A DNA stretch of 63,534 nucleotides, counting the filler, from Hausera hauseri (lineage: Eukaryota): assembly GCA_046269625.1 (NCBI GenBank). It is 10 parts of 10 records of this genome, joined end to end, with 100 filler letters (N's around TTAATTAATTAA, not from the genome) between each part and the next. Parts side by side here need not be neighbours in the genome. Positions count along the whole stretch, not along the records: positions 1 to 8,868 come from JBJURY010516570.1; positions 8,969 to 12,909 come from JBJURY010871404.1; positions 13,010 to 21,561 come from JBJURY010603221.1; positions 21,662 to 26,123 come from JBJURY010568450.1; positions 26,224 to 30,718 come from JBJURY010554450.1; positions 30,819 to 34,784 come from JBJURY010851967.1; positions 34,885 to 40,304 come from JBJURY010258733.1; positions 40,405 to 55,156 come from JBJURY010544341.1; 2 more parts are not named here. One strand, written 5' to 3'. A program made the position numbers and the translations under genes. The notes beneath the pieces were generated by a model. That model was not told the DNA's origin. It searched no databases and was given only the letters and a program-made list of their open reading frames with translations. Shown one piece after another: positions 1-63,534 of this stretch (positions within the stretch are counted from its first letter, which is position 1; each line of letters opens with the position of its first letter).

Positions 1-1
1 T

Positions 2-600
2 CATTGTCGAGCTTGTGGGAGACACGTTTGTAAATAATGTAGTCAGCATCTCGAAACATTCCAATGGAGAGAAATAAATGATCCGATGTTGAAACAAGCT
101 ATTGAAGAGCAAACAAGAAGTTTTGGGCAAACTCCAAGTCAACTCCTCGTGTCAGCCCTCTTATGTTTGCTCTAGTCCAATCAGATTTGTTGATGATACT
201 GAAGTTTGTTAGCAATTCTCCTATAATTTGGATGTCAGGCAACGTCCGTCCTAAATCGCCATTATCTGCTGTACTGACAATATCCGGTAACTATGTCTAT
301 GGAATTAATAAGTGGAACCATGCGGCAGCTATAAGTGCTTAGGCCTCAGTCCCGAAATCAATAACTGGAATATTACCTTTAGCTACCTCTCTGAACTCGC
401 AACATTCTTCATCATCCTCAACTAGTAATCAGCATCTTACAGATATGGATTCTCATTACAAAAGGATAACAATCGTACCATTCGTAGTGCAATTGTCATT
501 GTCTATGGACCCACTTTTGGGCCAATCAAATCTTCTATCAGAGCACAATCTTGGAGAAGGATTCTATCTATGTATCCGACCCCGTAATCATCAATTGGAG
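2..600 (+). pseudogene. Intronless chimera: FYVE zinc-finger fragment fused in frame to a neurobeachin/LRBA fragment (BEACH C-terminus plus the start of the WD40 region)
   Basis: Frame 2 reads HCRACGRHVCK*CS (FYVE core) then DPMLKQAIEEQTRSFGQTPSQLL (end of BEACH). After a frameshift, SPLMFALVQSDLLMILKFVSNSPI...AVLTISGNYVYGINKWNH...LSMDPLL follows the NBEA/LRBA pattern SPLMF...DVIMVLKFPSNSPV...AVVTV...AVNRWHN...IEMDPLI. Contains stops and a frameshift. Confidence 0.8.
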
Positions 601-1419
601 AAAGGCATTTACTTCATTCTCAGTTTTTTCCGTTTCTTGAGTAACGAGAATCAGTCAACGGACTCAAAATTCGCTGCGATTCTTCAAAATATCCTATCAA
701 AGTCTCGGCAATAATTTATTCGACAATAGAAAGAACAAACATTCGAGATGTGTCGACGAGACCGGCGTCGATTTCATCAACAAGGACGATCCAGTGGGGA
801 AAACACTTCAGATGTGGCAAAGTGTAACAATCAGTATTCGGACATTAAAACACAGGTGGGTGAGACTTATTGCCGCTTTACGCCCACCAGTACGACCACT
901 TTTTTCACTTATGCAAGTCTCTCGTGGCTAACACCATTTTTCATTTTAAAGGTTTTTAAACTTAATGTCTTTGGATACTCCTTTAGCCCAATCATCACTA
1001 GCCACTGCTACCCCAGCTGCACTCCCGTACTTTTGTTAACACAGAAGGAAACCGCCCAAGCTCCCCATGCATTTCACCATTTCATTGGAATCATTTCGCT
1101 CCAATTCTCCTTCCTAGTCTTCAGCAGTAATCAACACATTAAAACCATTATAGCTCCACTCGACGCCACGGCGCAGCTCCTATACACCCCTTTATCCTTT
1201 TCACTCAACACTTCCAACTTCTATTTTACACACCAAGGCATTACTGTACATTATATCGACTCACTCCTATCTTTCGTATGCCATGAACGTCCAGTCATCC
1301 ATCTCATGCTCCATTTTCGCCTTCAGTGTGGATCGGACTCAAACCCATCTTTCTCGGATGACAAATACACAAATACAGGCAACGTCTATCATTTGCCACA
1401 TTACCAACAGTCACGAGGG

Positions 1420-2374
1420 TCATTAAATTTACCTTGTGTGGAATTGTTCCTCGACTAAAACAACTGCAGCAAACTATGGCTCCAATTCCACCAACAGTGG
1501 CTAAAATCGAACAACATCACTGGTTCTTTTGTGCGAACCAATAGCCTCTTAATTCTTCTGCCTGCCAACGTCAAGCAGCAGATTAATAATATCTCCGAGC
1601 AGCTGCAATCCTCGACACCTTACGGGATACTCTGTGAAGCTGTACTGTATGTCGCGGATCTTTCGATTGGCAATATAATACAAAAGTACTTTAATGACTA
1701 CACGATATGAAGCCAAAAGTCATCCGATTTTCTCCAAACGGCCATTCTGCAGCTCAGCGTGTTAGGAGTGATACCTACGAATAACGCGGATTTAATTCGC
1801 TGTTATTTCTTATCGTCTTTGCCCAACTCAATAAGAGCCTTACTCACCGTTGTCGACGAGTCCACTGTTATTGAAAAACTGGAAATCATGGCGGTCAAAT
1901 CCTTTGAGATTCTTCATACCAACAGTTTTCTCCGAATTGCGGCTGCAACCACATGTGCTCCAACTACAGAAAACATTTTTTACTGAACAATTGCAAATGA
2001 TGCAGCAACAGTTTGACAGGTTACAGCAATTGATTTCGGACATTACTACCCAACTAAATAATCTTAATGGGCCTCGACGAAGTGAAACCAGACCTTCGAG
2101 GATGAGAAGCATTTCCAGACGCTCTGCTCGATTCATTTCACCTGGCGGACGCATGACTTGTTTTTATCACACGCGATTTTTAAGGGATCCTAGGAAGTGC
2201 TTTTTGGGTTGTTGGTTCTAAAGCGAACGGTACGCTGTGGACAACCCTATTTGTGTCTACCACAATAAGTTCCGGTCACAGGCTAGATAATGTGTTCCTG
2301 GTTGTAAACATAACAATGATAAATCTCCTCGATTTTCTTCCTCTTCCTTTTCTCCAAAACCTTTAAAAAACTAA
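1420..2374 (+). pseudogene. gag: gag of gypsy copy A (frameshifted), with two tandem C-x-x-H...C-x3-C motifs
   Basis: LPCVELFLD...WLQFHQQWLKS, FLSSLPNSIRALL, coiled coil, then CFYHTRF..PRKCFLGC and CVYHNKF..AR*CVPGC. Ends at AAAAAAC-TAA (2365-2374). Start is approximate. Confidence 0.8.
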
Positions 2375-2475
2375 TAAGGCCGCCAGATTTTACGACACAT
2401 TCTGCCGCAGGCAATATCGGTCAATCTTCTGGCCGTTTCAACACCGCCTCTGCAGTCTTTCCGTTAAAAGCTGTA

Positions 2476-5423
2476 TTGTTATGCAGAGATACTTCACATA
2501 TCGACTTCCTTATAGACTCAGGAGCTGCCTTTTCGCTTCTTCCCTTGTCCTTCGTTCCCACATCGACTATGATTTCCTGCCCACCGCTTTTCACTACCAG
2601 TGGTCAACCGTTGCACGTTGCAGGAACCACGGAATTGACTTTCACATTCGCCAACTTGTCAGATAAGTTTGTCTGGAAGTTCCACGGGGCCAACATTAAA
2701 TCTCCCATTATAGTCTCAGATTTTCTTGCCGCATATAATCTATTGGTCGATTGCAAATACAGCTGTCTTTTAAGCAGGAAATCTATTGCAACTCCAAACA
2801 TGTGCCTCGTAGACAATTTAGCGAGCAATTTGTTGTACTTATCTGAACATGTTGAACGCTTTGTCATCTATAAAAAATTTGCGATAAAGTCGGTAATATT
2901 TCAATTATGAACGACAATCATAAATCCATTCTAAATCAGAAATCCAAATTAGGCGTCGACAGTAGCGACACCAGTTGCTTTTCGTCAATCATTGGAGCTG
3001 TTCTCTCTAATGATATGTCTCATTCATTCTTGTCTCTGGACTCCAATTTTAAATCATACGTCACAACATCTTGCTTTCGCATAGGTAAAAGGACTTCAAC
3101 TTCAAGCCTCCATCCACAACTTATCATCACATAGTAACAGCATGAGAGGCCGATCAAACAAATGGTCGGACCTTTCACGCCACGCAGACGTAAAGCTGTG
3201 GAACAGGAATTTAATGAACTGGAATGGTCTGGCATCATTCGGGGATCGAAATCACCGTGGGCTTCTCCTCTTCGTGTAGTGGTAAAGAAAGATGGTACCT
3301 ATAGGCCATGTGGCGACTATCGACAAATAAAAAATCTAACTTTTACAGACGCCTACCCACTACCACTCATTAAAGACATTCTTCATAGCCTCAGCAACAC
3401 CAATACATATTCTACCATTGATCTGCACAAAGCCTACCATCAAATTCATGTTGCCCCTGATGACATTCCAAAAACTGCTATCATCACACCATTTGGTCTT
3501 TACGAATACATCTTCATGCCTTTCGGCATTCGTAGCGTATCTTAGACCTTTCAGCACCACATTGACACCGTTCTTTCTGGTCCTGATTTTGCTCACCCAT
3601 ACATAGATGACATATTAGTCGCTTCCAGCTCCATCAAACAACATCATGAGCACCTTAGAATTATCTTCCACAGATTGCATCAAAACAACCTGCAAATTAA
3701 TTTCGCCAAATGAAATTTCTTCCAGAAACGCGTCAACTTCTTAGGCCACAAAATTACTCCCGACGGGCATTCGCCCCAGCCCGATCGCTTACAACAATTA
3801 AAAAATGTGACGTTTTCAACTAATACTACCGATATGAGTTTTCTAGGGACATTGCATTTCGTACACAAATACGTGCCACCCTGCTCGGAACTAACGCCAC
3901 CTTTCGCACACCTGGCATCTGGGAAGAAAAGACAATTAATCCATTGGACTCCCGATCTAGTAAACCAATTTGATCTCCTTCGTGAAGGTCTGAAAACTGT
4001 GGAAATCTTGGCCTTTCCAAAGCCAAACGCCGAACTAATATTAACTACCGATGCCTCAACCACAGAAACTGATGCGATATTACACCAAATATACAATGGC
4101 GTCGATGAACCATTAGAATTCTATTCCAGAAAGCTCAAGCAACCGGAAAGTCGATACTCAGCATTCGATCGTGAACTCTTGGCTGTAGTTCTAGCGGTAA
4201 AGCATTTCAAAAACTTGCTTCTTTTACGTCAATATACCATCCAAACCGACCACAAATGTCTATTTCACATAACGGCTTTGAAACACCCCTCACCCAGGCA
4301 AGGACGACAGATATCATACCTGTCGACGTTTAATTTTACCATGAAATATATTTTAGGCACCGAAAATTTAGTAGCGGATTTTCTTTCGCGATCGGTTAAC
4401 TCAATTACATTTCAGCCAATTTTCACATCTGAGGTCCTGAGAAGCAATCAGACATCTTCTGATATTCTCCAAGCTTTTGAATCTATTGAAATCATCGATA
4501 GCATCGCTTATGACACTTCTGACTCGACCAACAAAAAAGTCATTCTTGCTCCATCGCTACAAAAGACAGCTTTCAATCACTTTCACTCTCTTCATCATCC
4601 GGGTTCAAAAGCCACATTCCGTCTAATGCAACGCCACGTTGTATGGCCAACTATGCGTATAGATATACAGATCTGGGTTAAGGGATATGCATCATACCAG
4701 CAATACAAGGTTCACAAACATCTTAAACCCCCACTTTACCACTTCCATTGCACATCTCGTTTTGACACTGTGCATTTGGATCTTGTCGGTCCTCTACCAT
4801 CCGATAACGGCTATCAATATATCTTATCCATGATGGATCGCGTTTCTCGCTGGCCGGAAGCCGTTCCGCTTCGATCAACCAACGCTGACTCAGTAGCAGA
4901 TGCATTTATCGAGATATGGGTCAGCCGTTTTGACTCACAACGTCACATCATAACGGATCAGGGTCCGCAATTTGAAGCTGATCTTTTCAAATCTCTTGTA
5001 AAGCATTTGGGAATAGCCCATCTCCATACGACGCCGTACCATCCCCAAGCAAATGGTCTTTTCGAAAGATTTCATCGCACCATGAATATTTCCTTAAACA
5101 TTTTGGCAAACAACAATCATAACTGGACCTCAATTCTTCCTCTTGTCATACTCGGTTGGCGCAACACGCCATCCACGACCACAGGCTGTGCAACAGCTGA
5201 GGCTATCTTTGGGACACCAGTTCGTGCACTATTTGAACTCTCCAATTTCGACGAAAGTCCGACAGATGAAGTTATTTGTGCGGCACAGTCTCACTTTGCT
5301 TATGTCAACTCAAATGCCTTTAGCCGTCTTATAAATAAAGACAAATCTTATCCCAGAGGACGGGCTGATTTCGGTTACTTTCTGGTTTTCGGCCTTAATA
5401 TGTTGGTCCTTACAAACTACTGA
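2476..5423 (+). pseudogene. pol: pol of gypsy copy A (protease-RT-RNase H-integrase), interrupted
   Basis: ORFs 2476-2910 (DSGA), 3162-3545 plus YIDD near 3600 (RT), and 3807-5423 (RNase H, integrase zinc finger and DDE core). Confidence 0.93.
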
Positions 5424-6033
5424 ATCTTTCTTCGTACACCGTTACTATTTTACACAAGGACAGACCTAACAACGTAGACATCTCTAATCTTAAGCCAGCC
5501 TTCTTCATTGACGATGACCAGGATAACAGCATAGTTTTAAATCCCAACTCTATCTTTTCTGCCCTCGAGCCATCATCCAATTTCCTTGATGATTTTAATC
5601 TTTCGCAGCAATCACTATCGCGTCACAATCAGTTCTTTTCACTGCCGTCATCATCCACTGCTCCTTCACCATTTGCTTCTCCCTCATCGCCTGCACATCC
5701 ACTACTCATTTCACCTTCATTGCACGATTCGCTGCCATCTCCAGTCTCGTCTTCTTTGTGTTATCCTTTTCTTTTTCAGCTTCTCCACTTTTACCTCGTC
5801 ATGAAGCATCCTCCCAAAACACCACAAAATCCACAGTATCTCTTCCTCAAACAACTCTACAAGCACCAGTAACATCTAACAGATCACGCAAGTGACAAAT
5901 AGTACTTACAGCAGGGAGAAGTTCATAGATGGAATCCAACGTCTAACTCGGACCAAAAACGAGTAGGTACAAGCTCTTCTTTTTCTACTATAATCCCCAT
6001 TTATTTTCCTCTTCATAGTCTTTATTTTGCCAC

Positions 6034-6055
6034 GGGAGGAGGGTGATGTTGTGCC
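6034..6055 (+). promoter_or_regulatory. Polypurine tract and start of the 3' LTR (GGGAGGAGGGTGA|TGTTGTGCC)
   Basis: Lies downstream of integrase. The same GGGTGA|TGTTGTGCC junction occurs in copy B (14972-14992, minus strand). Confidence 0.85.
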
Positions 6056-6406
6056 TTAAATGTGGTTGCGCTGGAGGGGTTGGTGGATCGGTGACGCGAT
6101 CTTCTCCGCCACATGACTAAAAAATTTTTTACGTGTATATGTGACTCTAGTAATTCTGCATACTTGTGTTATGGTCTTTACCAGTTTTTGTTTCTTCAGC
6201 GTTTTTATTCGAATGCCAGTTGAATCGAATGATATTTCCAATGAGTATCGTCGTTCCAATTAGTTTATATATTACAATATTGGAATGAAACGATAATTAC
6301 CAATAGACGAACTGATCCCTAAAGACATTCGTTGCATAATTATTACATATAGTCGCGTTATTATTGTGTATATATATATGGATATAAAATTGTGTAGATA
6401 CAAGAA

Positions 6407-8868
6407 ATGGATTTATGGATTTTAATTGTTTTTTGAATTTGCATACAAGAATAAATACAAAATAATTGTCATCCAGAAATTGTCTTCATTATCATTGGAA
6501 TTATGTTACGCCCTCATAAAACCGAACGCACATTGGTGTAAGAAGTGGGATACGATTGATACACATCTGCAATCTCGAGCATTCCATGCAAGGTACAACA
6601 GTTATCAAAAATCTCATTACTTAAATTATGTTTCTGAAAATTTTCGACACTGCTCTAGCTAATGGTTCAGCCTTAATGCTCAATTCTTCCGTAGATGATC
6701 TGGCTCTTTTTAATTTGGATAAAAACAAACTTGCAAGCACAACGAGTGGCATTATTACCGATGATGATACAATAATTTTATTCGCCAGTGCTGTAATTCG
6801 AAATTCCGCTCTCCAATATCCACAGAATGTCCTAACCGGTCAATTTACCGTTGATGGTAAAAAGGGTACCATTATTCCTTTTAAATTTCAACACCAGTTG
6901 CTGTATCGAATAATTTCCGTGTGCGCATAAACCACGCTGCTGAAGCATTGTTCCTTGATACAGACAGCATAGTCTAGAATGGTGGTACTTCTAAAAAGAC
7001 ATTAGCCGATAACATGGAGGCAGTTGTTAAAACGATTTCAGATTTTGCTGATGAATTTGAAGATCGAATAGTTGAAGATCCGAATAAGGAAAAGGAAGCA
7101 CAAAGGACAGAGGCTCTAAACCGTGTTAAGTCTGCAGAATTCAGTATTTATGATGACAAAAGCACAGAAGGTTCACGATTTTCAATGCCAAGTACTGAAT
7201 GTCTAGTTAGTGCCAATTCTGTAAAACATGACGAATGTAAAATGTTTTCAGACACTTGAACTAACTTATTCGGAAATTAGATGTCGATTGGACGATTTTT
7301 TAGCCATAGTTACTCCAACATTGAGGGAAATCAACGCCACTATGGAGAGAACTGATAAGGTCTTTTCAGACCCTTTTCCAAAGTGCTGAACAACGACGAA
7401 GTATTTCAACGAATATTAGCAACCAATATAAATTGACCTCATTCGATTATTTGGATTGACTTGGAGAGCTGACCACTGTTTTCAACAAATCCCGAATTCA
7501 CAAATGTGTAAGGGACTTGGGATCAGAGGTTACTGAAGAATTTCTGGGATTTTTCGAGTTTTTACAGAAGATTAGTCAGAATCCCGATGATAAATTTATT
7601 AAATCATATTGGATGTGTTTTATGAGCTACAGGATAATATCAAATCATTATTGGATTTTTTCGCACAGTTGTATGCTTCAGATGACCAACAGAAGAATCC
7701 GAACAGACGAGTCTCTTTTCGTGAACAATCTCATAAAAATGAACTGTGTGCCTTCGAGATCCATTGTTGCCAATCAAAAGGAAATTGTCGTTGAATTACA
7801 TAATATATTATCTGATTTCAATTGACGAAGCGGTAATTTTATGGTTGATCGAAACGTGAAACCGTTAGTGGAAGAATTTATAAAGTTCATAAAACTTTGC
7901 AATGACCTCATCGGTATGTCTCGACAATGTTTTATTAATTCAAAGACATCATTAAGTTCAACAATGGCAAAGGCCGATTCTCTAAATCCTGATGCTACTA
8001 TCGATATTAATCAGGTAGTGCGAATAATTCGTAACTGCAATTGCAGCTCAAATAATAACAACCAGAGAACTTTGAGTTGGATTAGAGAAATATGTCAAGA
8101 ACACGCGCTTATATATACCAAAGGCATAGTACAGATGTACTACTATTTGTGAAATATGTTCTAGTCAATGCACTCATCACCTTTCCCGTAATGGCAATCA
8201 CAAAAATGATATGCAGTGCGAAAATATTGATAAAAACGAAATTTATTACTTTAAGCAATGCATCGTTTACAATTTGTTTACGAAACATGTTCTCCTCGTA
8301 TCAAAGTCTACCAGAAATCAGAATTTTTTCAAAAAACGTTATTTCATACCCTTTCAGGGTCTTCTTAGTTGAATGTGACAGACAAGGTATTGCATTTGAT
8401 TCGAATATACTCTGTATATCGTATGAAAATACGGTTGATGTAGTTGATATATGCAAGTGGCCTGGTCAGAATTTCTTAAAAGATAACGTTCATCCAATGA
8501 GTCAGATGATCATCGACGCTGTAAAAGAGTATTCAGAAAATGTCAACCATTTACTTCAGTCAGGTGAATATTTATTGGACGTAGTCAATCCGGACTACTG
8601 GGAACGGACTAGTACAGATAGTTTATGCAGTTCTTTTAAAAGATATTTATGAAGCTTATGAATAAGCACCAATGTCGTAGTTGTAAACAAGTTCTTTGCA
8701 GCTACTGTTTCCAGGATCAGTATAACAGTCGGAAGCTGTGTTCGGAATATTATATTAAAATTCAAACCACGAACTTTGGTAAGGATCCGCCAATTGTCAC
8801 CGTAAAAAGCATAAAATCATCAACATATGGGTACCCATTCGGATACTTTCGAAAATCGTTGACAACAT
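6407..8868 (+). pseudogene. Degraded intronless host-like coding region ending in a FYVE finger (possibly FGD-type DH-PH-FYVE RhoGEF)
   Basis: Chain of overlapping + ORFs. PDYWE...C...KHQCRSCKQVLCSYC...RKLC near 8590-8745 is FYVE-like. The DH/PH assignment of the upstream part is tentative. Confidence 0.5.
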
Positions 8869-9549
8869 NNNNNNNNNNNNNNNNNNNNNNNNNNNNNNNN
8901 NNNNNNNNNNNNTTAATTAATTAANNNNNNNNNNNNNNNNNNNNNNNNNNNNNNNNNNNNNNNNNNNNAGGTTTTTAACATTTGTTTTTTGGAAATTTGA
9001 ATTTTTGACATATTTAATTCCGACATTGAATATTTGCATGGACCTGCTGATACGAATATTTACAATTTCACCGATATCAGTTTTCTACCATTATCAATTT
9101 TAAAATACTATTTACACCATTTGGTCAGTTCACAACAATTGCGACATTTGGATAATTCACATCATTTCTCCTCTCTGAACGACATCCTCGGTTGTGCCCA
9201 TTGCGTCAGAAGAAGTAACGTCTTGATCAACGTCGGATCAACACTTCGATTGTACTCTCAGTTTGAATTATATTTTAACTCGGTGGCCTCTGCTCGATAT
9301 TGTCTAACGTCCACTTTTTAAGTAGTCTTGACAATATCGATGTTGACAGTTCTTGTTAGACGTAACCTTGTTTGAGATTAGCTTCGTACACTGGGCAAAC
9401 GTCTTCTTCAACTTCATCTCTAAATTCGCGTTTATAGTGGTTTTGATCCTTTCGAACACAAAAACCTGTATGGTCCTGATATAAATAGCCATAGCTCGTA
9501 ATTTTCTCGTTTTCGTTTATCTTTACTTCCGTGGTTCTTTTATTTCGTA

Positions 9550-10190
9550 ATGTATTTCGAATACTTGCAAACAAACGAAGACAAGGAACAATACGATAAG
9601 AATCCAATACCACCAAGCGAGATGGTATTGGTTACAGCAATGGAGAAACGCCCCTTTGGTAGACCTAGAAAAATACGAGAAGAAATTGACTATAATGAGG
9701 ACTTAATTAGAGAATTAAGACACATGTCGAAATCTACTTTCAATGCCGATAATGAAGAATTAAACGAACTCATGAAGAATTTAATACGTATCGTAAATTA
9801 CTCTAGTCTGTGGCGATGTACTAGACGAGAAAGAAAAAGCTATATATAATGCAGCCAAAAGTTGAGAAATTATCGTTTTAGGTTATCAAAAGCACCTTAA
9901 ATGATGAAATAGTGATGGACAAAATAATGGTAGAAAATACTATAGAAGCACTGAGAAAAGTGCTACTATATTTGGTCATTAAAACAAACTCAACTCGAGA
10001 AAATGAATTTAACAGAGCCAATAGTCTAGCCCGCAAAGTTGCTAGAAAATTGCCTCGAGAAGTAAATTGGTCGAAACTACTTGAAAAATAAGAGCACCAG
10101 AATAGACCATCTTCTAGCAATATCAATAACAGATTCGAACAAATGGTACGAAACTTAACCGGTAATAACCGAGGAAACGAATCAAATTGT
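9550..10190 (+). pseudogene. Unknown helical ORF immediately preceding a viral-type glycoprotein
   Basis: A-rich frameshifted ORF. LLYLVIKTNSTRENEFNRANSLARKVARKLPREVNW weakly resembles the pre-glycoprotein segment at 57650-57760. Confidence 0.4.
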
Positions 10191-11602
10191 TTAATTAATT
10201 TCCAAACCTTAATGATGTTAGTAAAGCCAATGGGAGCTGTTACGGTGTACAACTGCGACAAATTCAAACAGCCAAAAATATTCACTGATGGATTTAGAAA
10301 CGTGCGAAGACGCAAGGCCACATAAATTAGAAACAAAAGAAAAATATCAACAGCGTGAGCTAATCCCGTTAGTAGAATAGAATGTATGTTACGTACATCC
10401 CGTAGTATTTTCCACTGTGGACTAATGCATGGACATTCATCGATAATAAAACCAACAACTCCACCAATCCCAATGAATCTAGAAAGACAACATTATAAAC
10501 AGGCTAGAGAAACTGGTAGATTAAAATGGAGTGGTATGGAACTAGAAATACAACAAGGAAAAATAATTAGATTATTTAAGGTGGAAGTCGGAAAATCAGA
10601 TATACATACCGGAGTATGTAGTGAAGCCGAATACGACACTGAAAAAGGAATAGAAGGAGGCGTAGTAGTTGTTGACTTTTGTGAAACCGAAATGCGGACA
10701 CAAAAAGTGATGTTTCATAGCGTTACTAAACTCTGCCGAAAATCAGAATTGTCGTATACAAGACGGCACTTGTGATTTTAGAAGTTCAGTCGTAATTTTG
10801 GAACTTCCAACTAAAACCGATTGTAATTTTATCAAAATTAAAAAACTAAAGTTTAACGAAACGTCAGGAAAACGTTATGTAAACAGTATGGATACCAGTT
10901 TGAAAACGCGAGAAGACATATCAGTACAACCTATGAAAACCATATTAATTTCCGATATTCGCGGGTTAAAATTCGTGAGAAAGGACGTACTCATACGTAA
11001 CGTAGTGATGTATGCTACTAATTACGAAGAACTTTTTGTAGCTAAAACAGAAATAAACACTAAGACATTCAAACTCGAAACACAAGACGTAAGAATCGAT
11101 GATTGCTTGAAAAATAGAAATGACAAGCCGTAATAACCGAAATGTATCACAAAATGATAACCGGTGATTTCAAATTAGGCTGGGAAATTATGAGAATTAA
11201 ACTAGCTCTAATATACGCTAACCCTGAGTTAGCGTCACTAATAATTCCAATGAAAGGTGTCAATTACTCAACTTAACCAACAATTTTGAAAGAATGTATA
11301 ACGAGTTTAGGCGAACCAATGTTCAGACGCAGTGAAACTGATTGGGTAAGTTTACCAAATGGAGGCATAATTACTCCACTCAGTAAATTAACATGAACCA
11401 ACTTAGTAAAGGGAATAACAGAAGACAAATCTCAAGACTGCAATTAAAGGTGTTTACAGACCGAAGGAAGTTGAAGCATTTAGACAATTTCTTGCTTTTC
11501 ACGCCCCGCATGCATGAATTAAACCGAGCTATGCATGCGATATTGGAAGATATTCGGTACCAAGTGAAATGGGAATCACTACTTGGAACTAACCATTATT
11601 AA
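10190..11602 (+). pseudogene. env: Chuvirus/herpes-gB-like (class III) envelope glycoprotein, frameshifted, no transmembrane anchor visible
   Basis: Hydrophobic leader, then VYNC..[fs]KYSLMDLETC, CMLRTSRSIFHCGLMHGHSSII, TGVC, C...GEPMFRRSETDWV, VFTD..LKHLDNFLLFTP. This matches the chuvirus-like glycoprotein pattern (YDC..SL.D...C; IxHCGMHSH). Homologous to 57890-59281. Confidence 0.8.
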
Positions 11603-13009
11603 AGCGTATATATAAAAATTTACATATATAATTATATATATACATATTAAAGTGTTGCAAGTTCGGCTGTTAAATTACTTTCAAGTGGTTTCGAATTAAC
11701 TTTAACTCCGTTATTATGGTAATAACAACGGTTTTGATAGAAATCTCAGAAAAGTTCATAAATTTTCACATTGTTTTCATGATAATAACACCATGATTGT
11801 GAAAAATTATGAACCTTTTGTAACTGTGCAGAAGAACTTTTCGGTACCTATTTTATGTGTAAAAATTTTCATCGGAAAAGCTTCGAAAGTATTTCGAAAT
11901 CAAAGATTTTCATTTTTGCGAAACACATTAGTATATATAATTTTAAAATTGGGGGACAAATTGTAGAAAAGGTCTCAATATCATTGAATATTATTTAATC
12001 TGAATAGAAAATTTAGAATGTTTCAATAATAAAGCCAACAAAAAGTCACACAACGCATCAGTTACATTTCATATTCTGTAAATTTCATCGTACTTGTAAA
12101 AATTCATAGTTGAAAAGTGCATTATTTAGCCTTAAATAAAATATTGATTTATAAGCCAAACTAGTGTTTTGTTGAAATAATTTTTCGTCAATGCAATATC
12201 GTTACTCATTGATTATTTTAAAAGTTCATTCAGAATCCCTCAATAAGTTCAATTCTGCAGTAGTTTTACGAGTCATTGAATCAGACATATGCAAATTTTG
12301 TTTGTAATGATTCTGTAGCCACATCGTTTAATTGAAGTTTTCCGACCTCCGTTGTGTGTCCTTTACAATGTCAATCATCAATTCAAACGTACTAAAATTG
12401 TAGGAAGTTTTGCTGTTAATTTGGATATGTTATGAAGAATAATAATAATATTGAAAAATGGCTTTGCTTTTATGTTAAATTTTATTTACATCCACGTTTT
12501 AATTATATAAAATAATGCATCAGATTTTTAGATTGAGTTGATCTGGCGGGTTTTGATAAATGGAAACGAATTTTACTGTAAATCTGTTTTTTTTTTTTAA
12601 TAAAAAATGGTCAGAGACGTGCAAAATATAATGCTGACTAATAACATGAAAATAAATTTTGCCAAGGAAGCCAAAATAACTCAATTGGAGCCTCGAAACG
12701 TAACCGAATTCAAAATCTGTTCAAGTCGTTCTTACTATGTTTAAGAATTTCGAACCTTTTCTCGAACTAATGTTATTTTCATATTCGATTTGAATGATCT
12801 TTTGGAAGAGTCTTAAAAATACCCATCCTATATTCAGCCCATATTAAGTGGTAACTGTGGTCAAATACGTGAGATAATATGCGATTATCAATATAGATTG
12901 ACAGAACAANNNNNNNNNNNNNNNNNNNNNNNNNNNNNNNNNNNNNNNNNNNNTTAATTAATTAANNNNNNNNNNNNNNNNNNNNNNNNNNNNNNNNNNN
13001 NNNNNNNNN

Positions 13010-13224
13010 TATTGCTTTCTGAATTGTTTCTTTCAATGTTACTCAGAAAATCTTTAGCTGCTGTTTTGGATCTCGGGTTGTCGTGACTCTGCAGTGTTTT
13101 GTTATCGACTGTATCGGTAGGATCCCGCAACGCAGGCCGACGGTACAATCGGCGCGAAACCGTAACGCCCGGCTGTGCCCGGTTAAAATGGGCCAAGGGG
13201 CGAAAATGCACAGTGGGCACCACA
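13010..13224 (-). mobile_element. Start of an LTR-like segment (TGTGGTGCCCAC...), cut by the contig end
   Basis: The minus-strand terminus at 13224 matches the 12-nt LTR start at 23911. GC content rises abruptly relative to the flank. Confidence 0.55.
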
Positions 13225-13699
13225 TTCTGTTTTGCGCGTTTAGTTTTATCCTCTATAAAGGGAACTTTATGATACTCGCATTGTTTTTTAGTAATAATGA
13301 TAGCGATGTGCAAAAGTTTAAAACAACCCAAGAAAATTTTAATTTTCAAGTTTCTTTTGTATTTACTGACTTCCTGTTTGATCTAATGATAGCTGTTGTA
13401 GTTTATTATTAATATTTTGGTAATATTATTAACATTTTTATGTATGCCCAGTATTTAATATTGTGAATGAAACTATTGGTTATAGTTGTGTTTATGATTG
13501 TCTAAATTTTTCTAAACCTAACAATGGTGGGGGTAAGAAACTTTTGTTACGGCATCATGGAGAGTAGATATAGGAGCCAATAAATTGTAAATTATTGTAA
13601 AGAATGCTTTTGTTTATTGAATTAGGTTAAGAATATTGCTAAATTTACATTTTTTGTATATTGTGAGAAAATTAATTAGCAATAGGCCAAAAGAAATCA

Positions 13700-14457
13700 T
13701 TGTCACCAACGAAGTGTGCACAGATTGTAGCCTTTTCAAAACTGGAAAAAGCCAAATGAAGACTGCCCGCCACTTTGGCACATCTAGAAAGGCTGTTCAA
13801 GTAGCCTTGAACAAGTTTAAACTGACTGGAGGCTTCAAGGATGTTGCATGGGCTGGTAGACCCAAGAAAAGGACTGACCATGAATAACGTGAAATCCAAA
13901 GAATTGTTTCTGCCAAACCAATAACATCAGCCATTCACGATCAGAGACACTTAACGTGTGCTAATGTTCACATACATCGATCAACTGTCAGTAAACGCTT
14001 GCACAAAATGACTCTAGCAGCTTGCCAAAAATCCGTGTTAACGTACAGAATGCTCAAACAGCATTTAGAGTTTGTTATTGTTCATGAGCACTGAACCGAA
14101 GATGACTTGTGTAAGGTGTTGTGGTCAGACGAATGCTCGATTTTTGAATTTGGCCAACATCATCAATTCATTCGGAGCCCTTCAGGTACTAGATACCGAG
14201 AAAAATACACCTTGCCAACTGTCAAGACCCACCATCAATGATGATATGGAGCTGCATTAGCGGTCTTGGACCTGGTTGTCTCGAGAATGTGCGCGTAAAT
14301 TCTGCAATCTACATTGACATTCTTGAGAAAAATAAGAACTTTATGCAATTGGAATCGTGCACAAAATTTATGCTAGGCTCTGAACCTTTCCATATATAAA
14401 AGGCCACAATGAAATGGTTTAAGCGGAATGATGTTGATCTTTTGGATTGGCCAGGAA
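13700..14457 (+). mobile_element. Tc1-family transposase remnant, interrupted by an LTR at the WPGN motif
   Basis: Helix-turn-helix (KSQMKTARHFGTSRKAV), GRPKK, STVSKRL, VLWSDE, KWFKRNDVDLLDWPG. Stops and frameshifts. Confidence 0.9.
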
Positions 14458-14980
14458 TGTAGTTTTGCTAATATATCCTTGCCATTCATCAATAAGTCAC
14501 TTGATTCCGAGTAATGCATAAATGAGTTGTTATGATTATACATTCTGAGGAAAATAAAACTGACCTTGCAGTGTCTCATTCGACCCAACTTGGTCAAGTT
14601 GCAAGGCACCACCGAACATTTACGCTCAACAAGTGTACTTTGAACTTCACATTTTCTTGACTTTATCATCTGTGAAATACTGAGTTGCATACCAAATTTG
14701 ATCAAAAATATCCGAAAAACAACAAACTCACGCCAACAATTACTACAAAATCTTTATTGAACTTCAAATCAATTTTTTATTTCTTAACTACAACCATTAT
14801 AAACTACATATTATCATCTTCTAACACGATGGGGCAAAAACGACAAAAGTACATAAAATCGTCGGCAATTAAATATTATCTATGTATTATTTCATCTCCA
14901 TTTACTGTTGTTCATACTAGTTCTATATATTTCTAAAAAGAAAATGAGACCAAAGAGCACAGCCCTTGTTGGGCACAACA
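14458..14980 (-). repeat. 3' LTR-like segment of gypsy copy B (TGTTGTGCCC...AAAACTACA, 523 bp)
   Basis: Follows the polypurine tract GGGGGGGGGTGA (14981-14992) and ends in CA exactly where the Tc1 ORF is broken. Confidence 0.75.
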
Positions 14981-17900
14981 TCACCCCCCCCCACGTGACA
15001 AAGCAACGACTATGGACTTAAGAAAGTTGAAAATATGGAGGAACAATGTAGTCTACCTAAGAGGTCCTTGTATAAATAAGACGTTGAATACCATCAATAT
15101 ATAGTTCCTTAGTGTAGGTACTAAATGTGACTGATTTGTGGTGTTTCGATGACTTTATATCTGCTTGCTGAGATGATTGAGGTAAAACAATGTCTAATGT
15201 TGTCGTGTAAGATGTTGTGTCGTTCAAGGACGAAAAAGAAGGGGAAGAAGGAGATGTAGAAGGAAAGAAAATGAACGCTGTGTCACTAGTAGAAGTGGAG
15301 GTAAGAGCGGGCTTTGAAGTAGGATATGAAATAGGCGTAGAGAGAGAAAGGAATAGCAATAGAAAAAGGAGCAGAAATGGAGGTCAGAATGGAAAAAGAT
15401 GTAGTGGGTCTTGAAAGTGAGATAGGAATATGCAAAGGAGTCAAAAAGGGTGTAGAAGATTCAATTTTTGGAATATCATCTACGAAAAAGGCAGGCTTCA
15501 CATTGTTTATATGCACCGCTAGTTCCTTACCGTCTTTAGAGATAATGGCATTGTGAAAGTGCAGTTGAACAAGTTTGTAGGGCACCAAATGTCGTAGGTG
15601 AAAACCGCACAGCATCTGGTTTCTCAACCAGACAAACTTTGCAGAATATAAATCATCAGGAAGGTACATTTTATTGTTATGCAATATTCTGCAAAATAAA
15701 TCTTTACTGATTGCGACAAAGTGGTCCTGTGCCGCTCGGATCGTTTTGTCTGTAGGTGTTTCTTCCAAGGCAATTAGCACAAATAATAAACATATAGGAG
15801 CTCCGAATAGGGCTTCGGGAGGTGAAGTCTTTCGCCAACCTAGCAGAACTAACGGAAGTACGGCTGTCCAACTATTATTGGATTCAGTGAGGATTCTTAA
15901 CGACGTTTTCAGTGTTCTGTGGAATCTTTAGAAGACCATTTGATTGGGGTGATACTGTGTTGTGTGTATATGGCTGATTCCTAATCGATTAACGAGTGAT
16001 TTAAACAGGTTGGATTCAAACTGAGGAGCTTGGTCCATAATAATGAACCTAGGGGATCCAAACCTGCTGATCCATGTGCGGATAAAAACGTCGGCTATTG
16101 TGTCTGTGTTAGCGCTCCGCAGAGGGACAGCTTCTGGCAATCGCGAGGAACGATCCATCATTGTCAAAATAAACTGATGACCGTTGTCAGGATGGAGAGG
16201 GCCAACAAGATCTATATGTACGGACTCGAAACGCGATGTGCATGGGAAATAATATAGTGATGGACTCAAATGCTTGACGGTTTTAAATTTTTGGCAGGCC
16301 ACACATTCCTTAATCCACGCTTGCACATCGGAACGCATAGACGGCCAAATTACCTGTCGTTGAAGCAAGCGAAAGGTGACTTTAGCACCAGGGTGTTGTA
16401 GTAAATGTACGCTGTTGAATGCCTGTTTTGCAAGGCCGCAGCTAAGATTATTTTAACCTGTCTTTGTTTGGGCGTGTCGAAAGCCACGCCGCCAATAATA
16501 TTTCAGTACGTAAATGATTTAAGGATGTCTTGGTGTGGTTGGTTTTCTTGAAGCTGGTTTTGAGTGAAAATAGGCTTAAAGTTAATTGAGCTTACAAACC
16601 TAGATAAAAAGTCGGCGACAAAGTCGTTAACGCCATTTATATGTTTTATTTCGAAATTAAATGTCGACAAATATGAAATTAGTTTTTCCTGTCGAGTAGA
16701 AGGATGTTTCATTCCCATAATGTTTATTAGGGGTTTATTGTCGGTTTGTATCGTGAAACGCCGAGCAGTGAGCAAATTTAAAATATGTTTCAAGACGAGA
16801 ACTATCGCTAGTAGTTCCCGGTCGAACGTGGAGTATCTGGCTTCAGGAGATGCTAGTTTTAATGCAAAAACGCTAGTGGTTGATTTTCGCCTTTATGAAT
16901 CTGGTGTAGTAGAGCACCTATGGCGCTAGTAGAGGCGTCAGTAGTAAGGATAAGCTCAGCGTCTGGCTTAGGGTATGCTAATATTTCGACAGTTTTTAGG
17001 CTTTCTCTTAACTTATCAAACTTATCTAGGAGTTCCGTTGCCCACTGTATTTGTTGATGTTTTCTTCCGCTACTTAGGTAAGCAAAGAGTGCGGTTAGTT
17101 CTGAGCAGTATGTAACATATTTGCGGACGAAATGTAACGTGCCTAGGAAACTCCTCATTTCAGTTGATGTTCGCGGTAATTGCAAGCTTTTGAGAGATTC
17201 AACACGGTCTGGCTGAGGAGAATGCCCTTCGGGAGAAATAACGTGTCCGAGGAAATTTATGTGTCGTTTAAAGAAATGACATTTTGTAAAGTTTATTTGG
17301 AGGTTCTATTGGTGTAAACGGTGAAAGATGTATCGTAGATGTTCCTTATGCTCTTTGGTGGATGAAAAAGCAACAAAAATGTCGTCAATGTAAATATGAG
17401 AATAAGGAAGATAAAAAATTGCATCCATGTGACGCTGGAAAGCTTGTGCGGCATTCCGTAGGCCAAAAGGCATGTAGAAGTATTCGTAAAGGCCGAAGGG
17501 TGTAGTAACGGCAGTTTTTTCGATATCTTCTGGTGCTACCGGGATTTGATGATAAGTCTTTGCCATGTCAATAGTGGAATAGATTGTGGTGAAATTGTGA
17601 CGATGTAATATGTCTTTTATCAGTAGTAAGGGGTACGCGTTCATTATGGTCAAAGAGTTTAGCTGCACATAGTCACAACATGGTCGCCTTTTTTGTACAA
17701 CGTGTAAAGGAAAAGACCATGGTGACTTTGAACGACGTACAATGCTGGAGCGTTCAAGGTCTAGGAATTCGGCTTCCACCGCTTGTCTGCTTCTAGGTGA
17801 TAATGGACGTACCTTTTGACAAATGGCCCTTTGGTGTTGCGTAATGATGTGATGTAAAGTGCTATTTTCTGGTGTGAAAAACCTATCTTTTTGAATTACT

Positions 17901-19942
17901 CGAGTGCATGACATATTAAGGTACTGTTGCAGATTTTTCGGCAATTGTGAAAGATGGGGCGAAAGCAAAATGGTTTTGTCATCAGTAGTTGAAATTTGAA
18001 AGTTACTTGGTGGTTTAACATCTAATAGTATCTGAGGTAGACTGGTTGTGTTGAAAATTGAATCTGACATAGTGCTTTTATTCACTGTTTTTACAGTAGT
18101 GGCAAAATCACACTTGTCGACACTCAATCTTGCTACAATGCCAAAATCATATTTCAATAATTTATGAAATAAATAATGGTTATATGAAATAATCGGTTTA
18201 TTAGCTGGCATTTTCAGAATGGACTTCCTTACGACGCTCGTCTGCTCGACAAATGAGACGCTATTTATCTGTTTGGTTTGATTTTTAATGAATGCACTTT
18301 TCAGAAAACGTTGTTTACAATCCACTAAAAGATTGTAATGCTACAGAAAATCAGATCCAAGAATGGCTGTCTGGACATTTGCGACAGTAACTGTCCAATG
18401 AAACTCTAAGGAGGAATTTGTCAGGGTGAAGGAAAATTTAGAAGTTCCGGAAACATGCAATGGTTGTACCGCAGCTGTAAAAAGAGATTTTATTTTAGAT
18501 GTAACGTTCTAAACAGGAAAAGTCAGCGATAGAAGTAATATCGCGGCGCCTGTATCAATAAGGAAATTTATATGTTGAGGCGTCGGTGCCATGGTAGATA
18601 TATGCATGATATATGCAAACAACATTGTCTGTGCGATACTTCTGGGTATAAAATTTGCATCATAGGTGGCATTTTTGTGCTTTGTTATCAAACCTTCCGT
18701 GGTAATGGCAAATCTGTATATGCCCAGTTGAAGATGAACGACCACGGGATACAGAACGATTACGACCAGAGATAAAACTCCTTCGTTGCGTCAGCGAAAT
18801 TTCATCTAATCTGTTATTAATATTATTAATTGTTTTGTAAGGTCGCATTTTCGGTCCGTAGTTGATTTAATTGTTGTTCGAATGCTGTATTATTTTTATT
18901 AACAGATGCAGAAATGATTGGTTGTGCGTGTAGGTTCAGAACTTCATATATCTTGTCCGCTAATTCGGCCAATTTATCAAGGGCCGTTGATTCTTCGATG
19001 CCGGTAATTAAAGCTAGGATCTGGATGGGCAATGCGTTTAGAAAGTAGCGTCATAAAAGGTCTGCATTATGTTGTTTAGTAACCCTGAGAGTTTGCAGTT
19101 GAGCAAGAGAGGTTCTAAGGAAATCAGATTGTATCTGTGTTCCCTTGGAATTGCCATTGAAGAATCTATAAATAATGGAATCCATAGATGGTTCCGTAAG
19201 TTTTAATACTGCGTTATAGAGATTGGTGTATGGGTCAAGTTGTTGAAAGATATCTAACAGATCATGAATAAATGTTTTACTGCCGTCGGTAACAGACAAA
19301 GTAAGCTGAGCTTTGGCTGATGGATCGGTGATGCCACTAGACTTCAGCCAAAGTTTATGAATATTAAACCATGTTTTGCTTGAATTTTCATGGTCTATAA
19401 AATACTCTGTGCATGGGAAAGAAGTGCTCTTAGACTGCGGGAGAGTAGTGGTACAAGTAGTCATGTTGAGTGGTGTGGTGACAGTTGTTGACTTTTGAAG
19501 ATAGGTGGTGGGTATAGCTGTAGTGGAGGTTTTATGCGTTGTGTCAATTGTTGGTGAAGAATCCATACCACCAAGAATATAAATGTGTACGTGAATAATG
19601 AGATATTTGGTTTAAGGAACGGAAAGGTTGTGAAAATTGACATTAATTAAAGATAGATTGTGAAAAGTAAGGTAAAAATCAGAGATATTAGGAAAGTGTT
19701 GTACATAATTGTGTAAGTAAGGTGCGTCTATAAAGTACGTTGTTTTGTTGTCCAAATAATTGGCAATTATTTAGGACAAGTAAAAGGAGAGAGTTGGTGT
19801 TGGCCCTAGTGGTTGATGTGGTGACGCAACGGACCGTGGGGTAAAACCCGCTGACAGGACAGACGGCCCGGCAGTCGGTTACACTGTGATGCACCCGAAA
19901 ATCCAGAATGATTAAATCCCCTCCGGTGGGTCCAGTCAGGGA
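14981..19942 (-). mobile_element. Ty3/gypsy LTR retrotransposon internal region (degenerate gag-pol), copy B
   Basis: Gag from 19566 (FPCTEYFIDHENSSKTWF), protease [29 protein letters not shown], RNase H TDAS/ADFLSR, integrase HIDLVGPL/DQAPQFE, then polypurine tract. Colinear with copy A. Confidence 0.96.
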
Positions 19943-21066
19943 TGTATTTTGTTTCAAATTTTCAATCTTTTTTTCATGGAAATCGACAATCAACTGAATA
20001 GCATCAATAGAAGCGTTTTTACCACTGTTCAAAGGAATAGAACGCAAATGGAGGTTTTGTATTGTCGAAAAACAAACATCTCATCGTATTCTGCAGGTGT
20101 CGTTGACAAATTAATGTCAGTAGTTGCATGGGACAAATGAAATAAGCCTCCGACAATAATTCCAAAGAACAAGAAGTTTTCATCACACTCCAACTGATTG
20201 AAAAGCGGGTTAAAAATCCGTGTAGCGTGATCGTTATATTTGATTTTATTTATTTCCGAGCCCTCTGACCAATTCCATATTGTCGCCAAATCATTTATTT
20301 CCAATTCGGGTAAGTTGGTAGTTTTCAAATTGACGGAGTTCCTCAAAAAACAACAAAAATGTCGATTAGTTACAGTATACCAATTTCCCCTTAAATCCAA
20401 ATACTGCACATTTGACAGTTTCTTTAACAAGTAAATGAATAGATCTGTACGAATTCCAACAATGTCGTCCGTTTCCAGAGAAAAGATACAACAGGAAATC
20501 TTGATTATAATTCAACGAAATTTTTAGACGTTTTTTGGAACAATCTTCAACATGGGCAGAAGACACATGTCGCACAAGAATTCTTAGATGCATCGACAGA
20601 TTCAGTAGTGGTTTCATAGTAACATAGCGTTTCAAGAACGGTATAATAGTAGTCATGAAAGTATACCGAGAGTTTGTTAATGTTCTGATCATTCTACCTG
20701 TTATGGAATCAATTATGGCCAAATTGAAGTCCAAACAAGTTTTTAGAGAATATATCAATATATAATCCTTGAGAGAAAAATAGCAGTATACCATATACAA
20801 AAGGAGTTCGAATCACAGTTTCAAAGGATGTCAGGTGACGTTTATTAAAAATCAGTGGTCTGAAAGACTGTGGGTCAGGAAAATCAGAGGTATTCCAGGT
20901 GCATAGGTTTAAGGGTTGGCCGTGGAAATTGTTTGCGAGTTTTGTTGAAAGTTTGTCGATAACATGGCTGATGGATTTGGAGTACTTCCACAACTTATTC
21001 CAATGAAACGTAAAAAGAAGGTGGAACTCAGTGTGCTTTACAATGAAAACAGCATAGTGAACGCAT
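19943..21066 (-). pseudogene. Host-like frameshifted ORF with an LRR-like motif, occupying the 5' LTR position of copy B
   Basis: LKKLSNVQYLDLRGN fits LxxLxLxxN. Overlapping minus-strand ORFs follow an AAAAATG at 21066 and end at an AAAATACA terminus (19943). Confidence 0.4.
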
Positions 21067-21661
21067 TTTTTAAAGGCGTCCCTAAGTAAGTCAAAGCTTG
21101 ATTAAATGAAAGGTGATAAGACAGCTAGATGTGAAACTATTAAAAGAAATGTGTTAAAGTCGATTACTTCAGAAGTAACTGTAGTAGAGCTCCTATATGA
21201 ATCTGAGTAGATGGATGTGAGCACATGGCGTCAACCCCCCCCCCCCAAGGAAGGAAAGAAACGAAGTGCTTCGGAGATGAGTCATGAGGTAGAAAAAACG
21301 ATACACACATACACGATTATTAGGGCGGAGATAGGTGACACACAGTCACAAAGTGGATACACACAATCACGCGTCCTGCATGGATTTTAGGTTGTGTAGA
21401 AATCTGAATTTCGCGCAAAAAAAATTTTTTTTTTAATTTTGGTGGTCGGGTAAAATATAGGCTTTAAAATCAGATGAATGTAAAATGTCTGAGGCAATTG
21501 CCTCAAAAACATTGTCCAATTTCAAAATGTGAATGACTGCTGCTTCAGTATTGATACAATTNNNNNNNNNNNNNNNNNNNNNNNNNNNNNNNNNNNNNNN
21601 NNNNNTTAATTAATTAANNNNNNNNNNNNNNNNNNNNNNNNNNNNNNNNNNNNNNNNNNNN

Positions 21662-23364
21662 ACCAATAGATCATGTGAGGCAAGAAAATCTGAGCCTATT
21701 ATGGGAGATTTAATATTGGCCACGTGGAACTTTCAAACAAACTTATCTGGCAAGTTGGTGAAAGTGAAAGTCAATTCCGTGGTTCCTGCAACATGCAACG
21801 GTTTTCCACTGGCAGTGAAAAGCAGAGGAATAGAAATTGCAGTGGATGTAGGGGTAAAGGACAACGGAAGGAGTGAGAATGCAGCTACTGAATCTATTAG
21901 GAATTCGATATGTGAGGTATCTCTGCATAACAGTGCAGCTTTTAACAGAAATACTGCAGAAACGGTGTTGAAACGGCTAGAAAATTGAGCGATATTGCCT
22001 GCACCAGAATGTACAGTAAAATCTGGCGGCATTATTAGTTTTTTGAAGGATTTGAAGAAGAGGAAGAAGAGGAAGGAAAAGGAGGAAATTTATCTTTGTA
22101 GTGTTTACAACAAGGTACACATGACCTAGTCTCTGACTGATATTTGTTGTGGTATATGCAGACAGGATTGTTTGTAGCGTATCGTTCGCTATAGAATCGA
22201 CAGCCCAAGAAGCATTTCCTTGCATCCTTTCGAAAATTCGTGCGACGGAAGCAAGTCATACGTCCGCCAGGTGAAATGGATGGAGTAGAGTGCATTGAAA
22301 TGCTTCTCTCCCTTGAACGTCTGGTGTCACTTCGTCTAGGCCCATTAAGATTGTTTAGTTGGGTGGTAATGGCCGAAATTGACTGGTGTAACTTTTCAAA
22401 CTGTTGCTGCATCATTTGCAATTGTTGAGTGAATAATGCTGTGTCTGTAGTTGCAGCATATGTGGTTGCAACCGGAATTGGTAGAGAACTATTGGCATGG
22501 AGAATCTCAAAGGATTTGTCAGCCATTATGGCCAGTTTGGAGAAAGTCGGATGGCTTTTGATTTCCTATCGCGTGGACGTTAAAATACTTTTGTATTATA
22601 TTGTCAATCGAAGGATCCGTGACATGCAGTACAGCTTTACAGAGTGTTTCGTAAGGTGTGGAGGATTGTAGCAACTCGGAGATGTTACTAATCAGCGATG
22701 TTGTTGGATTTTAACCACTTTTGGTGGAATTGGAGCCATGGTTTGCTGGAGTTGTTCTTGACAAGGAAAAATTTCACACAAGGTAAATTTAAGGAAGTTC
22801 GTGATTGTTGGGAGTGTGGCAATCGATAGACGTTGCCTGTATTTGTGTATTTATCATCCGAGAAGGATTAATTTGGATCCTATCTACCCCTAAGGCGGCG
22901 GTGGAGCACCAGATAGATGATGGGACGTTCGTTGCATATGAAAAGCAAAAGGGAGTCGGAAGGATGTATTATAAGCGCTTGATATGTGAAATAAAAATAA
23001 GAAGTGTACTACGATGAGGACAAAGCGTTATATAAAAGCTGTGCTGTATCGCTGAGTGGCGTTCTTATGGTTTTTACATGTTGATTATTGCTTGAAGACC
23101 AGGAAAGAAAAGGGTAATGAGGTGAACCCAGGGAAAAGATAAAATGCACGGGGGGCTTTGGCGGTTTCCTTCTCGGTTAAGGAAAGGTTTGTGCGTACAG
23201 CGCGGGAAGCAGTGGCAAATGATGATTGTGACAAAGGAATGTCCAAGGTTGTTAAGCTTAAAAATCCTTTAAAATGAAAATTTGTGCTAGTTATAAAAGA
23301 ATTGTATATGCGCAAAAAATTGTCAAACCGGTGGTCACAAATCAGTGAAAAAAATCTCCCCACC
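21662..23364 (-). mobile_element. Ty3/gypsy copy C: 5' UTR, gag and protease, truncated by the contig end
   Basis: Nucleotide-level homology to about 851-2750 starting at CACAGGTGGG, with internal deletions. ORFs 22035-22526 (Gag C-terminus) and 21733-22032 (protease FLIDSVAAFSLL). Confidence 0.93.
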
Positions 23365-23623
23365 TGTGTCTGAATATGGTTTTACTGAACGCCACGACAG
23401 AATCCTCATTATGACCGAGCATTGACGATATGAGTTTAATATAGGATGATTGCGCCGTACAATTTTCAACGAAACCGAAATGTTGTTTTTCCATGTGACA
23501 AGTTTCCTGACGATTGTTCTTATATCTTGCTAAGGTTTATTCAATTGTTCTACTTTGTGGTTCCGAGAGATTGACATACCGACAAAGAACTGTCAACACT
23601 TCGGGTGAATCGGACGGAACGTC
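23365..23623 (-). pseudogene. Fragment of the proteasome activator PA200/PSME4 C-terminus plus a second unidentified fragment
   Basis: Minus frame DVPSDSPEVLTVLCRYVNLSEPQSRTIE*TLARYKNNRQETCHMEKQHF parallels PSME4 [50 protein letters not shown]. Confidence 0.65.
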
Positions 23624-24308
23624 TATAAGATTCTGGCATTTTAATTTCAGTGATTAGAATCAAATTCCATATGAAAATTAAAAACGGCGGACTAATCAAA
23701 AGAATCGAAACATTCCATTAATTTATCTGACCAAATTTAGCAACAAAATTGTTTAAAACAATCAAAATCCAAATATATTTCAAATCATAAAGAAAGGTTG
23801 AGTAAGATGTCTACAACATACCTTTTTTTGAATGTCACCAAATTTAACAAAACATTAAAAATTACATATATATAATTGTTATTTTTTTGGTGGGTCAATG
23901 TGGGCACCACATCACTCCCCCTGACAAATTTAGTTTTACAAGGAGGGATCCAGCGGGGATCATCCGGTAACCAGCAAGTCGGCGGATTCTCCTCCGGTTG
24001 TGTTTCATCTCCTAGTATTTTCCGTTCTGCATTGACCGCAGTGAGAATGGAACGATCTTCAAGCAGATGTTTTGTGGGTTTGACCTTCGGTAGCGCAATA
24101 TCGTTGGGACGATTTTCGAATTCTGCTTTGCGATATTTGAACTCGCGGTCTTTCTGCTTGTTTGGTGAGTTTGACTCGAAATAAACGGTAGTCGGAAAGG
24201 AATGAGAATTCTTGTTGGACTTCGGAAAAGCTGGTGTGAAAGTACTACCAGAATTGTTCATCAATCGTCATAATATACTGTGATGGTACGGCTGTCGACA
24301 ACCTGCAT

Positions 24309-24914
24309 TTACTCATAAATAAAGGGTTTTAAATCAAGCGATGATGACGGTGCATCGGAAAAGTGGCGCATTAGTAAACTGTCTTGTGACTGCGATGTCT
24401 CGTTCTGAATGGGAGGTGTATTGTCGTTGACAGACTGTCGTGGACGATCAGGTATATCCGTGAATAGGTGTTTCAATTCGTACTCCTCACTGGTTGTATC
24501 TTCTTTAACAAACGAAATTGTCTCTGTTGGTCGAATGACAGTGGATGCCTCTTGCGTACCGGCAATATTCAGACAACGAAGTTCCAACGATGAAAGATTT
24601 TTTGGGTTGATTATTGGATCTGTTAGTTTTAGGAGAAATTTCTGGGCTCCTAAGTATGGGTTATCTGTGTTGAAGATTTCTGAAGTCCAATCCAACGTTC
24701 GTAGGAATTTGACCGGAACGAGAGAGAAAAACGATAAAGCCTTTTCCACGGAACTCATGTAAAGACTGGCCGACCATCCGGAATGGATCACGATCCACGT
24801 AAGTGTACTGTTGCCATGGTCCAAGAAGAAAGGCACACATGGAAAGTAGTGTGGGTCACCAAAAATAACGGTTTCTGGTATCCCACTTCTGACAACAGTG
24901 TAGGATTCTGTCAT
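24309..24914 (-). CDS. Gag N-terminal-domain-derived protein (201 aa, open)
   Basis: FPCVPFFLDHGNSTLTWIVIHSGW...KA...NPY...LLKLTDP aligns by eye with copy B Gag FPCTEYFIDHENSSKTWFNIHKLW...KA...DPY...VLKLTEP. Confidence 0.65.
   Translation of the reverse strand: MTESYTVVRSGIPETVIFGDPHYFPCVPFFLDHGNSTLTWIVIHSGWSASLYMSSVEKALSFFSLVPVKFLRTLDWTSEIFNTDNPYLGAQKFLLKLTDPIINPKNLSSLELRCLNIAGTQEASTVIRPTETISFVKEDTTSEEYELKHLFTDIPDRPRQSVNDNTPPIQNETSQSQDSLLMRHFSDAPSSSLDLKPFIYE
24880..24897 (-). promoter_or_regulatory. Primer-binding site, tRNA-Leu type
   Basis: TGTTGTCAGAAGTGGGAT, one mismatch from the common TGGTGTCAGAAGTGGGAT, 1 nt after the LTR's terminal CA. Confidence 0.8.
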
Positions 24915-25204
24915 TTTAATTTAGGTGATTAGAGTAAAATTCCATACGAAAATACAAAACGGCCGACTAATCAAAAGAAACGAAACATACCATTAATTTC
25001 TCTGACCAAATTTAACAACAAAATTGTCTAAAACAAACAAAATCCAAATACACACTCCAGTGATAAATAAACGTTGAACCAGACATCTACAACACACCCT
25101 TTTTCAAAATTTCACCAATTTTGAACAAAAAACATTAAAAGTTACATATATATTGTTATTTAATATAATTGTTATTTTTTGGGTGGGTCAATGTGGGCTC
25201 CACA

Positions 25205-25963
25205 AGAACCACTTTCGTTTTGAGGGGAGGAATGCTTCCATTCTTTAACCATTGCTTCGATTGATGCTTTGTTAGAGTTTCAAAATAGTGGATCCATGTT
25301 TCGTTCAATGTTAGCAGACTGTCGACAAAATTTCGATCCCTCCTTGCAAGTTCCATGTTGTGATTGGAAATGTGGACTCGTTCTTCTATTTGTCGTGGCT
25401 GCAGTAATCGGGCATTCCAGTGACAACACAACTTTGAAAGATTCAAATCGTCTACTAAAATTGTATTCACAATTGAAATACTTATATGAAAGGCCTCTGC
25501 AATGTCTCTAACCGTTGTTTGCTGGTCATCGTCCACGAATTTTTTGATCAAGCTGATGTTTTCATCCGCTTTGGATGTTCTGGATCTTCCAGTTCTAGGA
25601 ATGTCTTCTGACTCACTGCATCCAGCAGCAAACCGTTCAATCCACTTGTACATAACTCTTTTACCCGAAGCATCTTCACCAAAAACGTTACGTAATTGCC
25701 TTGTGATACCAGCACATGATTATTCTTCCTTCCACAAAAAGAAAACTATATCTCGTTGATTACTTTTTGCACTGTCCATTTTCTGTCATCACTGAATGTG
25801 CGTGTCTGCTAATACTGCTAATTTAAAGGAAATATCAGTGAATCAAAACTAGTTGATAAGATACCACATAGGTTGCTTGTCAGTAAAACAAACCTAATTT
25901 ACCACTGTGTCATTTGTACTAAAATTAAATTGCCGTTTCCACGAACTTTTCGAACAACCTTCG
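25205..25963 (-). mobile_element. mariner transposon, 5' part, truncated by LTR insertion
   Basis: TIR-like CGAAGGTTGTTCGAAAAGTTC at 25963, ATG at 25779, RTGRSRTS, helix-turn-helix, WNARLL (WVPRLL), TLNETWIHYFE, QSKQW. Confidence 0.9.
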
Positions 25964-26398
25964 CAATAATAAAAATAAGAATAGTAATAATAATACTCAG
26001 TAATAATAATAAAAATACTTGACGTTGTTAATGAGCCTGATGTTGATGATGATCTTGCTGTTGTTGATTGACTTGCTGCTGTTGAAGGACTTGATTTTGT
26101 TGATGTACTTTATGTTGTTAATGNNNNNNNNNNNNNNNNNNNNNNNNNNNNNNNNNNNNNNNNNNNNTTAATTAATTAANNNNNNNNNNNNNNNNNNNNN
26201 NNNNNNNNNNNNNNNNNNNNNNNCAGTAGACAGCATATTGATTTGTGGATGTAAACTACCAGTGTAAGTAATAACAATTATAGTATCAAAACATTGATAA
26301 ATATCTGTGATTAGTCAACTTGTTTTTAACATAAGTTGAAAAGTTAATGCAACAAGCAATTCTACTTGTTATTTTTGTTGTAACTTTACTTCTTTGCG

Positions 26399-27117
26399 TT
26401 GGATAAGGATGTAACAAAAGAAATGTTTCGGATGTACACGTTCACAAGAAAGCGGCTTGGGAATAATAGTAAAGCAGTTTACAGTGATTTTCTGCAAGTC
26501 TGGGGAGATAAAGCGCCTGCAGTATCAAGTATTAGACGTTGGTTTGCCGATTTCAACACTGGTCGCAGGTCATCGTTTTCTGATGCATAGAATCCGGGTC
26601 GACCAAGAATGGTGAGAACCGAGGAGAATATAGAAACAGTGAAACAGCTGTTAGAGAATAACATGCATATGTCTACCAGGACATCACCAACATTCTCAGT
26701 ATCAGTAAACAAACAGCACTCCAAATTTTAAAAGATGACCTTCAACTACGAAAAGTGTACTCAGTTTAAATGCCTTTGCAATCGCCGTACTCATCTGACT
26801 ACAACTTCAGTCACTAGTAACTTTTCCCATTTATGAAAAAGCAGCTGAGAATGCAAACTTTCAATTCTGCAGAAGAGATTGAAAAAGTTGCGTTGAACAT
26901 CTTCAACAGCATACGGCCTGATTGATTTCTTCACGAACTTGAAGCATTACAGGAACATTTACGTGCAGTTATCTGCATTGGAGGGCAGTATGTTACAGAA
27001 GAATGCTGTAAGTTTTTATTCAATTATACTTGTTTTTCTGGTATCACTGTTTGAACAATATTTAATTGGCACACGAAGTATTTGGTTGTTGCAAAGTTTC
27101 CGGACACTTTTAATGTA
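26399..27117 (+). mobile_element. mariner transposon remnant with internal deletion
   Basis: WGDKAPAVSSIRRWFADFNTGRRSSFSD, GRPRMVRTEENIETVK, then a jump to an SPYSSD (PPYSPD-like) motif. TIR-like end near 27088-27117. Confidence 0.8.
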
Positions 27118-27199
27118 TATTTTACGAGAAATGACAAACAAATAAACATTATCTGTCAAAGTCAAAGTCGTTGTTTTCTACTGTTTGGGTCCATCTTCT

Positions 27200-28120
27200 T
27201 TACAACTGTTCGATTCCATGTCGATACTATTCCTTTGATTTCGAGAAGAAAAACTTGTTGCATTCATTTTCCACTTCCTCAATATTCCTGAACTGGTATT
27301 CCGTCCTCGTGGAAAGTGAGCCGTCGACCACAATAGACAGATAGCGTGAGGTCCGTATTGTATGGAGGATGAAGGAGGCACTTCAATGTCGGAAAGATCT
27401 TGGGTCTTCTTCTGAGTTGTCCTTGTGGTGTGCTCTGAGGTATTACCATGCAGAATATGTGCCTAATTCCGACTGATCAAGGCAGGGTAGCGCGTTAGCA
27501 AAACTTCATCAACTTGTTGCAGCTGTTCAGAATAGAGGTTAGCCTTTATTGCACGACCCTCTTGAACGAGTTCGAAGTGCTGAACATCTTCAAAATAATA
27601 ATAATATTTTAAAGTCGCCCTCTGCGAACAGTCGGGACTGTTGGTTGGTCGAACATCAACCATTGGTTATCCTTGTAAGGATTGCTTAAATAAATCAATT
27701 TTTCATTCACAGTCACAATTCGTTTCTCGAATCGAGCATCTTGAAGATTGGCAAGGAGTTATTAACAGATGTCCATACAACGTTGAGACTGCGCTGGAGT
27801 CAATTCATATAAAACGTCTCGACAGCGTCTGTTGTGAAACCCAATTTGCTGGAGATGGCGATCAATGGTGGAATAATTAGGGACAAGTTCTGCTAAAAAT
27901 CTGTGTGTACTGGCTTGGTTTTCACTGCTTGTAGCAGCGCCTCGTTATCCACTGTAGATGGGTGTCCGAAGCGGGGATTATCATCGAGACTTGTGTCACC
28001 TTCATCGAAACGTTGAAATAATTCTGCTGCTGTAGTATTGTTTACAATTTTCACCTTCCACTGCACAAATTTCCTTGGCTGCGGCTCTTGTGCTGAGTCG
28101 TTTTTTCCAATAATGATGCT
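27200..28120 (-). mobile_element. mariner transposase remnant
   Basis: FDEGDTSLDDNPRFGHPSTVDN, HFELVQEGRAIKANLYSEQLQQV, and LHGNT/PHPPY-like motifs, frameshifted. Boundaries approximate. Confidence 0.8.
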
Positions 28121-28543
28121 GTAAGGAAGAATTTAAACAAATATCAATGTTTAAATTCAATTCAAAGTTAAATCAATAAACAGCCAATACAAATTCAGGA
28201 AATTCAAAATAGGATGAAAAGAAGAATCATTTAATGAGTAAATGAGTTAATTGTTATATCAACTATTATAATAAATATCTTATGGATAATTCAACTTTTT
28301 AATCATCAAGTGATGTAGAAGTCGGGATGGTAGAGACGCGATCTACTTACAGTTTGTATGTGTAGTAAGTAAAGAAAATAAGGTAAATACAGTATTCCTA
28401 ATATGCGGCCATTTGGTTTTATGTCAGATATATTCAAAGTTAAATCATTGTTCACAGTGTAAATGCGCCATAACTACTAGTGTACATAGTTACTATTAAT
28501 AAAAACATGAAAAACTTTTATTTTTATAACAAAATATTTAAAA

Positions 28544-30718
28544 TCATGTAGAATAATGTCCATATGCGACAATTTTATTTTTCTGGATCCATTGCCTTTT
28601 ATCATCAAATGGGTCCAGCGCTTTCTTCCTTGTTGGTATTGTCATCAATTGATGATTTTTGGTCCCAATTCACTCCTGTTCCACCACAGTCAAACAACCG
28701 GTTTTGTATGCTTGTAAGTAGCTGTCGAACTGTAAGTCAATCTGTTTCAGATTTATGCCCTTGCATTTGATGACTTGTATGGTTTGGGTTTTGAAGGCAT
28801 AGGATTTTGGCTGTAGGAAAATCGCCTCTTGATACTAAACGCAGCCCTTGCTCTTATCTTTAAATTTCCCAATTACAGATGCAAAACGAGTCGAGTACAG
28901 CGGATCACTTTTATCATAGTTAGAAGTGTCTAACTGCTCGTTTGCTATCATCGCCGGTAACAATTGTGATCTCAAATGAACACCACGACGTACGATGAAA
29001 AAACTGTCTGCCACCAGCAGCGATATTTAACTCGCTTTTAAACTAGTACCTGTCTCCAACTCGATATAATTCAGTTCATACATACGTAACTTGGATAGAT
29101 CAAGTACGGCCTGACCAATGTATAAGGGTCTGTCTAAGGTGACCATGTCTTTATCAAGGAGAATGGCAACGAGATCATCGGCTATTATAATACTGTCTTT
29201 AAACTGTGCCTTATTAGCATAAGTAAAAAGCTTTTTAGCATTATTACACAATCTTAAGTTGGACCTTTTCAGTAGATTTTCAACTGTTTTGCCACACAAA
29301 CTACTGTTCGTCAGCTTAAAGAAGTCCTTCTCAAAAGGATTACTTACTGCAGCCCTCTTGGAAGTATTTAAATCGATGTAATATTTAAAAACATAACCCT
29401 GGTCAAATTCAACAGCTCGATGAACTTTTTCATCTACAGCGCCTAACTCGATGTACAATTGTAAAAGGCGATAATGAATAACGTAGTTGGACTTATGCTC
29501 GTGTCCGCAACAATTTCTTTACTTTGGAACCAGGAGGACATTGGTTGATAGGAGCAAGAGGCAACTGATCTAAATTATCGTGCTTGTCAGATAGGATGCT
29601 TAAATCAACCTCAAAGACTAAACCTCGTTTGTCCCTAACAGTATCAATAAAGGGTAATTGCTCAATCAGGTTGTTTAATTTATCTTCATAATAAATCCAA
29701 GTCAAATTCGCAAATGGCAGAGGTTGAGATAAAGCCCAGCCGTACAAATTATTTACATTTATATACAAGAGACTAATGCTTTCATCGGTTACAACCCTAT
29801 GCTTATTAACAAAAGTCATACCACCGCGAATTCCTGATGGAAAGAAACTATGCATTTCAAAATCTTGAATGAGCGCAATCTTACAAGGACCTGATTTTAA
29901 TGCTGTTGCCCAAGATAAACCGGGAATTGAAATGAAGTTTACTGTCTCTAAACCATCTTGTAACCTAATCTCCTTTTTAAACCGTTCAAAAATATCACCT
30001 AAGAAGTATACATCGAGTTTCATGCATACCAACATGTAATCTAAAATACGGCTACAACTATATTTCGACCAAGCCCTTTGTGCTTCTTCATAATCGCTGT
30101 CACTAACACAATCCCATTTTGGTAGTAATTTAGTAATCGACTGCAAATCATTGCATGTTTTGGCTGCAGTGTATGGAAAAATTCTTTTTCCCTTAATGAT
30201 GTCAGAAGGAAAAGCCGATTCTGTAAATAGGTAGTTGTTTAAGTTAGAGGCTAAAGTCTTTAATGAAGCCGATAAAAACTGAACAGTGTCTAGAAATCTA
30301 ATAGTAACCGACTTTATACCCGAATATCTTATCATTGCAAACAGTAAAATTTTTCAGTCGTCTGTGGAATAACATTTAATTCCCAACTGTTCAATTTCCT
30401 CAATGAGTGTTTCACAATATGATGAAGATCATATCCACGCAAATTATGACACATAAGTGGTAAATTATATCTGATCTGACGAGCCAAGTTACATTTGTTG
30501 CAAGCAGGTCCTAAGAATTTACCTGTAACATTACAGTGATCTCGAACAAAGTCCGAAACGTTTTCATGACAAAGGTAACACGCTGTAGCATTTTTGAAAA
30601 GATACCATTCAGCAGATGGTAACAGGATTATGGATTTTTTCGCATTTTCATACCATGGGAAAACAAGTTTCTTAACAATTGCCTCCAAACAGACCAGAAA
30701 CTCAACTATGGAATTTTA
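28544..30718 (-). pseudogene. Protein-primed family B DNA polymerase (Polinton/Maverick-like) with N-terminal endonuclease VII-like domain, disrupted
   Basis: CYLC..VRDHCNVTGKFLGPACNKCNL, HNLRGYD, RFLDT, GIRGG, YINVNNLYG (degenerate YxDxNxLYG), FFKLTNSSLCGKTVEN, KCKGI, KALDPFDDKR...AYGHY*. Confidence 0.9.
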
Positions 30719-30818
30719 NNNNNNNNNNNNNNNNNNNNNNNNNNNNNNNNNNNNNNNNNNNNTTAATTAATTAANNNNNNNNNNNNNNNNNNNNNNNNNN
30801 NNNNNNNNNNNNNNNNNN

Positions 30819-30893
30819 GAACGAACGAACGAACGAACGAACGAACGAACGAACGAACGAACGAACGAACGAACGAACGAACGAACGAACGAA
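30819..30893. repeat. (GAAC)n microsatellite
   Basis: Perfect tetranucleotide run at the contig start. Confidence 0.97.
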
Positions 30894-30909
30894 TGCATTC
30901 ACAACGAGA

Positions 30910-32030
30910 TTTTGACTGTGTATTAACAATGCGTTTTTTCGTTTCTTTGTTTTCGTTGCACATTTTTCACACCCCTCTCCATTGGTCTGGTCGTGCGGCG
31001 GCTATAATACGAAATGCTCAACTACTGATGGGTTACCTGCTCAACCCATTTCCACAGCCAGCAGACTTGAACAATGGGAAATTTTTACCGTTTAAAATTT
31101 TCCCACCAAACTTTCCCCATGTGTCCATGGTCATACCGAGTTGAAATTGTGTGCATTTGATTCCCCAACATCGGTTTGACATTTGCACCAAACATTGCGC
31201 AATTCGTAACTCGTGTCTCGTTTCTCATAAAACATTTCGTGTTTTGCTTCTTTTGCTTTTAACACCGCCCAGTAACATTTTCGACTGTCGCCGCGCTACA
31301 AAATTTTTCTCAACTCATGGAGCTATACCGATTTCCATCGGCGACATGTGGAACATATGATATGTGCTTCCGACGGGGGGATCTCCGACAACAAAATGTG
31401 AAATGCTCAGAATTGCGAGAAAACTTGGTGGGGAAAACTTGGTCTCAAGTCGATCTCAGCACTTTTGGGAAGTGGGGTAGAAAGCTCACTTCTACCTACT
31501 ACTCTGAGTTTGACTTTAATTTTGCATTTCTTTGTTGATGATGATATTGACTTTTAACAATGCGTTTTTTTGTTCAATTGCATTTTTCACCCAGATCCAT
31601 TGGTCTGATCGTGAGGTGGCTATAATATGAAAATTTTTCATGCCTATGGGCAATGTATTAGACCAATTTCAATCACCGGTAGACTTGAACATGGGGAAAT
31701 TTTGCCGTTTGAAATTTCCCCGTCGATTTTTCTCCATATCCCCATGGTCTGACCGACTTGCAACAGTATCCATTGCAATCGCCAATATCGATTTACTCCT
31801 TGTACACATTTTCTCAGTGCTAGATACATGCTTCGCGTTACACGTGGAACATTTCCTGTTTTGCTTCTTCCTCTTCTAGCGCCTTACCCTTACATTTCTG
31901 TAAGCCGCACCTCTGTTAACTTTTGCTCACCTCGTCCCACGCTATCGATATCACCTGGTCCGAACCCCTTTGCCCGACCACATTTCCTGGGCTGGGGAGT
32001 GAGAAAATCCGTTAAATACTCGAAATAGCC
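30910..32030. repeat. Diverged tandem duplication or satellite, period about 630 bp
   Basis: Colinear blocks repeated: TTAACAATGCGTTTTTT, CCATTGGTCTG.TCGTG.GG.GGCTATAATA, AGACTTGAACA.GGGAAATTT, CCATGGTC. Confidence 0.8.
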
Positions 32031-35000
32031 AATTAGATGTGGTAAACTGGTTAACTGACCAATCAAAGAAGTGGAGTGGAGCTGACACTTCAACCTACTC
32101 TTCTTCAATAGTTCGGTCTCGAAGAGCCTTCCACATGGAAATCCGGACAATTGCAACCAAAATGATGTTTATCTGGAATTGACAGAATTACCTAAATCTG
32201 TCAGGAAAATATAAACTAACATTATTCCATAAATCAGATTTTCCTCAGAAATCCGAGCAACAAACGTTTACCCGAATGTCAAAATTATTAACCAAAATCA
32301 AAAATTGTTAATCACAAAGAATTCTATGACCAAAAGCACTTATCTTTAATTGTCAAAATTGAATTACAAAATAAACAATCTGAACAATTCGATTATGGCA
32401 ACGAATAAACAAAATTCACAAGAACGGTATATAAACCGTCCTAAAACGACACAAAAACAACAAAAATTTTAATACTAAATTCTGTCTGAAACCGTTAAGG
32501 AACTGGTTAGTTCAGAGTCATGTCTATTAATCGAAGTTATTGACTCTCATAGGCGTCTACGAATCACCTCTTAATTAACGAGATACCTTAGAAGCTACTT
32601 CAAACGTCGTGATAATCGAATATTTCAAGGGAACATTACTGACAATATAAATACTAATAGTTATCATTAAACCGTTTATCATTCTTTTGGCAATACGAGA
32701 GCAAATGGATCGACCAGAGGAAATTGAATCTGAATCACAAGAGAATTATCCTGGTAAATGTTTATTAAAAATGTATAATTTGTCAAAACATAGTCAATCC
32801 ATATCATAAATAATTGCAGCCGTCGATTATTTGTAATTATTGTTTTTACTAAAATTTTGTAAAAACTAAATTAATCATGTAATATCCATGTTGTTTTAGA
32901 ATCAATGATGGGTTGTCACGCGAATCGTCCAGTGTTAATACAAATGTTAATTAAAATTGCTTGATTGCAAATTCAGATTTGGAATAATGAGGTCATACTG
33001 TCAGAATTCTCTCCGGTCCGGGATGGCAAAACTTGACATTGTCAGATGAATAAACACCCGAATTCCAACATAATTAAAGCCTATCGTGTAGTTATCAATA
33101 AGTTGTTTTGGTCACTTCAATCTACTTTGTATTTATGAGAGTGACAGGCGAGGAGCATTCCTGCTAAGGAACCTGTGCATCGGATAAGATGAGTGGCCTT
33201 ATGTGGAAATTTTGGGCAATTTCAATTGCACGTCTGTAATTGGCAAATCCTATCGATTTAGCTATTGGCTATGACGAGTGGAATTCCAACGAGTAGAAAT
33301 GCAATGTGTCCTTAAATTTGATGTAACAAGTGCTACGTGATTGTTTGAAGCAATTTTCTAGAACCAATAACATATTGAAATTAGCACAGTCCTCAGATTA
33401 TTAAAGAATGATGGATAATATTGATTCTTCCATATTCGTCCCTAACTAAATCAGTGTAGAAGTGGAACACCGTCTTATACCTAGAGCAAATCAAGATTAG
33501 ATATAATCTTGGCATGTATTTATCTATTCATGTTGAATACTGTATCATATTCACATTTGACTATGATTGTTTTTGAACAAAAAGGAGTGCTTATTTTATT
33601 TAATGTCATGGATCCACCTACTGGAGAACGGTAATTAGATTAGCGATAATATTTTGAACTTAATTCAAGTGTAAGTCGCTTCAGCAATCAATACATAATT
33701 TAAATTTAAATATGTATATGTTTGCGGACAAGGATAGTACCGACATTAATACACGAACTCACTATAGAATATATATCTGTTTAATGGTATTATACATTCA
33801 TTAGTAAATGAAACAGAAAAAATTCTGATCTATTATGGTTTATTCGTTGATCTTACGTTGTGAATTGATTAAAATATATTCCTTGTTTTGACTGCATATA
33901 TATGGTTAATAAATGATAAGACTAATCCTACAGTCGTTGATAGTTTAAAGTTGGTGACTAATTTACACTGATTTATCCCACCCCTAAATCCTTAGGCGAT
34001 TAGGACTCTATTCCATGGATCAATCGAAATATTTGCAGAAATGTGATGAAGGATTAATTTGAAATTAATAATCGACTAACGGACAATCAGTAAAAGCAAT
34101 CAGAGCATAGGTAGATAGGACTTCCTCCAATTTCCCTTCTTATGTTGGGTTTACGGTAATTTTGAACTCTTTGGACAGTAAAGTGAATGATTTCAATATG
34201 ATTATAGTTATGTTGACGTTGGATTGCTATGTTAAGTTACGTGGCGCAGGTCAATTCTAATTACAGTACCGCCACCGAACTCACTATCTCCAGATAACTC
34301 CAAATCATTCCCATCTCCAATTCGCCATTTTTTAATTTTTCTCTTTATGTTGGGACCATTACTCGCAATTGTGACGAAACAGCAACAATACTAATTTTAA
34401 ATTAACATTCTTTCCCGGAAAAAGTAATTTGTTAACTATACACGATACATTTATGTAGTCAAAGAACCGGCCAAACCAAGAAAACTGAACATTAATAATT
34501 TAACCACAGATCGAGTCATAACATCCACATTCATAAAATATACTTAGAAAACGCGCGCACCACCGAAAATATAAAAAAATGAAGATATCTTCAGTGACCT
34601 TCAAAGAAGAGTAATATTTTAAACTATAATTAATTAGTAATAATAAGTAGGACAATAAGCATATCTCAGAAATAATAAAGTAATAATCTTACAACGTAAG
34701 GGGCTTTTCGGCAAATCAAATTTTCCTTATGAAAATTAGTTAGACAAGTACAAAATTTTATGATTTCAAATAATAGGAAATTAGNNNNNNNNNNNNNNNN
34801 NNNNNNNNNNNNNNNNNNNNNNNNNNNNTTAATTAATTAANNNNNNNNNNNNNNNNNNNNNNNNNNNNNNNNNNNNNNNNNNNNCAACTATTAGTGACAT
34901 TTGTCCTTCTCTCACGACATACAATTTTCTCACATATATTACGTGTGTGTGTGATGAGTACTCCATAAAAATCGATTTTTACCTAAAATATTTGTCTAAA

Positions 35001-35974
35001 ACGGAATAAAAGTTCATGTATTCAAAAGTCACATGTACGTAGAAATATCGTTTTCCTCTTCTGTACGTTGATGGAAATGCGTAAAAACTTTGCTACACAT
35101 ATATCCATAATCAGTAACCGATGGCCGATCGATTGAACCCGATTATGTATAATTTGGACGAAAAAAAGTTTTCCAGTTTCCAAAAGTATACCCTGTGACG
35201 ATTTTCGACGTTTCTCATTGCACTTCCGTTCCGGATTGGATTATTTCCATTCGAACACAATTGCCGAATAGCCCGCGTCTTGGTCTTTCGTTTGATATGC
35301 TACGCTACACTGGATTCCATCATCAGTGCACACACACATTGACGTCTATGACGTCATCGGTGCATAGTTCTCCTTTCTTCCCGGTACCGTTCAGCTACTC
35401 ATCGCTTTATTGTTACGGGACCGGTGCCGACTCATCGATAACGTTTTCCAGTTCTTTATAAATCATATTCCGGTCCTGGCTCATTTTATTGCTCTGGCCT
35501 CGTGCTTTGGCGCTGCATCCCATAGATTTCGTTCCTTCGGCTTTCGATGCGCCATTGCTTTCCCATTATTTCTATGTGCCACACATGACCGTGGACCATT
35601 TCCTTGTAACATCTGCTTTTTTGTGCACTTCTCATGCTTCCAGGATGCACCGTGCACTTTGACGGTGTTTTTTGAAATCTCCGTCGCCGATTCTACGTAG
35701 CCAATTCCTGTGTGCGCATCAAGTACGCTTCGGATTGGCTGCATGGAGGGGGAGGGGGTGAGCCAGGACCGGCATTTTTTTACTAGTAATATTGTTAAAC
35801 GTTTTGCACAGGACGGCAAGAGAGTACCAATATTACTGAACTAAACTTATTTAAGTAAGGCATATTGTCTTTTCAATAAAAGTAGACCCTTCCTGCATTA
35901 AGGTACTCAAATTTCAAGTATAACTACTGTTGTATAGTGGAGGTTGTATAAGGGCCACCCCAATATATAACATT

Positions 35975-35992
35975 TGGCGACCCTAGCAGGAC
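35975..35992 (+). promoter_or_regulatory. Primer-binding site (tRNA-Arg-like) after LTR end ...ATAACA
   Basis: CA-TT-TGGCGACCCTAGCAGGAC, upstream of a gag gene and downstream of AATAAA (about 35875). Confidence 0.7.
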
Positions 35993-36329
35993 AAATTAGT
36001 GCGTCGCTAGACTTTAATTCAGATAGTAGTTAACTAAAATGACATACCGGCGATCAGCGCCACTCACACCAATTAACTGAAATAGTCTGAAATTAACATT
36101 TGGATTATAAGTTGAAAGGGATTCTAAATAAAGTTATTAGAGAACAAATATTGATAAGTTTAAAGTAACTCTTGATCTAAACGATAAGGAAAATTCCCTT
36201 ATATGCCAGACGCGTAGAAATACATATAGAGACAATAAAAATTTAGATAAACGTTCATTTTGTGAAACCAGAGTAAACTCATTAAATGCAGATTTAACCG
36301 CCGTTGAGCGAACTGATTAGTTCAAAATT

Positions 36330-37440
36330 CCTATCATAAAATCTAAAGTTAATAAAAGTAATAAGGCAAAGATTAATCACGTAAATACTACGGCAGCAGA
36401 TAACCCACAAGTAACGCAGAAGCTAGATATTTTCACGTTTGATTCTCTGAACCTACCTGCATACGATGGTGATCCGGACGGATTGAATGAATTTTCAAGA
36501 ACTAATAAATTGCACGCAGAAGGTGCCAGTCTTACTCCTGAAGTAATGATTAAACGTTTGTCGTTATATTTGAAGAATTTAGCCGCTGATGCTTACAGCG
36601 AGCTCGATAATGATGAGAATAAATCTTGGTCCTCCTTAGTATGAGCATTGAACCGAAAATTATTGCCGACAGTAATGCCGCAACGGAAACTTATGGCATT
36701 TCAGAATAGGGTGCAACAGAAGAGTGAATCGGTAACCCAGTTTGCATTTTCACTAAAGAAACTCGCTAATAGTTATGTGAGCACCTTGAGAATAGCCAAT
36801 GTGGCAAGAGCCAAAACAGACGCGGAACGTGAGGCTGCAGAAAAGGCAACCCCTCCAGATTTTGACGTCATGATGACGACGCATTTAATTAATGGTATTT
36901 GGTCCTGAGATTTAGTGAAATAGTTGATTTTGGCCAGACCTGAGAATTTCGAATGGAGTTTGCAATTGGCCCAGGACTTAGAAATGTCACTTGATAGATA
37001 TACCAGACACAATGACAGAAATGATAGAAATAATGATTGAAATGATCGTAGTGATAGAAATCTGAGAGATGACAGACGATTTAATGGTAGTAGAAATTAG
37101 GAGAATAGAAATAGTAATAATGACTACAGGGATAGTCGGAACAATAATTGTGCTAGCGGCCGAAATATGAATAAGTCGAATTCCAATTCGGATATAAATT
37201 GAGGAAACTACAAAAGTTCTAACTATCAAAATCATTACGATGATAATCGAATTAATGATAGTCGACGAAATGTAGATAGTACACAAGGTTCGCCGAACCA
37301 GTACAATAGAAGCACAAATAGATTAAAATCACCTGTGAATGAAGACGGTCGACAGAGATCCGGCAGGAATGGAAATTTAGTTTGCTTTACCTGCGGTAAA
37401 GAAGGACACGTATGAAGGTCATGTCCGAACCCGCGTAGCG
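36330..37440 (+). pseudogene. gag: Ty3/gypsy-type gag with CCHC zinc knuckle
   Basis: LPAYDGDPD, LSLYLKNLAADAY, FQNRVQQKSESVTQFAFSLKKLA, LINGI, an N/R/D-rich linker, then CFTCGKEGHV*RSC (37383-37424). Start approximate. Confidence 0.88.
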
Positions 37441-40304
37441 TCTCCTTCACTGAACCTAATAAGGAGAGTATGATTAAAGTCAACGAGAACTTAGAAGGGA
37501 AATATGGTGTTCGTGAAGATACAGGTACTACTATCGACATACAAGATTTGCGAAAATTTCTAGATGCTCAGCCTGACACTACTAACCCACAAATTTTGAT
37601 GTCTAGAAAAAAATACGCAGATAAATTAGGGCTATTAGAAGTCTACCATGGTCTAGTAGAACAAGAAACTAAATGAGTATGCTATAGCACCAAAGCAAAT
37701 TGATATGACGCGGAAAAAGAGTATTCCGACAATAAATAAAACGGTAGATAAACCAGGAACCTCGACAGAAATCGACTTAGATGCAGAGCCTGAGTTTACG
37801 GTTGAAAAGTAGTCAAGATTACTGAAGATGATATTGCAGAAAAAGAATTTATGGAACCATTAATACTTAAAGTTACGAAAAACAAAGTCCGCAGCCCTTC
37901 ACTTAAGCAAAAACATAGAAGTCGTTCGCGATCGCAAGTAACTAAAGAGAAACTAAAAGAAACGAAAGATAGGAAAATCGCTGCAGAGTGCAACGTAGAA
38001 TCCAGCTTCAATACACCGGAATTTGGTCAATTTACACCCACAGAGGTGAGCAGAATTGTAGAGTCGATTAATGAGATTAATGAGGTTTACCCACTCCTCA
38101 CTAGTGAGGAAGAAACGGAGAACATTAAAGAATTTGACCACAAAAGTGGAAAAATGTCGATGAATTAAAGAAAATGAGAATTAGATGCCACGATCCCGAG
38201 ATACTGCAGCGGAATTTGGAAAGGCTTAAGCAGATTAGTGAACAAGTAGTTATATCTGGTAAAGAGCAACAATTTGCAGAGAGGTTATATAAAAGTTTAA
38301 AATTATGTAGTGAAGGAAAACTCGTTGAAGCAATCGACATAGGACAACCTGAAGCGGTACCACCTGAAACGTTGATAAAATGGAAACGTGAATTAGAATC
38401 ATGGATTAAAAGTGGAGTCGAATTCTCGGAAGGATGGAGTAAAATGAATATAGCGTTGATGTAAAGGTAGCTAAAGCTAAAACGTTATTCTCTACATTAG
38501 AAGCTAATCCCAAATTGAAGGGAGTAGTCCGTAATTCAGAACGCATGATGGATGAAATTCGATACGCAATGATTAATCGACTTAGTGAAAAACCGGTTAG
38601 CAATCGCAGTGATATCAATTTAGAAATATTGGGTATAGACCCAGTAGATATTCCTCCCTTAGTGGAAATGATAAAAATTTCCTTTGCTTTACCTAGACAA
38701 TATACGAATTTAGAGGATCGTATTAAAATGGAGAATGAAAAGAGATCACAAATTATTATCTTGAGAAATCGAATTATGTTTATGAATAACGAAGAAACCA
38801 AATATGTAATAAAAGCTTGTATCGTAGAATTCGACGAATATAAGGATGAGTTCAATCATGTCAGTCGGATTATGAGTTTCATAAAGGTCCAGATGATGAA
38901 TTAAAGGATTCTTATAAAATGCTAGAAAAGGCGATATTGGAAAAACCTGTAATAGCGAACCAATTGCATGAATGGTCCGAATTAATATCGAGACTAAGCA
39001 AATTTGCAGAAAGCGAGCCTACTATAAAGAGACAATTAGAGGAAAGTGCACGTAACTTGGATACAATGAGAGCGGAAGTAGATATCCGGACTCAATTCGA
39101 CGCATTACGCAAATAAATTTTATGAAAAGGAAACAAGAAGTGACGATGTTGGAAGAAATGTATAAAATGATCGAACAGACAAACTTTACAGAAAAGCGAA
39201 ATATGACTTGCAATTTTTGCTCAAGATTAGGAAACATCCGACTAGAAGGAATTCAACATTTAAAAGCTAAATCTATCGACGAAATCTCAACTCAAGATCT
39301 TGAAACTTCAAATGTTTATCCAGAAAATAGAGCAGCTATAGAGGAAGTGATGAGATTCCTACATAAATCACAAGAATGTATGCCCGGAACAGATCAAAAT
39401 TGCCATACCGAGTTGATAAAAATAGGAAACGACCACCATCTTAGTTTTGAAGAAGTTAAGTTCGTAAAGATATTACTCGATGCGATAGATCCTGACTCAA
39501 AAATCATTAATGAGATGTACGAGTTAGCCTTTTTTTAGTAGAAATGGCAGAAATCAATGGTGAGAAGATGAGGCAATTGATGCCAAAATTTCGACAAGTC
39601 GAAGAAACGTCATTAGAACCAAACAAAGAGCAATGGGGTTAGATGAACTAAATAAAGAATTTGAAATCTACGGAAACAAGTATGCTTTTACTGAGTCAGA
39701 AATTAGCAGGAAGATAGAATTTGTACAAAGATGGCAAAGGATGCAATTATCGAGCTAACCGAATATCATCAAAGAGGATTCATTCCTGAGAACGAACTGG
39801 GCGAACTATTAAAACTAACTCAATACGCTTGTGGAAAGGGAATAGGATTCCGGACCGCACAGATGAAAGAAATACAACCAAGATTAAAGGAAATTCGAGA
39901 GAATGTACAAATAATGAATACGGTGCTAGTAGACTACGGACTTCTAGAAGTTGGAAATGAACCAGAATGGGATGCTTACTTAGATGCGATAAATGTCAAA
40001 AATCCGATGACTCCAATACGGTTAAATGAACCAGAAATGTGTCCGCGAGGTAGGAGGTTTAATGTGGAGATGCTACTGATTCAGCGCTAACTGAACAGAT
40101 TTAATCGAACTAATTAACGTAAATATTCCTGAAAATAAGATAAGACAACTTATTCCGACTCTAACACACAGCGCGGTGCCGAAACTTTTAATAAGGAAAT
40201 ATACAAAAATCTTAAGGGCTAAACCTGAGGTAACGATGGAAGTAAAAATATCATGCGAGTGGATGGATGAAAAAGAATGTGAGTTAACCACATATTCCTG
40301 TGAG
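37440..40304 (+). pseudogene. Long unknown E/K-rich ORF following gag (no Pol motifs)
   Basis: About 2.9 kb of continuous frameshifted + ORFs. No DTG/DSG, YxDD or integrase motif seen. Confidence 0.5.
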
Positions 40305-40894
40305 NNNNNNNNNNNNNNNNNNNNNNNNNNNNNNNNNNNNNNNNNNNNTTAATTAATTAANNNNNNNNNNNNNNNNNNNNNNNNNNNNNNNNNNNNNNNN
40401 NNNNATAATGTGTGCGTGGGTTTAATCCCCCCCCCCCCAATAAAAAATGTTGGTAGCCATCTTGAACAGCTTCTTTAATAACTAAATCTGATTAACAACT
40501 CTTGCCACAGTGAAAACCATGTATATTTCTATTGTTTTGACTTGTGTCTTTGCGTAAGATTCATTTGTCCTCAACTTGTGAAGCAATGCATTATGGAATA
40601 TTGTAATGTCTTTGCAGGAGACTTGAGTTCGCTTCGCGATCTAGTCCGGGCCAGGATCAACATACTTGCCGAGACCTCCTTGCACTTCCGCGTAGTGCAT
40701 TCTAGAAACAGCAGAAATTCTGACCGAGGTTTGGAGGATCAATGCCTGTCCCCAGTTGATAGGTGGATCACTCATAGGAGGCGAAGCATTGCACTGAAGT
40801 CTGGAGAACCTCGGTCCATCCTCCTAGACACCAATGGGCAACAGGAATGCTCAACGCAACTACTCCTGAGTCCTTAATAGAAATAAAGCTCTTA

Positions 40895-40960
40895 TCAGGG
40901 CTCATTCAGAAAAGCTGACGCTCGGTGATGAGAATATCAAACAACAACAAACAACAACAG
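40895..40960 (+). repeat. Dispersed retroposon-tail-like repeat (copies also near 41535-41585 and 50725-50785)
   Basis: Shared CAGAA.A.CTGACGCTCGGTGATG.G..ATCA followed by short simple repeats. Confidence 0.7.
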
Positions 40961-42499
40961 TGTCTCTGCACAGAGTTGACTTCCGTGTCAAGCGATTTGA
41001 TGCCAGTTTTCCCCAGTCACTATCATCAATGAAAACCCTTCATTTATTTTTTATAGATTTCCTTATATCTAAACTTTGGCGTCCCTCTTGTCCTAATCTA
41101 TTTTTTAATGTCGTTGTCATTCATTCATCTCACATGTCCATGTCCCAACCATTCAAAGTACTACAAAGTACTGCCATGAGAGAGGCTAGTTTGGCATGAA
41201 AATTATCTCGACATGGACAGCTGACTCAGCTGATGAGTTACTTTGGCATAGAAGTCTAAAACGTGTGACATTCGACTCCCTGATGATCATAATGAAGGAA
41301 GAAAGAACGCAGAAGCCGTGACTATATTACTGACACATTTATAACCAATACTCGGAGGAGGAAGTGCCGTGAGCCTGGCGACCCATAGCCGACCCTCATT
41401 CCCAGTGCCACGGATGACAAATCATAGTCAGTCAAGAGGACCTCGATCCATCTCTTAGACACCACCGGTACAGTAGGAAAGCTCAGCTGCCCTCCCCGAT
41501 AGATCTTCTTGCGACTGAAACATCCTTTCTCAAAGTTCATCCAGAAAATCTGACGCTCGGTGATGTGGAGATCATCAATCACTCATTAACCAATACTCAG
41601 AGTATTAATTCCAGCGTAAAATCGGTTGTGATGATTGTCTCAGACAAACTTGGACAAACATTGGGACAATGAAATAAAAACTACAAACATATGTGAATAA
41701 AATCCTAAGACAAATACTCAGCATTAGAATGGTAGACATCGTTTGAAATGAAGATCTGCTAACTAGCACGGGACAGGAACGACTCATGGGGAGCATAGAA
41801 AAGAAGGATAGGAGACACACTACGTAGAGAAAAAAGCAACATTGCGAAACGTGCTTTGCAGTGGACAAAGAGAAGGTTTGAAACACCAACAATAACCTGG
41901 AGACTAGCCCTAGCCACACAGACTAGCGCACACTGGCGGACACCCATGTTCACGCAGTTAGCGATGCTTACAAAATGAAAACAAAATGGAATATAATATA
42001 TAACGGAAAATTTAAAAAAAAAAACGAAATTTAAAAATCTTGTAAGCAACGAGAATATTACAGACAGTAGCTGTCCATTGCAAACGGGAAAAAATCAATA
42101 CTGTTACAACTTTCCGCCTCGCCACCAAACCCAATGTTAGCACGCTAACATGACTGTAGGGGGGACGGCGGAGTATTATTGTGATGATAGGTTACACTCC
42201 CGACTTATTTCTTTTGAAGTTTACCGCAGATGTTCCATTCTAATGTTAGCAACTAGAGAAATGCTGACAAGTCACCAAGTTCAGACGAACGGTTGTGTGC
42301 TTAGCATTCTTGATGCGTTTTAAAATTATTTTGCGGGAAAAGTATTGTTTCTATGCGGCTCCATAGGAGTTACGTAGTCATTATTTCATTCAAGAAGTTT
42401 AGACCAGACAAGTACAGAGGTGAACTATTTCTTAATTTCAGTAATGTAATTAAATAATTTCAAATCCTGATGAAACCTTTGGAAATTTGTTCTTCTGTT

Positions 42500-42807
42500 T
42501 GCCTCGAGTGCTAGAGGTACCGAGTTCGAATCCCGTTGGAAGCACTTGGGATTTTTTCTCCTGGATCTTCTAGTAATAAATTCGCCTGATCTCTGGATGG
42601 TGAGTTCGGACGTCCGTGTTCATTGTCGTGAACGTTAAAAATCATTTGGCAGTTGGAAATGGAAAAAAAAGTAGGCCTAACGGCCGCTGTCCGGAAAAAA
42701 AATTCTAGGAAAAATCTACCCCCAGGGCAGAAATGTAAAAAGGCAATATTGACTATTTCTCAACCCTGGTTAAATAAAGATCTTATCTATCTTATTTTAT
42801 CTTATCT
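42500..42807 (+). mobile_element. tRNA-derived SINE
   Basis: B-box GTTCGAATCCC at 42524-42534, AATAAA and a (TCTTA)n tail. A second diverged copy lies on the minus strand at about 45630-45850. Confidence 0.75.
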
Positions 42808-43191
42808 AGTTTAAACTTTCCGTAATGCCTTAATCTATGGGTAAACAGTAGTGAGTAGTGACATTGGACAAATAATATAATGTGCTATCACTTTGAAAAA
42901 TTCCACGCTCCGCCACTGCCAGCGTACTAAGTACATCACGGAACAGAATAAGAATAGTTTGCCAGAGATGGAGATCTAGTGTTGGCGTTATAATCCAACA
43001 ATGAAAAGAACATGAAGTATTAGTAGTTACAATACAAACGTTACAACACCGCCGTGTGGGTTTATCAAGTGCACACCATATATATATATATTAAATGTAT
43101 TAATAGCACGTTTACATTAGCTCGTGTTTCACTGGATTACACGTATCTACATATTTCATGAACTCACAACATTTCACATATTCTTCTTCAG

Positions 43192-43896
43192 ATGTGTTCA
43201 ACATTTGCATTCACCGCTTCAATCTGGCAAAATGAAATAATAAATGGTAATCAAACAGTTATCTTCAAAAATGTTATCAACAACATTGGAGATTGCTACG
43301 ACAGCGCGACTGGAGTCTTTACGGCTCTCAAGGTAAGGGATCCAACTGACACGCTTAGATCTAACTAGTAAATCTTACCGCTGGAAATGTGCACAATGGG
43401 ACGTGCTGTGGGTTTGATGAAATATAATTTCATGGTATACATATATGGTTAATTTTGTTTTTTTTTTCCAGCAGTTAATCAAGTTTCTACTTTGAAAATG
43501 TGGACTTTTATTTGAAACAAGACGACTAAAATTAGAATTGTTTGCCATTGAGAAGAAACTAATGATATGCATGAAAGACTTCAATCTCTATGTGATAGAA
43601 TATGTTGCGCACCTAAAAATTAGGCAAATGGATTTTCTGTAATTTTTTTTAAGATATATTAGTTTTGTCCCGAGATGAGTCCCGAGAGTTCAAAACAGTT
43701 GGTGTATATATTATGTGTATTGTAGTTTACTCGACCTTAATTACACAAAGTCGCCTCGATAGAAAATTACTTTCATACATCATATCATGAATTGTTTGGT
43801 GGTAGACCTGGGAATGTTATCAGGATAAGCTGTTTGGTGACAGTATCGTACAATAAGTTAAAATATATTATTATTCTTGGTGATTGTTGCAGTAGC

Positions 43897-43939
<43 letters not shown>

Positions 43940-46900
43940 AACACATAATTAATTATTGTTTATTTGACGAGCCACCTCTGCTGTCTGGTTACGAAAACTA
44001 TGGCACACAGTTAGTACACTCTTACTGAATTTTAAATGAAAAGCAAAGTTATAGAAAACTGCAATTTGGTATTCCATAACCCAGGTCATAAATTATCGAG
44101 TCCGTCAGATGTCTCTTATGTTGTTTGTAAGTAAGCAGCAATGTGTCTGTGAATTTGGTTAAACAGTAATTAAAATCGTAACCCGATACGTGCCTAGCAT
44201 TGATTTATTTAGTCAGTAGTCGGATCATCATTACTGCACTCCGGACAAGTGACCACCTGAATAAATGCTCCAATTTCCTACTCAGTGTATTCACCAGCAG
44301 GCGATTATTGAGGACTTCAGTTTTATATTGCTAAATGAATTAATTTATTGTCTTCTCCTTTGCGTATAAGGATCGTGTCTGACACCAACACGTTTTGCTT
44401 GAAGTTCCCAATTCCGGGCAGAAATATAGTAAGTCATCACTCGAATCCGCTCTTCACCTTGCCTGCCTGAGCTTTCACGGTTTCCGCCATACCCACTCCT
44501 CTACCGGTTGCTACATTAGCCATGCTCCCACCTGTCTGTTTTTTATTTCCATTTTCTGACCTCTGTTTGTATAGCAAGAAAAATGAAAGTGACTCTCTGC
44601 AGCCTTGATCTCTTCACAGACTCCAGCCACTGCCTTCGTTTATAGCAAGTCTTAAATCTCATGACCAAGCTGATCGAGAAACTTAAAATACTGACATATG
44701 TAACATTGTAAGTTTTCAGCCAAACCATTACCTTGGTCATGACTATCAACCATCCACAGCAATGCTCTTTGGGGTCACTACAAAGGCATCACTGACTTTC
44801 TTAACTATTCTCCCTCTACACTGAGCTGTCAAAACTCCTATTCTACGGGAAGGACGTAACACCACTTTATCTGTTAGATAACATTATAACTTTCTGTTCA
44901 CTTATCACTGACCAAAAATCCTGCAAACTATCGCCACTAGATGTTTCCATTTGCTTTGCCTGCCAAATGTGATCATATGAATGAGGAAGAAATTCTGGAA
45001 ATGTGCCTAAAAATTAAAATTATATTTACCTGTTTCTATGCCTGCCAGTAGAACTTACATCGTTGTTGTCCCTTTTTACATAGACAGTTGTTAAAAATCA
45101 TAATAACAAACCTGACACCTCTGCAACATCGTCACCGCATTGTGAGAGATGCGGCGAACATATTGAAAACCTCCGGTCTGTCAAATTCCTTGTCCGAATA
45201 TTAAGTTGCCTATTTTATTTCTGCTTGCAAAAAGTGACATAGTTGCCACATTTATTTTTTTTTTCATGTTGTGCAAGGCTGGGGTTTACGACTTCAGTTT
45301 CCAACTATATAGCTGTGATGACAAGGAAATCTTTGCTGATCTTTACCAAAATGATGAGTATGTGATTTCAGCTCATGGTGGACCACATTGTGGCTATACC
45401 TCTGCAAGTAAGTTCTGAAGTAATTTTCTACATGTTTACTATGCGGCGCCACCAGCTTCGTCACATCCTTGCCACAATAAATATATATTTATTGTCCTCA
45501 TTTTCCTGTTGATTCGTTTAATACTATTACTTTTAATTTTAGTTGTCGTCCAGGGATCAGTGTCTCCACAGATGGATGTATATCCATATATCCATAATTT
45601 TATCATTCTCCTGTATTCTGGAGATCTCTGTTTGAATAAATTTTTTCTAGAATTTTTTTCCGGACTGTGGCCCATTTGGTTACTCTTTTTTAATTTCCAA
45701 GTGCCAAGAGATTTTTATGGTGCACAACAATGTACACGGATATTGAACCCAGAGATCAAGGGAATATATTTTTTTTTACCAGAAAATACAGACAAAAAGA
45801 ACAAATCCTTAGCGCAACTTGCCTCTAGAGTACTGAGTTTCCGAGCATTCAGAGAAAGTGGCTGACATGCGTACATCGTAAGGTAGGAAATAACCAGCCA
45901 TAAGTCATCGCTTGGGTTTGGACGGAATTAGCTATCTTAATTCCAGAGCGATTCATCATCATTATCGTCATCATTATGTGGCATGACCTTTTCAGAATAT
46001 CGCCCTTATCAAAGTCCGTCTGAAGGATTCTCTTTCTCTGGTCAGCGCGCCTGGTTCCCCCAAGTTCATGTTCAAAATCTCCTTGATGTCCTCTGTCAAA
46101 CTTGGTCATCCCTAGCCTCGTGTGTCAGGAACATTACCCCACATTACTGTTCTCTCCAAACCATGATGGTGGTGGTGGATCCCCTGTAGCTGCGAGCTAA
46201 TTGCTCTTGGCAGCTGATGCCATTCTGAAGTGCGTTGATGTTCTTCTGAGCTGCTCTGTATCTGTATAGACAGTTTTGTGTGGTGTGGGAATTAGGTAGA
46301 CGTTCTTCGCTGAAATCTCTCAGATGTTGGTATTTAAAGAGAATGTGTTCAACAGTTTCCTCCTCAAAGTTACAATGTCTGCACATGACATTGTTCTTGC
46401 TGCTAATTCTACTTAGACGTTTGTTTAGGGTTGTATGCTGTGTTCGAAGTCTGAAAATAACAGCTTAGTCTTGCCAATCAAAGTTATTTGATACATCATT
46501 ATGATTACGTTTAGGCATTTGGCTGTACCGCTTATGTCCGGTTCAGCCAATCCTTTTTGGGTGTGGTAGCCAGTAATTTTTTCATGGTGGTGACAGGTAA
46601 TTCCCTGCTTTTTTGGGCTAATCGAGCACACTTTTTTGCGAGCCTGCCTGCTAGCTTGTTACCAGTTATTTCACAGTGTCCTGGTATCCACCTTGTAGTC
46701 ACGGAGATATCATATTCTTGTTCGATCTTATTGGCTATAATTATAACTTAGTCTACATAGTAGCGTTCTAACTTTTAATAGCTGTTAGTGCTGACTGAGC
46801 ATTAGAGAATATGTGTATATCCTGTGGTTCTGTCTTGTCATATTTCAGGCTTTTTTCAGGCTCCTTTCACTAGCGACCGACTCTGCTGTGTAGTTAGTAG

Positions 46901-48843
46901 AACTCTCTTTAATGGCCAAAGATGTGTGGGTTGACATTCTCGTGGGTTGAATGTACTGGATGATTGCTCCGTATCCTGCAAATTACACAAAAGAAGACAT
47001 ACACATCTACACAGATGGATAGACATTCAAAGAAACCACATACGCAGGATACGGATGATGATTCTGAGTTGGAGACTAGTTTTGTCAGTTGTCAGTATAT
47101 TTTTTTTAATATAAAAAAGAAAGGTTTCTGATCTTTATTGTGGTTTTATTATAGTCAGGATCAGTTGTTCTAAACCTTCAGGGCTATTTAAAAGTATGGC
47201 TGTATTATCTGAATGTTACCACCGATTGTGAAAAGATCATAGTTTGCACTGTTTTCATCCTCTTTGACATTTCTCATTACATTTTCGGTATATACACCTA
47301 AACATACCTCCATTTTGCTTTGTTTTTGTAGATCCTTTGTTCTATTACATGCATTTGTTATGTATTTTATATTTTTGACTTTCCTGAATTGTCATCTGAT
47401 GTTTGTGGTACAGTTTCTACAGTTGTCGCTTTTCCTTTTTTCCTTTCTCGCTTTAATTTTCGTCTTTCATTCATGAGTCTCAATGTTTTATTTATGATGG
47501 AGTTCTGTTTCATTTGGAGTTTCCCTGATATTATGACTTGTGCTTTTAAAATGAGAACGTTCCTCGTGGGTGTGGCTAGCTCGTTGGACGTCATGTCCTC
47601 TTGTATTGCAATTAGAACTTCCAACTTGTTTTGAATTCGATGTTGTCTTCTGGGGGTATGATCTTTAAATCATATCGCTTTGGTTGGACTTCCTTTTATG
47701 ACTAGTTTAAGCTTTATGTTTAAATCTGCTATCAGCAACTCATGATCTGAGCCACAGTCTGCTGCTATTAATGTCTTTGTATCTGTTATACTTGATCTCC
47801 ATTTTTGTTGCATTAGGATGTAGAATATTTGATTCATCGTATTATCATCTGGTTAAGTCCATGTATATAGCGTTTTGAGGTGTTATTTAGAAAGTTTTTG
47901 TGACGGACAACATATTTTTAGCAGGAGTATATATAGGTCCGGACGGAAGGCAACGGGAAACTACCGTCTGTATTTTCCAAGTTTTTTTAAATGAAGATTT
48001 ACAGTATAGCAGAAAATTCACTGGGAAAGTAAAGGCGGCCTGGCGTTATGCAGACATCATAACCCAATCATGTGCCCTTGTGAAGGATACATGTAGACAC
48101 TAACTCTACATTTCCCTGTAGTCATGAAATGGATAAGACAGGGTAATGATGGTGAAATTAAAACGAAGAAAACAAGATATACATTTTATAAAAGCATATC
48201 CTCTAGCAACGAGAAGCTCAGAAGAAGAAATTGAACAGCTCTATGAAGCAATGTAAATTTGGAGAACTTACCTTAGTAATATTTTAATGCCAAAGTAGGA
48301 AGTGAATCGGATGGAGAATCGTGACTAGCATTACAGCCAGCGGTGTTGGGGTCGGCTAGTCCCTTTTAGGGGCGGTGAAATGTAATAGTCTACTGATATC
48401 CCACTTTCACTCAAGCCAACCCAATCTCAAGTGGTGCAGGCTGGAAACCGTCCGTGAGGTCACCATATATATATATATGTGGTAGTTAAATTGTTGAAAA
48501 CTTGATATTGCATGTCCCAGTCTTGTAGTTGTAAAATGTAATTAGAAGGGGCTGGGCTGGACAATATTAAAACCTCTAAAATCATACGCTCGTATGCGCC
48601 TTGTCTAAACGAGTTAAGTTGTTTGACGTCTGTTCATTCTTTCAGACATAAAATTGAAAGGTGAGTGTTCCCGAGCAAGTGTTTTAAGTGACCTTTCTTG
48701 AACTGTTATTTGTTTCAGGTAATCACGTGACTCTGCAACTGAACGAAGGTGACAGAGTCTACGTAAAAACTCGCCGTTCTGTTCATCTCTATGGCCGACC
48801 CTTTGATGCCCACAACACCTTTTCTGGACGCCTGATTCAGTGA
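43192..48843 (+). CDS. C1q-domain-containing protein; exons 43192-43332, 45278-45407, 48719-48843 (upstream exons possible)
   Basis: GT-AG junctions join in frame (phases 0 and 1) to give 131 aa: MCSTFAFTAS...VIFKNVINNIGDCYDSATGVFTALK|AGVYDFSF...YTSAS|NHVTLQLNEGDRVYVK...HNTFSGRLIQ*, a complete globular C1q domain. Confidence 0.92.
43891..43938. repeat. (AGT)n microsatellite within a C1q intron
   Basis: Near-perfect trinucleotide run. Confidence 0.95.
46190..47060 (-). mobile_element. RNase H-containing non-LTR retrotransposon, 3' fragment
   Basis: WIPGHCEITGNKLAGRLAK (RNase H), CRHCNFEEETVEHILF (C-terminal CCHC), and an inverted IYTDG piece near 47005-47060. Confidence 0.75.
47150..48330. 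mobile_element. RTE-like LINE endonuclease fragments in both orientations
   Basis: Minus strand: YTWT.PD..TMNQI.YIL..KWRSSI...ADCGSDHELLI. Plus strand: EEEIEQLYE...FNAKVG. Confidence 0.75.
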
Positions 48844-49291
48844 GACATTTCAGACCCAGAACCTGAGTTTTAATTATCAGGTTCAATACCAGGATTCTTT
48901 ATTCTAGCACCATGATTACACTAAGAAATTATAAAACCATATTACACTAAGAAATAATAATGCACACACATGCGCTTACACTGCTGCACGATTTGAAACA
49001 AATTAAAAAGAAAGATTGTAATGAACGATTGTTCGTCAGATTTTCTTTCAGTTATGTCATTAATCGTAAAGTAAATAAATTCAATGAAGCATCTATCAAT
49101 TCTGATTGCTTGTTACAACTATACAGATTAATATTGATATATCCTAATGAAATAAAAACAAATTAAAAGATTTCATGAAACAAAACCACAATTGTTTGGT
49201 TTTTGTTTGGTTTCGTCATGTTTTAATTATTTGTCATATCTTAATTACCGTGTTACTAACTTTAGACCAAAACCTTTAAAGAAATGGGTCA

Positions 49292-49348
49292 ACACACACA
49301 CACACAGTCACTCACACACACACAGTCACACACACACACACACACACA
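49292..49348. repeat. Imperfect (CA)n microsatellite
   Basis: Direct inspection. Confidence 0.9.
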
Positions 49349-50239
49349 ACTATATATATATAAAATTACTTTCTTATAGAAGCCAGTGTATCCATCAATG
49401 CAGTATCCGAAGTCTAATGTCTCTGATCATTTATAATTCACTGTTGATCTTTTTACCGCAAAATTTATTCTGCCACTAAAATCCCCGCAAAAGTCCTCCA
49501 ATGATGTTTTCCAGAAATCTGTGTACAATTTTGCCTACCCCTTTTTTCCTTCCATTAAAACAATTAATGAAGCAATATTCTGTCATGCACTATCTGTTAC
49601 TGTCAAGAAAGATGATAGAACAGTCAGTTAGTCAACAGATCCCCATACTACATCAGTAACACGTCCATTATTTCTTCGAGTTATTGCTCAAAAACCCCAG
49701 CAGCACAAGACATCATTCTGTGATTAATCAAACTTCTGCTGCCTGCAGCATGTCGGCAAACACGTTGAAACACATTCTCTGCCCAGTCCATCTTTTTCAC
49801 TCTTCTGCCATTTAACTGAGGAAAAGACTAGTACAGTGTTATGTAATGGCGATATTTCTGTGTGCATGTGAAACATGGGCAATAAATCAACGAATGAAAA
49901 AAAGATGTAGACATAATAGAAGCGTGGTTTTGGGGAACAAAAATGCAACTCATCACCAGGACAGGAAAGAAAATAAATCAAGAAATCATGAATGAAGTTG
50001 GAGAATATCGCAAACGTATCAGTACCGGTGACCTAAGACAAAGACAATCAAATGTTTTTTGACATGTGACGGGAAGACAACAACTGGATAATCTGGCAAT
50101 TGTTGGAAAGTTTGAAACACAGATTGAAAGGAGTTGGCAAAGTCACATAGGAAGGAGAGTATAACAGAACAGATCGGAGATATCAAAGCCTGCACATTAT
50201 GGAGAAACATGATCGTCCACGCCTACCGGCACCTAAAAA

Positions 50240-50600
50240 ATGAATGAACATCGTCATGTAGCGTATCTTTAGCAGAACGTCATTCTCATCACAGCCCGTC
50301 CGAAAGACGTTCTGTCTTTCGCCGCCTTAACTAATTCTTTATTTTTGTTCAGAGTCTCCTTGATATCTTGTGTTTACGTCGTCTTTGTCAACCCTTGCCA
50401 CATGTTCTTTGAACATACCTTTCATTGATGTGCTTTCCTGACCATCGTGGTGTTTAACACGGCCAGTGTATTTCAGCTTTCCAGACATGACACTGATAAT
50501 GACCCAGTTATTTGTGATGTTACATTCTCGGAGTTTTTCTTCCTCTGTTTTTGTTCCATTATACTGTAAGTCTTCTTAGAAGGAGTCTATTGTTTTCTTT
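50240..50600 (-). mobile_element. LINE (RTE-like) 3' tail remnant
   Basis: Degenerate KLKYTGRVKHHDG..MKG motif. Related tail pieces at about 45960-46180, 50780-50880 and 51290-51420. Confidence 0.55.
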
Positions 50601-53600
50601 ATTACTTGTGCAACTGCACAGAATTCACGTCCATGTTTTACTTCGGTCCACCCTCCCAGACACAACTGGAACAGCAGGAAAGCACATCGTCACTACTCCA
50701 TAGTCTTAGGTTCACAGCCATTAACAGGGCTCATCCAGAAGAGCTGACGCTCGGTGATGTGGGGATCATCAGTCAATCATCATCATGGTGTCTGTCCTCT
50801 GCAGAGCGTCGCCCTCATTACAGCCCGTCTGAAAGATGCTCTGTCTCTCGTCAGTTCGCCAGCCTCGCTCAAGTTCATATTCATAGTTGGGGGAGTAAAG
50901 ACTGTCAGTCTCTAGATGTGTCTCGAAGTACTCCTGGTGCTCCACGATAGGAGCAGACAAGGCTCTGCCGACTCATCACGCACGGAGCGGGATGAGGCGT
51001 CCGATGACCGCTTCTATTGATTGTCCCTAATCTACTGAATGACAAGATTTAGTCGATGGTTCAATGAGAAAATCCTAGACACGCCGCAGCTCTGGCGGCA
51101 GAGTCGAAATCGGCTGCACGAGGCCTGAGGTGTATATGGGTGACGACTATTACGAAGGGTGAGGTTGTGCTACGCAGGAGGCGGACCCTTAAGCGAAGCT
51201 TCGTGACCAGCCTAGTAGCTCGAGATCAGGCATAACGGACCTGCCTATGTCTCTTCCCAAAACGTACAATACGAAGTGGAACTGTCCAGATGATGATTAG
51301 ATCAGATATTCAGAGTTTCCTTGATGATTTGTGTCCAGTGTCATCTTGGTCTTCCTTTGTCTCTTATGCCAGGAACAATACCTTACATTACTGTTCTCTC
51401 CAGGCCATCATGACGTTTAACGTGGCCAAAATATATAAATCAAGAAATAAAGATTTACATTCACATTACATTCACATTCCCTAATTTACATTTACATTCT
51501 AGCATTTTAAAAAATATCAAGTAACATGTCAAAGCCAGCAAGATAGATTTACTGTATCTGGCATGCTGCTATCTCAAACTTACAAACACCACGTAAAAAC
51601 TCAGCCAAACCGGCTACTGTATATCATAATCCCCAATAGAACATTAGGGGATACAGAACACGAGGCTAATATGGATAGATGGAGAGGAAGAAGTTGCTAA
51701 AAAATACAAAAAACTTGTATAATCGGTATATTAGAAGAAACAATATGTCAGTCCTGTTACGTACATTAACATATAAACACGCACATACACGCACGCGCAC
51801 ACATAATTAAGCACACTATTACACACACCTATGTGTGATTCCATCTTTCGTGTTTTCAGACTTTTTCTATGATATGTGTTGTCTTGTTTTCATGTTCTAG
51901 TTGTTTAATAAAAGAGCTATTTTGTACTGCTGTGAACTGTGAACCAGTGTTGTAACTATGGCGAAAGTGTCCGGTACAAATTCTGAGACTGCTGTGTATC
52001 AGAACTCACACCACACCTTAAGTTTTATCTCCATTGTAAACTTCAGCCTTGCTTTCTGACACGGAAACTTTAAGAACATAGCTACGGTAAAACAAAAACA
52101 AACACAGACAAACGCTCGTGCTGTGATAGCCATACACCATTTCGAACCTACGTCTATTAGAGATGGCAGCAGTAGACCTCGTCATGAACTGCATCAGAAA
52201 ATCGTTTTAAAAGCCAATTAAGCACAGAGAACAAAAACCATTGCCGGAGATATTTTACAATGAAACGACTAGGGACAGAAGAGAGTCGGGAGACAAAAAA
52301 CAGTATGGATAGTCGCATGTCATGGGCACTAAAGGTACAAAAAAGAGAGGGAGACAGAAAGCGAGAGATGTATGCAATACCATACGTCAAGTTAACCTAA
52401 TGCCATGAAACAAACATTATAATGTCTACAACCCTAAATGAAACTATCAAAAAAGCTCTTTTTAAGATAGAAAAGAATCACACTGCAGCTGGATTCTCGC
52501 TCTGAATTAGCGACTGTGTATAACGGTAGATAATGTGAACATACCTGCATGATCGTGGTGATGGTTTTGTTTTCCATAAGCTGAAATCACGTAGCCATCG
52601 TTTTTGTACAGGTCAATACAGATTTCCCTGTTGCTGTTACTTAGAGCGTGAAAATGAAAGACATAAAATCCAGGCAGCAAATAAAATAAATATATGCGGT
52701 ATTTATTGTATTATCGCAGACTAAAAATCAATATATGGAGCATCTGAGTCTGAGTTTTAGTGTTGTTACAGCATTACAAGGCACCAGCTTCACGTACTTC
52801 TCGTCTCAGACTGTAAATCAGTGACAACTCTGTTAATCGATCTGTTGCTTGACATTATACTAGAATATCATATACATGCGATATTATTCTTCAAGCTCCC
52901 ATGTTTAGCTCACCAATGATTCTCAACGTGTACATATTAAGTACCATATGAGATAGGGGGACCTCTGTACAAGGCCAGGGCATATTATTGTTTGGTCCGA
53001 TGCCATACCTAAATATTGTTGTTCTCTGTAACAGCACTGCAGAGTTAAAGCAGTGCTGATGAAAAAGGCTGAGATCTGGAAGTAAGAGACGCCCTTGCTT
53101 TAATTTTACCTAATATACACTCAGCTCTTTAACAAAAATTTCTCCCACTTGGCAGCCATTTTTTCATTTGTTTTAAAAAAAACCCACCTTTACGTTTCTG
53201 AAGATTTGTGATAGTAAACGAAACAAACCACAACAAAAGCATAGTTATGCACCTTGACATAAAGCTAAAAACGGGAAACGGAAGAAACAATAAAAGAGGT
53301 GCTTCAGTATTGTGATTAGGAGCAGACGTATATTCTGCCGGTCAAATAATTTTGATCCAAGTTGAGTATGCGTTGAGTAGAATGAGGAGATTTTACTCGA
53401 AGAAACTAGCTAAATTTGTTCGTATAACCATAACGCCTACATCGGGTTGGTCGTTGGTGAGGTAATGAAGCTCCAGATTCTGATTTTGTACACTTGCCAT
53501 TCTGCGTAAAGGAAGCATGGACCATTGTTGTTAGACATTTTGTTTATCCAGAGAGAAGGAGCGAAGCAAAATATGTTGTTGTGCAATTAAAGCGTTGTTA

Positions 53601-55074
53601 ATTCTGGAAGATACGGTAAGACATGTTATGAAATATTATTAACAGTGGAGTTAAAAGCCAAACTGTTATGTTATAAGTTAAACATCGTTTGAAAGATACA
53701 AAAGATATAAACACTTGCATTGTGAGTGATATTCAACATAGCCCAAGGTGTTGACCTACTTTGATGTACTTAGCAGTTTACAATGTACCACATTCAACCT
53801 TAATAAATAAAGATGTTGCAGATATGAATTATCTGAACTTCGAGCATGTGAAGCAATTTGTTAATCTAGTGAACAAGCATTTGAAGGGACAATATTTACG
53901 GAGCATCATTGATCTGAAGTATATATTTAATGCTTTCTTGTGAACCAACATGGAGATACAGGAAAACAATCTGTACTTCTAAGGTCTCTTATGACATGGT
54001 GAGATTTAACTAAGATTGCAGAACCATAGCGGAGATTTCGAATGATAGATACATGAACATGAGTTTATGAAATGCAACTGAGAACAGCTAGCACAGATAT
54101 GATATATCTTCCAAACATGTGTGACTTCCTGTGCTAATAATCGTTTGTTGACAAGAATATGACAGGAACCAGATTTGCGTTCCAGGAAAAGGTGTGATAT
54201 ATTGCCTATACTCATATCAGTGACATATATGAAGATTCTTCCTTTATATTTTTGTGCATAACCTACTTATTACTGTCATTTATCTTTTCCTTGATTAAAG
54301 AAGTGTTATTCAGTGAATAGCTTCATGTTTATTAGTGCATGACATTGCATGACTTGAAAGTTGGATGCACAGATAATCCCTAACAATTCAGCAGGTATAG
54401 TATTACTTCTAATAACCCATGAAGTGACTAATTGAAACTGGAAGAGAAGAGTCGAAAGAGTGAGACATAAAGACTATTTCTCACCACTCTTATATTTTGG
54501 CCATGCCGTGACACCACCAAGATTATATCACAAATAACTTGGTGGTGCCGCGACCCAGGCACTAGACCAGATTTGGAGGGAATGTAAATTCTGCATTATA
54601 ACTCAGGCAACAACATACGATTGTTACAAAAGATTTAATACTTAAAGGAGACATAGCAAGTTCAATTGTTCAAGTCACACACCCTATCATACACTTTTCC
54701 TAGAGCTGTATGAGCACACGAAGATTGTGAAGGTTGGATGACTGAATAGTTAAAGTTAAGAAAGAACTACAGAGAGATCAGAATAAATAATGCAGAAGCG
54801 GGAAAGAAGAGGTGATTACTTCACAAGAACGTATAGACACAATGTTGACGGAATAAAACACGTGAAACAAGCATATCAAGAAATATATCAAACACTAGAA
54901 GACATGCAACAACAACACCATCAACCAAGGCATCTCACCTTCTGTCTATTTGATGTGTTCTTTCCGACACTTCATTATAGATTATACCGTAAAGAAACAA
55001 ACAAATACATGTATGAACAGGGCACTCTATAAGAACAAACCAGACAGCAGAAAAAAACAGAGAGGAAATTGGTC

Positions 55075-55156
55075 AACCTGGGAATCGAACCCGCAACACT
55101 GAAACGGCGCCATCGCCTTGCCACAACAGTAAGCCAAGCAGTCTAGCCACTACTCT
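55075..55156 (-). mobile_element. tRNA-derived SINE head, partial
   Basis: Minus strand has an A-box-like TAGTGGCTAGAC and B-box GGTTCGATTCCC with non-tRNA spacing. Confidence 0.5.
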
Positions 55157-55349
55157 NNNNNNNNNNNNNNNNNNNNNNNNNNNNNNNNNNNNNNNNNNNN
55201 TTAATTAATTAANNNNNNNNNNNNNNNNNNNNNNNNNNNNNNNNNNNNNNNNNNNNGCGGCTAATCAAGTTAAAATTATTTGTTATCCCCATTAATTAAT
55301 CATTTACGTGAAAGTCTCTCCCAAAGTAATTAGTGAGGATTGAACAAAC

Positions 55350-55368
55350 TGGTGCCGTGACCCGGAAT
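55350..55368 (+). promoter_or_regulatory. Primer-binding site, tRNA-His type, after LTR end ...GAACA (55346)
   Basis: TGGTGCCGTGACCCGGAAT is near-complementary to the tRNA-His 3' end (expected TGGTGCCGTGACTCGGAT). Confidence 0.85.
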
Positions 55369-55494
55369 CATTATTTCATAACCTTTGGATTAAGAAAGTA
55401 TCACCATTACCACAAGGAATGGAACAATTTATTATCCAGAAGAAAACGAACCCTACATACTAGAGTATTTAAGAAATTTAAGTGCGAAGAACCT

Positions 55495-56340
55495 ATGGCA
55501 AATCATAACGTAGAGCAGGTGATTCAGTCGAAGGCTAATTTCACCTTACCGATGAAAAAATTTTCGGGCAAAGAAGACATACAGGATTTCATGATGGAAT
55601 ATGAAGTATATTCCAAAAGGTTCGGATGGGACGACAAGCAAAGAGTGGAAAGATTACCCCTTCGTCTAAAAGGGACGGCCCTTATGATCTATTTCCAGAT
55701 GCCGGAAGAAGGCAAGAAGGACTGGAAAGTAATTAAAGAAAGGCTGCCTCAAAAGATTTTAATAGATCCCTCTGGAAAGGGCAGAATCGAGGAATTCATA
55801 AGAAGGAGGCAACGTAAAGATGAAACAGTCCTGGCCTTTATCTGTGCATTGGAAAAACTTGCATCAAGAGCATATCCGGACGTTACGATACGGAATAACG
55901 CATTGTTGGCCCAATTCCAATACGGATTAGAAGGAAGATTAAGGACGATAATCTCACAAGCAGACCCGCCTACGTTCCAAGAAGCAATAAGAAAGGCGCA
56001 GAAAGCCGAACGAGATGCGGAACTGTATAGGTGGAATAAGTCTAAAAGTAATAACAATGGTTACGACAAAAGAAGAAACAATAGTACTCAACGGTATCAA
56101 CAATATGAACGAAACAGAAGCCCCTCACAAACGTCAGCCACGGAAGCTGAATCAGATGTGGAAAGGAAAGTCAGATTTAATTTACGGAACGATGGGGAAA
56201 GGCAAGTTATAGGAAGAAATCTAAGAAGGATGGAAGATCCTTACCTAACATGGATTCCGAAGGAAGACTGAAGTGTTTCAATTGCAATAAATATGGGCAT
56301 ATAGCCAATGAAAGTAAGAAAGAAGACAAAAAGAAAGAAA
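55495..56340 (+). CDS. gag: Ty3/gypsy-type Gag (capsid domain open; zinc knuckle after a frameshift)
   Basis: FSGKEDIQDF..YE...GWDD....LPLRLKGTA, RRQRKDETVLAF..LEKLASRAYP, QFQYGL, PPTFQEAI, then CFNCNKYGHIANE. Confidence 0.92.
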
Positions 56341-57890
56341 GTGGCAATTATATCAACGATACATTATCACAACGCACGAAGAAGCAATTAGAAATAGAGC
56401 TAAAGGAGTATGAAAGACAGCAGCAAATACTGAAAGAAAGTAGTATCTATATGATAGAAAGTCAACCACAGAAACAAGTATCTCATAAAGGAAGAAAGAA
56501 AGGCAATAAGAAAATAGCTGATGTAGAGGTTGAATCAAGAGAAACATCAACAGAGAGGGAGGAGGTAGTAAAAGAAAAGAAAAGAGGAAGAAAGAAGAGT
56601 AACCTCAGCACATCTTCACCCTCATTTAGTCCAGAAGAAACTCAAGCTACGCCAATATTCGAAGATGCTATATAGGATCAGATAATAAGGAATCCAGGCG
56701 TAGATCTAGACGAAGAGGAAGATATCATTCAGGCAGTAATGACTGTCGATCCCGATAATATTATCGATTTGGATAAAACGACTACCACAGTATTAAAGAT
56801 ACTTACCAATAAAATAACGGCAAAAAGGATAAACGAAATATTACCTCAATTGGTGCTATTAGCACAAGACACCAGTCCTGTTAGAGAAATAGCTTGGACG
56901 GTATTGGCCAAAGCTGACGAGGACAAGAAAGAAAGAAACGAAGTAATACGGACAACGGTAAAGGAAGATAACCATGATATGAGGGTCATTAGGATGAACG
57001 AAGGAGACGGTATCTAATCTATAAGAAAAAAGATTGAGGAGTTGGAACCTTTTTATCAAGGAAGCCCTTATGGACTAAATTATTGGGGAAGGACGTTATA
57101 TAACTACGATAAATTATTGAAAATTGGATGTAGAAGTAAGAATTACAATCCAATAACTATAACAGAAATACACTAAGAGGCAAGAGCACAGGCAACAGTG
57201 GAGAATACACTAAGGGAAATGGAAACACATGGAGTAGAAGAAATCTCTACGGGTGATACACAAGATATCACAGTTCAAACGGAAGCCAATAGAAGAGGTA
57301 AGCCGAAAGGGACGAAAATAAGTGACATTCGTAACAAAAAAGATAGAAACGAAAAAATAGTAAGACGATTATTATTAGCAGGAACAAATGGTACTCCCGA
57401 GTCGTGGACATAGACCCATTATTAAGAACGTTGTTGGCTAAGCTGCAGACGTCATTTGCCTCATTTGACATGCAGGCAATAATCCCAGGCGAACTGTTCA
57501 CAACGTTACGTAATAATATGCTACTAATAATAGCCAATTCTATAAAAACTTAGAGGAAGAACGGGTAAACGAACTGCATGAGCTAGATATTTTAGAAAAA
57601 AATGTTTTCAACTGGAATTATGCGCGAGAAAGCTAGAACGGCGATATCATATCTTCTATATAAAATAATAGTAATTAATCACCAAACTCAAAATCTAGAA
57701 GAAATTGGGCGGAATATAAGGAGAGCCGTAAAGATTTTGAAAGATACGTTAAGCAATTGGGCTCAATGTAGAGGTGGATGGTTGACTAGCCTGATGACCA
57801 ATATAATAATGTCAGGGGAACAAGGAAAAGTAACAGATACGCCAATTGCGACACAATCCAACATCTCTAGACCAGGCATAACAGGTATGT
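56340..57890 (+). pseudogene. Unknown charged/helical ORF between gag and env
   Basis: Continuous frameshifted + ORFs with no protease, RT, RNase H or integrase motifs. Confidence 0.5.
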
Positions 57891-59281
57891 CAATGATGGA
57901 GATTATTCAAATTCTCCTAATAACATCATTATTGATGCCGAAAGCTGTAGGTATAGTAGCTTATGACTGCTCTGAATCTAGTGAAGGTCAAAAATATTCT
58001 CTAGTGGATTTGGAGAAGTATCCAGAAGCCGAACCAGAACAGTTAACAACGACAAGTGATCTTACATACTGGATATATTAAGAATCCGAATTCATAAAAG
58101 CAAAAGTTAGGGAATATTACGTAAAAAGATCATTTTTCCTGTTTAACTGTGCCTATTTTTCTGGAAATTCAGCTACAATAGAGCCCACGACACCTTTCGA
58201 ACCAATACTTATATCACGAGCAGAATGCCAGGATGCTTTTAAGATTGGTATCATAACAATACAAAACGCGCATATACAAGCAGTTTGAAATCGAATAAAA
58301 TATACCAGAATATTTAGGGCAGGAAGAATAGATAAGATAATGGAAAGTACTTGCAAAGGAGTCAGTTATGACGTGGGAGGTACTACTGCGCCTAGAACGG
58401 TAGCCATCAAAGATTATCAGATTCAGTTGAAGGAATACGAAGTGTTATTCGACTCACATACAAAACTGATAACGACTACGAGTGAAGGCGAATATGATAA
58501 TGGCGAATGTGCTACTGAAGAATCAAAAATGACTTGGGAAACCACTGCAAGTAAATGACATTTAACGTTATTAAAGGAAGAAAAGTTTAATAAGACAGTA
58601 GGAAAACGGCAGAAGAAGAAATAGCGATATATAAAGAAGGAACAAAGGAAGTCAAGATGACAGAAGTAGCTACAATTGTATATTCGGAAAATCCGGAAGA
58701 AATGGTGCGATTTAAAATCACGGGAGTAGCAACTAAGTGTAATGAAGAGATATCAAAAGCCAACTACAAGGGTATTGTCTTATCGAGAAAAGAAATACCC
58801 GGGGCGAAGACCAAAATAGATAAGACATAAAGTTAACGCAATGCTTCAACAATAAGATTGATTTTTTAATCAACTACGTAAGGAAAGAAATCAGCGGATT
58901 ATATCGAGAAATAATAATGAATGAATGCCAGCTGAATTACAAAATAATGCGCAACAAAATGGCATTGGTAATAACGAATTCGGACATGGTAGCGCCCGTA
59001 ATGCCCTTTGGCGACGGAATTATTGGTAGAGTGATGGGCGAGATATTGATAACAATAGAATGTAAAAAGGTAGAAGTATCAGTCAGACCCACAGAAGAAT
59101 GTACATTGGAATTACCTGTGGTTTACCATACAGAACCGAGATATGTGAGGCCAGTAACCAAAATATTATCAAATATTAATGTGAAGCCTACTCCTCTATA
59201 CAACTGCACCTTCAATATGTCGCCAATGTTTAAGATCGACAACGACAAATGGATTAGAATGCCCAAAAGAGAACCAGTGCC
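57890..59281 (+). pseudogene. env: Chuvirus/herpes-gB-like envelope glycoprotein, cut by the contig end
   Basis: Signal-like MEIIQILLITSLLMPKAVG|IVAYDC...KYSLVDLE, ECQDAFKIG, STCKGVSY, NECQL, GRVMGEILITIECKKVEVSVRPTEECTLELPVVY...YVRPVTKIL...C..MSPMFKI...W. Confidence 0.85.
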
Positions 59282-59399
59282 NNNNNNNNNNNNNNNNNNN
59301 NNNNNNNNNNNNNNNNNNNNNNNNNTTAATTAATTAANNNNNNNNNNNNNNNNNNNNNNNNNNNNNNNNNNNNNNNNNNNNTTTGGAGGCCTTTCCTGG

Positions 59400-59578
59400 C
59401 CGGAATTTCTCACATTTTGACGTGAGAATTTAGAGGCATGGCCTCTGACTCCAACTGCATCTATTGATGCATTATTTTCCATGAAACTCCTTATATTTCC
59501 AATAAAATTTTCGTTTGTTGCACTTGTCCGTATCAGGACATTTTGGACGTGCATTATTGTAATTTTCAAGATTTCCAA
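59400..59578 (-). pseudogene. Possible glycoside hydrolase family 10 fragment
   Basis: NVL...FIGNIRSFMENNASIDAVGVRGH resembles the GH10 motif YNV...Y...I..L...GAPIDGIGVQGH. Confidence 0.45.
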
Positions 59579-59675
59579 TCAATCTAATTTATTTGATTTT
59601 ATTTTATATTTATTATTAGCTGCTTAGCAGCTTATATTATTCTGCCTCTAATTTCCATCATTCAAAATAATATTT

Positions 59676-60377
59676 TTAAATATCTTTCACACAAACTCTG
59701 CATCTGGGAATAGTCTTTTCGAAGTTTACATCATTTCGATACGTTTCACCAACTGGTTTGGCAAAACTATCTTGAGGCGTTATTCGTAAGTAATAAACCT
59801 TTGCGTCAGACCAATGGTCGCATTTTCCAGCAACATTATTACATTCAATGAACGGAGAATACCGCAAATGTTCAAGACAGCTTCCTGGAGACGACAATTG
59901 TTGACTGCCAGTGGTATGCATAATTAAACTATACCCTTTCCATAATTCACTCCAAGTTTCCGGACAAGGGGTATTAGGCAGGTTATTTTGATTATGGAAA
60001 ACAAATACATGAGATGGTGCACTGCATACTACGCAGCGAGAAACAAGACTTTTCACCTCGCTTACGTTTACAGGCGTTTCTGTAATTGGACTCAAACTGC
60101 TCAACCAATATGATCGATCACTTCGAATGTTAAAATGACATTCTTGACCTCGATCACAGTGAAGAAGAGGAATGATACTGAATTTAGACAAATAGGAACT
60201 AGGACTACCTAAGTCCACTGACATGAGCATTTCACTAGCATCGGCCATTACGAAGCTGTATCCTTTCCTAATAAGTAGGGTACCCTCGGGACAATTATAT
60301 GAATCATTGTTATTCAACGCTTGAAAATGACGAGCAAATAAAATTTCCGTTCGATTTAGGGCTGCGGGTTTGACCAT
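59676..60377 (-). CDS. Stand-alone type IV collagen NC1 domain (two C4 repeats), intronless, 233 aa
   Basis: FARHFQ..CPEG..GYS, DLGSPSS, RSYWLS, SRCVVCSAPS, CPETWSELWKGYSLIMHT, LSSPGSCLE..PFIEC, RCRVC. No Gly-X-Y repeats, and an in-frame stop 14 codons upstream of the ATG. Confidence 0.93.
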   Translation of the reverse strand: MVKPAALNRTEILFARHFQALNNNDSYNCPEGTLLIRKGYSFVMADASEMLMSVDLGSPSSYLSKFSIIPLLHCDRGQECHFNIRSDRSYWLSSLSPITETPVNVSEVKSLVSRCVVCSAPSHVFVFHNQNNLPNTPCPETWSELWKGYSLIMHTTGSQQLSSPGSCLEHLRYSPFIECNNVAGKCDHWSDAKVYYLRITPQDSFAKPVGETYRNDVNFEKTIPRCRVCVKDI

Positions 60378-60749
60378 TATTTTGCAATTTCTGTTCGCAA
60401 TTTCGTAATTTTGTATTTATCCCACTGTGAGTACTTCTGAAATTCATCGGCTAATTATTTAAATTTTTCCGTTAATGGTCATGGTAGAAACCATGTGGAT
60501 TAAGTTTAACGGATTGCTTGTTAAACCGATGGAAGTTGTCAATGTGATCAATATGATCGCAACTGCTGTTACCTTATAAATCTCCAATTGCGTCATTTGC
60601 ACTTCACTGACAAAACACTATCATTCTCTGACACGATTAAACCGACTGTGGGTTTTTCGTTGTTGTTGGTTGGAGAATGAATTATTATATGGCTTAAATA
60701 GTACATTCGTGCTTCAAATGTACAAATTATTCTTGTTCTTATCCATAGT

Positions 60750-60860
60750 GTGAATGTTTTTCTTCAATCGTTCGCGTGCCATTTTGTTGCCGGCATATAC
60801 CGGTTTAACATCTCTTCCGACTTCATCAATCACTTGCAAAAGACTGTTGTATTTCTTGGG
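60750..60860 (-). pseudogene. CDK2-associated protein (CDK2AP1/DOC-1) fragment
   Basis: KKYNSLLQVIDEVGRDVKPVYAGNKMARERLKKNIH versus the family motif [37 protein letters not shown]. Confidence 0.85.
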
Positions 60861-60954
60861 GTTTTCTGCTGCAGTACTTTGGATAAGAGTTTGTATTTAA
60901 CAATTCAATTATTTCAGAGTTTCGGATATTTTCAACTCCTTTTGAATGTGTGTA

Positions 60955-61190
60955 TTTATCAATAATTTCTATTGCAACTTCTTTCTGGGTGATAACATGC
61001 TTTGCTAGCTTCACTTTTGCAAAATTTCCTTTACCAATAGTTCGAATAAATTTGTACTTTCCAACATTCGGCTGTTCGTGCCAATTCGTTGAAACTCTGT
61101 TATCTAAACCATCTGTTACTGAATCGTTATGCAGAGTAGAATTTGATGGAAAATCGTTTGTATGGACATAATTTTCCTGCAACGGAGGTA
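60955..61190 (-). pseudogene. MARK/PAR-1 kinase N-terminal fragment (subdomains I-II only)
   Basis: EQPNVGKYKFIRTIGKGNFAKVKLAKHVITQKEVAIEIIDK. The catalytic Lys appears as Glu and kinase homology stops abruptly. Confidence 0.88.
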
Positions 61191-61198
61191 ATCCTTGA

Positions 61199-61737
61199 TT
61201 ACTCGTCATCACCGAAATCGTCGTGATTGAATTTCGAATCCAATCCGAACTCGTCATTGTCCGACTCAGCATTAACATCTTCCTCGATAACATTTTCACT
61301 ATCGGTCGCTTTCTCCACGTAGTATTTTGGCGACGACCAAGGAAATCCACGTTTGTTCAACGCAAACTCACAGAGTGTCGTCAAACCTGAACAACATATT
61401 TTCCGCAACCTGACTTCAATTCTGACGGTGAAATATTCAAATTTTCGTTGATCTGTCTGACCGCTTGCAACAACATCGATATACTGGCACTTGGATCATC
61501 GTAATCTTGAGGTTGTTCCATTTTATAACCGCATTCCCGCACGAGCCATGCACCGAGGCTTATGAATGCATTGAATTGTTCTCCTGGGTTTGTTGGAATG
61601 GCAAAATAATGTCGCGAAATAGGTTTCATATGAAATGGTTTGCAAAAGTTTCTTTCATAACCTAATACCTTAAGCTTATCCCATACACTTTCTCTCTTTA
61701 CAAAAAACTTTATAAACACCACCGGGTCCTTCTTCAT
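61199..61737 (-). pseudogene. IFT57: Intraflagellar transport protein 57, N-terminal half, intronless, one frameshift
   Basis: DKLKVLGYE, SRHYFAIPTNPGEQF, AWL, QPQDYDDP, ELKSGCG, GFPWSSP, then an acidic tract. The C-terminal coiled coil is missing. Confidence 0.9.
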
Positions 61738-62065
61738 TTTGAGAATCTGCGGTCACTGCCGTAAACACTGAACATGCAATTATAAAACAATAGTTTTGTA
61801 AAAACTGTTTGACAACCTTCCAACCATGGTTATTCCTGCCCTCCCAGTTCCCCGAACCCTGCCAGGGATCATGTCACACTCATTATTTTACATACTCTTT
61901 TGTATCACGCACACTCATTCAACCAACATGAACACATATTTACACATTCATACACACATATATACACTATATATTTATATATACACTATATACATCCCCT
62001 ACCCTTTTTCACTTAATCTTCTTCATGTTGGCCGGATTCCCCAACTAATCAGTCAGGTTCCAACA

Positions 62066-63125
62066 ATCGGTATGTTTTCAACAGATCTGTTGATACCGTT
62101 TGGACAGAAATGATGAATATCGTTATTCTTGAAGATAACGAAAATTTATATTCAGGTAGGGGTGAAATCATCAAACTTTTAAAAGAAAAGAAAGGAGTGA
62201 GAGACCAGTGGAAATCGGTTCAGAGAAAAAGAGAAATTGAAGAAAATTGTGGCTCAGGAGAGGAAGATTACCCAAATGGAGCTGTCTCAGAGGCTGAATG
62301 TGGGCAAGAGAACATTGCAGCTTTTGCTGGAGAAATTGGGAATCAGGAAGCTGTGCAGTCGATTCATATCACGCTTCTTTACAGTCGGAATGATGGACAG
62401 ACGTCAAACAGCATGTAAAAACAATCTTCGCATGTTATAGGACATTGGACCCAGTTTATTGGCAAATATCGTGACTGAAGATGAAACGCCATTATGTCTC
62501 TATATTCCCTCCTCCACGCGAGAATCAAAAGAGTGGGTTTTGCGTGATAAGAAGCCACCAAAGGTGCTCCGTTCAATCACATCTCATCGAAAATGTGTCA
62601 TGTTGAGCGTCTTTTGGGACTCCAAAGGAGTCGTGAAGGTCGATATCACGGCGACAATCATCAACTATGAGTACTACATAAATGTGGTCAATGAAGTCAG
62701 GGACCTCCGATGCAAGCCGCGCAACCAGAACTTCTATTTGCTGCACGACAACACTCCTGTACACACATAACATCGAACACAGCAGGAAATTGCGAAAAGT
62801 GGATTCGTGCTCGTCGACCACCCTCCATACAACCCTGATATTGCATTCAGCGATTTTTGCTTGCTTAACCACCTCAAAAAAGCATTTGCGAAACCAGAAA
62901 TTCGATTCCAAAGACGATCTGAAGGAAAATGTGGAGAAATTTCTCTCGGAAAAAGGTTCAGACTTATTCGAAATGGGGTTAAAACCATGGTCGAACGCTG
63001 GAGAAAATGCGTGTGTGTGTAAGAATTGTTGAAAAATAAAACCTTTATATGTTTGTTATTTCAAATATGTTTACGTATCTTTTTTATTTATATACAAGTC
63101 TAAGGACTTTTAGCCTCACCACGTA
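62066..63125 (+). mobile_element. mariner transposon remnant, 5' end truncated
   Basis: RKLCSRFISRF, IVTEDETP, MLSVFWDSKGVV, LLHDNT, HPPYNPDIAFSDF, and a 3' TIR-like GGACTTTTAGCCTCACCACG-TA. Confidence 0.92.
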
Positions 63126-63534
63126 ACTATTGTGGCATAACCTATTGAAAACCAAGTATTCTTAGATTAGAACCTTCCTAACGGAATTCATTTCCATAGG
63201 AAAATGTTGATTAGACCATTTGAATTATACTTGAAAAATTCTGTTAGTTTCTTTCATCGAGATATAAGAGAAATCATTTCAACTACTAATGGACAATTGC
63301 CATTCAATTTTCTTAAACTGGTGGATAACTTATTTCACTCATTCACTCCAGCAAAATTATCTATCGAAACAAAAACCACCGAAGATAATGTCAAAAGACA
63401 ATTGCAACAAAATAGTCAAAATTTAAATGCGCCTCTGTGGGCAATGAAAACAAAAAGGACTTACAAAACTGAGAATATTCCAAATGAAATTGTTAACAGG
63501 ATTGGTAAAGTAACAGAGCCATGGTTTTTTGTTT

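Follow-up and report, generated by a model that had tools for sequence, protein, structure and literature searches.

Gypsy elements with short LTRs in Hausera hauseri and a likely chain of captured host mRNA fragments between primer-binding site and gag

Results

Gypsy elements and fused host fragments on ten contigs

The window, the whole stretch of 63,534 nucleotides analysed here from the Hausera hauseri assembly GCA_046269625.1, holds nine identical 100-bp spacers and thus consists of ten contigs. It contains gypsy cores (A, B and C), a short element (D) and fused host gene fragments (Table 1): ZFYVE1-like and LRBA/neurobeachin pieces near core A, and IFT57, MARK, CDK2AP and collagen IV NC1 pieces elsewhere. 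These fusions, proposed in an earlier note made from the sequence, are real, judging by protein and domain matches on contig 1 and the last contig. The range 1..62065 given in that note is not a single locus: A, B, C and the chain at 62065 lie on four different contigs. Scanning the window for tRNA and Rfam matches returned none.

Table 1 Features of the window, with positions counted along its whole length
Feature	Position	Strand	Remarks
Second FYVE finger of ZFYVE1/DFCP1-like fragment	2..85	+	tblastn, P0002 aa 684-711, 54%, E 3.5e-4
LRBA/neurobeachin fragment	68..520	+	same frame as the FYVE piece; BEACH C-terminal end demonstrated at 68-154
Segment X, core-proximal cargo	570..829	+	without matches; not homologous to C's equivalent position
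Gypsy core A	830..6033	+	conserved leader, gag, protease-like stretch, RT, RNase H, integrase; interrupted by stops and frameshifts
Polypurine tract (PPT) of A	6034..6046	+	read from sequence; aligns with B's tract
LTR of A	6047..6532	+	486 bp, TGT...ACA; PPT upstream, primer-binding site (PBS) one base downstream
tRNA-Leu PBS of A	6534..6551	+	one mismatch in the tested 15-mer
ORF-like cargo behind PBS	6552..8114	+	without Pfam or Atlas assignment; low copy in run X1
ZFYVE1-like fragment	8115..8868	+	aa 402-652 of P0002; two frameshifts and one stop; reaches contig end
Further LTR-like start	13010..13224	-	without PPT before it; truncated by contig end
Tc1-type transposase fragment, target sequence	13621..14457	+	Pfam HTH_Tnp_Tc3_2 E 4.4e-6; truncated at B's LTR end
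3' LTR of B	14458..14980	-	523 bp, TGT...ACA; PPT at 14992-14981; Tc1 junction at 14457
Gypsy core B	14981..19942	-	gag with CX2HX9CX3C, RT, RNase H, integrase; decayed
ORF-like sequence upstream of core B, candidate cargo	19943..21561	-	F-box/LRR-like lead only
5' part of core C	21662..23389	-	leader, gag, protease-like stretch; 75-85% identical to A
Segment between LTR copy and core C	23390..23623	-	no PBS, no assignment
LTR copy, D's 3' side and C's 5' side	23624..23911	-	288 bp; PPT at 23922-23912
gag N-terminal ORF of short element D	24312..24920	-	open from ATG in LTR end through PBS
tRNA-Leu PBS of D	24880..24897	-	15-mer exactly complements tRNA 3' ends
5' LTR of D	24899..25204	-	306 bp, TGT...ACA; adjoins presumed mariner-like transposase fragment 25205-25719
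Collagen IV NC1, both C4 repeats	59685..60341	-	Pfam C4 E 9e-47 and PDB; uninterrupted, stop and AT-rich tail
CDK2AP C-terminal fragment	60753..60860	-	Pfam E 1.5e-6, exceeds curated cut-off
MARK/Par-1 kinase N-terminal fragment	60892..61095	-	PDB MARK2 E 1.3e-15
IFT57 N-terminal fragment, frameshifted	61202..61759	-	aa 2-187 of a 411-aa homologue

Cores, LTRs and primer sites

Pfam places RVT_1, RT_RNaseH and rve in that order in both A and B; the protease was judged by eye from its motif, without a Pfam match. The gag of A carries two CX2HX9CX3C knuckles, those of B and C one each. The internal homology claimed for the cores was confirmed, at 75-85% between A and C and about 65% between A and B. 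A retains gag, RT, RNase H and integrase in decayed form, and its cargo lies upstream of them. On the gag motif and the termini, we assign A, B and C as CsRn1-like only. In the parts of the CsRn1 clade description compared here (PMC2582038), the likeness lies in the CX2HX9CX3C gag knuckle of all three, the TGT...ACA termini and the PPT, whereas the primer there is tRNA-Trp rather than tRNA-Leu, and the doubled knuckle of A sets it apart.

The single LTR copy of A sits in a PPT-LTR-PBS array. In A and D alike, the tRNA-Leu PBS begins one base past an ACA, and the two sites are identical at 18 of 20 positions; as a control, 0 of 300 random 20-mers had a comparable partner. The 15-mer of D's PBS was the exact complement of a tRNA 3' end at 97 of 119 loci, with Leu in 79 of 100 calls. 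In viral contigs it occurred at 49 loci, none of them (0/49) with a tRNA, and the literature matches listed included no paper containing the sequence.

D carries both PBS and PPT with TG...CA LTRs, 23624..23911 and 25204-24901 forming an LTR pair around gag that is 81.6% identical. Its gag ORF is 33% identical to the gag of B (E 5e-10) and also matches those of A and C. Host cargo had been expected to follow the leader starting at 25204; a PBS and the gag N-terminus stand there instead. No target-site duplication was found around D's LTR pair; for A, B and C, no single contig carries both true ends, and the 5' LTR of B lies outside its contig. The adjoining fragment 25205-25719 we take to be a mariner-like transposase from its motifs and a weak HTH match. 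Together, D and C would form a two-element complex with one common LTR. In C, a PBS is missing downstream of the LTR copy, which counts against the reading favoured below. The homology of A and C begins sharply near 830-845 and 23389-23375, respectively, taking in the ACA end proposed in the earlier note, a start that the favoured reading leaves unaccounted for.

At B, the Tc1 frame departs from the usual continuation of LLDWPG right at the LTR junction (14457). TTCCTGG next to 14458, considered as a primer site, proved to be Tc1 coding sequence on the opposite strand. B's 3' LTR gave no Pfam match in the element's sense and no identifiable host piece. Upstream of core B, 20032-20511 yielded a weak F-box/LRR lead (Atlas 0.91-0.93 with low recognition) and a PDB search of 20369-20812 nothing useful; 19943..21561 holds no B-LTR copy and no Leu PBS. 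The 1.6 kb before 19943 thus contain nothing like the 523-bp LTR of B, so that no matching LTR ends at this position; the sequence upstream of core B could be plain flank.

Termini and LTR positions

All six starts and four ends listed previously were found where they had been placed. The strict start motif is enriched (5 against 0.8 expected; 30 shuffles, maximum 3), whereas the end motif, with 207 matches against 158 expected, is not a specific signal. Nor was the start at 62065 borne out: it needs a looser class, with 20 occurrences against 9.6 expected (maximum 17), and neither a PPT directly before it nor gag-pol on its contig was found.

The idea that each LTR position of an element holds a different sequence did not hold. 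No LTR-LTR similarity was found across A or across B (scores 35-38, shuffled means 32-34), but a single gene fragment runs through both flanks of A, and the LTRs of D match each other. That the LTR positions are host cassettes was mostly not supported: the delimited LTRs are 486, 523 and 306 bp long and bounded by a PPT, a tRNA-Leu PBS or a target junction, and no host fragment was found in 14980-14458, 6047-6532 or 23623-23365 (one scan omitted 23623-23365 and 6047-6399). The cassette view keeps some support from C, which reads as leader, 259 bases without assignment and core, with no PBS, and from the low copy of the 3' half of A's LTR in sequencing run X1. The (A/G)AAATG said to precede fused host fragments occurs once per delimited LTR (offsets 358, 326, 288 and 270) and may be a real LTR motif; it sits inside the LTR, however, and on the last contig it is out of frame within IFT57 coding sequence.

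Host cargo beside core A

P0002 matches, one after the other, 8115-8357, 8326-8631 and 8640-8867 (aa 402-652) and then 2-85 (aa 684-711). The ZFYVE1-like fragment is 43% identical to its best homologue; its family name, ZFYVE1/DFCP1 for the piece at 2..85, is one we assign presumptively from domain architecture. Pfam FYVE matches 2..85 at E 5e-4, and the first FYVE of P0002 reaches no better than E 1.6 there. The 31 codons between aa 652 and 684, about 93 nt, fall between the end and the start of contig 1. Since the end and the start of contig 1 follow on from each other within one ZFYVE1-like gene, we infer for this contig either a loop that was cut open, with its LTRs collapsed, or tandem units of LTR-PBS-cargo-leader-gag-pol-PPT. 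The unit is likely LTR-PBS-cargo (about 3.2 kb)-leader-gag-pol-PPT-LTR. Given the loop, LTR-element sequence flanks A's cargo on both sides, with LTR and PBS upstream and the core downstream, and the '5-prime' and '3-prime' cassettes of the earlier note become two halves of one cargo tract behind a PBS. If so, contig 1 illustrates how the collapse of an LTR loop in short-read assembly can give the look of LTRs that differ from each other. Overlap of 8-60 bases between the end and the start of contig 1 was looked for, and none was found.

The BEACH end at 68-154 is supported by PDB 1t77 (E 1.5e-6) and 1mi1 (E 4.6e-5) and by Pfam BEACH (E 0.018). From features seen by eye we presume that the LRBA fragment reaches about 520; a PDB search of 100-520 in frame 1 gave nothing useful. 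Elsewhere in the cargo, word-based protein and PDB searches of 641-853 gave no useful match, Atlas no name for 6625-6927, a word-based protein search no match for 8086-8649, and searches of 7460-8149 no assignment.

We then turned to X1, the single run holding 0.38 of the window's words, which may be related to the window's source and in which summed contig depth does not equal copy number. Divergent contigs cover 30 of 30 bins of 1-8868, one contig carrying 36 nt absent from the window at 147-150. Listed sites lie on 4-15 contigs within 34-522, on 3-11 within 8345-8827 and on 1-5 in the cargo at 6552..8114. Across the break, the depths of listed sites agree, at 119.5 for 8827 and 148.6 for 34, with 5 contigs each. 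Bins 593-888 and 889-1184 have depths of 345 and 393, a similarity suggesting that the cargo-core junction is common to many contigs. Among 15 of 64 joints and 6 of 1074 loose ends listed, there was no intron-type joint, and among the same 15 joints no read or contig bridging 8868 to 1.

Within A's LTR, 6273 lies on 8 contigs and 6346-6471 on 1-2 (depth 12-20), followed by a depth of 21-23 at 6622-6923. A short LTR present twice would be expected to be deeper than the cargo; 6346-6471 is shallower than 6622-6923. Bin 6217-6512, at double the next bin's depth, had seemed to support a short LTR, a reading overturned by these site-level values.

A four-gene chain on the last contig

The IFT57 piece of the last contig is 74% identical over 109 aa to its best homologue, P0006. 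Colinearity with homologous proteins is unbroken over 186 codons for IFT57, 219 codons for collagen IV and about 250 codons for the ZFYVE1-like piece, which is the extent to which the earlier description of the fragments as intronless is borne out. On this contig (59382-63534) there is no gag-pol and no PPT directly before 62065, and a mariner fragment lies beside the chain. A purine run and a TGT near 62013-61994 is a candidate alternative LTR start. A glycoside-hydrolase resemblance at 59384-59578, noticed by eye, found no support in a PDB search. In kind, the IFT57-MARK-CDK2AP-collagen chain resembles A's cargo, and it has a candidate relation to the gypsy family.

All identified fragments (6/6) are sense within their unit, and a run of eight or more A is absent from 4 of 5 candidate cargo tracts. 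The proposal of repeated capture near gypsy cores is upheld by these features, several host pieces, sense to the unit and free of poly(A) runs, which are multi-copy beside A.

Discussion

Most known examples of mRNA capture by LTR elements in animals are young copies, scattered through genomes, in which the cargo replaces element genes. Here, the reading we favour, and consider probable, is that of decayed gypsy elements with short ordinary LTRs, of which at least A likely carries a captured mRNA chain between its tRNA-Leu PBS and gag. During minus-strand synthesis, reverse transcriptase would jump onto co-packaged host mRNAs and then back, and such jumps would have recurred several times across the lineage's history. 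Newer pieces would be inserted near the PBS, which would account for the core-proximal cargo being common to more contigs. With gag-pol not replaced, the chimera would, we propose, have been open to further rounds of copying.

In a corrected form of the earlier note's proposal, the cargo could instead lie inside a long LTR of about 3.75 kb (6047-8868, about 93 nt and 1-854), one copy at each end of the element. The Leu PBS at 6534 would be left over from the end of another, captured element, and the LTR of C would measure 547 bp; LTRs would then vary between lineages as cassettes and be identical within a single insertion. The loop inference fits this arrangement equally well. It would also suit the ACA-containing boundary at which the shared sequence of both A and C begins, the PPT-TGT...ACA-core order of C, which spans 547 bp without an intervening PBS, the fall in contig number past 6273, and the one (A/G)AAATG per delimited LTR at an offset of 270-358. 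We nevertheless regard it as rather unlikely: no Leu-type PBS follows 854, 23365 or 19943 (Leu type alone compared), the 523-bp 3' LTR of B, with its true junction, is unlike the sequence preceding 19943, a canonical PBS and then gag come directly after D's 5' LTR, and X1 depth is uneven along the tract.

Less probable still is that the cargo belongs to separate non-autonomous chimeric retrocopies, or to another carrier such as a DNA transposon, in repeat graveyards, and was joined to gypsy by tandem or nested insertion or by recombination. In favour of this, the four-gene chain lies without gag-pol beside a mariner fragment, Tc1 and mariner pieces adjoin B and D, and A, B and C are on distinct contigs. 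Against it, A's cargo begins directly behind an LTR and PBS and continues into the core's leader, the cargo-core junction is apparently shared by many X1 contigs, and the identified pieces are all sense to the element. That the fusions are assembly or library chimeras, from cDNA contamination or amplification, would fit short contigs, an assembly of unknown kind and the probable collapse of contig 1; it is very improbable given the stops and frameshifts within the fragments and the recovery of every bin of contig 1, once with extra sequence, in divergent contigs of a run possibly related to the window's source.

LTR-mediated capture by template switching in which the cargo is stacked ahead of gag and the ORFs are left in place would vary a process that is already known. 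Tan et al. 2016 (PMC5131818) describe LTR-mediated chimeric retrocopies in animals, including multi-gene chimeras and further retroposition cycles. Our elements resemble these in their probable partial mRNA copies within LTR elements, fusion of parent genes, lack of L1 hallmarks and probable re-retroposition, and match them in the absence of poly(A) runs from four of five tracts and the several divergent contigs per cargo site in X1; all Drosophila cases there, however, replaced part of the internal ORFs, whereas A keeps them, with the cargo ahead of gag. Maize Bs1, an LTR retroelement with segments of three host genes, likewise has multi-gene host cargo (review PMC13317346); it formed a new chimeric gene, whereas the cargo here is broken by stops or frameshifts except for collagen NC1, and in an animal genome.

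The LTR-element-LTR-element form of D-C recalls two-element complex insertions with one common LTR (PMC1950507), although no flanking target-site duplication is visible for D-C. Among the BARE-2/Veju template-switch products (PMC1950507; PMC13317346), entry of foreign sequence into an LTR by template switching is described for BARE-2. What all these cases join is retrotransposon or unknown sequence, not host coding chains. Plutella xylostella has Pxyfem retrocopies (PMC9674220), which are likewise partial cDNAs linked to LTRs, present in multiple copies and lying in transposon graveyards. They offer a precedent for small RNAs against a parent gene; they derive from one parent gene and have a demonstrated piRNA function, whereas our cargo is known from sequence alone. 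The giant gypsy element Burro of planarians (PMC6431247) also has host-like domains, but within a huge polyprotein with a CCHC gag, in contrast to the core of about 5 kb, CHCC gag and decayed upstream cargo seen here. Among the papers listed in our search of a partial library, none reported an animal gypsy family that has kept gag-pol and carries cargo from several genes in front of it.

A bolder extension, which we advance tentatively and think less likely than not to hold in full, is that this CsRn1-like gypsy is a serial mRNA collector with its own gag-pol, pieces being added 5' of the core, either directly downstream of the PBS or within an LTR that lengthens with each capture, and 5' modules being swapped among many copies. 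If so, the gradient of sharing toward the core would be a record of capture order, and many host genes would be open to shuffling or small-RNA silencing. More generally, if the favoured reading is true, animal retrotransposons would include a Pack-type gene shuffler, a family that stacks host pieces without losing its enzymes and then multiplies the stack, in which it could be tested where template switching during reverse transcription is favoured and whether the captured pieces yield small RNAs directed at their parent genes.

Gypsy cores of related lineages lie on separate contigs

Nine identical 100-bp spacers (8869-8968 and eight more, each built as N44-12mer-N44) join the contigs, and thus the window consists of ten separate contigs, across which sequence relations are not to be read. 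Reverse transcriptase, RNase H and integrase occur in gypsy order in cores A and B, and stops or frameshifts break all of A, B and C. The homology that an earlier note had seen among the three cores was confirmed: A and C are 75-85% identical, and A and B about 65%, so they represent related lineages rather than copies of one young family. A, B and C share the CX2HX9CX3C gag knuckle that is given for the CsRn1 clade in PMC2582038; the tRNA-Trp primer-binding site (PBS) of that clade was not found here, and the elements are CsRn1-like only.

Placement of gypsy cores and host-derived fragments
Feature	Contig (extent)	Position	Strand
Core A	1 (1-8868)	830-6033	+
Core B	3 (13010-21561)	14981-19942	-
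Core C	4 (21662-26123)	21662-23389	-
LRBA/neurobeachin BEACH end	1	68-154
62065 chain	10 (59382-63534)
IFT57 fragment (aa 2-187 of IFT57 homologue P0006)	10		-
MARK kinase N-terminus	10		-
CDK2AP C-terminus	10		-
Collagen IV NC1 domain, whole	10		-

The delimited LTRs are short

The earlier note proposed that the LTR positions are variable cassettes of captured host mRNA fragments with similar termini. All ten start and end motifs were found at the positions it gave. Compared with shuffled sequence, enrichment holds for the strict start motif (5 observed, 0.8 expected) and only weakly for the loose start class admitting 62065 (20 observed, 9.6 expected, up to 17 in a shuffle); the end motif is common (207 observed, 158 expected). 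Polypurine tracts (PPTs) precede the starts at 6047, 14980 and 23911, those of A and B aligning with each other. At 21247-21232 (-), twelve consecutive G's preceded by pyrimidine-rich sequence resemble the PPT context of A and B; no TGT follows, and another element lying upstream of B may end here.

The short element D carries an LTR pair (25204-24899 and 23911-23624) that is 81.6% identical. The 18-mer that lies one base past LTR 25204-24899 is exactly complementary to tRNA 3' ends over its 15 central bases. In 97 of the 119 metagenome loci bearing this 15-base pattern, an opposite-strand tRNA ends there; Leu accounts for 79 of the 100 tRNA calls at these loci, and D's letter at the ambiguous place of the pattern recurs in 126 of 126 matches. 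The ORF behind this PBS is gag, 33% identical to that of B (E 5e-10). A second PBS, near-identical to D's (18/20), lies at 6534, one base past an ACA, and thus sets A's LTR at 6047-6532; when 300 20-mers were drawn at random from these regions, none had such a partner site. B's LTR (14980-14458) ends at a cut in an opposite-strand Tc1 transposase, and no copy of it was found within 1.6 kb before 19943. No host piece was identified in the scanned portions of the LTRs of A, B and D, and host cassettes inside these LTRs were not borne out.

No Leu-type PBS was found after the ends at 854, 23365 and 19943; the sequence common to A and C simply starts near 830-845, at the leader that opens both cores. 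Their shared boundary, 852-860 (+) and 23367-23359 (-), reads CAG/GTGGG, which we take to resemble the splice donor consensus; an intron in the leader, instead of an LTR end, might account for it. When translated, the 30-50 bases ahead of each D LTR start (23912-23973 and 25205-25251, -) look alike, although one stretch codes for mariner-like protein and the other stands before a PPT; the likeness may reflect either chance or a homology-guided join.

Host fragments are real and probably cargo

The host gene fragments themselves (IFT57, MARK, CDK2AP, collagen IV, LRBA/neurobeachin and FYVE pieces) are real and were probably captured from mRNAs, as the earlier note supposed, but its placing of them in the LTR seems wrong. 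FYVE pieces lie at both ends of contig 1, the ORF upstream of core B gave a weak F-box/LRR lead only, and a search for identity found none for segments 570-829, 6552-8114 and 23390-23623. An A-run of 8 or more is absent in four of five tracts. On contig 10 no gag-pol was found, and a mariner piece lies upstream of the chain. The best named homologues of its IFT57 fragment are from molluscs, a bryozoan, a crinoid and an annelid (51-55%), with one further record at 74%, which places the host among the invertebrate animals. The collagen IV NC1 stretch (59679-60416, -) is open over 246 codons, with frameshifted or truncated neighbours, and may be a younger capture. At 62013-61855 (-), a purine run, TGT...ACA over ~120 bp and a GC-rich PBS-like stretch precede IFT57, a candidate LTR that appears better than 62065.

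Searching 8086-8649 against 1.84 billion representatives gave four matches, the best being P0002, a ZFYVE1-like protein of 728 aa that combines a B-box with a pair of FYVE fingers, presumably the architecture of ZFYVE1/DFCP1. Residues 402-652 align to 8115-8867 and residues 684-711 to 2-85 (54%, E 3.5e-4), against E 1.6 only for the first FYVE at 2-85. By this order, contig 1 ends 31 codons before the point where it starts. The simplest reading of the alignment is that contig 1 would be a cut-open loop or tandem, making A's "5-prime" and "3-prime" cassettes one tract, contrary to the claim of different cassettes at its two flanks. There is a slight residual chance that 2-85 is a FYVE finger from another gene.

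In the single sequencing run X1, which contains 0.38 of the words of 1-8868, 12,151 contigs were placed on 1-8868 at 80% likeness, covering all 30 bins. Summed depth, which is not copy number, ranged from 2,600 to 19,000 in the core and from 345 to 393 in 593-1184; it was about 190 in 1-592, and between 6513 and 8868 it climbed from 32 to 132, apart from a single dip. Contigs per site, in 40 of 3,358 variant rows, numbered 4-15 at 34-522, 3-11 at 8345-8827, 1-5 at 6622-8112, 1-2 at 6346-6471 and 8 at 6273. Given that limit on depth, the one conclusion we draw is that cargo is present in multiple copies, with wider sharing toward the core. One X1 contig carries, within the BEACH piece, 36 nt absent from the window. 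Among 15 of 64 joints there was neither a bridge from 8868 to 1 nor an intron-type joint.

A template-switching model

We hypothesize, with somewhat more confidence than doubt, that the unit is LTR-PBS-cargo-leader-gag-pol-PPT-LTR. Co-packaged host mRNAs would serve as templates, a switch during reverse transcription would bring cargo into the element and, judging from the sharing gradient, new pieces would join near the PBS. The low depth of the LTR 3' half is not as predicted for a twice-present LTR and counts against this reading. Cargo lying within a 3.75-kb LTR seems unlikely. That the pieces arose as independent chimeric retrocopies, joined to the cores later, is more doubtful still, and artefactual fusions are very improbable.

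Other elements in the window

At 55330-59279 (+), a gag-like ORF (weak Ty3 capsid match, CCHC knuckle) precedes pieces of a broken fusion glycoprotein of Monjiviricetes type (best E 1.5e-23), and the stretch between ORF and glycoprotein yielded no pol domain; a second, decayed glycoprotein piece of this type (E 6e-6) lies on contig 2 at 10359-10772 (+). At 29030-30715 (-), part of a DNA polymerase B that carries an endonuclease VII-like finger is probably a Maverick/Polinton-type remnant, the family name being our surmise. At 35960-40300 (+), an ACA, a TGG-starting PBS-like site two bases on (near 35975), then gag-like and several A-rich ORFs, which received no Pfam assignment, point to another LTR element.

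Relation to known systems

Tan et al. 2016 (PMC5131818) describe template switching onto mRNAs, and such capture is also known for Bs1 (PMC13317346). The process proposed here would work like LTR-mediated retroposition; in the Drosophila cases of PMC5131818, however, cargo replaced ORFs, whereas here it probably lies ahead of retained gag-pol, and the number of pieces also differs. The D-C arrangement has the form of complexes sharing one LTR (PMC1950507), Burro elements are of another size and architecture (PMC6431247), and Pxyfem offers an example of small RNAs arising from copies of this kind (PMC9674220). Among the papers listed by literature searches there was no report of multi-piece cargo ahead of retained gag-pol in an animal family. 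The capture process is known; what appears new in this family is the probable placement of cargo ahead of retained gag-pol and the number of its pieces.

Follow-up and report, generated by a model that had tools for sequence, protein, structure and literature searches.

The locus analysed here raises the question of where the pol gene of an LTR retroelement lies when its Gag is followed by an envelope glycoprotein (Env) and no Pol stands between them. A first-pass annotation of this DNA had offered two options, a gag-env-pol order or a bipartite design in which a Gag-Env element relies on Pol in trans. The element occupies one entire contig (positions 55257-59281; 4,025 bp, A-rich, both ends open) of the window, by which we mean the whole stretch of 63,534 nucleotides from Hausera hauseri that was analysed, made up of 10 contigs with 100-nt N/TTAATTAATTAA/N spacers between them. 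Our results make it very probable that this contig holds the decayed 5' portion of a compact, His-primed, Burro-like Ty3/gypsy gag-env-pol element of a likely flatworm host, with pol predicted beyond the contig end. The contig carries the parts listed in Table 1, in that order and in a broken frame, as far as the middle of Env, and its nearest relatives place env before pol.

Table 1. Features of the retroelement contig (positions count along the window).
Feature	Position	Strand	Basis
Probable 3' end of 5' LTR	55257..55349	+	Deduced from placement before the primer-binding site; truncated by contig start
tRNA-His(GUG) primer-binding site, TGGTGCCGTGAC	55350..55361	+	12/12 match
Gag: capsid-like domain (~55543-56013), then N/R-rich low-complexity stretch	55495..56271	+	Ty3_capsid; Gag of relatives
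Zinc knuckle, incomplete	56274..56315	+	zf-CCHC, E 2e-4; frame differs from capsid
Charged low-complexity linker	56316..56771	+	No Pfam match; no significant L001/L002 match
Short helical (ARM/HEAT-like) unit + ubiquitin-like domain, stop inside	56772..57164	+	Profile of relatives
Bcl-2-like domain, BH1-BH2 half, W..RGGW at 57758	57596..57793 (about)	+	Profile of relatives
Internal signal-like hydrophobic segment	57893..57952	+	Hydropathy peak, before Env
Monjiviricetes/HSV-gB-type (class III) Env ectodomain (predicted)	57953..59281	+	PF24664; three frames, three stops

The primer-binding site (PBS) agrees at all 12 positions with the reverse complement of the His_GUG 12-mer given in supplementary file 1 of PMC13524379, and only 0.0009 such matches would be expected by chance on each strand of the window, which bears out its earlier assignment to tRNA-His. 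The 93 nt upstream, ending in ...GAACA and 3 nt before the PBS, are the candidate LTR; no second copy is present in the window. Gag matched Ty3_capsid weakly (E 0.006) and was 31% identical (E 4e-21) to the Gag of L002, a metagenomic locus described below that was its best match, 30% identical to that of P0016 and 25% to that of P0042. The zinc knuckle of the contig is missing its fourth ligand; in the relatives, capsid and knuckle lie within one ORF. A word-indexed search for Gag homologues among longer proteins returned no matches (728 candidates). The description of this part as a gypsy-type Gag with a knuckle thus stands, the knuckle being incomplete.

A codon model, whose training set consisted partly of these same ORFs, followed a single coding track along the contig through about six frame changes, and six in-frame stops lie on the coding path (56673, 57015, 57174, 58079, 58286 and 58556). 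With these breaks the copy is dead and unable to yield a polyprotein, in line with its first description as apparently one decayed polyprotein. As regards an in-frame Gag-Env-Pol arrangement, the copy in the contig is broken but keeps one continuous track, and its relative L002 is one ORF. The reported absence of Pol between Gag and Env was confirmed: Pfam found no family of protease, RT, RNase H or integrase in the six frames of the contig, and its plus frames contain neither a D[ST]G nor a YxDD motif.

Between Gag and Env, about 1.5 kb of unknown ORF had been described. The length was close (the linker measures about 1.6 kb), but the stretch is not unknown, since it contains the helical and ubiquitin-like (Ubl) unit followed by the Bcl-2-like module. 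We searched the window with profiles built from relatives, the window sequence being excluded from both and the Ubl profile comprising six segments of five relatives. The profile of the Ubl unit ranked its segment first among 630 tiles of the whole window (E 5.5e-6), and the Bcl-2-like profile did the same for its own segment (first among 630 tiles, E 4e-5; in an earlier pass, first among 1497 stretches, E 9e-5), so that a Ubi/SUMO-like and then a BCL2-like module are present in this order between Gag and Env. Reversed controls gave E 1.5 at best for the Ubl profile and nothing better than E 1.3 overall.

The names of these modules are likely and rest on the relatives together with weak PDB and Pfam matches. 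The top PDB match of the Ubl profile (A3) was the Ubl of UHRF1 (E 0.06), and the counterpart of the segment in L002 matched the Pfam ubiquitin family at E 0.0025. For the Bcl-2-like profiles, 55 of 55 and 57 of 60 of the PDB matches shown belonged to the Bcl-2 family (E 0.03-0.7); Pfam Bcl-2 was found in three of five aligned members (best E 2.3e-5) and in P0008 at E 0.00096. Taken by itself, the Bcl-2-like fragment of the window gave Bak or Bax in six of eight weak matches, and its alignment to P0008, over a region picked after the motif had been seen, scored above all of 5000 shuffles. The window Ubl stretch alone had no ubiquitin match, and pairwise BLASTP against P0008 found nothing. When six linker pieces were compared with L001 and L002 in pairwise shuffle tests, the Bcl-2 piece alone reached significance, and weakly so (11 and 6 of 500). 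Folds of the linker predicted from a single sequence and from four rows were of low confidence (pLDDT 39 and 49), and Foldseek matched none of them significantly; the top row of the linker fold search, a ubiquitin variant at E 0.66, was not counted as evidence. The motif NWGR, the canonical BH1 signature, is missing from all five aligned Bcl-2-like segments. The N-terminal half of the Bcl-2-like domain is likely spread across two other frames upstream, where it gave no match. Among 18 scanned polyproteins, most of them also used to build the profiles, the Ubl module was present in six and the Bcl-2-like module in six.

The hydrophobic stretch at 57893 is the sole one above threshold, and the relatives have an equivalent segment ahead of a conserved [AT][YF]DC; it accordingly retains its description as an internal signal-like segment. 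Downstream of it, PF24664 (Monjiviricetes_fusion) matched over profile positions 1-221 (E 5e-18) and 301-444 of 653 (E 3e-22), the contig ending at position 444, and these matches agree with the glycoprotein being of class III type as first proposed, a class assignment predicted from sequence. Env was 34-42% identical to the Env of the env-before-pol polyproteins L001, L002, P0005 and P0012. Six Schmidtea GAG-ENV-POL (C1a) rows covering Env domains I-II, from a portion of their source, match 58055-58800 end to end in an unscored comparison by eye. The last 152 codons (Env-C) had no match in the PDB by sequence and none in a word-indexed search among longer proteins (137 candidates), and a scan of IMG/VR gave six pattern matches, none of them confirmed.

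A phmmer search with Env-C against 1.84 billion representatives returned 464 matches, and Pfam was run on 28 of the 150 listed. The results for the best 19 (P0004-P0022, E <= 2.4e-17) showed that a protease follows Env in nine, eight by Pfam and P0016 by motif, and that three of these nine continue into RT; the other ten are fragments ending in or at Env, and RT precedes Env in none of the 19. The closest match, P0004 (73% identity), is a 203-aa fragment without order information. Three cluster mates (P0154, P0158 and P0161) and the weaker matches P0037 and P0042 read Env-PR-RT-RH-IN in one ORF. The Pol of the relatives gave gypsy-type RT_RNaseH and Integrase_H2C2 matches, and no BEL-type families were listed. 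The protease of P0005 and P0012 starts about 240-250 aa beyond the point at which the contig ends, so that pol, if present, would not be visible in the contig; since its 3' end lies inside Env, at least 0.7 kb short of the protease start in any relative, it cannot demonstrate that Pol is absent.

A metagenome scan gave 57 pattern matches, from which five loci (L001-L005) were obtained. L001 and L002, with an Env identity of 42%, each consist of a single ORF (3,426 and 3,703 codons, respectively) in which Env precedes Pol, and L002 reads Gag-knuckle-Ubl-Bcl2-like-Env-PR-RT-RH-IN in one frame. This locus is the best match of the contig for Gag and Env alike, and its Ubl and Bcl-2-like modules follow one another as they do in the contig. 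The three other loci are more distant (26-28%): in L003 and L005 the order is gag-pol-env, Env having its own ORF downstream of pol, and L004 has a separate Env ORF after an ORF that resembles, by eye, the end of an integrase. A quick Env tree of 117 rows and 148 columns left out 35 of 151 matches, for short coverage (P0004 included) or, in two cases, as cluster duplicates. In this tree the window falls within a group of 20 rows that contains all 11 Env-then-protease rows, with an SH-aLRT of 90 (below 95) that gives this sequence-based placement moderate support; stand-alone glycoproteins of 600-750 aa sit in another part of the tree.

That the contig comes from a pol-less, non-autonomous Gag-Env element, packaged and copied by Pol acting in trans, is very improbable. 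The contig is without pol, no pol match occurs in the roughly 1.6 kb that follow a second Env relic (10131-11252), a second Gag contig runs for about 2.8 kb without pol, and P0008 and P0036 finish without a protease. However, the pol of relatives starts at least 0.7 kb beyond the end of the contig, the ectodomain of the second Env relic is likewise cut in the middle, and neither P0008 nor P0036 extends past Env, whereas a protease follows Env in every relative of sufficient length. The pol-bearing contigs of the window are only 28-37% identical to the Pol of these relatives, and the literature searched contained no published pol-less gag-env partner system, nor did a look for additional papers on Burro bring up anything else on such a design. 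There is equally little chance that the whole family lacks pol and is a Gag-Ubl-Bcl2-Env satellite of Burro-like elements, Pol being given by another element that shares its LTR and His primer; if true, this would be a two-part enveloped retroelement in an invertebrate, supplying or borrowing an envelope and cell-death control. Of the two options first offered, the bipartite one gained no support, the nearest relatives carrying a protease after Env, and the gag-env-pol order is well supported by the Env-then-protease relatives.

Loss of pol from an ordinary gag-pol-env element through an internal deletion, with junk remaining between Gag and Env, would fit the heavy decay of the copy and the gag-pol-env order of the distant L003 and L005, which have the same Env family. 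Against this stand the linker, whose Ubl and Bcl-2-like modules follow the order seen in intact env-before-pol relatives and are not pol debris, and the identity of Env, which is 42% to the env-before-pol relatives and 26-28% to the gag-pol-env loci; we consider such a deletion, which the first-pass annotation had itself named as an alternative, extremely unlikely. The Env does belong to the Monjiviricetes family used by Anakin, according to portions of PMC12440569 and PMC13524379, as would be expected of a BEL/Pao element of the Anakin or Tas kind or of a chuvirus glycoprotein integrated by chance behind an unrelated Gag. The features of Anakin and Tas are a BEL/Pao Gag and Pol with Env after integrase, whereas the Gag studied here is of Ty3 type, matching Ty3_capsid and the Gag of relatives with gypsy-type RT_RNaseH and Integrase_H2C2, and Env precedes pol in the relatives. 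Chance juxtaposition is opposed by the one best relative, L002, that Gag and Env have in common, and chance integration by the position of the stand-alone glycoproteins elsewhere in the Env tree, so that an origin of either kind, BEL/Pao or accidental, has hardly any probability.

A collagen IV NC1 domain on a neighbouring contig scored 225 bits (46% identity) against Paragonimus, 162 against human and 153 against fly, and two further matches scored above Paragonimus. These matches point to a flatworm as the likely host, a call based on one gene and a length-limited search (89 candidates), the contigs being assumed to share one source. Together with the Gag and Env matches, they uphold the earlier proposal of an enveloped Ty3/gypsy-type element, with a lophotrochozoan as its likely host.

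The gene order and the type of Env are already published, and novelty is not supported. An env lying in frame between gag and pol was described in 2019 for the planarian gypsy element Burro/GYPSM1 (Grohme et al. 2018 and Jurka 2007, as described in Arkhipova & Yushenova 2019, PMC6431247). According to the passages on Burro in that review, it has a Retrotrans Gag, CCHC knuckle(s), Ubi/SUMO-like and BCL2-like domains and an Env matching mononegavirus fusion glycoproteins, an ORF1 of about 4,900-5,100 aa in an element of more than 30 kb, and a flatworm host, with decayed copies in Dugesia japonica (PMC6431247). Compared by description, the contig resembles Burro in its Gag, knuckle, Ubl, BCL2-like and Env order and in its likely flatworm host; it differs in having about 2.4 kb from the start of Gag to Env and one knuckle, where Burro has two or three. 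Burro also carries a MATH domain ahead of Env, whereas no MATH, BIR or ankyrin domain was seen in the contig. Because it has one knuckle and no MATH, and its total size is unseen, we file it as Burro-like and not as Burro itself.

GAG-ENV-POL elements with an HSV/gB-type Env have also been described in Nematoda, Bryozoa and Platyhelminthes, nine of them in flatworms (Chary & Hayashi 2026, PMC13524379). In the portions of that source used here they are intact and termed 'ancient errantiviruses', and the hits for Schmidtea are 830/253 for ENV-POL versus 0/4 for POL-ENV (30 of 55 flatworm rows). The contig is like these errantiviruses in having a Ty3/gypsy Gag followed by a gB-type Env and a likely flatworm host, and unlike them in being decayed. 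It has a His PBS, whereas eight of the nine flatworm rows have no PBS assigned, and the 17 His_GUG rows (16 with F-type Env, one with gB-type) include no flatworm, bryozoan or nematode in the part of PMC13524379 concerned. Ubl and Bcl-2-like modules, present in the contig, go without mention in the passages on GAG-ENV-POL elements in that paper. The nematode non-canonical ERVs (Sacco et al. 2022, as cited in a portion of PMC13524379) have a flipped env/pol order and a captured RNA-virus-like glycoprotein; by this citation they resemble the gene order predicted for the element of the contig, but their hosts are nematodes. Anakin, a mosquito BEL/Pao element with a chuvirus glycoprotein, has the same broad Env family but is not Ty3/gypsy and is not among the nearest relatives. 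Troyka (PMC12440569) was considered and dropped, the passages on it giving no link to Env. The element would work like Burro and has, as far as could be tested, the features of the GAG-ENV-POL elements with gB-type Env; in architecture and Env it thus groups with Env-bearing families already described.

Its intact ancestor was likely one long Gag-knuckle-Ubl-Bcl2-like-Env-protease-RT-RNaseH-integrase frame, like that of Burro/GYPSM1. RNA from the 5' LTR would be translated as a single polyprotein, of which the Gag, Ubl and Bcl-2-like parts would remain cytosolic, the internal signal would direct the Env ectodomain into the ER and the Pol part would be returned to the cytosol past the Env membrane anchor. 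The chain would be cut by signal peptidase and by the element's own protease(s), and reverse transcription would be primed by tRNA-His. Env may serve the passage of particles between cells, and the Bcl-2-like domain may modulate host cell death.

A Ubl and Bcl-2-like cassette before Env is found in the giant Burro and, in addition, in the compact His-primed element described here and in several of its relatives. This suggests that enveloped gypsy elements with likely cell-death and ubiquitin-related modules form a broader lineage, in which intact relatives such as L002, at 3.7k aa, would be far more tractable than the 30-kb Burro for studying the threading of a single Gag-Env-Pol chain through the ER and the role that the Bcl-2-like domain may have.

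The second Env relic, on the contig at 8969-12909, belongs to the same family as the Env of the decayed Burro-like gag-env-pol element, and its decay is further advanced. It matched relatives at 20-26% and stopped mid-ectodomain. Upstream of it lay an AT-hook-like motif and, at E 2.4, a weak stretch resembling Bcl-2; downstream came AT-rich DNA in which no pol match was found. An 11/12 match to the His primer site had no Gag match behind it. The window also holds a type-B DNA polymerase fragment, which is Polinton-like.

Features in the window and in two metagenome loci (L001 and L002) with single Env-before-Pol ORFs
Feature	Position	Strand	Remarks
Gypsy pol	3000-5420	+	ordinary
Decayed Env relic	9646-11252	+	contig 8969-12909; PF24664 E 1.5e-5
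Gypsy pol	15289-18571	-	ordinary; on another contig
Type-B DNA polymerase fragment	29496-30353	-	
Decayed Gag with knuckle	36321-40304	+	26% to the Burro-like element's Gag, 28% to L002
His primer site match, 11/12	54543-54554	+	other contig than the Burro-like element's
Collagen IV NC1 exon	59679-60416	-	
Protein kinase exon	60829-61356	-	
Separate ORF, 3' of pol	L001:10617-12104		DEDD-type exonuclease (RNase_T) match, E 1e-5
Separate ORF, 3' of pol	L002:12085-13470		DEDD-type exonuclease (RNase_T) match, E 1e-3

L001 and L002 are both intact relatives, and the RNase_T ORF after pol was common to them. Among the protein relatives, P0154, P0011, P0012 and P0014 carried at least two aspartyl-protease-like domains 3' of Env, with seven such stretches in P0154, which also had ankyrin and C2H2 matches. 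Two ubiquitin-like modules each were present in L002 and in the relative P0158. The relative P0005 is clearly an animal-type env-before-pol polyprotein, and its database entry is a protein of a Flavobacteriaceae metagenome-assembled genome, in which it is likely a binning contaminant.

The second Gag and its knuckle were accompanied by approximately 2.8 kb of decayed coding sequence, in which no matches to Pol, Ubl, Bcl-2 or Env were found. This region is possibly the 5' portion of a longer element of the Burro-like kind.

What the first reader, a model, noticed from the sequence alone, without database searches (positions are those of the whole stretch)
59400..62065. Five unrelated host genes fused head-to-tail without introns in 2.4 kb
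On the minus strand: an LTR-like start TGTTGGAACC (62065, cutting a mariner), a 328-bp leader with TATA-rich tracts, then AAAATG-IFT57 N-half, MARK subdomains I-II, CDK2AP1 core, an unidentified piece, a complete collagen IV NC1 with an AT-rich 3' UTR-like tail, and a GH10-like piece. All are in one orientation and most are truncated mid-domain. This is what serial RT template switching between mRNAs would produce, not a normal gene cluster. No gag-pol is on this contig, so the link to the gypsy family is inferred.
Basis: partly seen in the sequence, partly recalled or inferred. Interest (0 to 1): 0.8.

Follow-up and report, generated by a model that had tools for sequence, protein, structure and literature searches.

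The report
Spliced-leader retroelement carrying host mRNA fragments
In what is likely a flatworm genome, a repeated, likely LTR-type retroelement carries a copy of the worm's spliced leader followed by broken pieces of at least four unrelated host genes, and the leader likely acts as a reusable landing site through which host mRNAs get copied into the element.

Summary
The gene chain is real, and it is not an ordinary gene cluster. IFT57 (aa 1-187), MARK (N-terminus to IIDK), CDK2AP and collagen IV NC1 are firm; GH10 is only weakly supported. All four firm pieces are damaged or cut short. Three internal junctions are bridged by identical contigs in a public run at about 6-35 times flank depth. 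Other copies have a purine tract just before TGTTGG (62065), so that end is LTR-like.

A contig seen in 4 of 4 runs continues from this exon into an SL-RNA-like intron. Unrelated sequences follow the SL end, and precede 60746, in other copies, so this is a variable cargo slot. The 'unidentified piece' and the AT-rich tail are shared family backbone.

Best reading: a non-autonomous LTR-type family that captures mRNA pieces by reverse-transcriptase template switching (known), likely returning via SL homology (not found in my literature searches). Not shown: 3' LTR, PBS, parent genes, transcription, or one molecule spanning all pieces.

The parts
62066..63130 (+). Decayed mariner transposon, 5' part cut off by the element; the flank of this copy
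   Evidence: Transposase_1 E 1.1e-11; many 85-90% relatives and near-identical contigs at depth 4.6 (X1) and 2.3 (X2)
61828..62065 (-). LTR-like segment starting TGTTGG; 3' limit uncertain (CA|TGG at 61828/61826 is only a candidate)
   Evidence: Loose ends at 62065 in 40 (X1), 8 (X2), 2 (X3) contigs; consensus reads as a purine tract directly before TG on the minus strand; all_depth 23,490 at 61873; candidates listed
61816..61827 (-). Short variable spacer, possible primer-binding site; no tRNA match identified
   Evidence: Sibling copies differ here (loose ends at 61830, 61822, 61803); primer tRNA not tested
61773..61815 (-). Copy of the flatworm spliced-leader exon, ending ATTGCATG; no GT donor or Sm site follows in this copy
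   Evidence: 3' end 8/8 identical to M. lignano SL (PMC8629364) and 7/7 to S. mansoni SL (PMC3970683); 35 nt from 61807 to 61773, as in M. lignano; allele G at 61806 in 4918 of 6186 depth gives CGGT; motif hits once in the window; SL-RNA-like contig in 4 of 4 runs
61763..61772 (-). 10 nt between the SL end and the IFT57 start: IFT57 5' UTR, or partly a dead SL donor
   Evidence: Sequence; 61772-61766 was aligned in the SL-RNA-like contig, letters not shown
61202..61762 (-). IFT57 residues 1-187 of about 411; start codon lost, two frameshifts, no introns relative to the protein
   Evidence: tblastn with P0008, 74% over residues 18-126; contiguous at the S|R site where 13 of 17 loci have an AG acceptor
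60955..61209 (-). MARK/Par-1 5' piece from a likely start ATG (61209) to IIDK; VAIK lysine replaced; 61209-61202 overlaps IFT57's last codons
   Evidence: PDB MARK2 E 3e-15; similarity to P0045 ends at IIDK; the ATG as native start is inferred, no orthologue N-terminus found
60747..60954 (-). CDK2AP piece (core 60860-60753 plus upstream sequence, likely 5' UTR), cut off at the backbone boundary
   Evidence: Pfam CDK2AP 155-190/209; CDK2AP2/1 E 8e-8 and 1e-7; loose ends at 60745/60746
60376..60746 (-). Family backbone B (the 'unidentified piece'), shared by copies with other neighbours on both sides
   Evidence: Summed depth up to 5853; 4+3 contigs with different sequence upstream; sibling contigs leave at 60376 and 60414; no Pfam, Rfam or GH10 match
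59640..60375 (-). Collagen IV NC1 (stop at 59676) with a short 3' UTR; flatworm-type, damaged
   Evidence: 67% to P0001, 47% to Heterobilharzia; lesions; one X1 contig 59613-60507, 0 differences, depth 28.5
59382..59639 (-). Family backbone C, AT-rich, with a weak GH10-like remnant at 59533-59432; runs off the contig
   Evidence: Summed depth 908-3071 and deletion variants; GH10

Best explanation
This is one copy of a repeated, likely non-autonomous LTR-type retroelement whose internal region begins with a spliced-leader exon and carries damaged fragments of host genes, likely copied from mRNAs by reverse-transcriptase template switching, with the leader likely serving as the site where the enzyme returns to the element. 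Inferred steps: during minus-strand synthesis in a particle supplied by an autonomous element, RT leaves the element RNA at the 60746 boundary for a co-packaged mRNA at a short match. It copies towards that mRNA's 5' end and jumps again (CDK2AP, then MARK, then IFT57). It regains the element RNA when it reaches a trans-spliced mRNA whose SL matches the element's own SL copy. That would explain why the pieces next to the SL start at or near their start codons and are cut at the 3' side. Collagen was likely captured separately at a second slot. The chimeras then decayed and were re-amplified as passengers; they likely make no intact protein. I put the general part (LTR-type, RNA-derived, amplified) at about 0.85 and the full statement with SL return at about 0.5.
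For: SHOWN: sharp end at 62065 with a purine tract before TG in other copies. SL match at both ends to published flatworm leaders; motif hits once in the window, at the boundary, 0.09 expected per simulated window (post hoc). A loose end at 61766, identical in 4 of 4 runs, reads (by eye) as the exon-pairing stem, a hairpin and an Sm-site start 31 nt after the ATG, versus 30 nt in Schmidtea SL genes. Different sequences follow the SL end (4 X2 contigs at 61773, agreement 0.54) and precede 60745/60746 (4+3 X1 contigs); one X2 contig joins 61773 to 60746 without this cargo; X3 record 20 holds pre-SL sequence plus SL plus other letters. Junction-bridging contigs with 0 differences at depth 124.8 (IFT57/MARK), 104.5 (MARK/CDK2AP) and 28.5 (backbone/NC1), against 3.6-4.6 for flank contigs. 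The first IFT57 frameshift lies inside a 0-difference contig of depth 147.7, so decay preceded amplification. IFT57 is contiguous at a site with an intron in 13 of 17 loci (8 of 11 sequence groups). The mechanism class is established in animals (PMC5131818, passages).
Against: No 3' LTR, TSD, PBS or autonomous partner was found (contig ends at 59382). Parent genes were not seen, so intron loss and microhomology are indirect; none of the 17 IFT57 loci is known to be a flatworm. Other contigs stay aligned 4-7 nt past the SL's ATG (61769, 61766), which would fit a dead donor in the backbone rather than a clean SL junction. Part of the SL depth comes from true SL genes. Loose-end tables were cut (24 of 332; 6 of 35). 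No record spans the whole chain, and the window's letter at 60560 is absent from X1's contigs, so the collagen module may have been joined to the three-gene module by assembly through backbone B. The tool warns that contig depth is no copy number. X1 may be the source sample, and X2-X4 may be the same campaign.
Confidence: 0.5

Rival explanations
1. Ordinary LTR-mediated retroposition with the SL as a passenger: a trans-spliced RNA (or an SL RNA) was captured once by the family founder, and later cargo swaps used ordinary microhomology or recombination near it.
For: Junction classes at 61773, 61769 and 61766 rather than one base; the window's SL has drifted (minor allele at 61806); 597 partial SLs near LTR/LINE elements in parasitic flatworms were read as one-off trans-splicing products (PMC12582326 section 6); slots without SL (collagen) also exchange cargo.
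Against: Unrelated sequences begin exactly after the ATG in 4 X2 contigs, the X2 joint and X3 record 20; IFT57 begins 10 nt after the SL, where a trans-spliced 5' end would be.
Confidence: 0.28
2. The element captured a whole SL RNA gene. LTR-driven RNA with an intact donor would trans-splice onto host pre-mRNAs, giving them the LTR and PBS 5' end, so that RT needs only one switch per capture.
For: An SL-RNA-like contig aligns 7 nt past the ATG into this copy (61772-61766), as if those letters were a decayed donor; it predicts the same SL-then-5' end structure.
Against: No GT follows the ATG here; it is not known whether the SL-RNA-like contig carries the LTR upstream; it does not explain MARK, CDK2AP or collagen without further switches.
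Confidence: 0.12
3. DNA-level capture by a Helitron or Pack-TIR element.
For: These elements do build multi-gene chimeras (search listings); the far end is not held.
Against: Starts with TG preceded by a purine tract in other copies; no terminal inverted repeat in the held part; a spliced SL junction and a contiguous IFT57 point to RNA.
Confidence: 0.04
4. Artefact: a cDNA, amplification or assembly chimera. The weak form is that both modules are real but were joined wrongly through repeated backbone B.
For: No record spans the chain; the modules differ 4-fold in depth; run type is not on record.
Against: Three internal junctions sit in identical contigs at high depth, two of them in 3 of 4 runs; frameshifts and substitutions are evolved damage, not library noise. 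The strong form is unlikely; the weak form stays open (about 0.25, compatible with the best explanation).
Confidence: 0.06

Closest known systems
LTR-mediated retrocopies in animals (Tan et al. 2016, PMC5131818; passages read), including the mouse 'Super' retrocopy (four genes plus Alu) and maize Bs1
   Same: Partial mRNAs of several genes fused behind an LTR, short matches at switch points, secondary amplification.
   Different: Here a high-copy family has exchangeable slots, and the 5' slot opens at a spliced-leader exon; no SL role appears in the passages read; 3' LTR not held here.
Partial SL sequences beside LTR/LINE elements in parasitic flatworms (Calvelo et al. 2025, PMC12582326; passages and section 6)
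   Same: SL exon without the rest of the SL RNA, associated with retroelements.
   Different: Those 597 loci were discarded and read as retroelement RNAs that had received an SL at their 5' end. Here the SL lies inside, about 250 bp after the LTR-like start, and is followed by host gene fragments.
TRIM/LARD non-autonomous LTR elements, e.g. taeniid ta-TRIM (PMC4558846; passages)
   Same: Short LTR starting TG, purine tract, no gag-pol, flatworm host.
   Different: The ta-TRIM internal region is non-coding with no protein hits; it has a defined PBS and TSD, which were not located here.
TRIMp3 (Cassandra, Helenus, Ajax; PMC10886601; abstract and passages)
   Same: Non-autonomous LTR elements that carry a small-RNA-gene-derived segment.
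   Different: They carry tRNA or 5S pieces inside the LTR as Pol III promoters; here it is an SL exon, likely downstream of the LTR, and no tRNA or 5S match was found.
SL-tagged retrogenes of dinoflagellates (PMC12014239; passages)
   Same: A genomic SL remnant at the 5' end marks RNA origin.
   Different: Single genes, often functional; not multi-gene chains inside an LTR family.

Membership tests
LTR-mediated retrocopy | LTR sequence at the 5' side of the captured mRNA | tested here: met
   TG start with a purine tract before it in other copies; sharp shared end at 62065
LTR-mediated retrocopy | LTR at the 3' side and a target-site duplication | not testable with these tools
   Contig ends at 59382; no genome held; no second LTR in the window
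LTR-mediated retrocopy | Partial mRNAs of one or more parents | tested here: met
   IFT57 1-187/411, MARK to IIDK, CDK2AP cut, NC1 only
LTR-mediated retrocopy | Introns of the parent absent | tested here: inconclusive
   IFT57 contiguous where 13 of 17 other loci have an intron (further sites), but the parent gene was not recovered
LTR-mediated retrocopy | Microsimilarity at switch points | tested here: inconclusive
   8-nt dual-coding overlap 61209-61202 rests on an inferred MARK start; other junctions need the parents
LTR-mediated retrocopy | Secondary amplification of the chimera | tested here: met
   0-difference junction contigs at depth 28.5-124.8 vs 3.6-4.6 for flank contigs; rough, depth is not a copy count
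LTR-mediated retrocopy | Co-transcription with the LTR | not testable with these tools
   No RNA holder listed
TRIM/LARD non-autonomous LTR element | LTR ending CA followed by a tRNA primer-binding site | tested here: inconclusive
   Only a candidate CA|TGG at 61828/61826, not shared by siblings; host tRNAs not available
TRIM/LARD non-autonomous LTR element | No gag-pol between the LTRs | tested here: inconclusive
   None in the 2.7 kb held; the rest of the element is off the contig
Flatworm spliced-leader exon | 3'-terminal ATG | tested here: met
   Ends ATTGCATG at 61773; all flatworm SLs end in ATG (PMC12582326)
Flatworm spliced-leader exon | CGGT motif about 28-35 nt before the end | tested here: met
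   CAGT here, CGGT in 4918 of 6186 depth; published leaders
Flatworm spliced-leader exon | Same exon found on an SL RNA gene (pairing stem, hairpin, Sm site) | tested here: met
   Loose end at 61766 in 4 of 4 runs, read by eye against Fig. S6 of PMC10899757; donor letters and the full Sm site were not displayed
Functional SL RNA gene (this copy) | GT donor and Sm site after the ATG | tested here: not met
   TT follows the ATG, then IFT57
TRIMp3 (Cassandra/Helenus/Ajax) | tRNA- or 5S-derived segment in the LTR | tested here: not met
   No Rfam match below E 2.7; ARAGORN 0
Helitron / Pack-TIR capture | TC start or terminal inverted repeats; retained introns | tested here: not met
   TG start after a purine tract; no TIR in the held part; far end not held
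GH10 glycoside hydrolase fragment | Significant profile match | tested here: inconclusive
   Not found by Pfam, PDB or the representative search; own HMM iE 0.0022 over 34 aa; sole plasmid hit is a GH10

The most novel reading that the evidence does not exclude
A flatworm LTR-type family keeps a spliced-leader exon at the head of its internal region as a universal homology pad, so that any trans-spliced mRNA can be captured from its 5' end, stacked with others and amplified: a retroelement gene-shuffling platform addressed by trans-splicing.
Probability: 0.42. Interest if true: 0.82.

Novelty: new variant of a known kind. Interest (0 to 1): 0.64.

Why it matters
Multi-gene capture by LTR elements is known from a few loci in flies, mouse and maize. 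If the SL is the return site, trans-splicing gives retroelements a shared handle on a large part of the transcriptome (11-47% of mRNAs in parasitic flatworms and about 30% of genes in Macrostomum, per PMC12582326). That would be a new link between RNA processing and gene shuffling. It could also explain some of the hundreds of SL fragments found beside retroelements in flatworm genomes. It is directly testable from one long-read genome plus RNA-seq. In practice, such elements would seed false paralogues and false SL genes in annotations.

Tried and rejected
No whole genome is held. The protein Atlas gave no answer for backbone B. A 24-nt LTR pattern found 0 stretches in metagenome contigs. No RNA holder was listed. 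No DNA similarity above E 0.2 between this contig and the window's other contigs, so no autonomous partner was identified. Backbone B: no Pfam match at E<=10 in the 10 stop-free frames tested, Rfam only chance-level, one unannotated plasmid hit at E=2, no GH10; the idea that B and C are two halves of one GH10 mRNA was rejected. The two representative-library hits for the GH10-like frame are repeat proteins. No flatworm MARK N-terminus was found (1 hit among 286 candidates). No parent-gene contigs with intron-type loose ends appeared in the cut tables; absence of cover proves nothing. An LTR end at 61775 (CA) was considered and rejected, because unrelated sequences start after the following TG and no TGG follows. 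Searches for the SL 5' motif in paper text found none; Rossi et al. 2014 is not held and Zayas 2005 was not seen. Earlier scan findings: 0 in three look-ups. Supplements of PMC12582326 (SL loci near LTRs) were not opened and may bear on novelty.
Full report
SETTING. The window is ten contigs joined by artificial linkers; the finding lies on the last one, 59382-63534, and runs off its left end. No genome is held. The host is likely a flatworm: the two best named NC1 homologues are Heterobilharzia (47%) and Dibothriocephalus (44%), with an unnamed protein at 67%, and the leader described below is of the flatworm type. A triclad is my guess, not a result.

THE PIECES (minus strand). IFT57: Pfam positions 2-105 and 101-164 in two frames. 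Against P0008 the match starts at 61759 (residue 2) and ends at residue 187 of 411. MARK: best PDB hits are MARK2/4/3/1; similarity stops at IIDK, 60955; the VAIK lysine is E. An ATG at 61209 opens a stretch resembling MARK N-termini (recalled, not confirmed; one search found no orthologue N-terminus), and it overlaps IFT57's last codons by 8 nt. CDK2AP: core 60860-60753, cut at 60747. Collagen IV NC1: near-complete, with a 4-aa and a 1-aa deletion and a C>Y change. GH10-like piece: missed by Pfam, PDB and the representative library, but the single plasmid hit at E<=10 is a GH10 and a 30-sequence HMM ranks it first of 2538 tiles at iE 0.0022. So four firm genes and one weak.

IS IT REAL? Four runs hold the stretch (shares 0.82, 0.38, 0.09, 0.05; type not on record; X1 may be the source sample and all are 2024, so independence is uncertain). 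All four were laid as contigs, then X1 alone on 60300-61765. IFT57/MARK is bridged in X1 (61115-61268, 0 differences, depth 124.8), X2 and X3. MARK/CDK2AP is bridged in X1 (60747-61144, 0 differences, 104.5), X2 and X4. Backbone/NC1 is bridged in X1 (59613-60507, 0 differences, 28.5). Flank contigs have depth 3.6-4.6. The tool warns that depth is no copy number; as a rough ratio the modules are about 6-8 and 23-35 times deeper than the flank. The two modules are each real, but their linkage rests on the assembly.

THE ELEMENT. At 62065 the match ends sharply in 40, 8, 2 and 1 contigs of X1-X4. In X1-X3 the consensus is, on the minus strand, a purine tract directly before TGTTGG, as expected for a polypurine tract before a 3' LTR. 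Depth at single bases is 23,490 at 61873 and 6186 at 61806, so the LTR-like part is commoner than the leader and likely ends between them. I could not fix its 3' end or a PBS. The 'unidentified piece' is backbone: summed depth up to 5853, 4+3 contigs with other sequence upstream of 60745/60746, and siblings at depth about 21 that leave at 60376 and 60414 instead of entering collagen. One X2 contig joins 61773 to 60746 without this cargo. The AT-rich tail and GH10-like piece are also high-copy. This is a family with at least two exchangeable slots.

THE SPLICED LEADER. The high-copy part ends at ATTGCATG (61773). All flatworm SLs end in ATG (PMC12582326, passages). The M. lignano leader is 35 nt from CGG to ATTGCATG (PMC8629364, passage); the window has 35 nt from 61807 to the same 8-nt end, and the commoner allele at 61806 (4918 of 6186) makes its start CGGT. 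S. mansoni's leader shares CGGTTTTAC-like and TTGCATG ends (PMC3970683, passage; others in PMC3795323, passage). A motif built from those shared ends hits once in the window, here; 0.09 hits are expected per simulated window (300 simulations; post hoc). Independently, a loose end at 61766, identical over 30 letters in 4 of 4 runs, reads by eye as a stretch able to pair with the exon's ACGGT part, a 6-bp hairpin, and AATTTT starting 31 nt after the ATG. Schmidtea SL RNA genes have the same layout with the Sm site 30 nt after the ATG (PMC10899757, supplement Fig. S6 text). That contig is likely this organism's SL RNA gene. In the window no GT or Sm site follows; IFT57's start codon lies 10 nt on. 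Four X2 contigs carry unrelated sequence right after 61773 (agreement 0.54), and X3 record 20 has pre-SL sequence, the SL and other letters. Against a clean picture: other contigs stay aligned to 61769 or 61766, so some of those 10 nt may be a dead donor. Only 24 of 332 loose ends were displayed.

INTRONS. An alignment of 18 IFT57 proteins found 17 metagenome loci. 13 of 17 (8 of 11 sequence groups) have an AG acceptor inside the S|R codons; of the 4 contiguous loci, L002 is the spliced form of L011. Further introns appear near residues 86/87, 104 and 143 in some loci. The window is contiguous at all of them. None of these loci is known to be a flatworm, and the parents were not recovered, so this is indirect.

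MECHANISM. Shown: the pieces, their damage, three junctions, the LTR-like end, the SL identity and the variable slots. Inferred: capture by RT template switching (established in animals, including a four-gene mouse retrocopy and secondary amplification; PMC5131818, passages); run-off at mRNA 5' ends forcing further jumps, which fits IFT57, MARK and CDK2AP being 5' pieces cut at the 3' side; return to the element through SL homology; mobilisation by an unidentified autonomous element (no DNA similarity to the window's gypsy contigs). Decay preceded amplification, since the first frameshift lies in a 0-difference contig of depth 147.7. The cargo is likely non-coding passenger sequence. I give about 0.85 to the general reading and 0.5 to the full one. 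The rivals are SL as a one-off passenger (0.28), an LTR-driven SL gene acting as trans-splicing donor (0.12), DNA capture (0.04) and artefact (0.06; a mis-join of two real modules is compatible with the main reading).

KNOWN AND NEW. It works like an LTR-mediated retrocopy; membership as a TRIM/LARD is not established, because the 3' LTR, TSD and PBS are missing. Partial SLs near LTR/LINE elements are reported in parasitic flatworms (597 loci, read as trans-spliced retroelement RNAs; PMC12582326 section 6). About 30% of Hydra TE reads carry an SL (PMC12220107, passage). TRIMs with tRNA or 5S parts exist (PMC10886601, abstract and passages), as do flatworm TRIMs (PMC4558846, passages) and SL-tagged retrogenes (PMC12014239, passages). 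I found no description of an LTR family with an internal SL heading a variable mRNA slot in searches (6 papers, listings only except PMC12014239; 6; 20 of 35 listed; 0); the library lacks most subscription journals and Repbase was not searched. PMC7346339, PMC7986045 and PMC11410931 (passages) added nothing on this point. Verdict: new variant of a known kind; interest 0.64.

Noticed in passing
Read laying, loose end at window 61766 (runs X1-X4): A contig that looks like this organism's SL RNA gene (pairing stem, hairpin, Sm-site start); possibly an undescribed flatworm SL RNA.
   Followed up: partly
window 55257-59281 (+): Broken element with a weak Ty3-capsid-like ORF, a CCHC knuckle and a Monjiviricetes (chuvirus-like) fusion glycoprotein in several pieces; no pol domain was detected between them in the frames tested.
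   Followed up: no
window 10359-10772 (+): A second Monjiviricetes-fusion-like fragment on another contig (Pfam E 6e-6).
   Followed up: no
window 29030-30715 (-): Broken type B DNA polymerase (DNA_pol_B_2, E 3e-8) with an upstream endonuclease-VII-like zinc region; resembles a Polinton-like remnant (recalled label).
   Followed up: no
window 1123-5869 (+) and 15289-23092 (-): Related decayed gypsy-type elements (RT, RNase H, integrase; 76-85% DNA similarity between contigs); no DNA similarity to the finding's LTR.
   Followed up: partly
window 37806-40087 (+): Several 120-160 aa A-rich ORFs in a row with no Pfam match at E<=0.01; unexplained, possibly one broken mobile-element gene.
   Followed up: no
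window 59664 (run X3): One low-depth contig matches the NC1 end and then continues with 111 other letters 12 nt after the stop; may be the parent's or an orthologue's 3' UTR.
   Followed up: no
window 60991-61115 (run X1): Low-depth, diverged MARK-piece siblings with internal rearrangements (joints 61039-61115 and 61060-61115).
   Followed up: no
window 62287-63097 (run X1): An internally deleted mariner derivative (skips 809 bases).
   Followed up: no
window about 48720-48845 (+): By eye, a terminal exon resembling a C1q domain with a 3' UTR (recalled resemblance, not tested).
   Followed up: no
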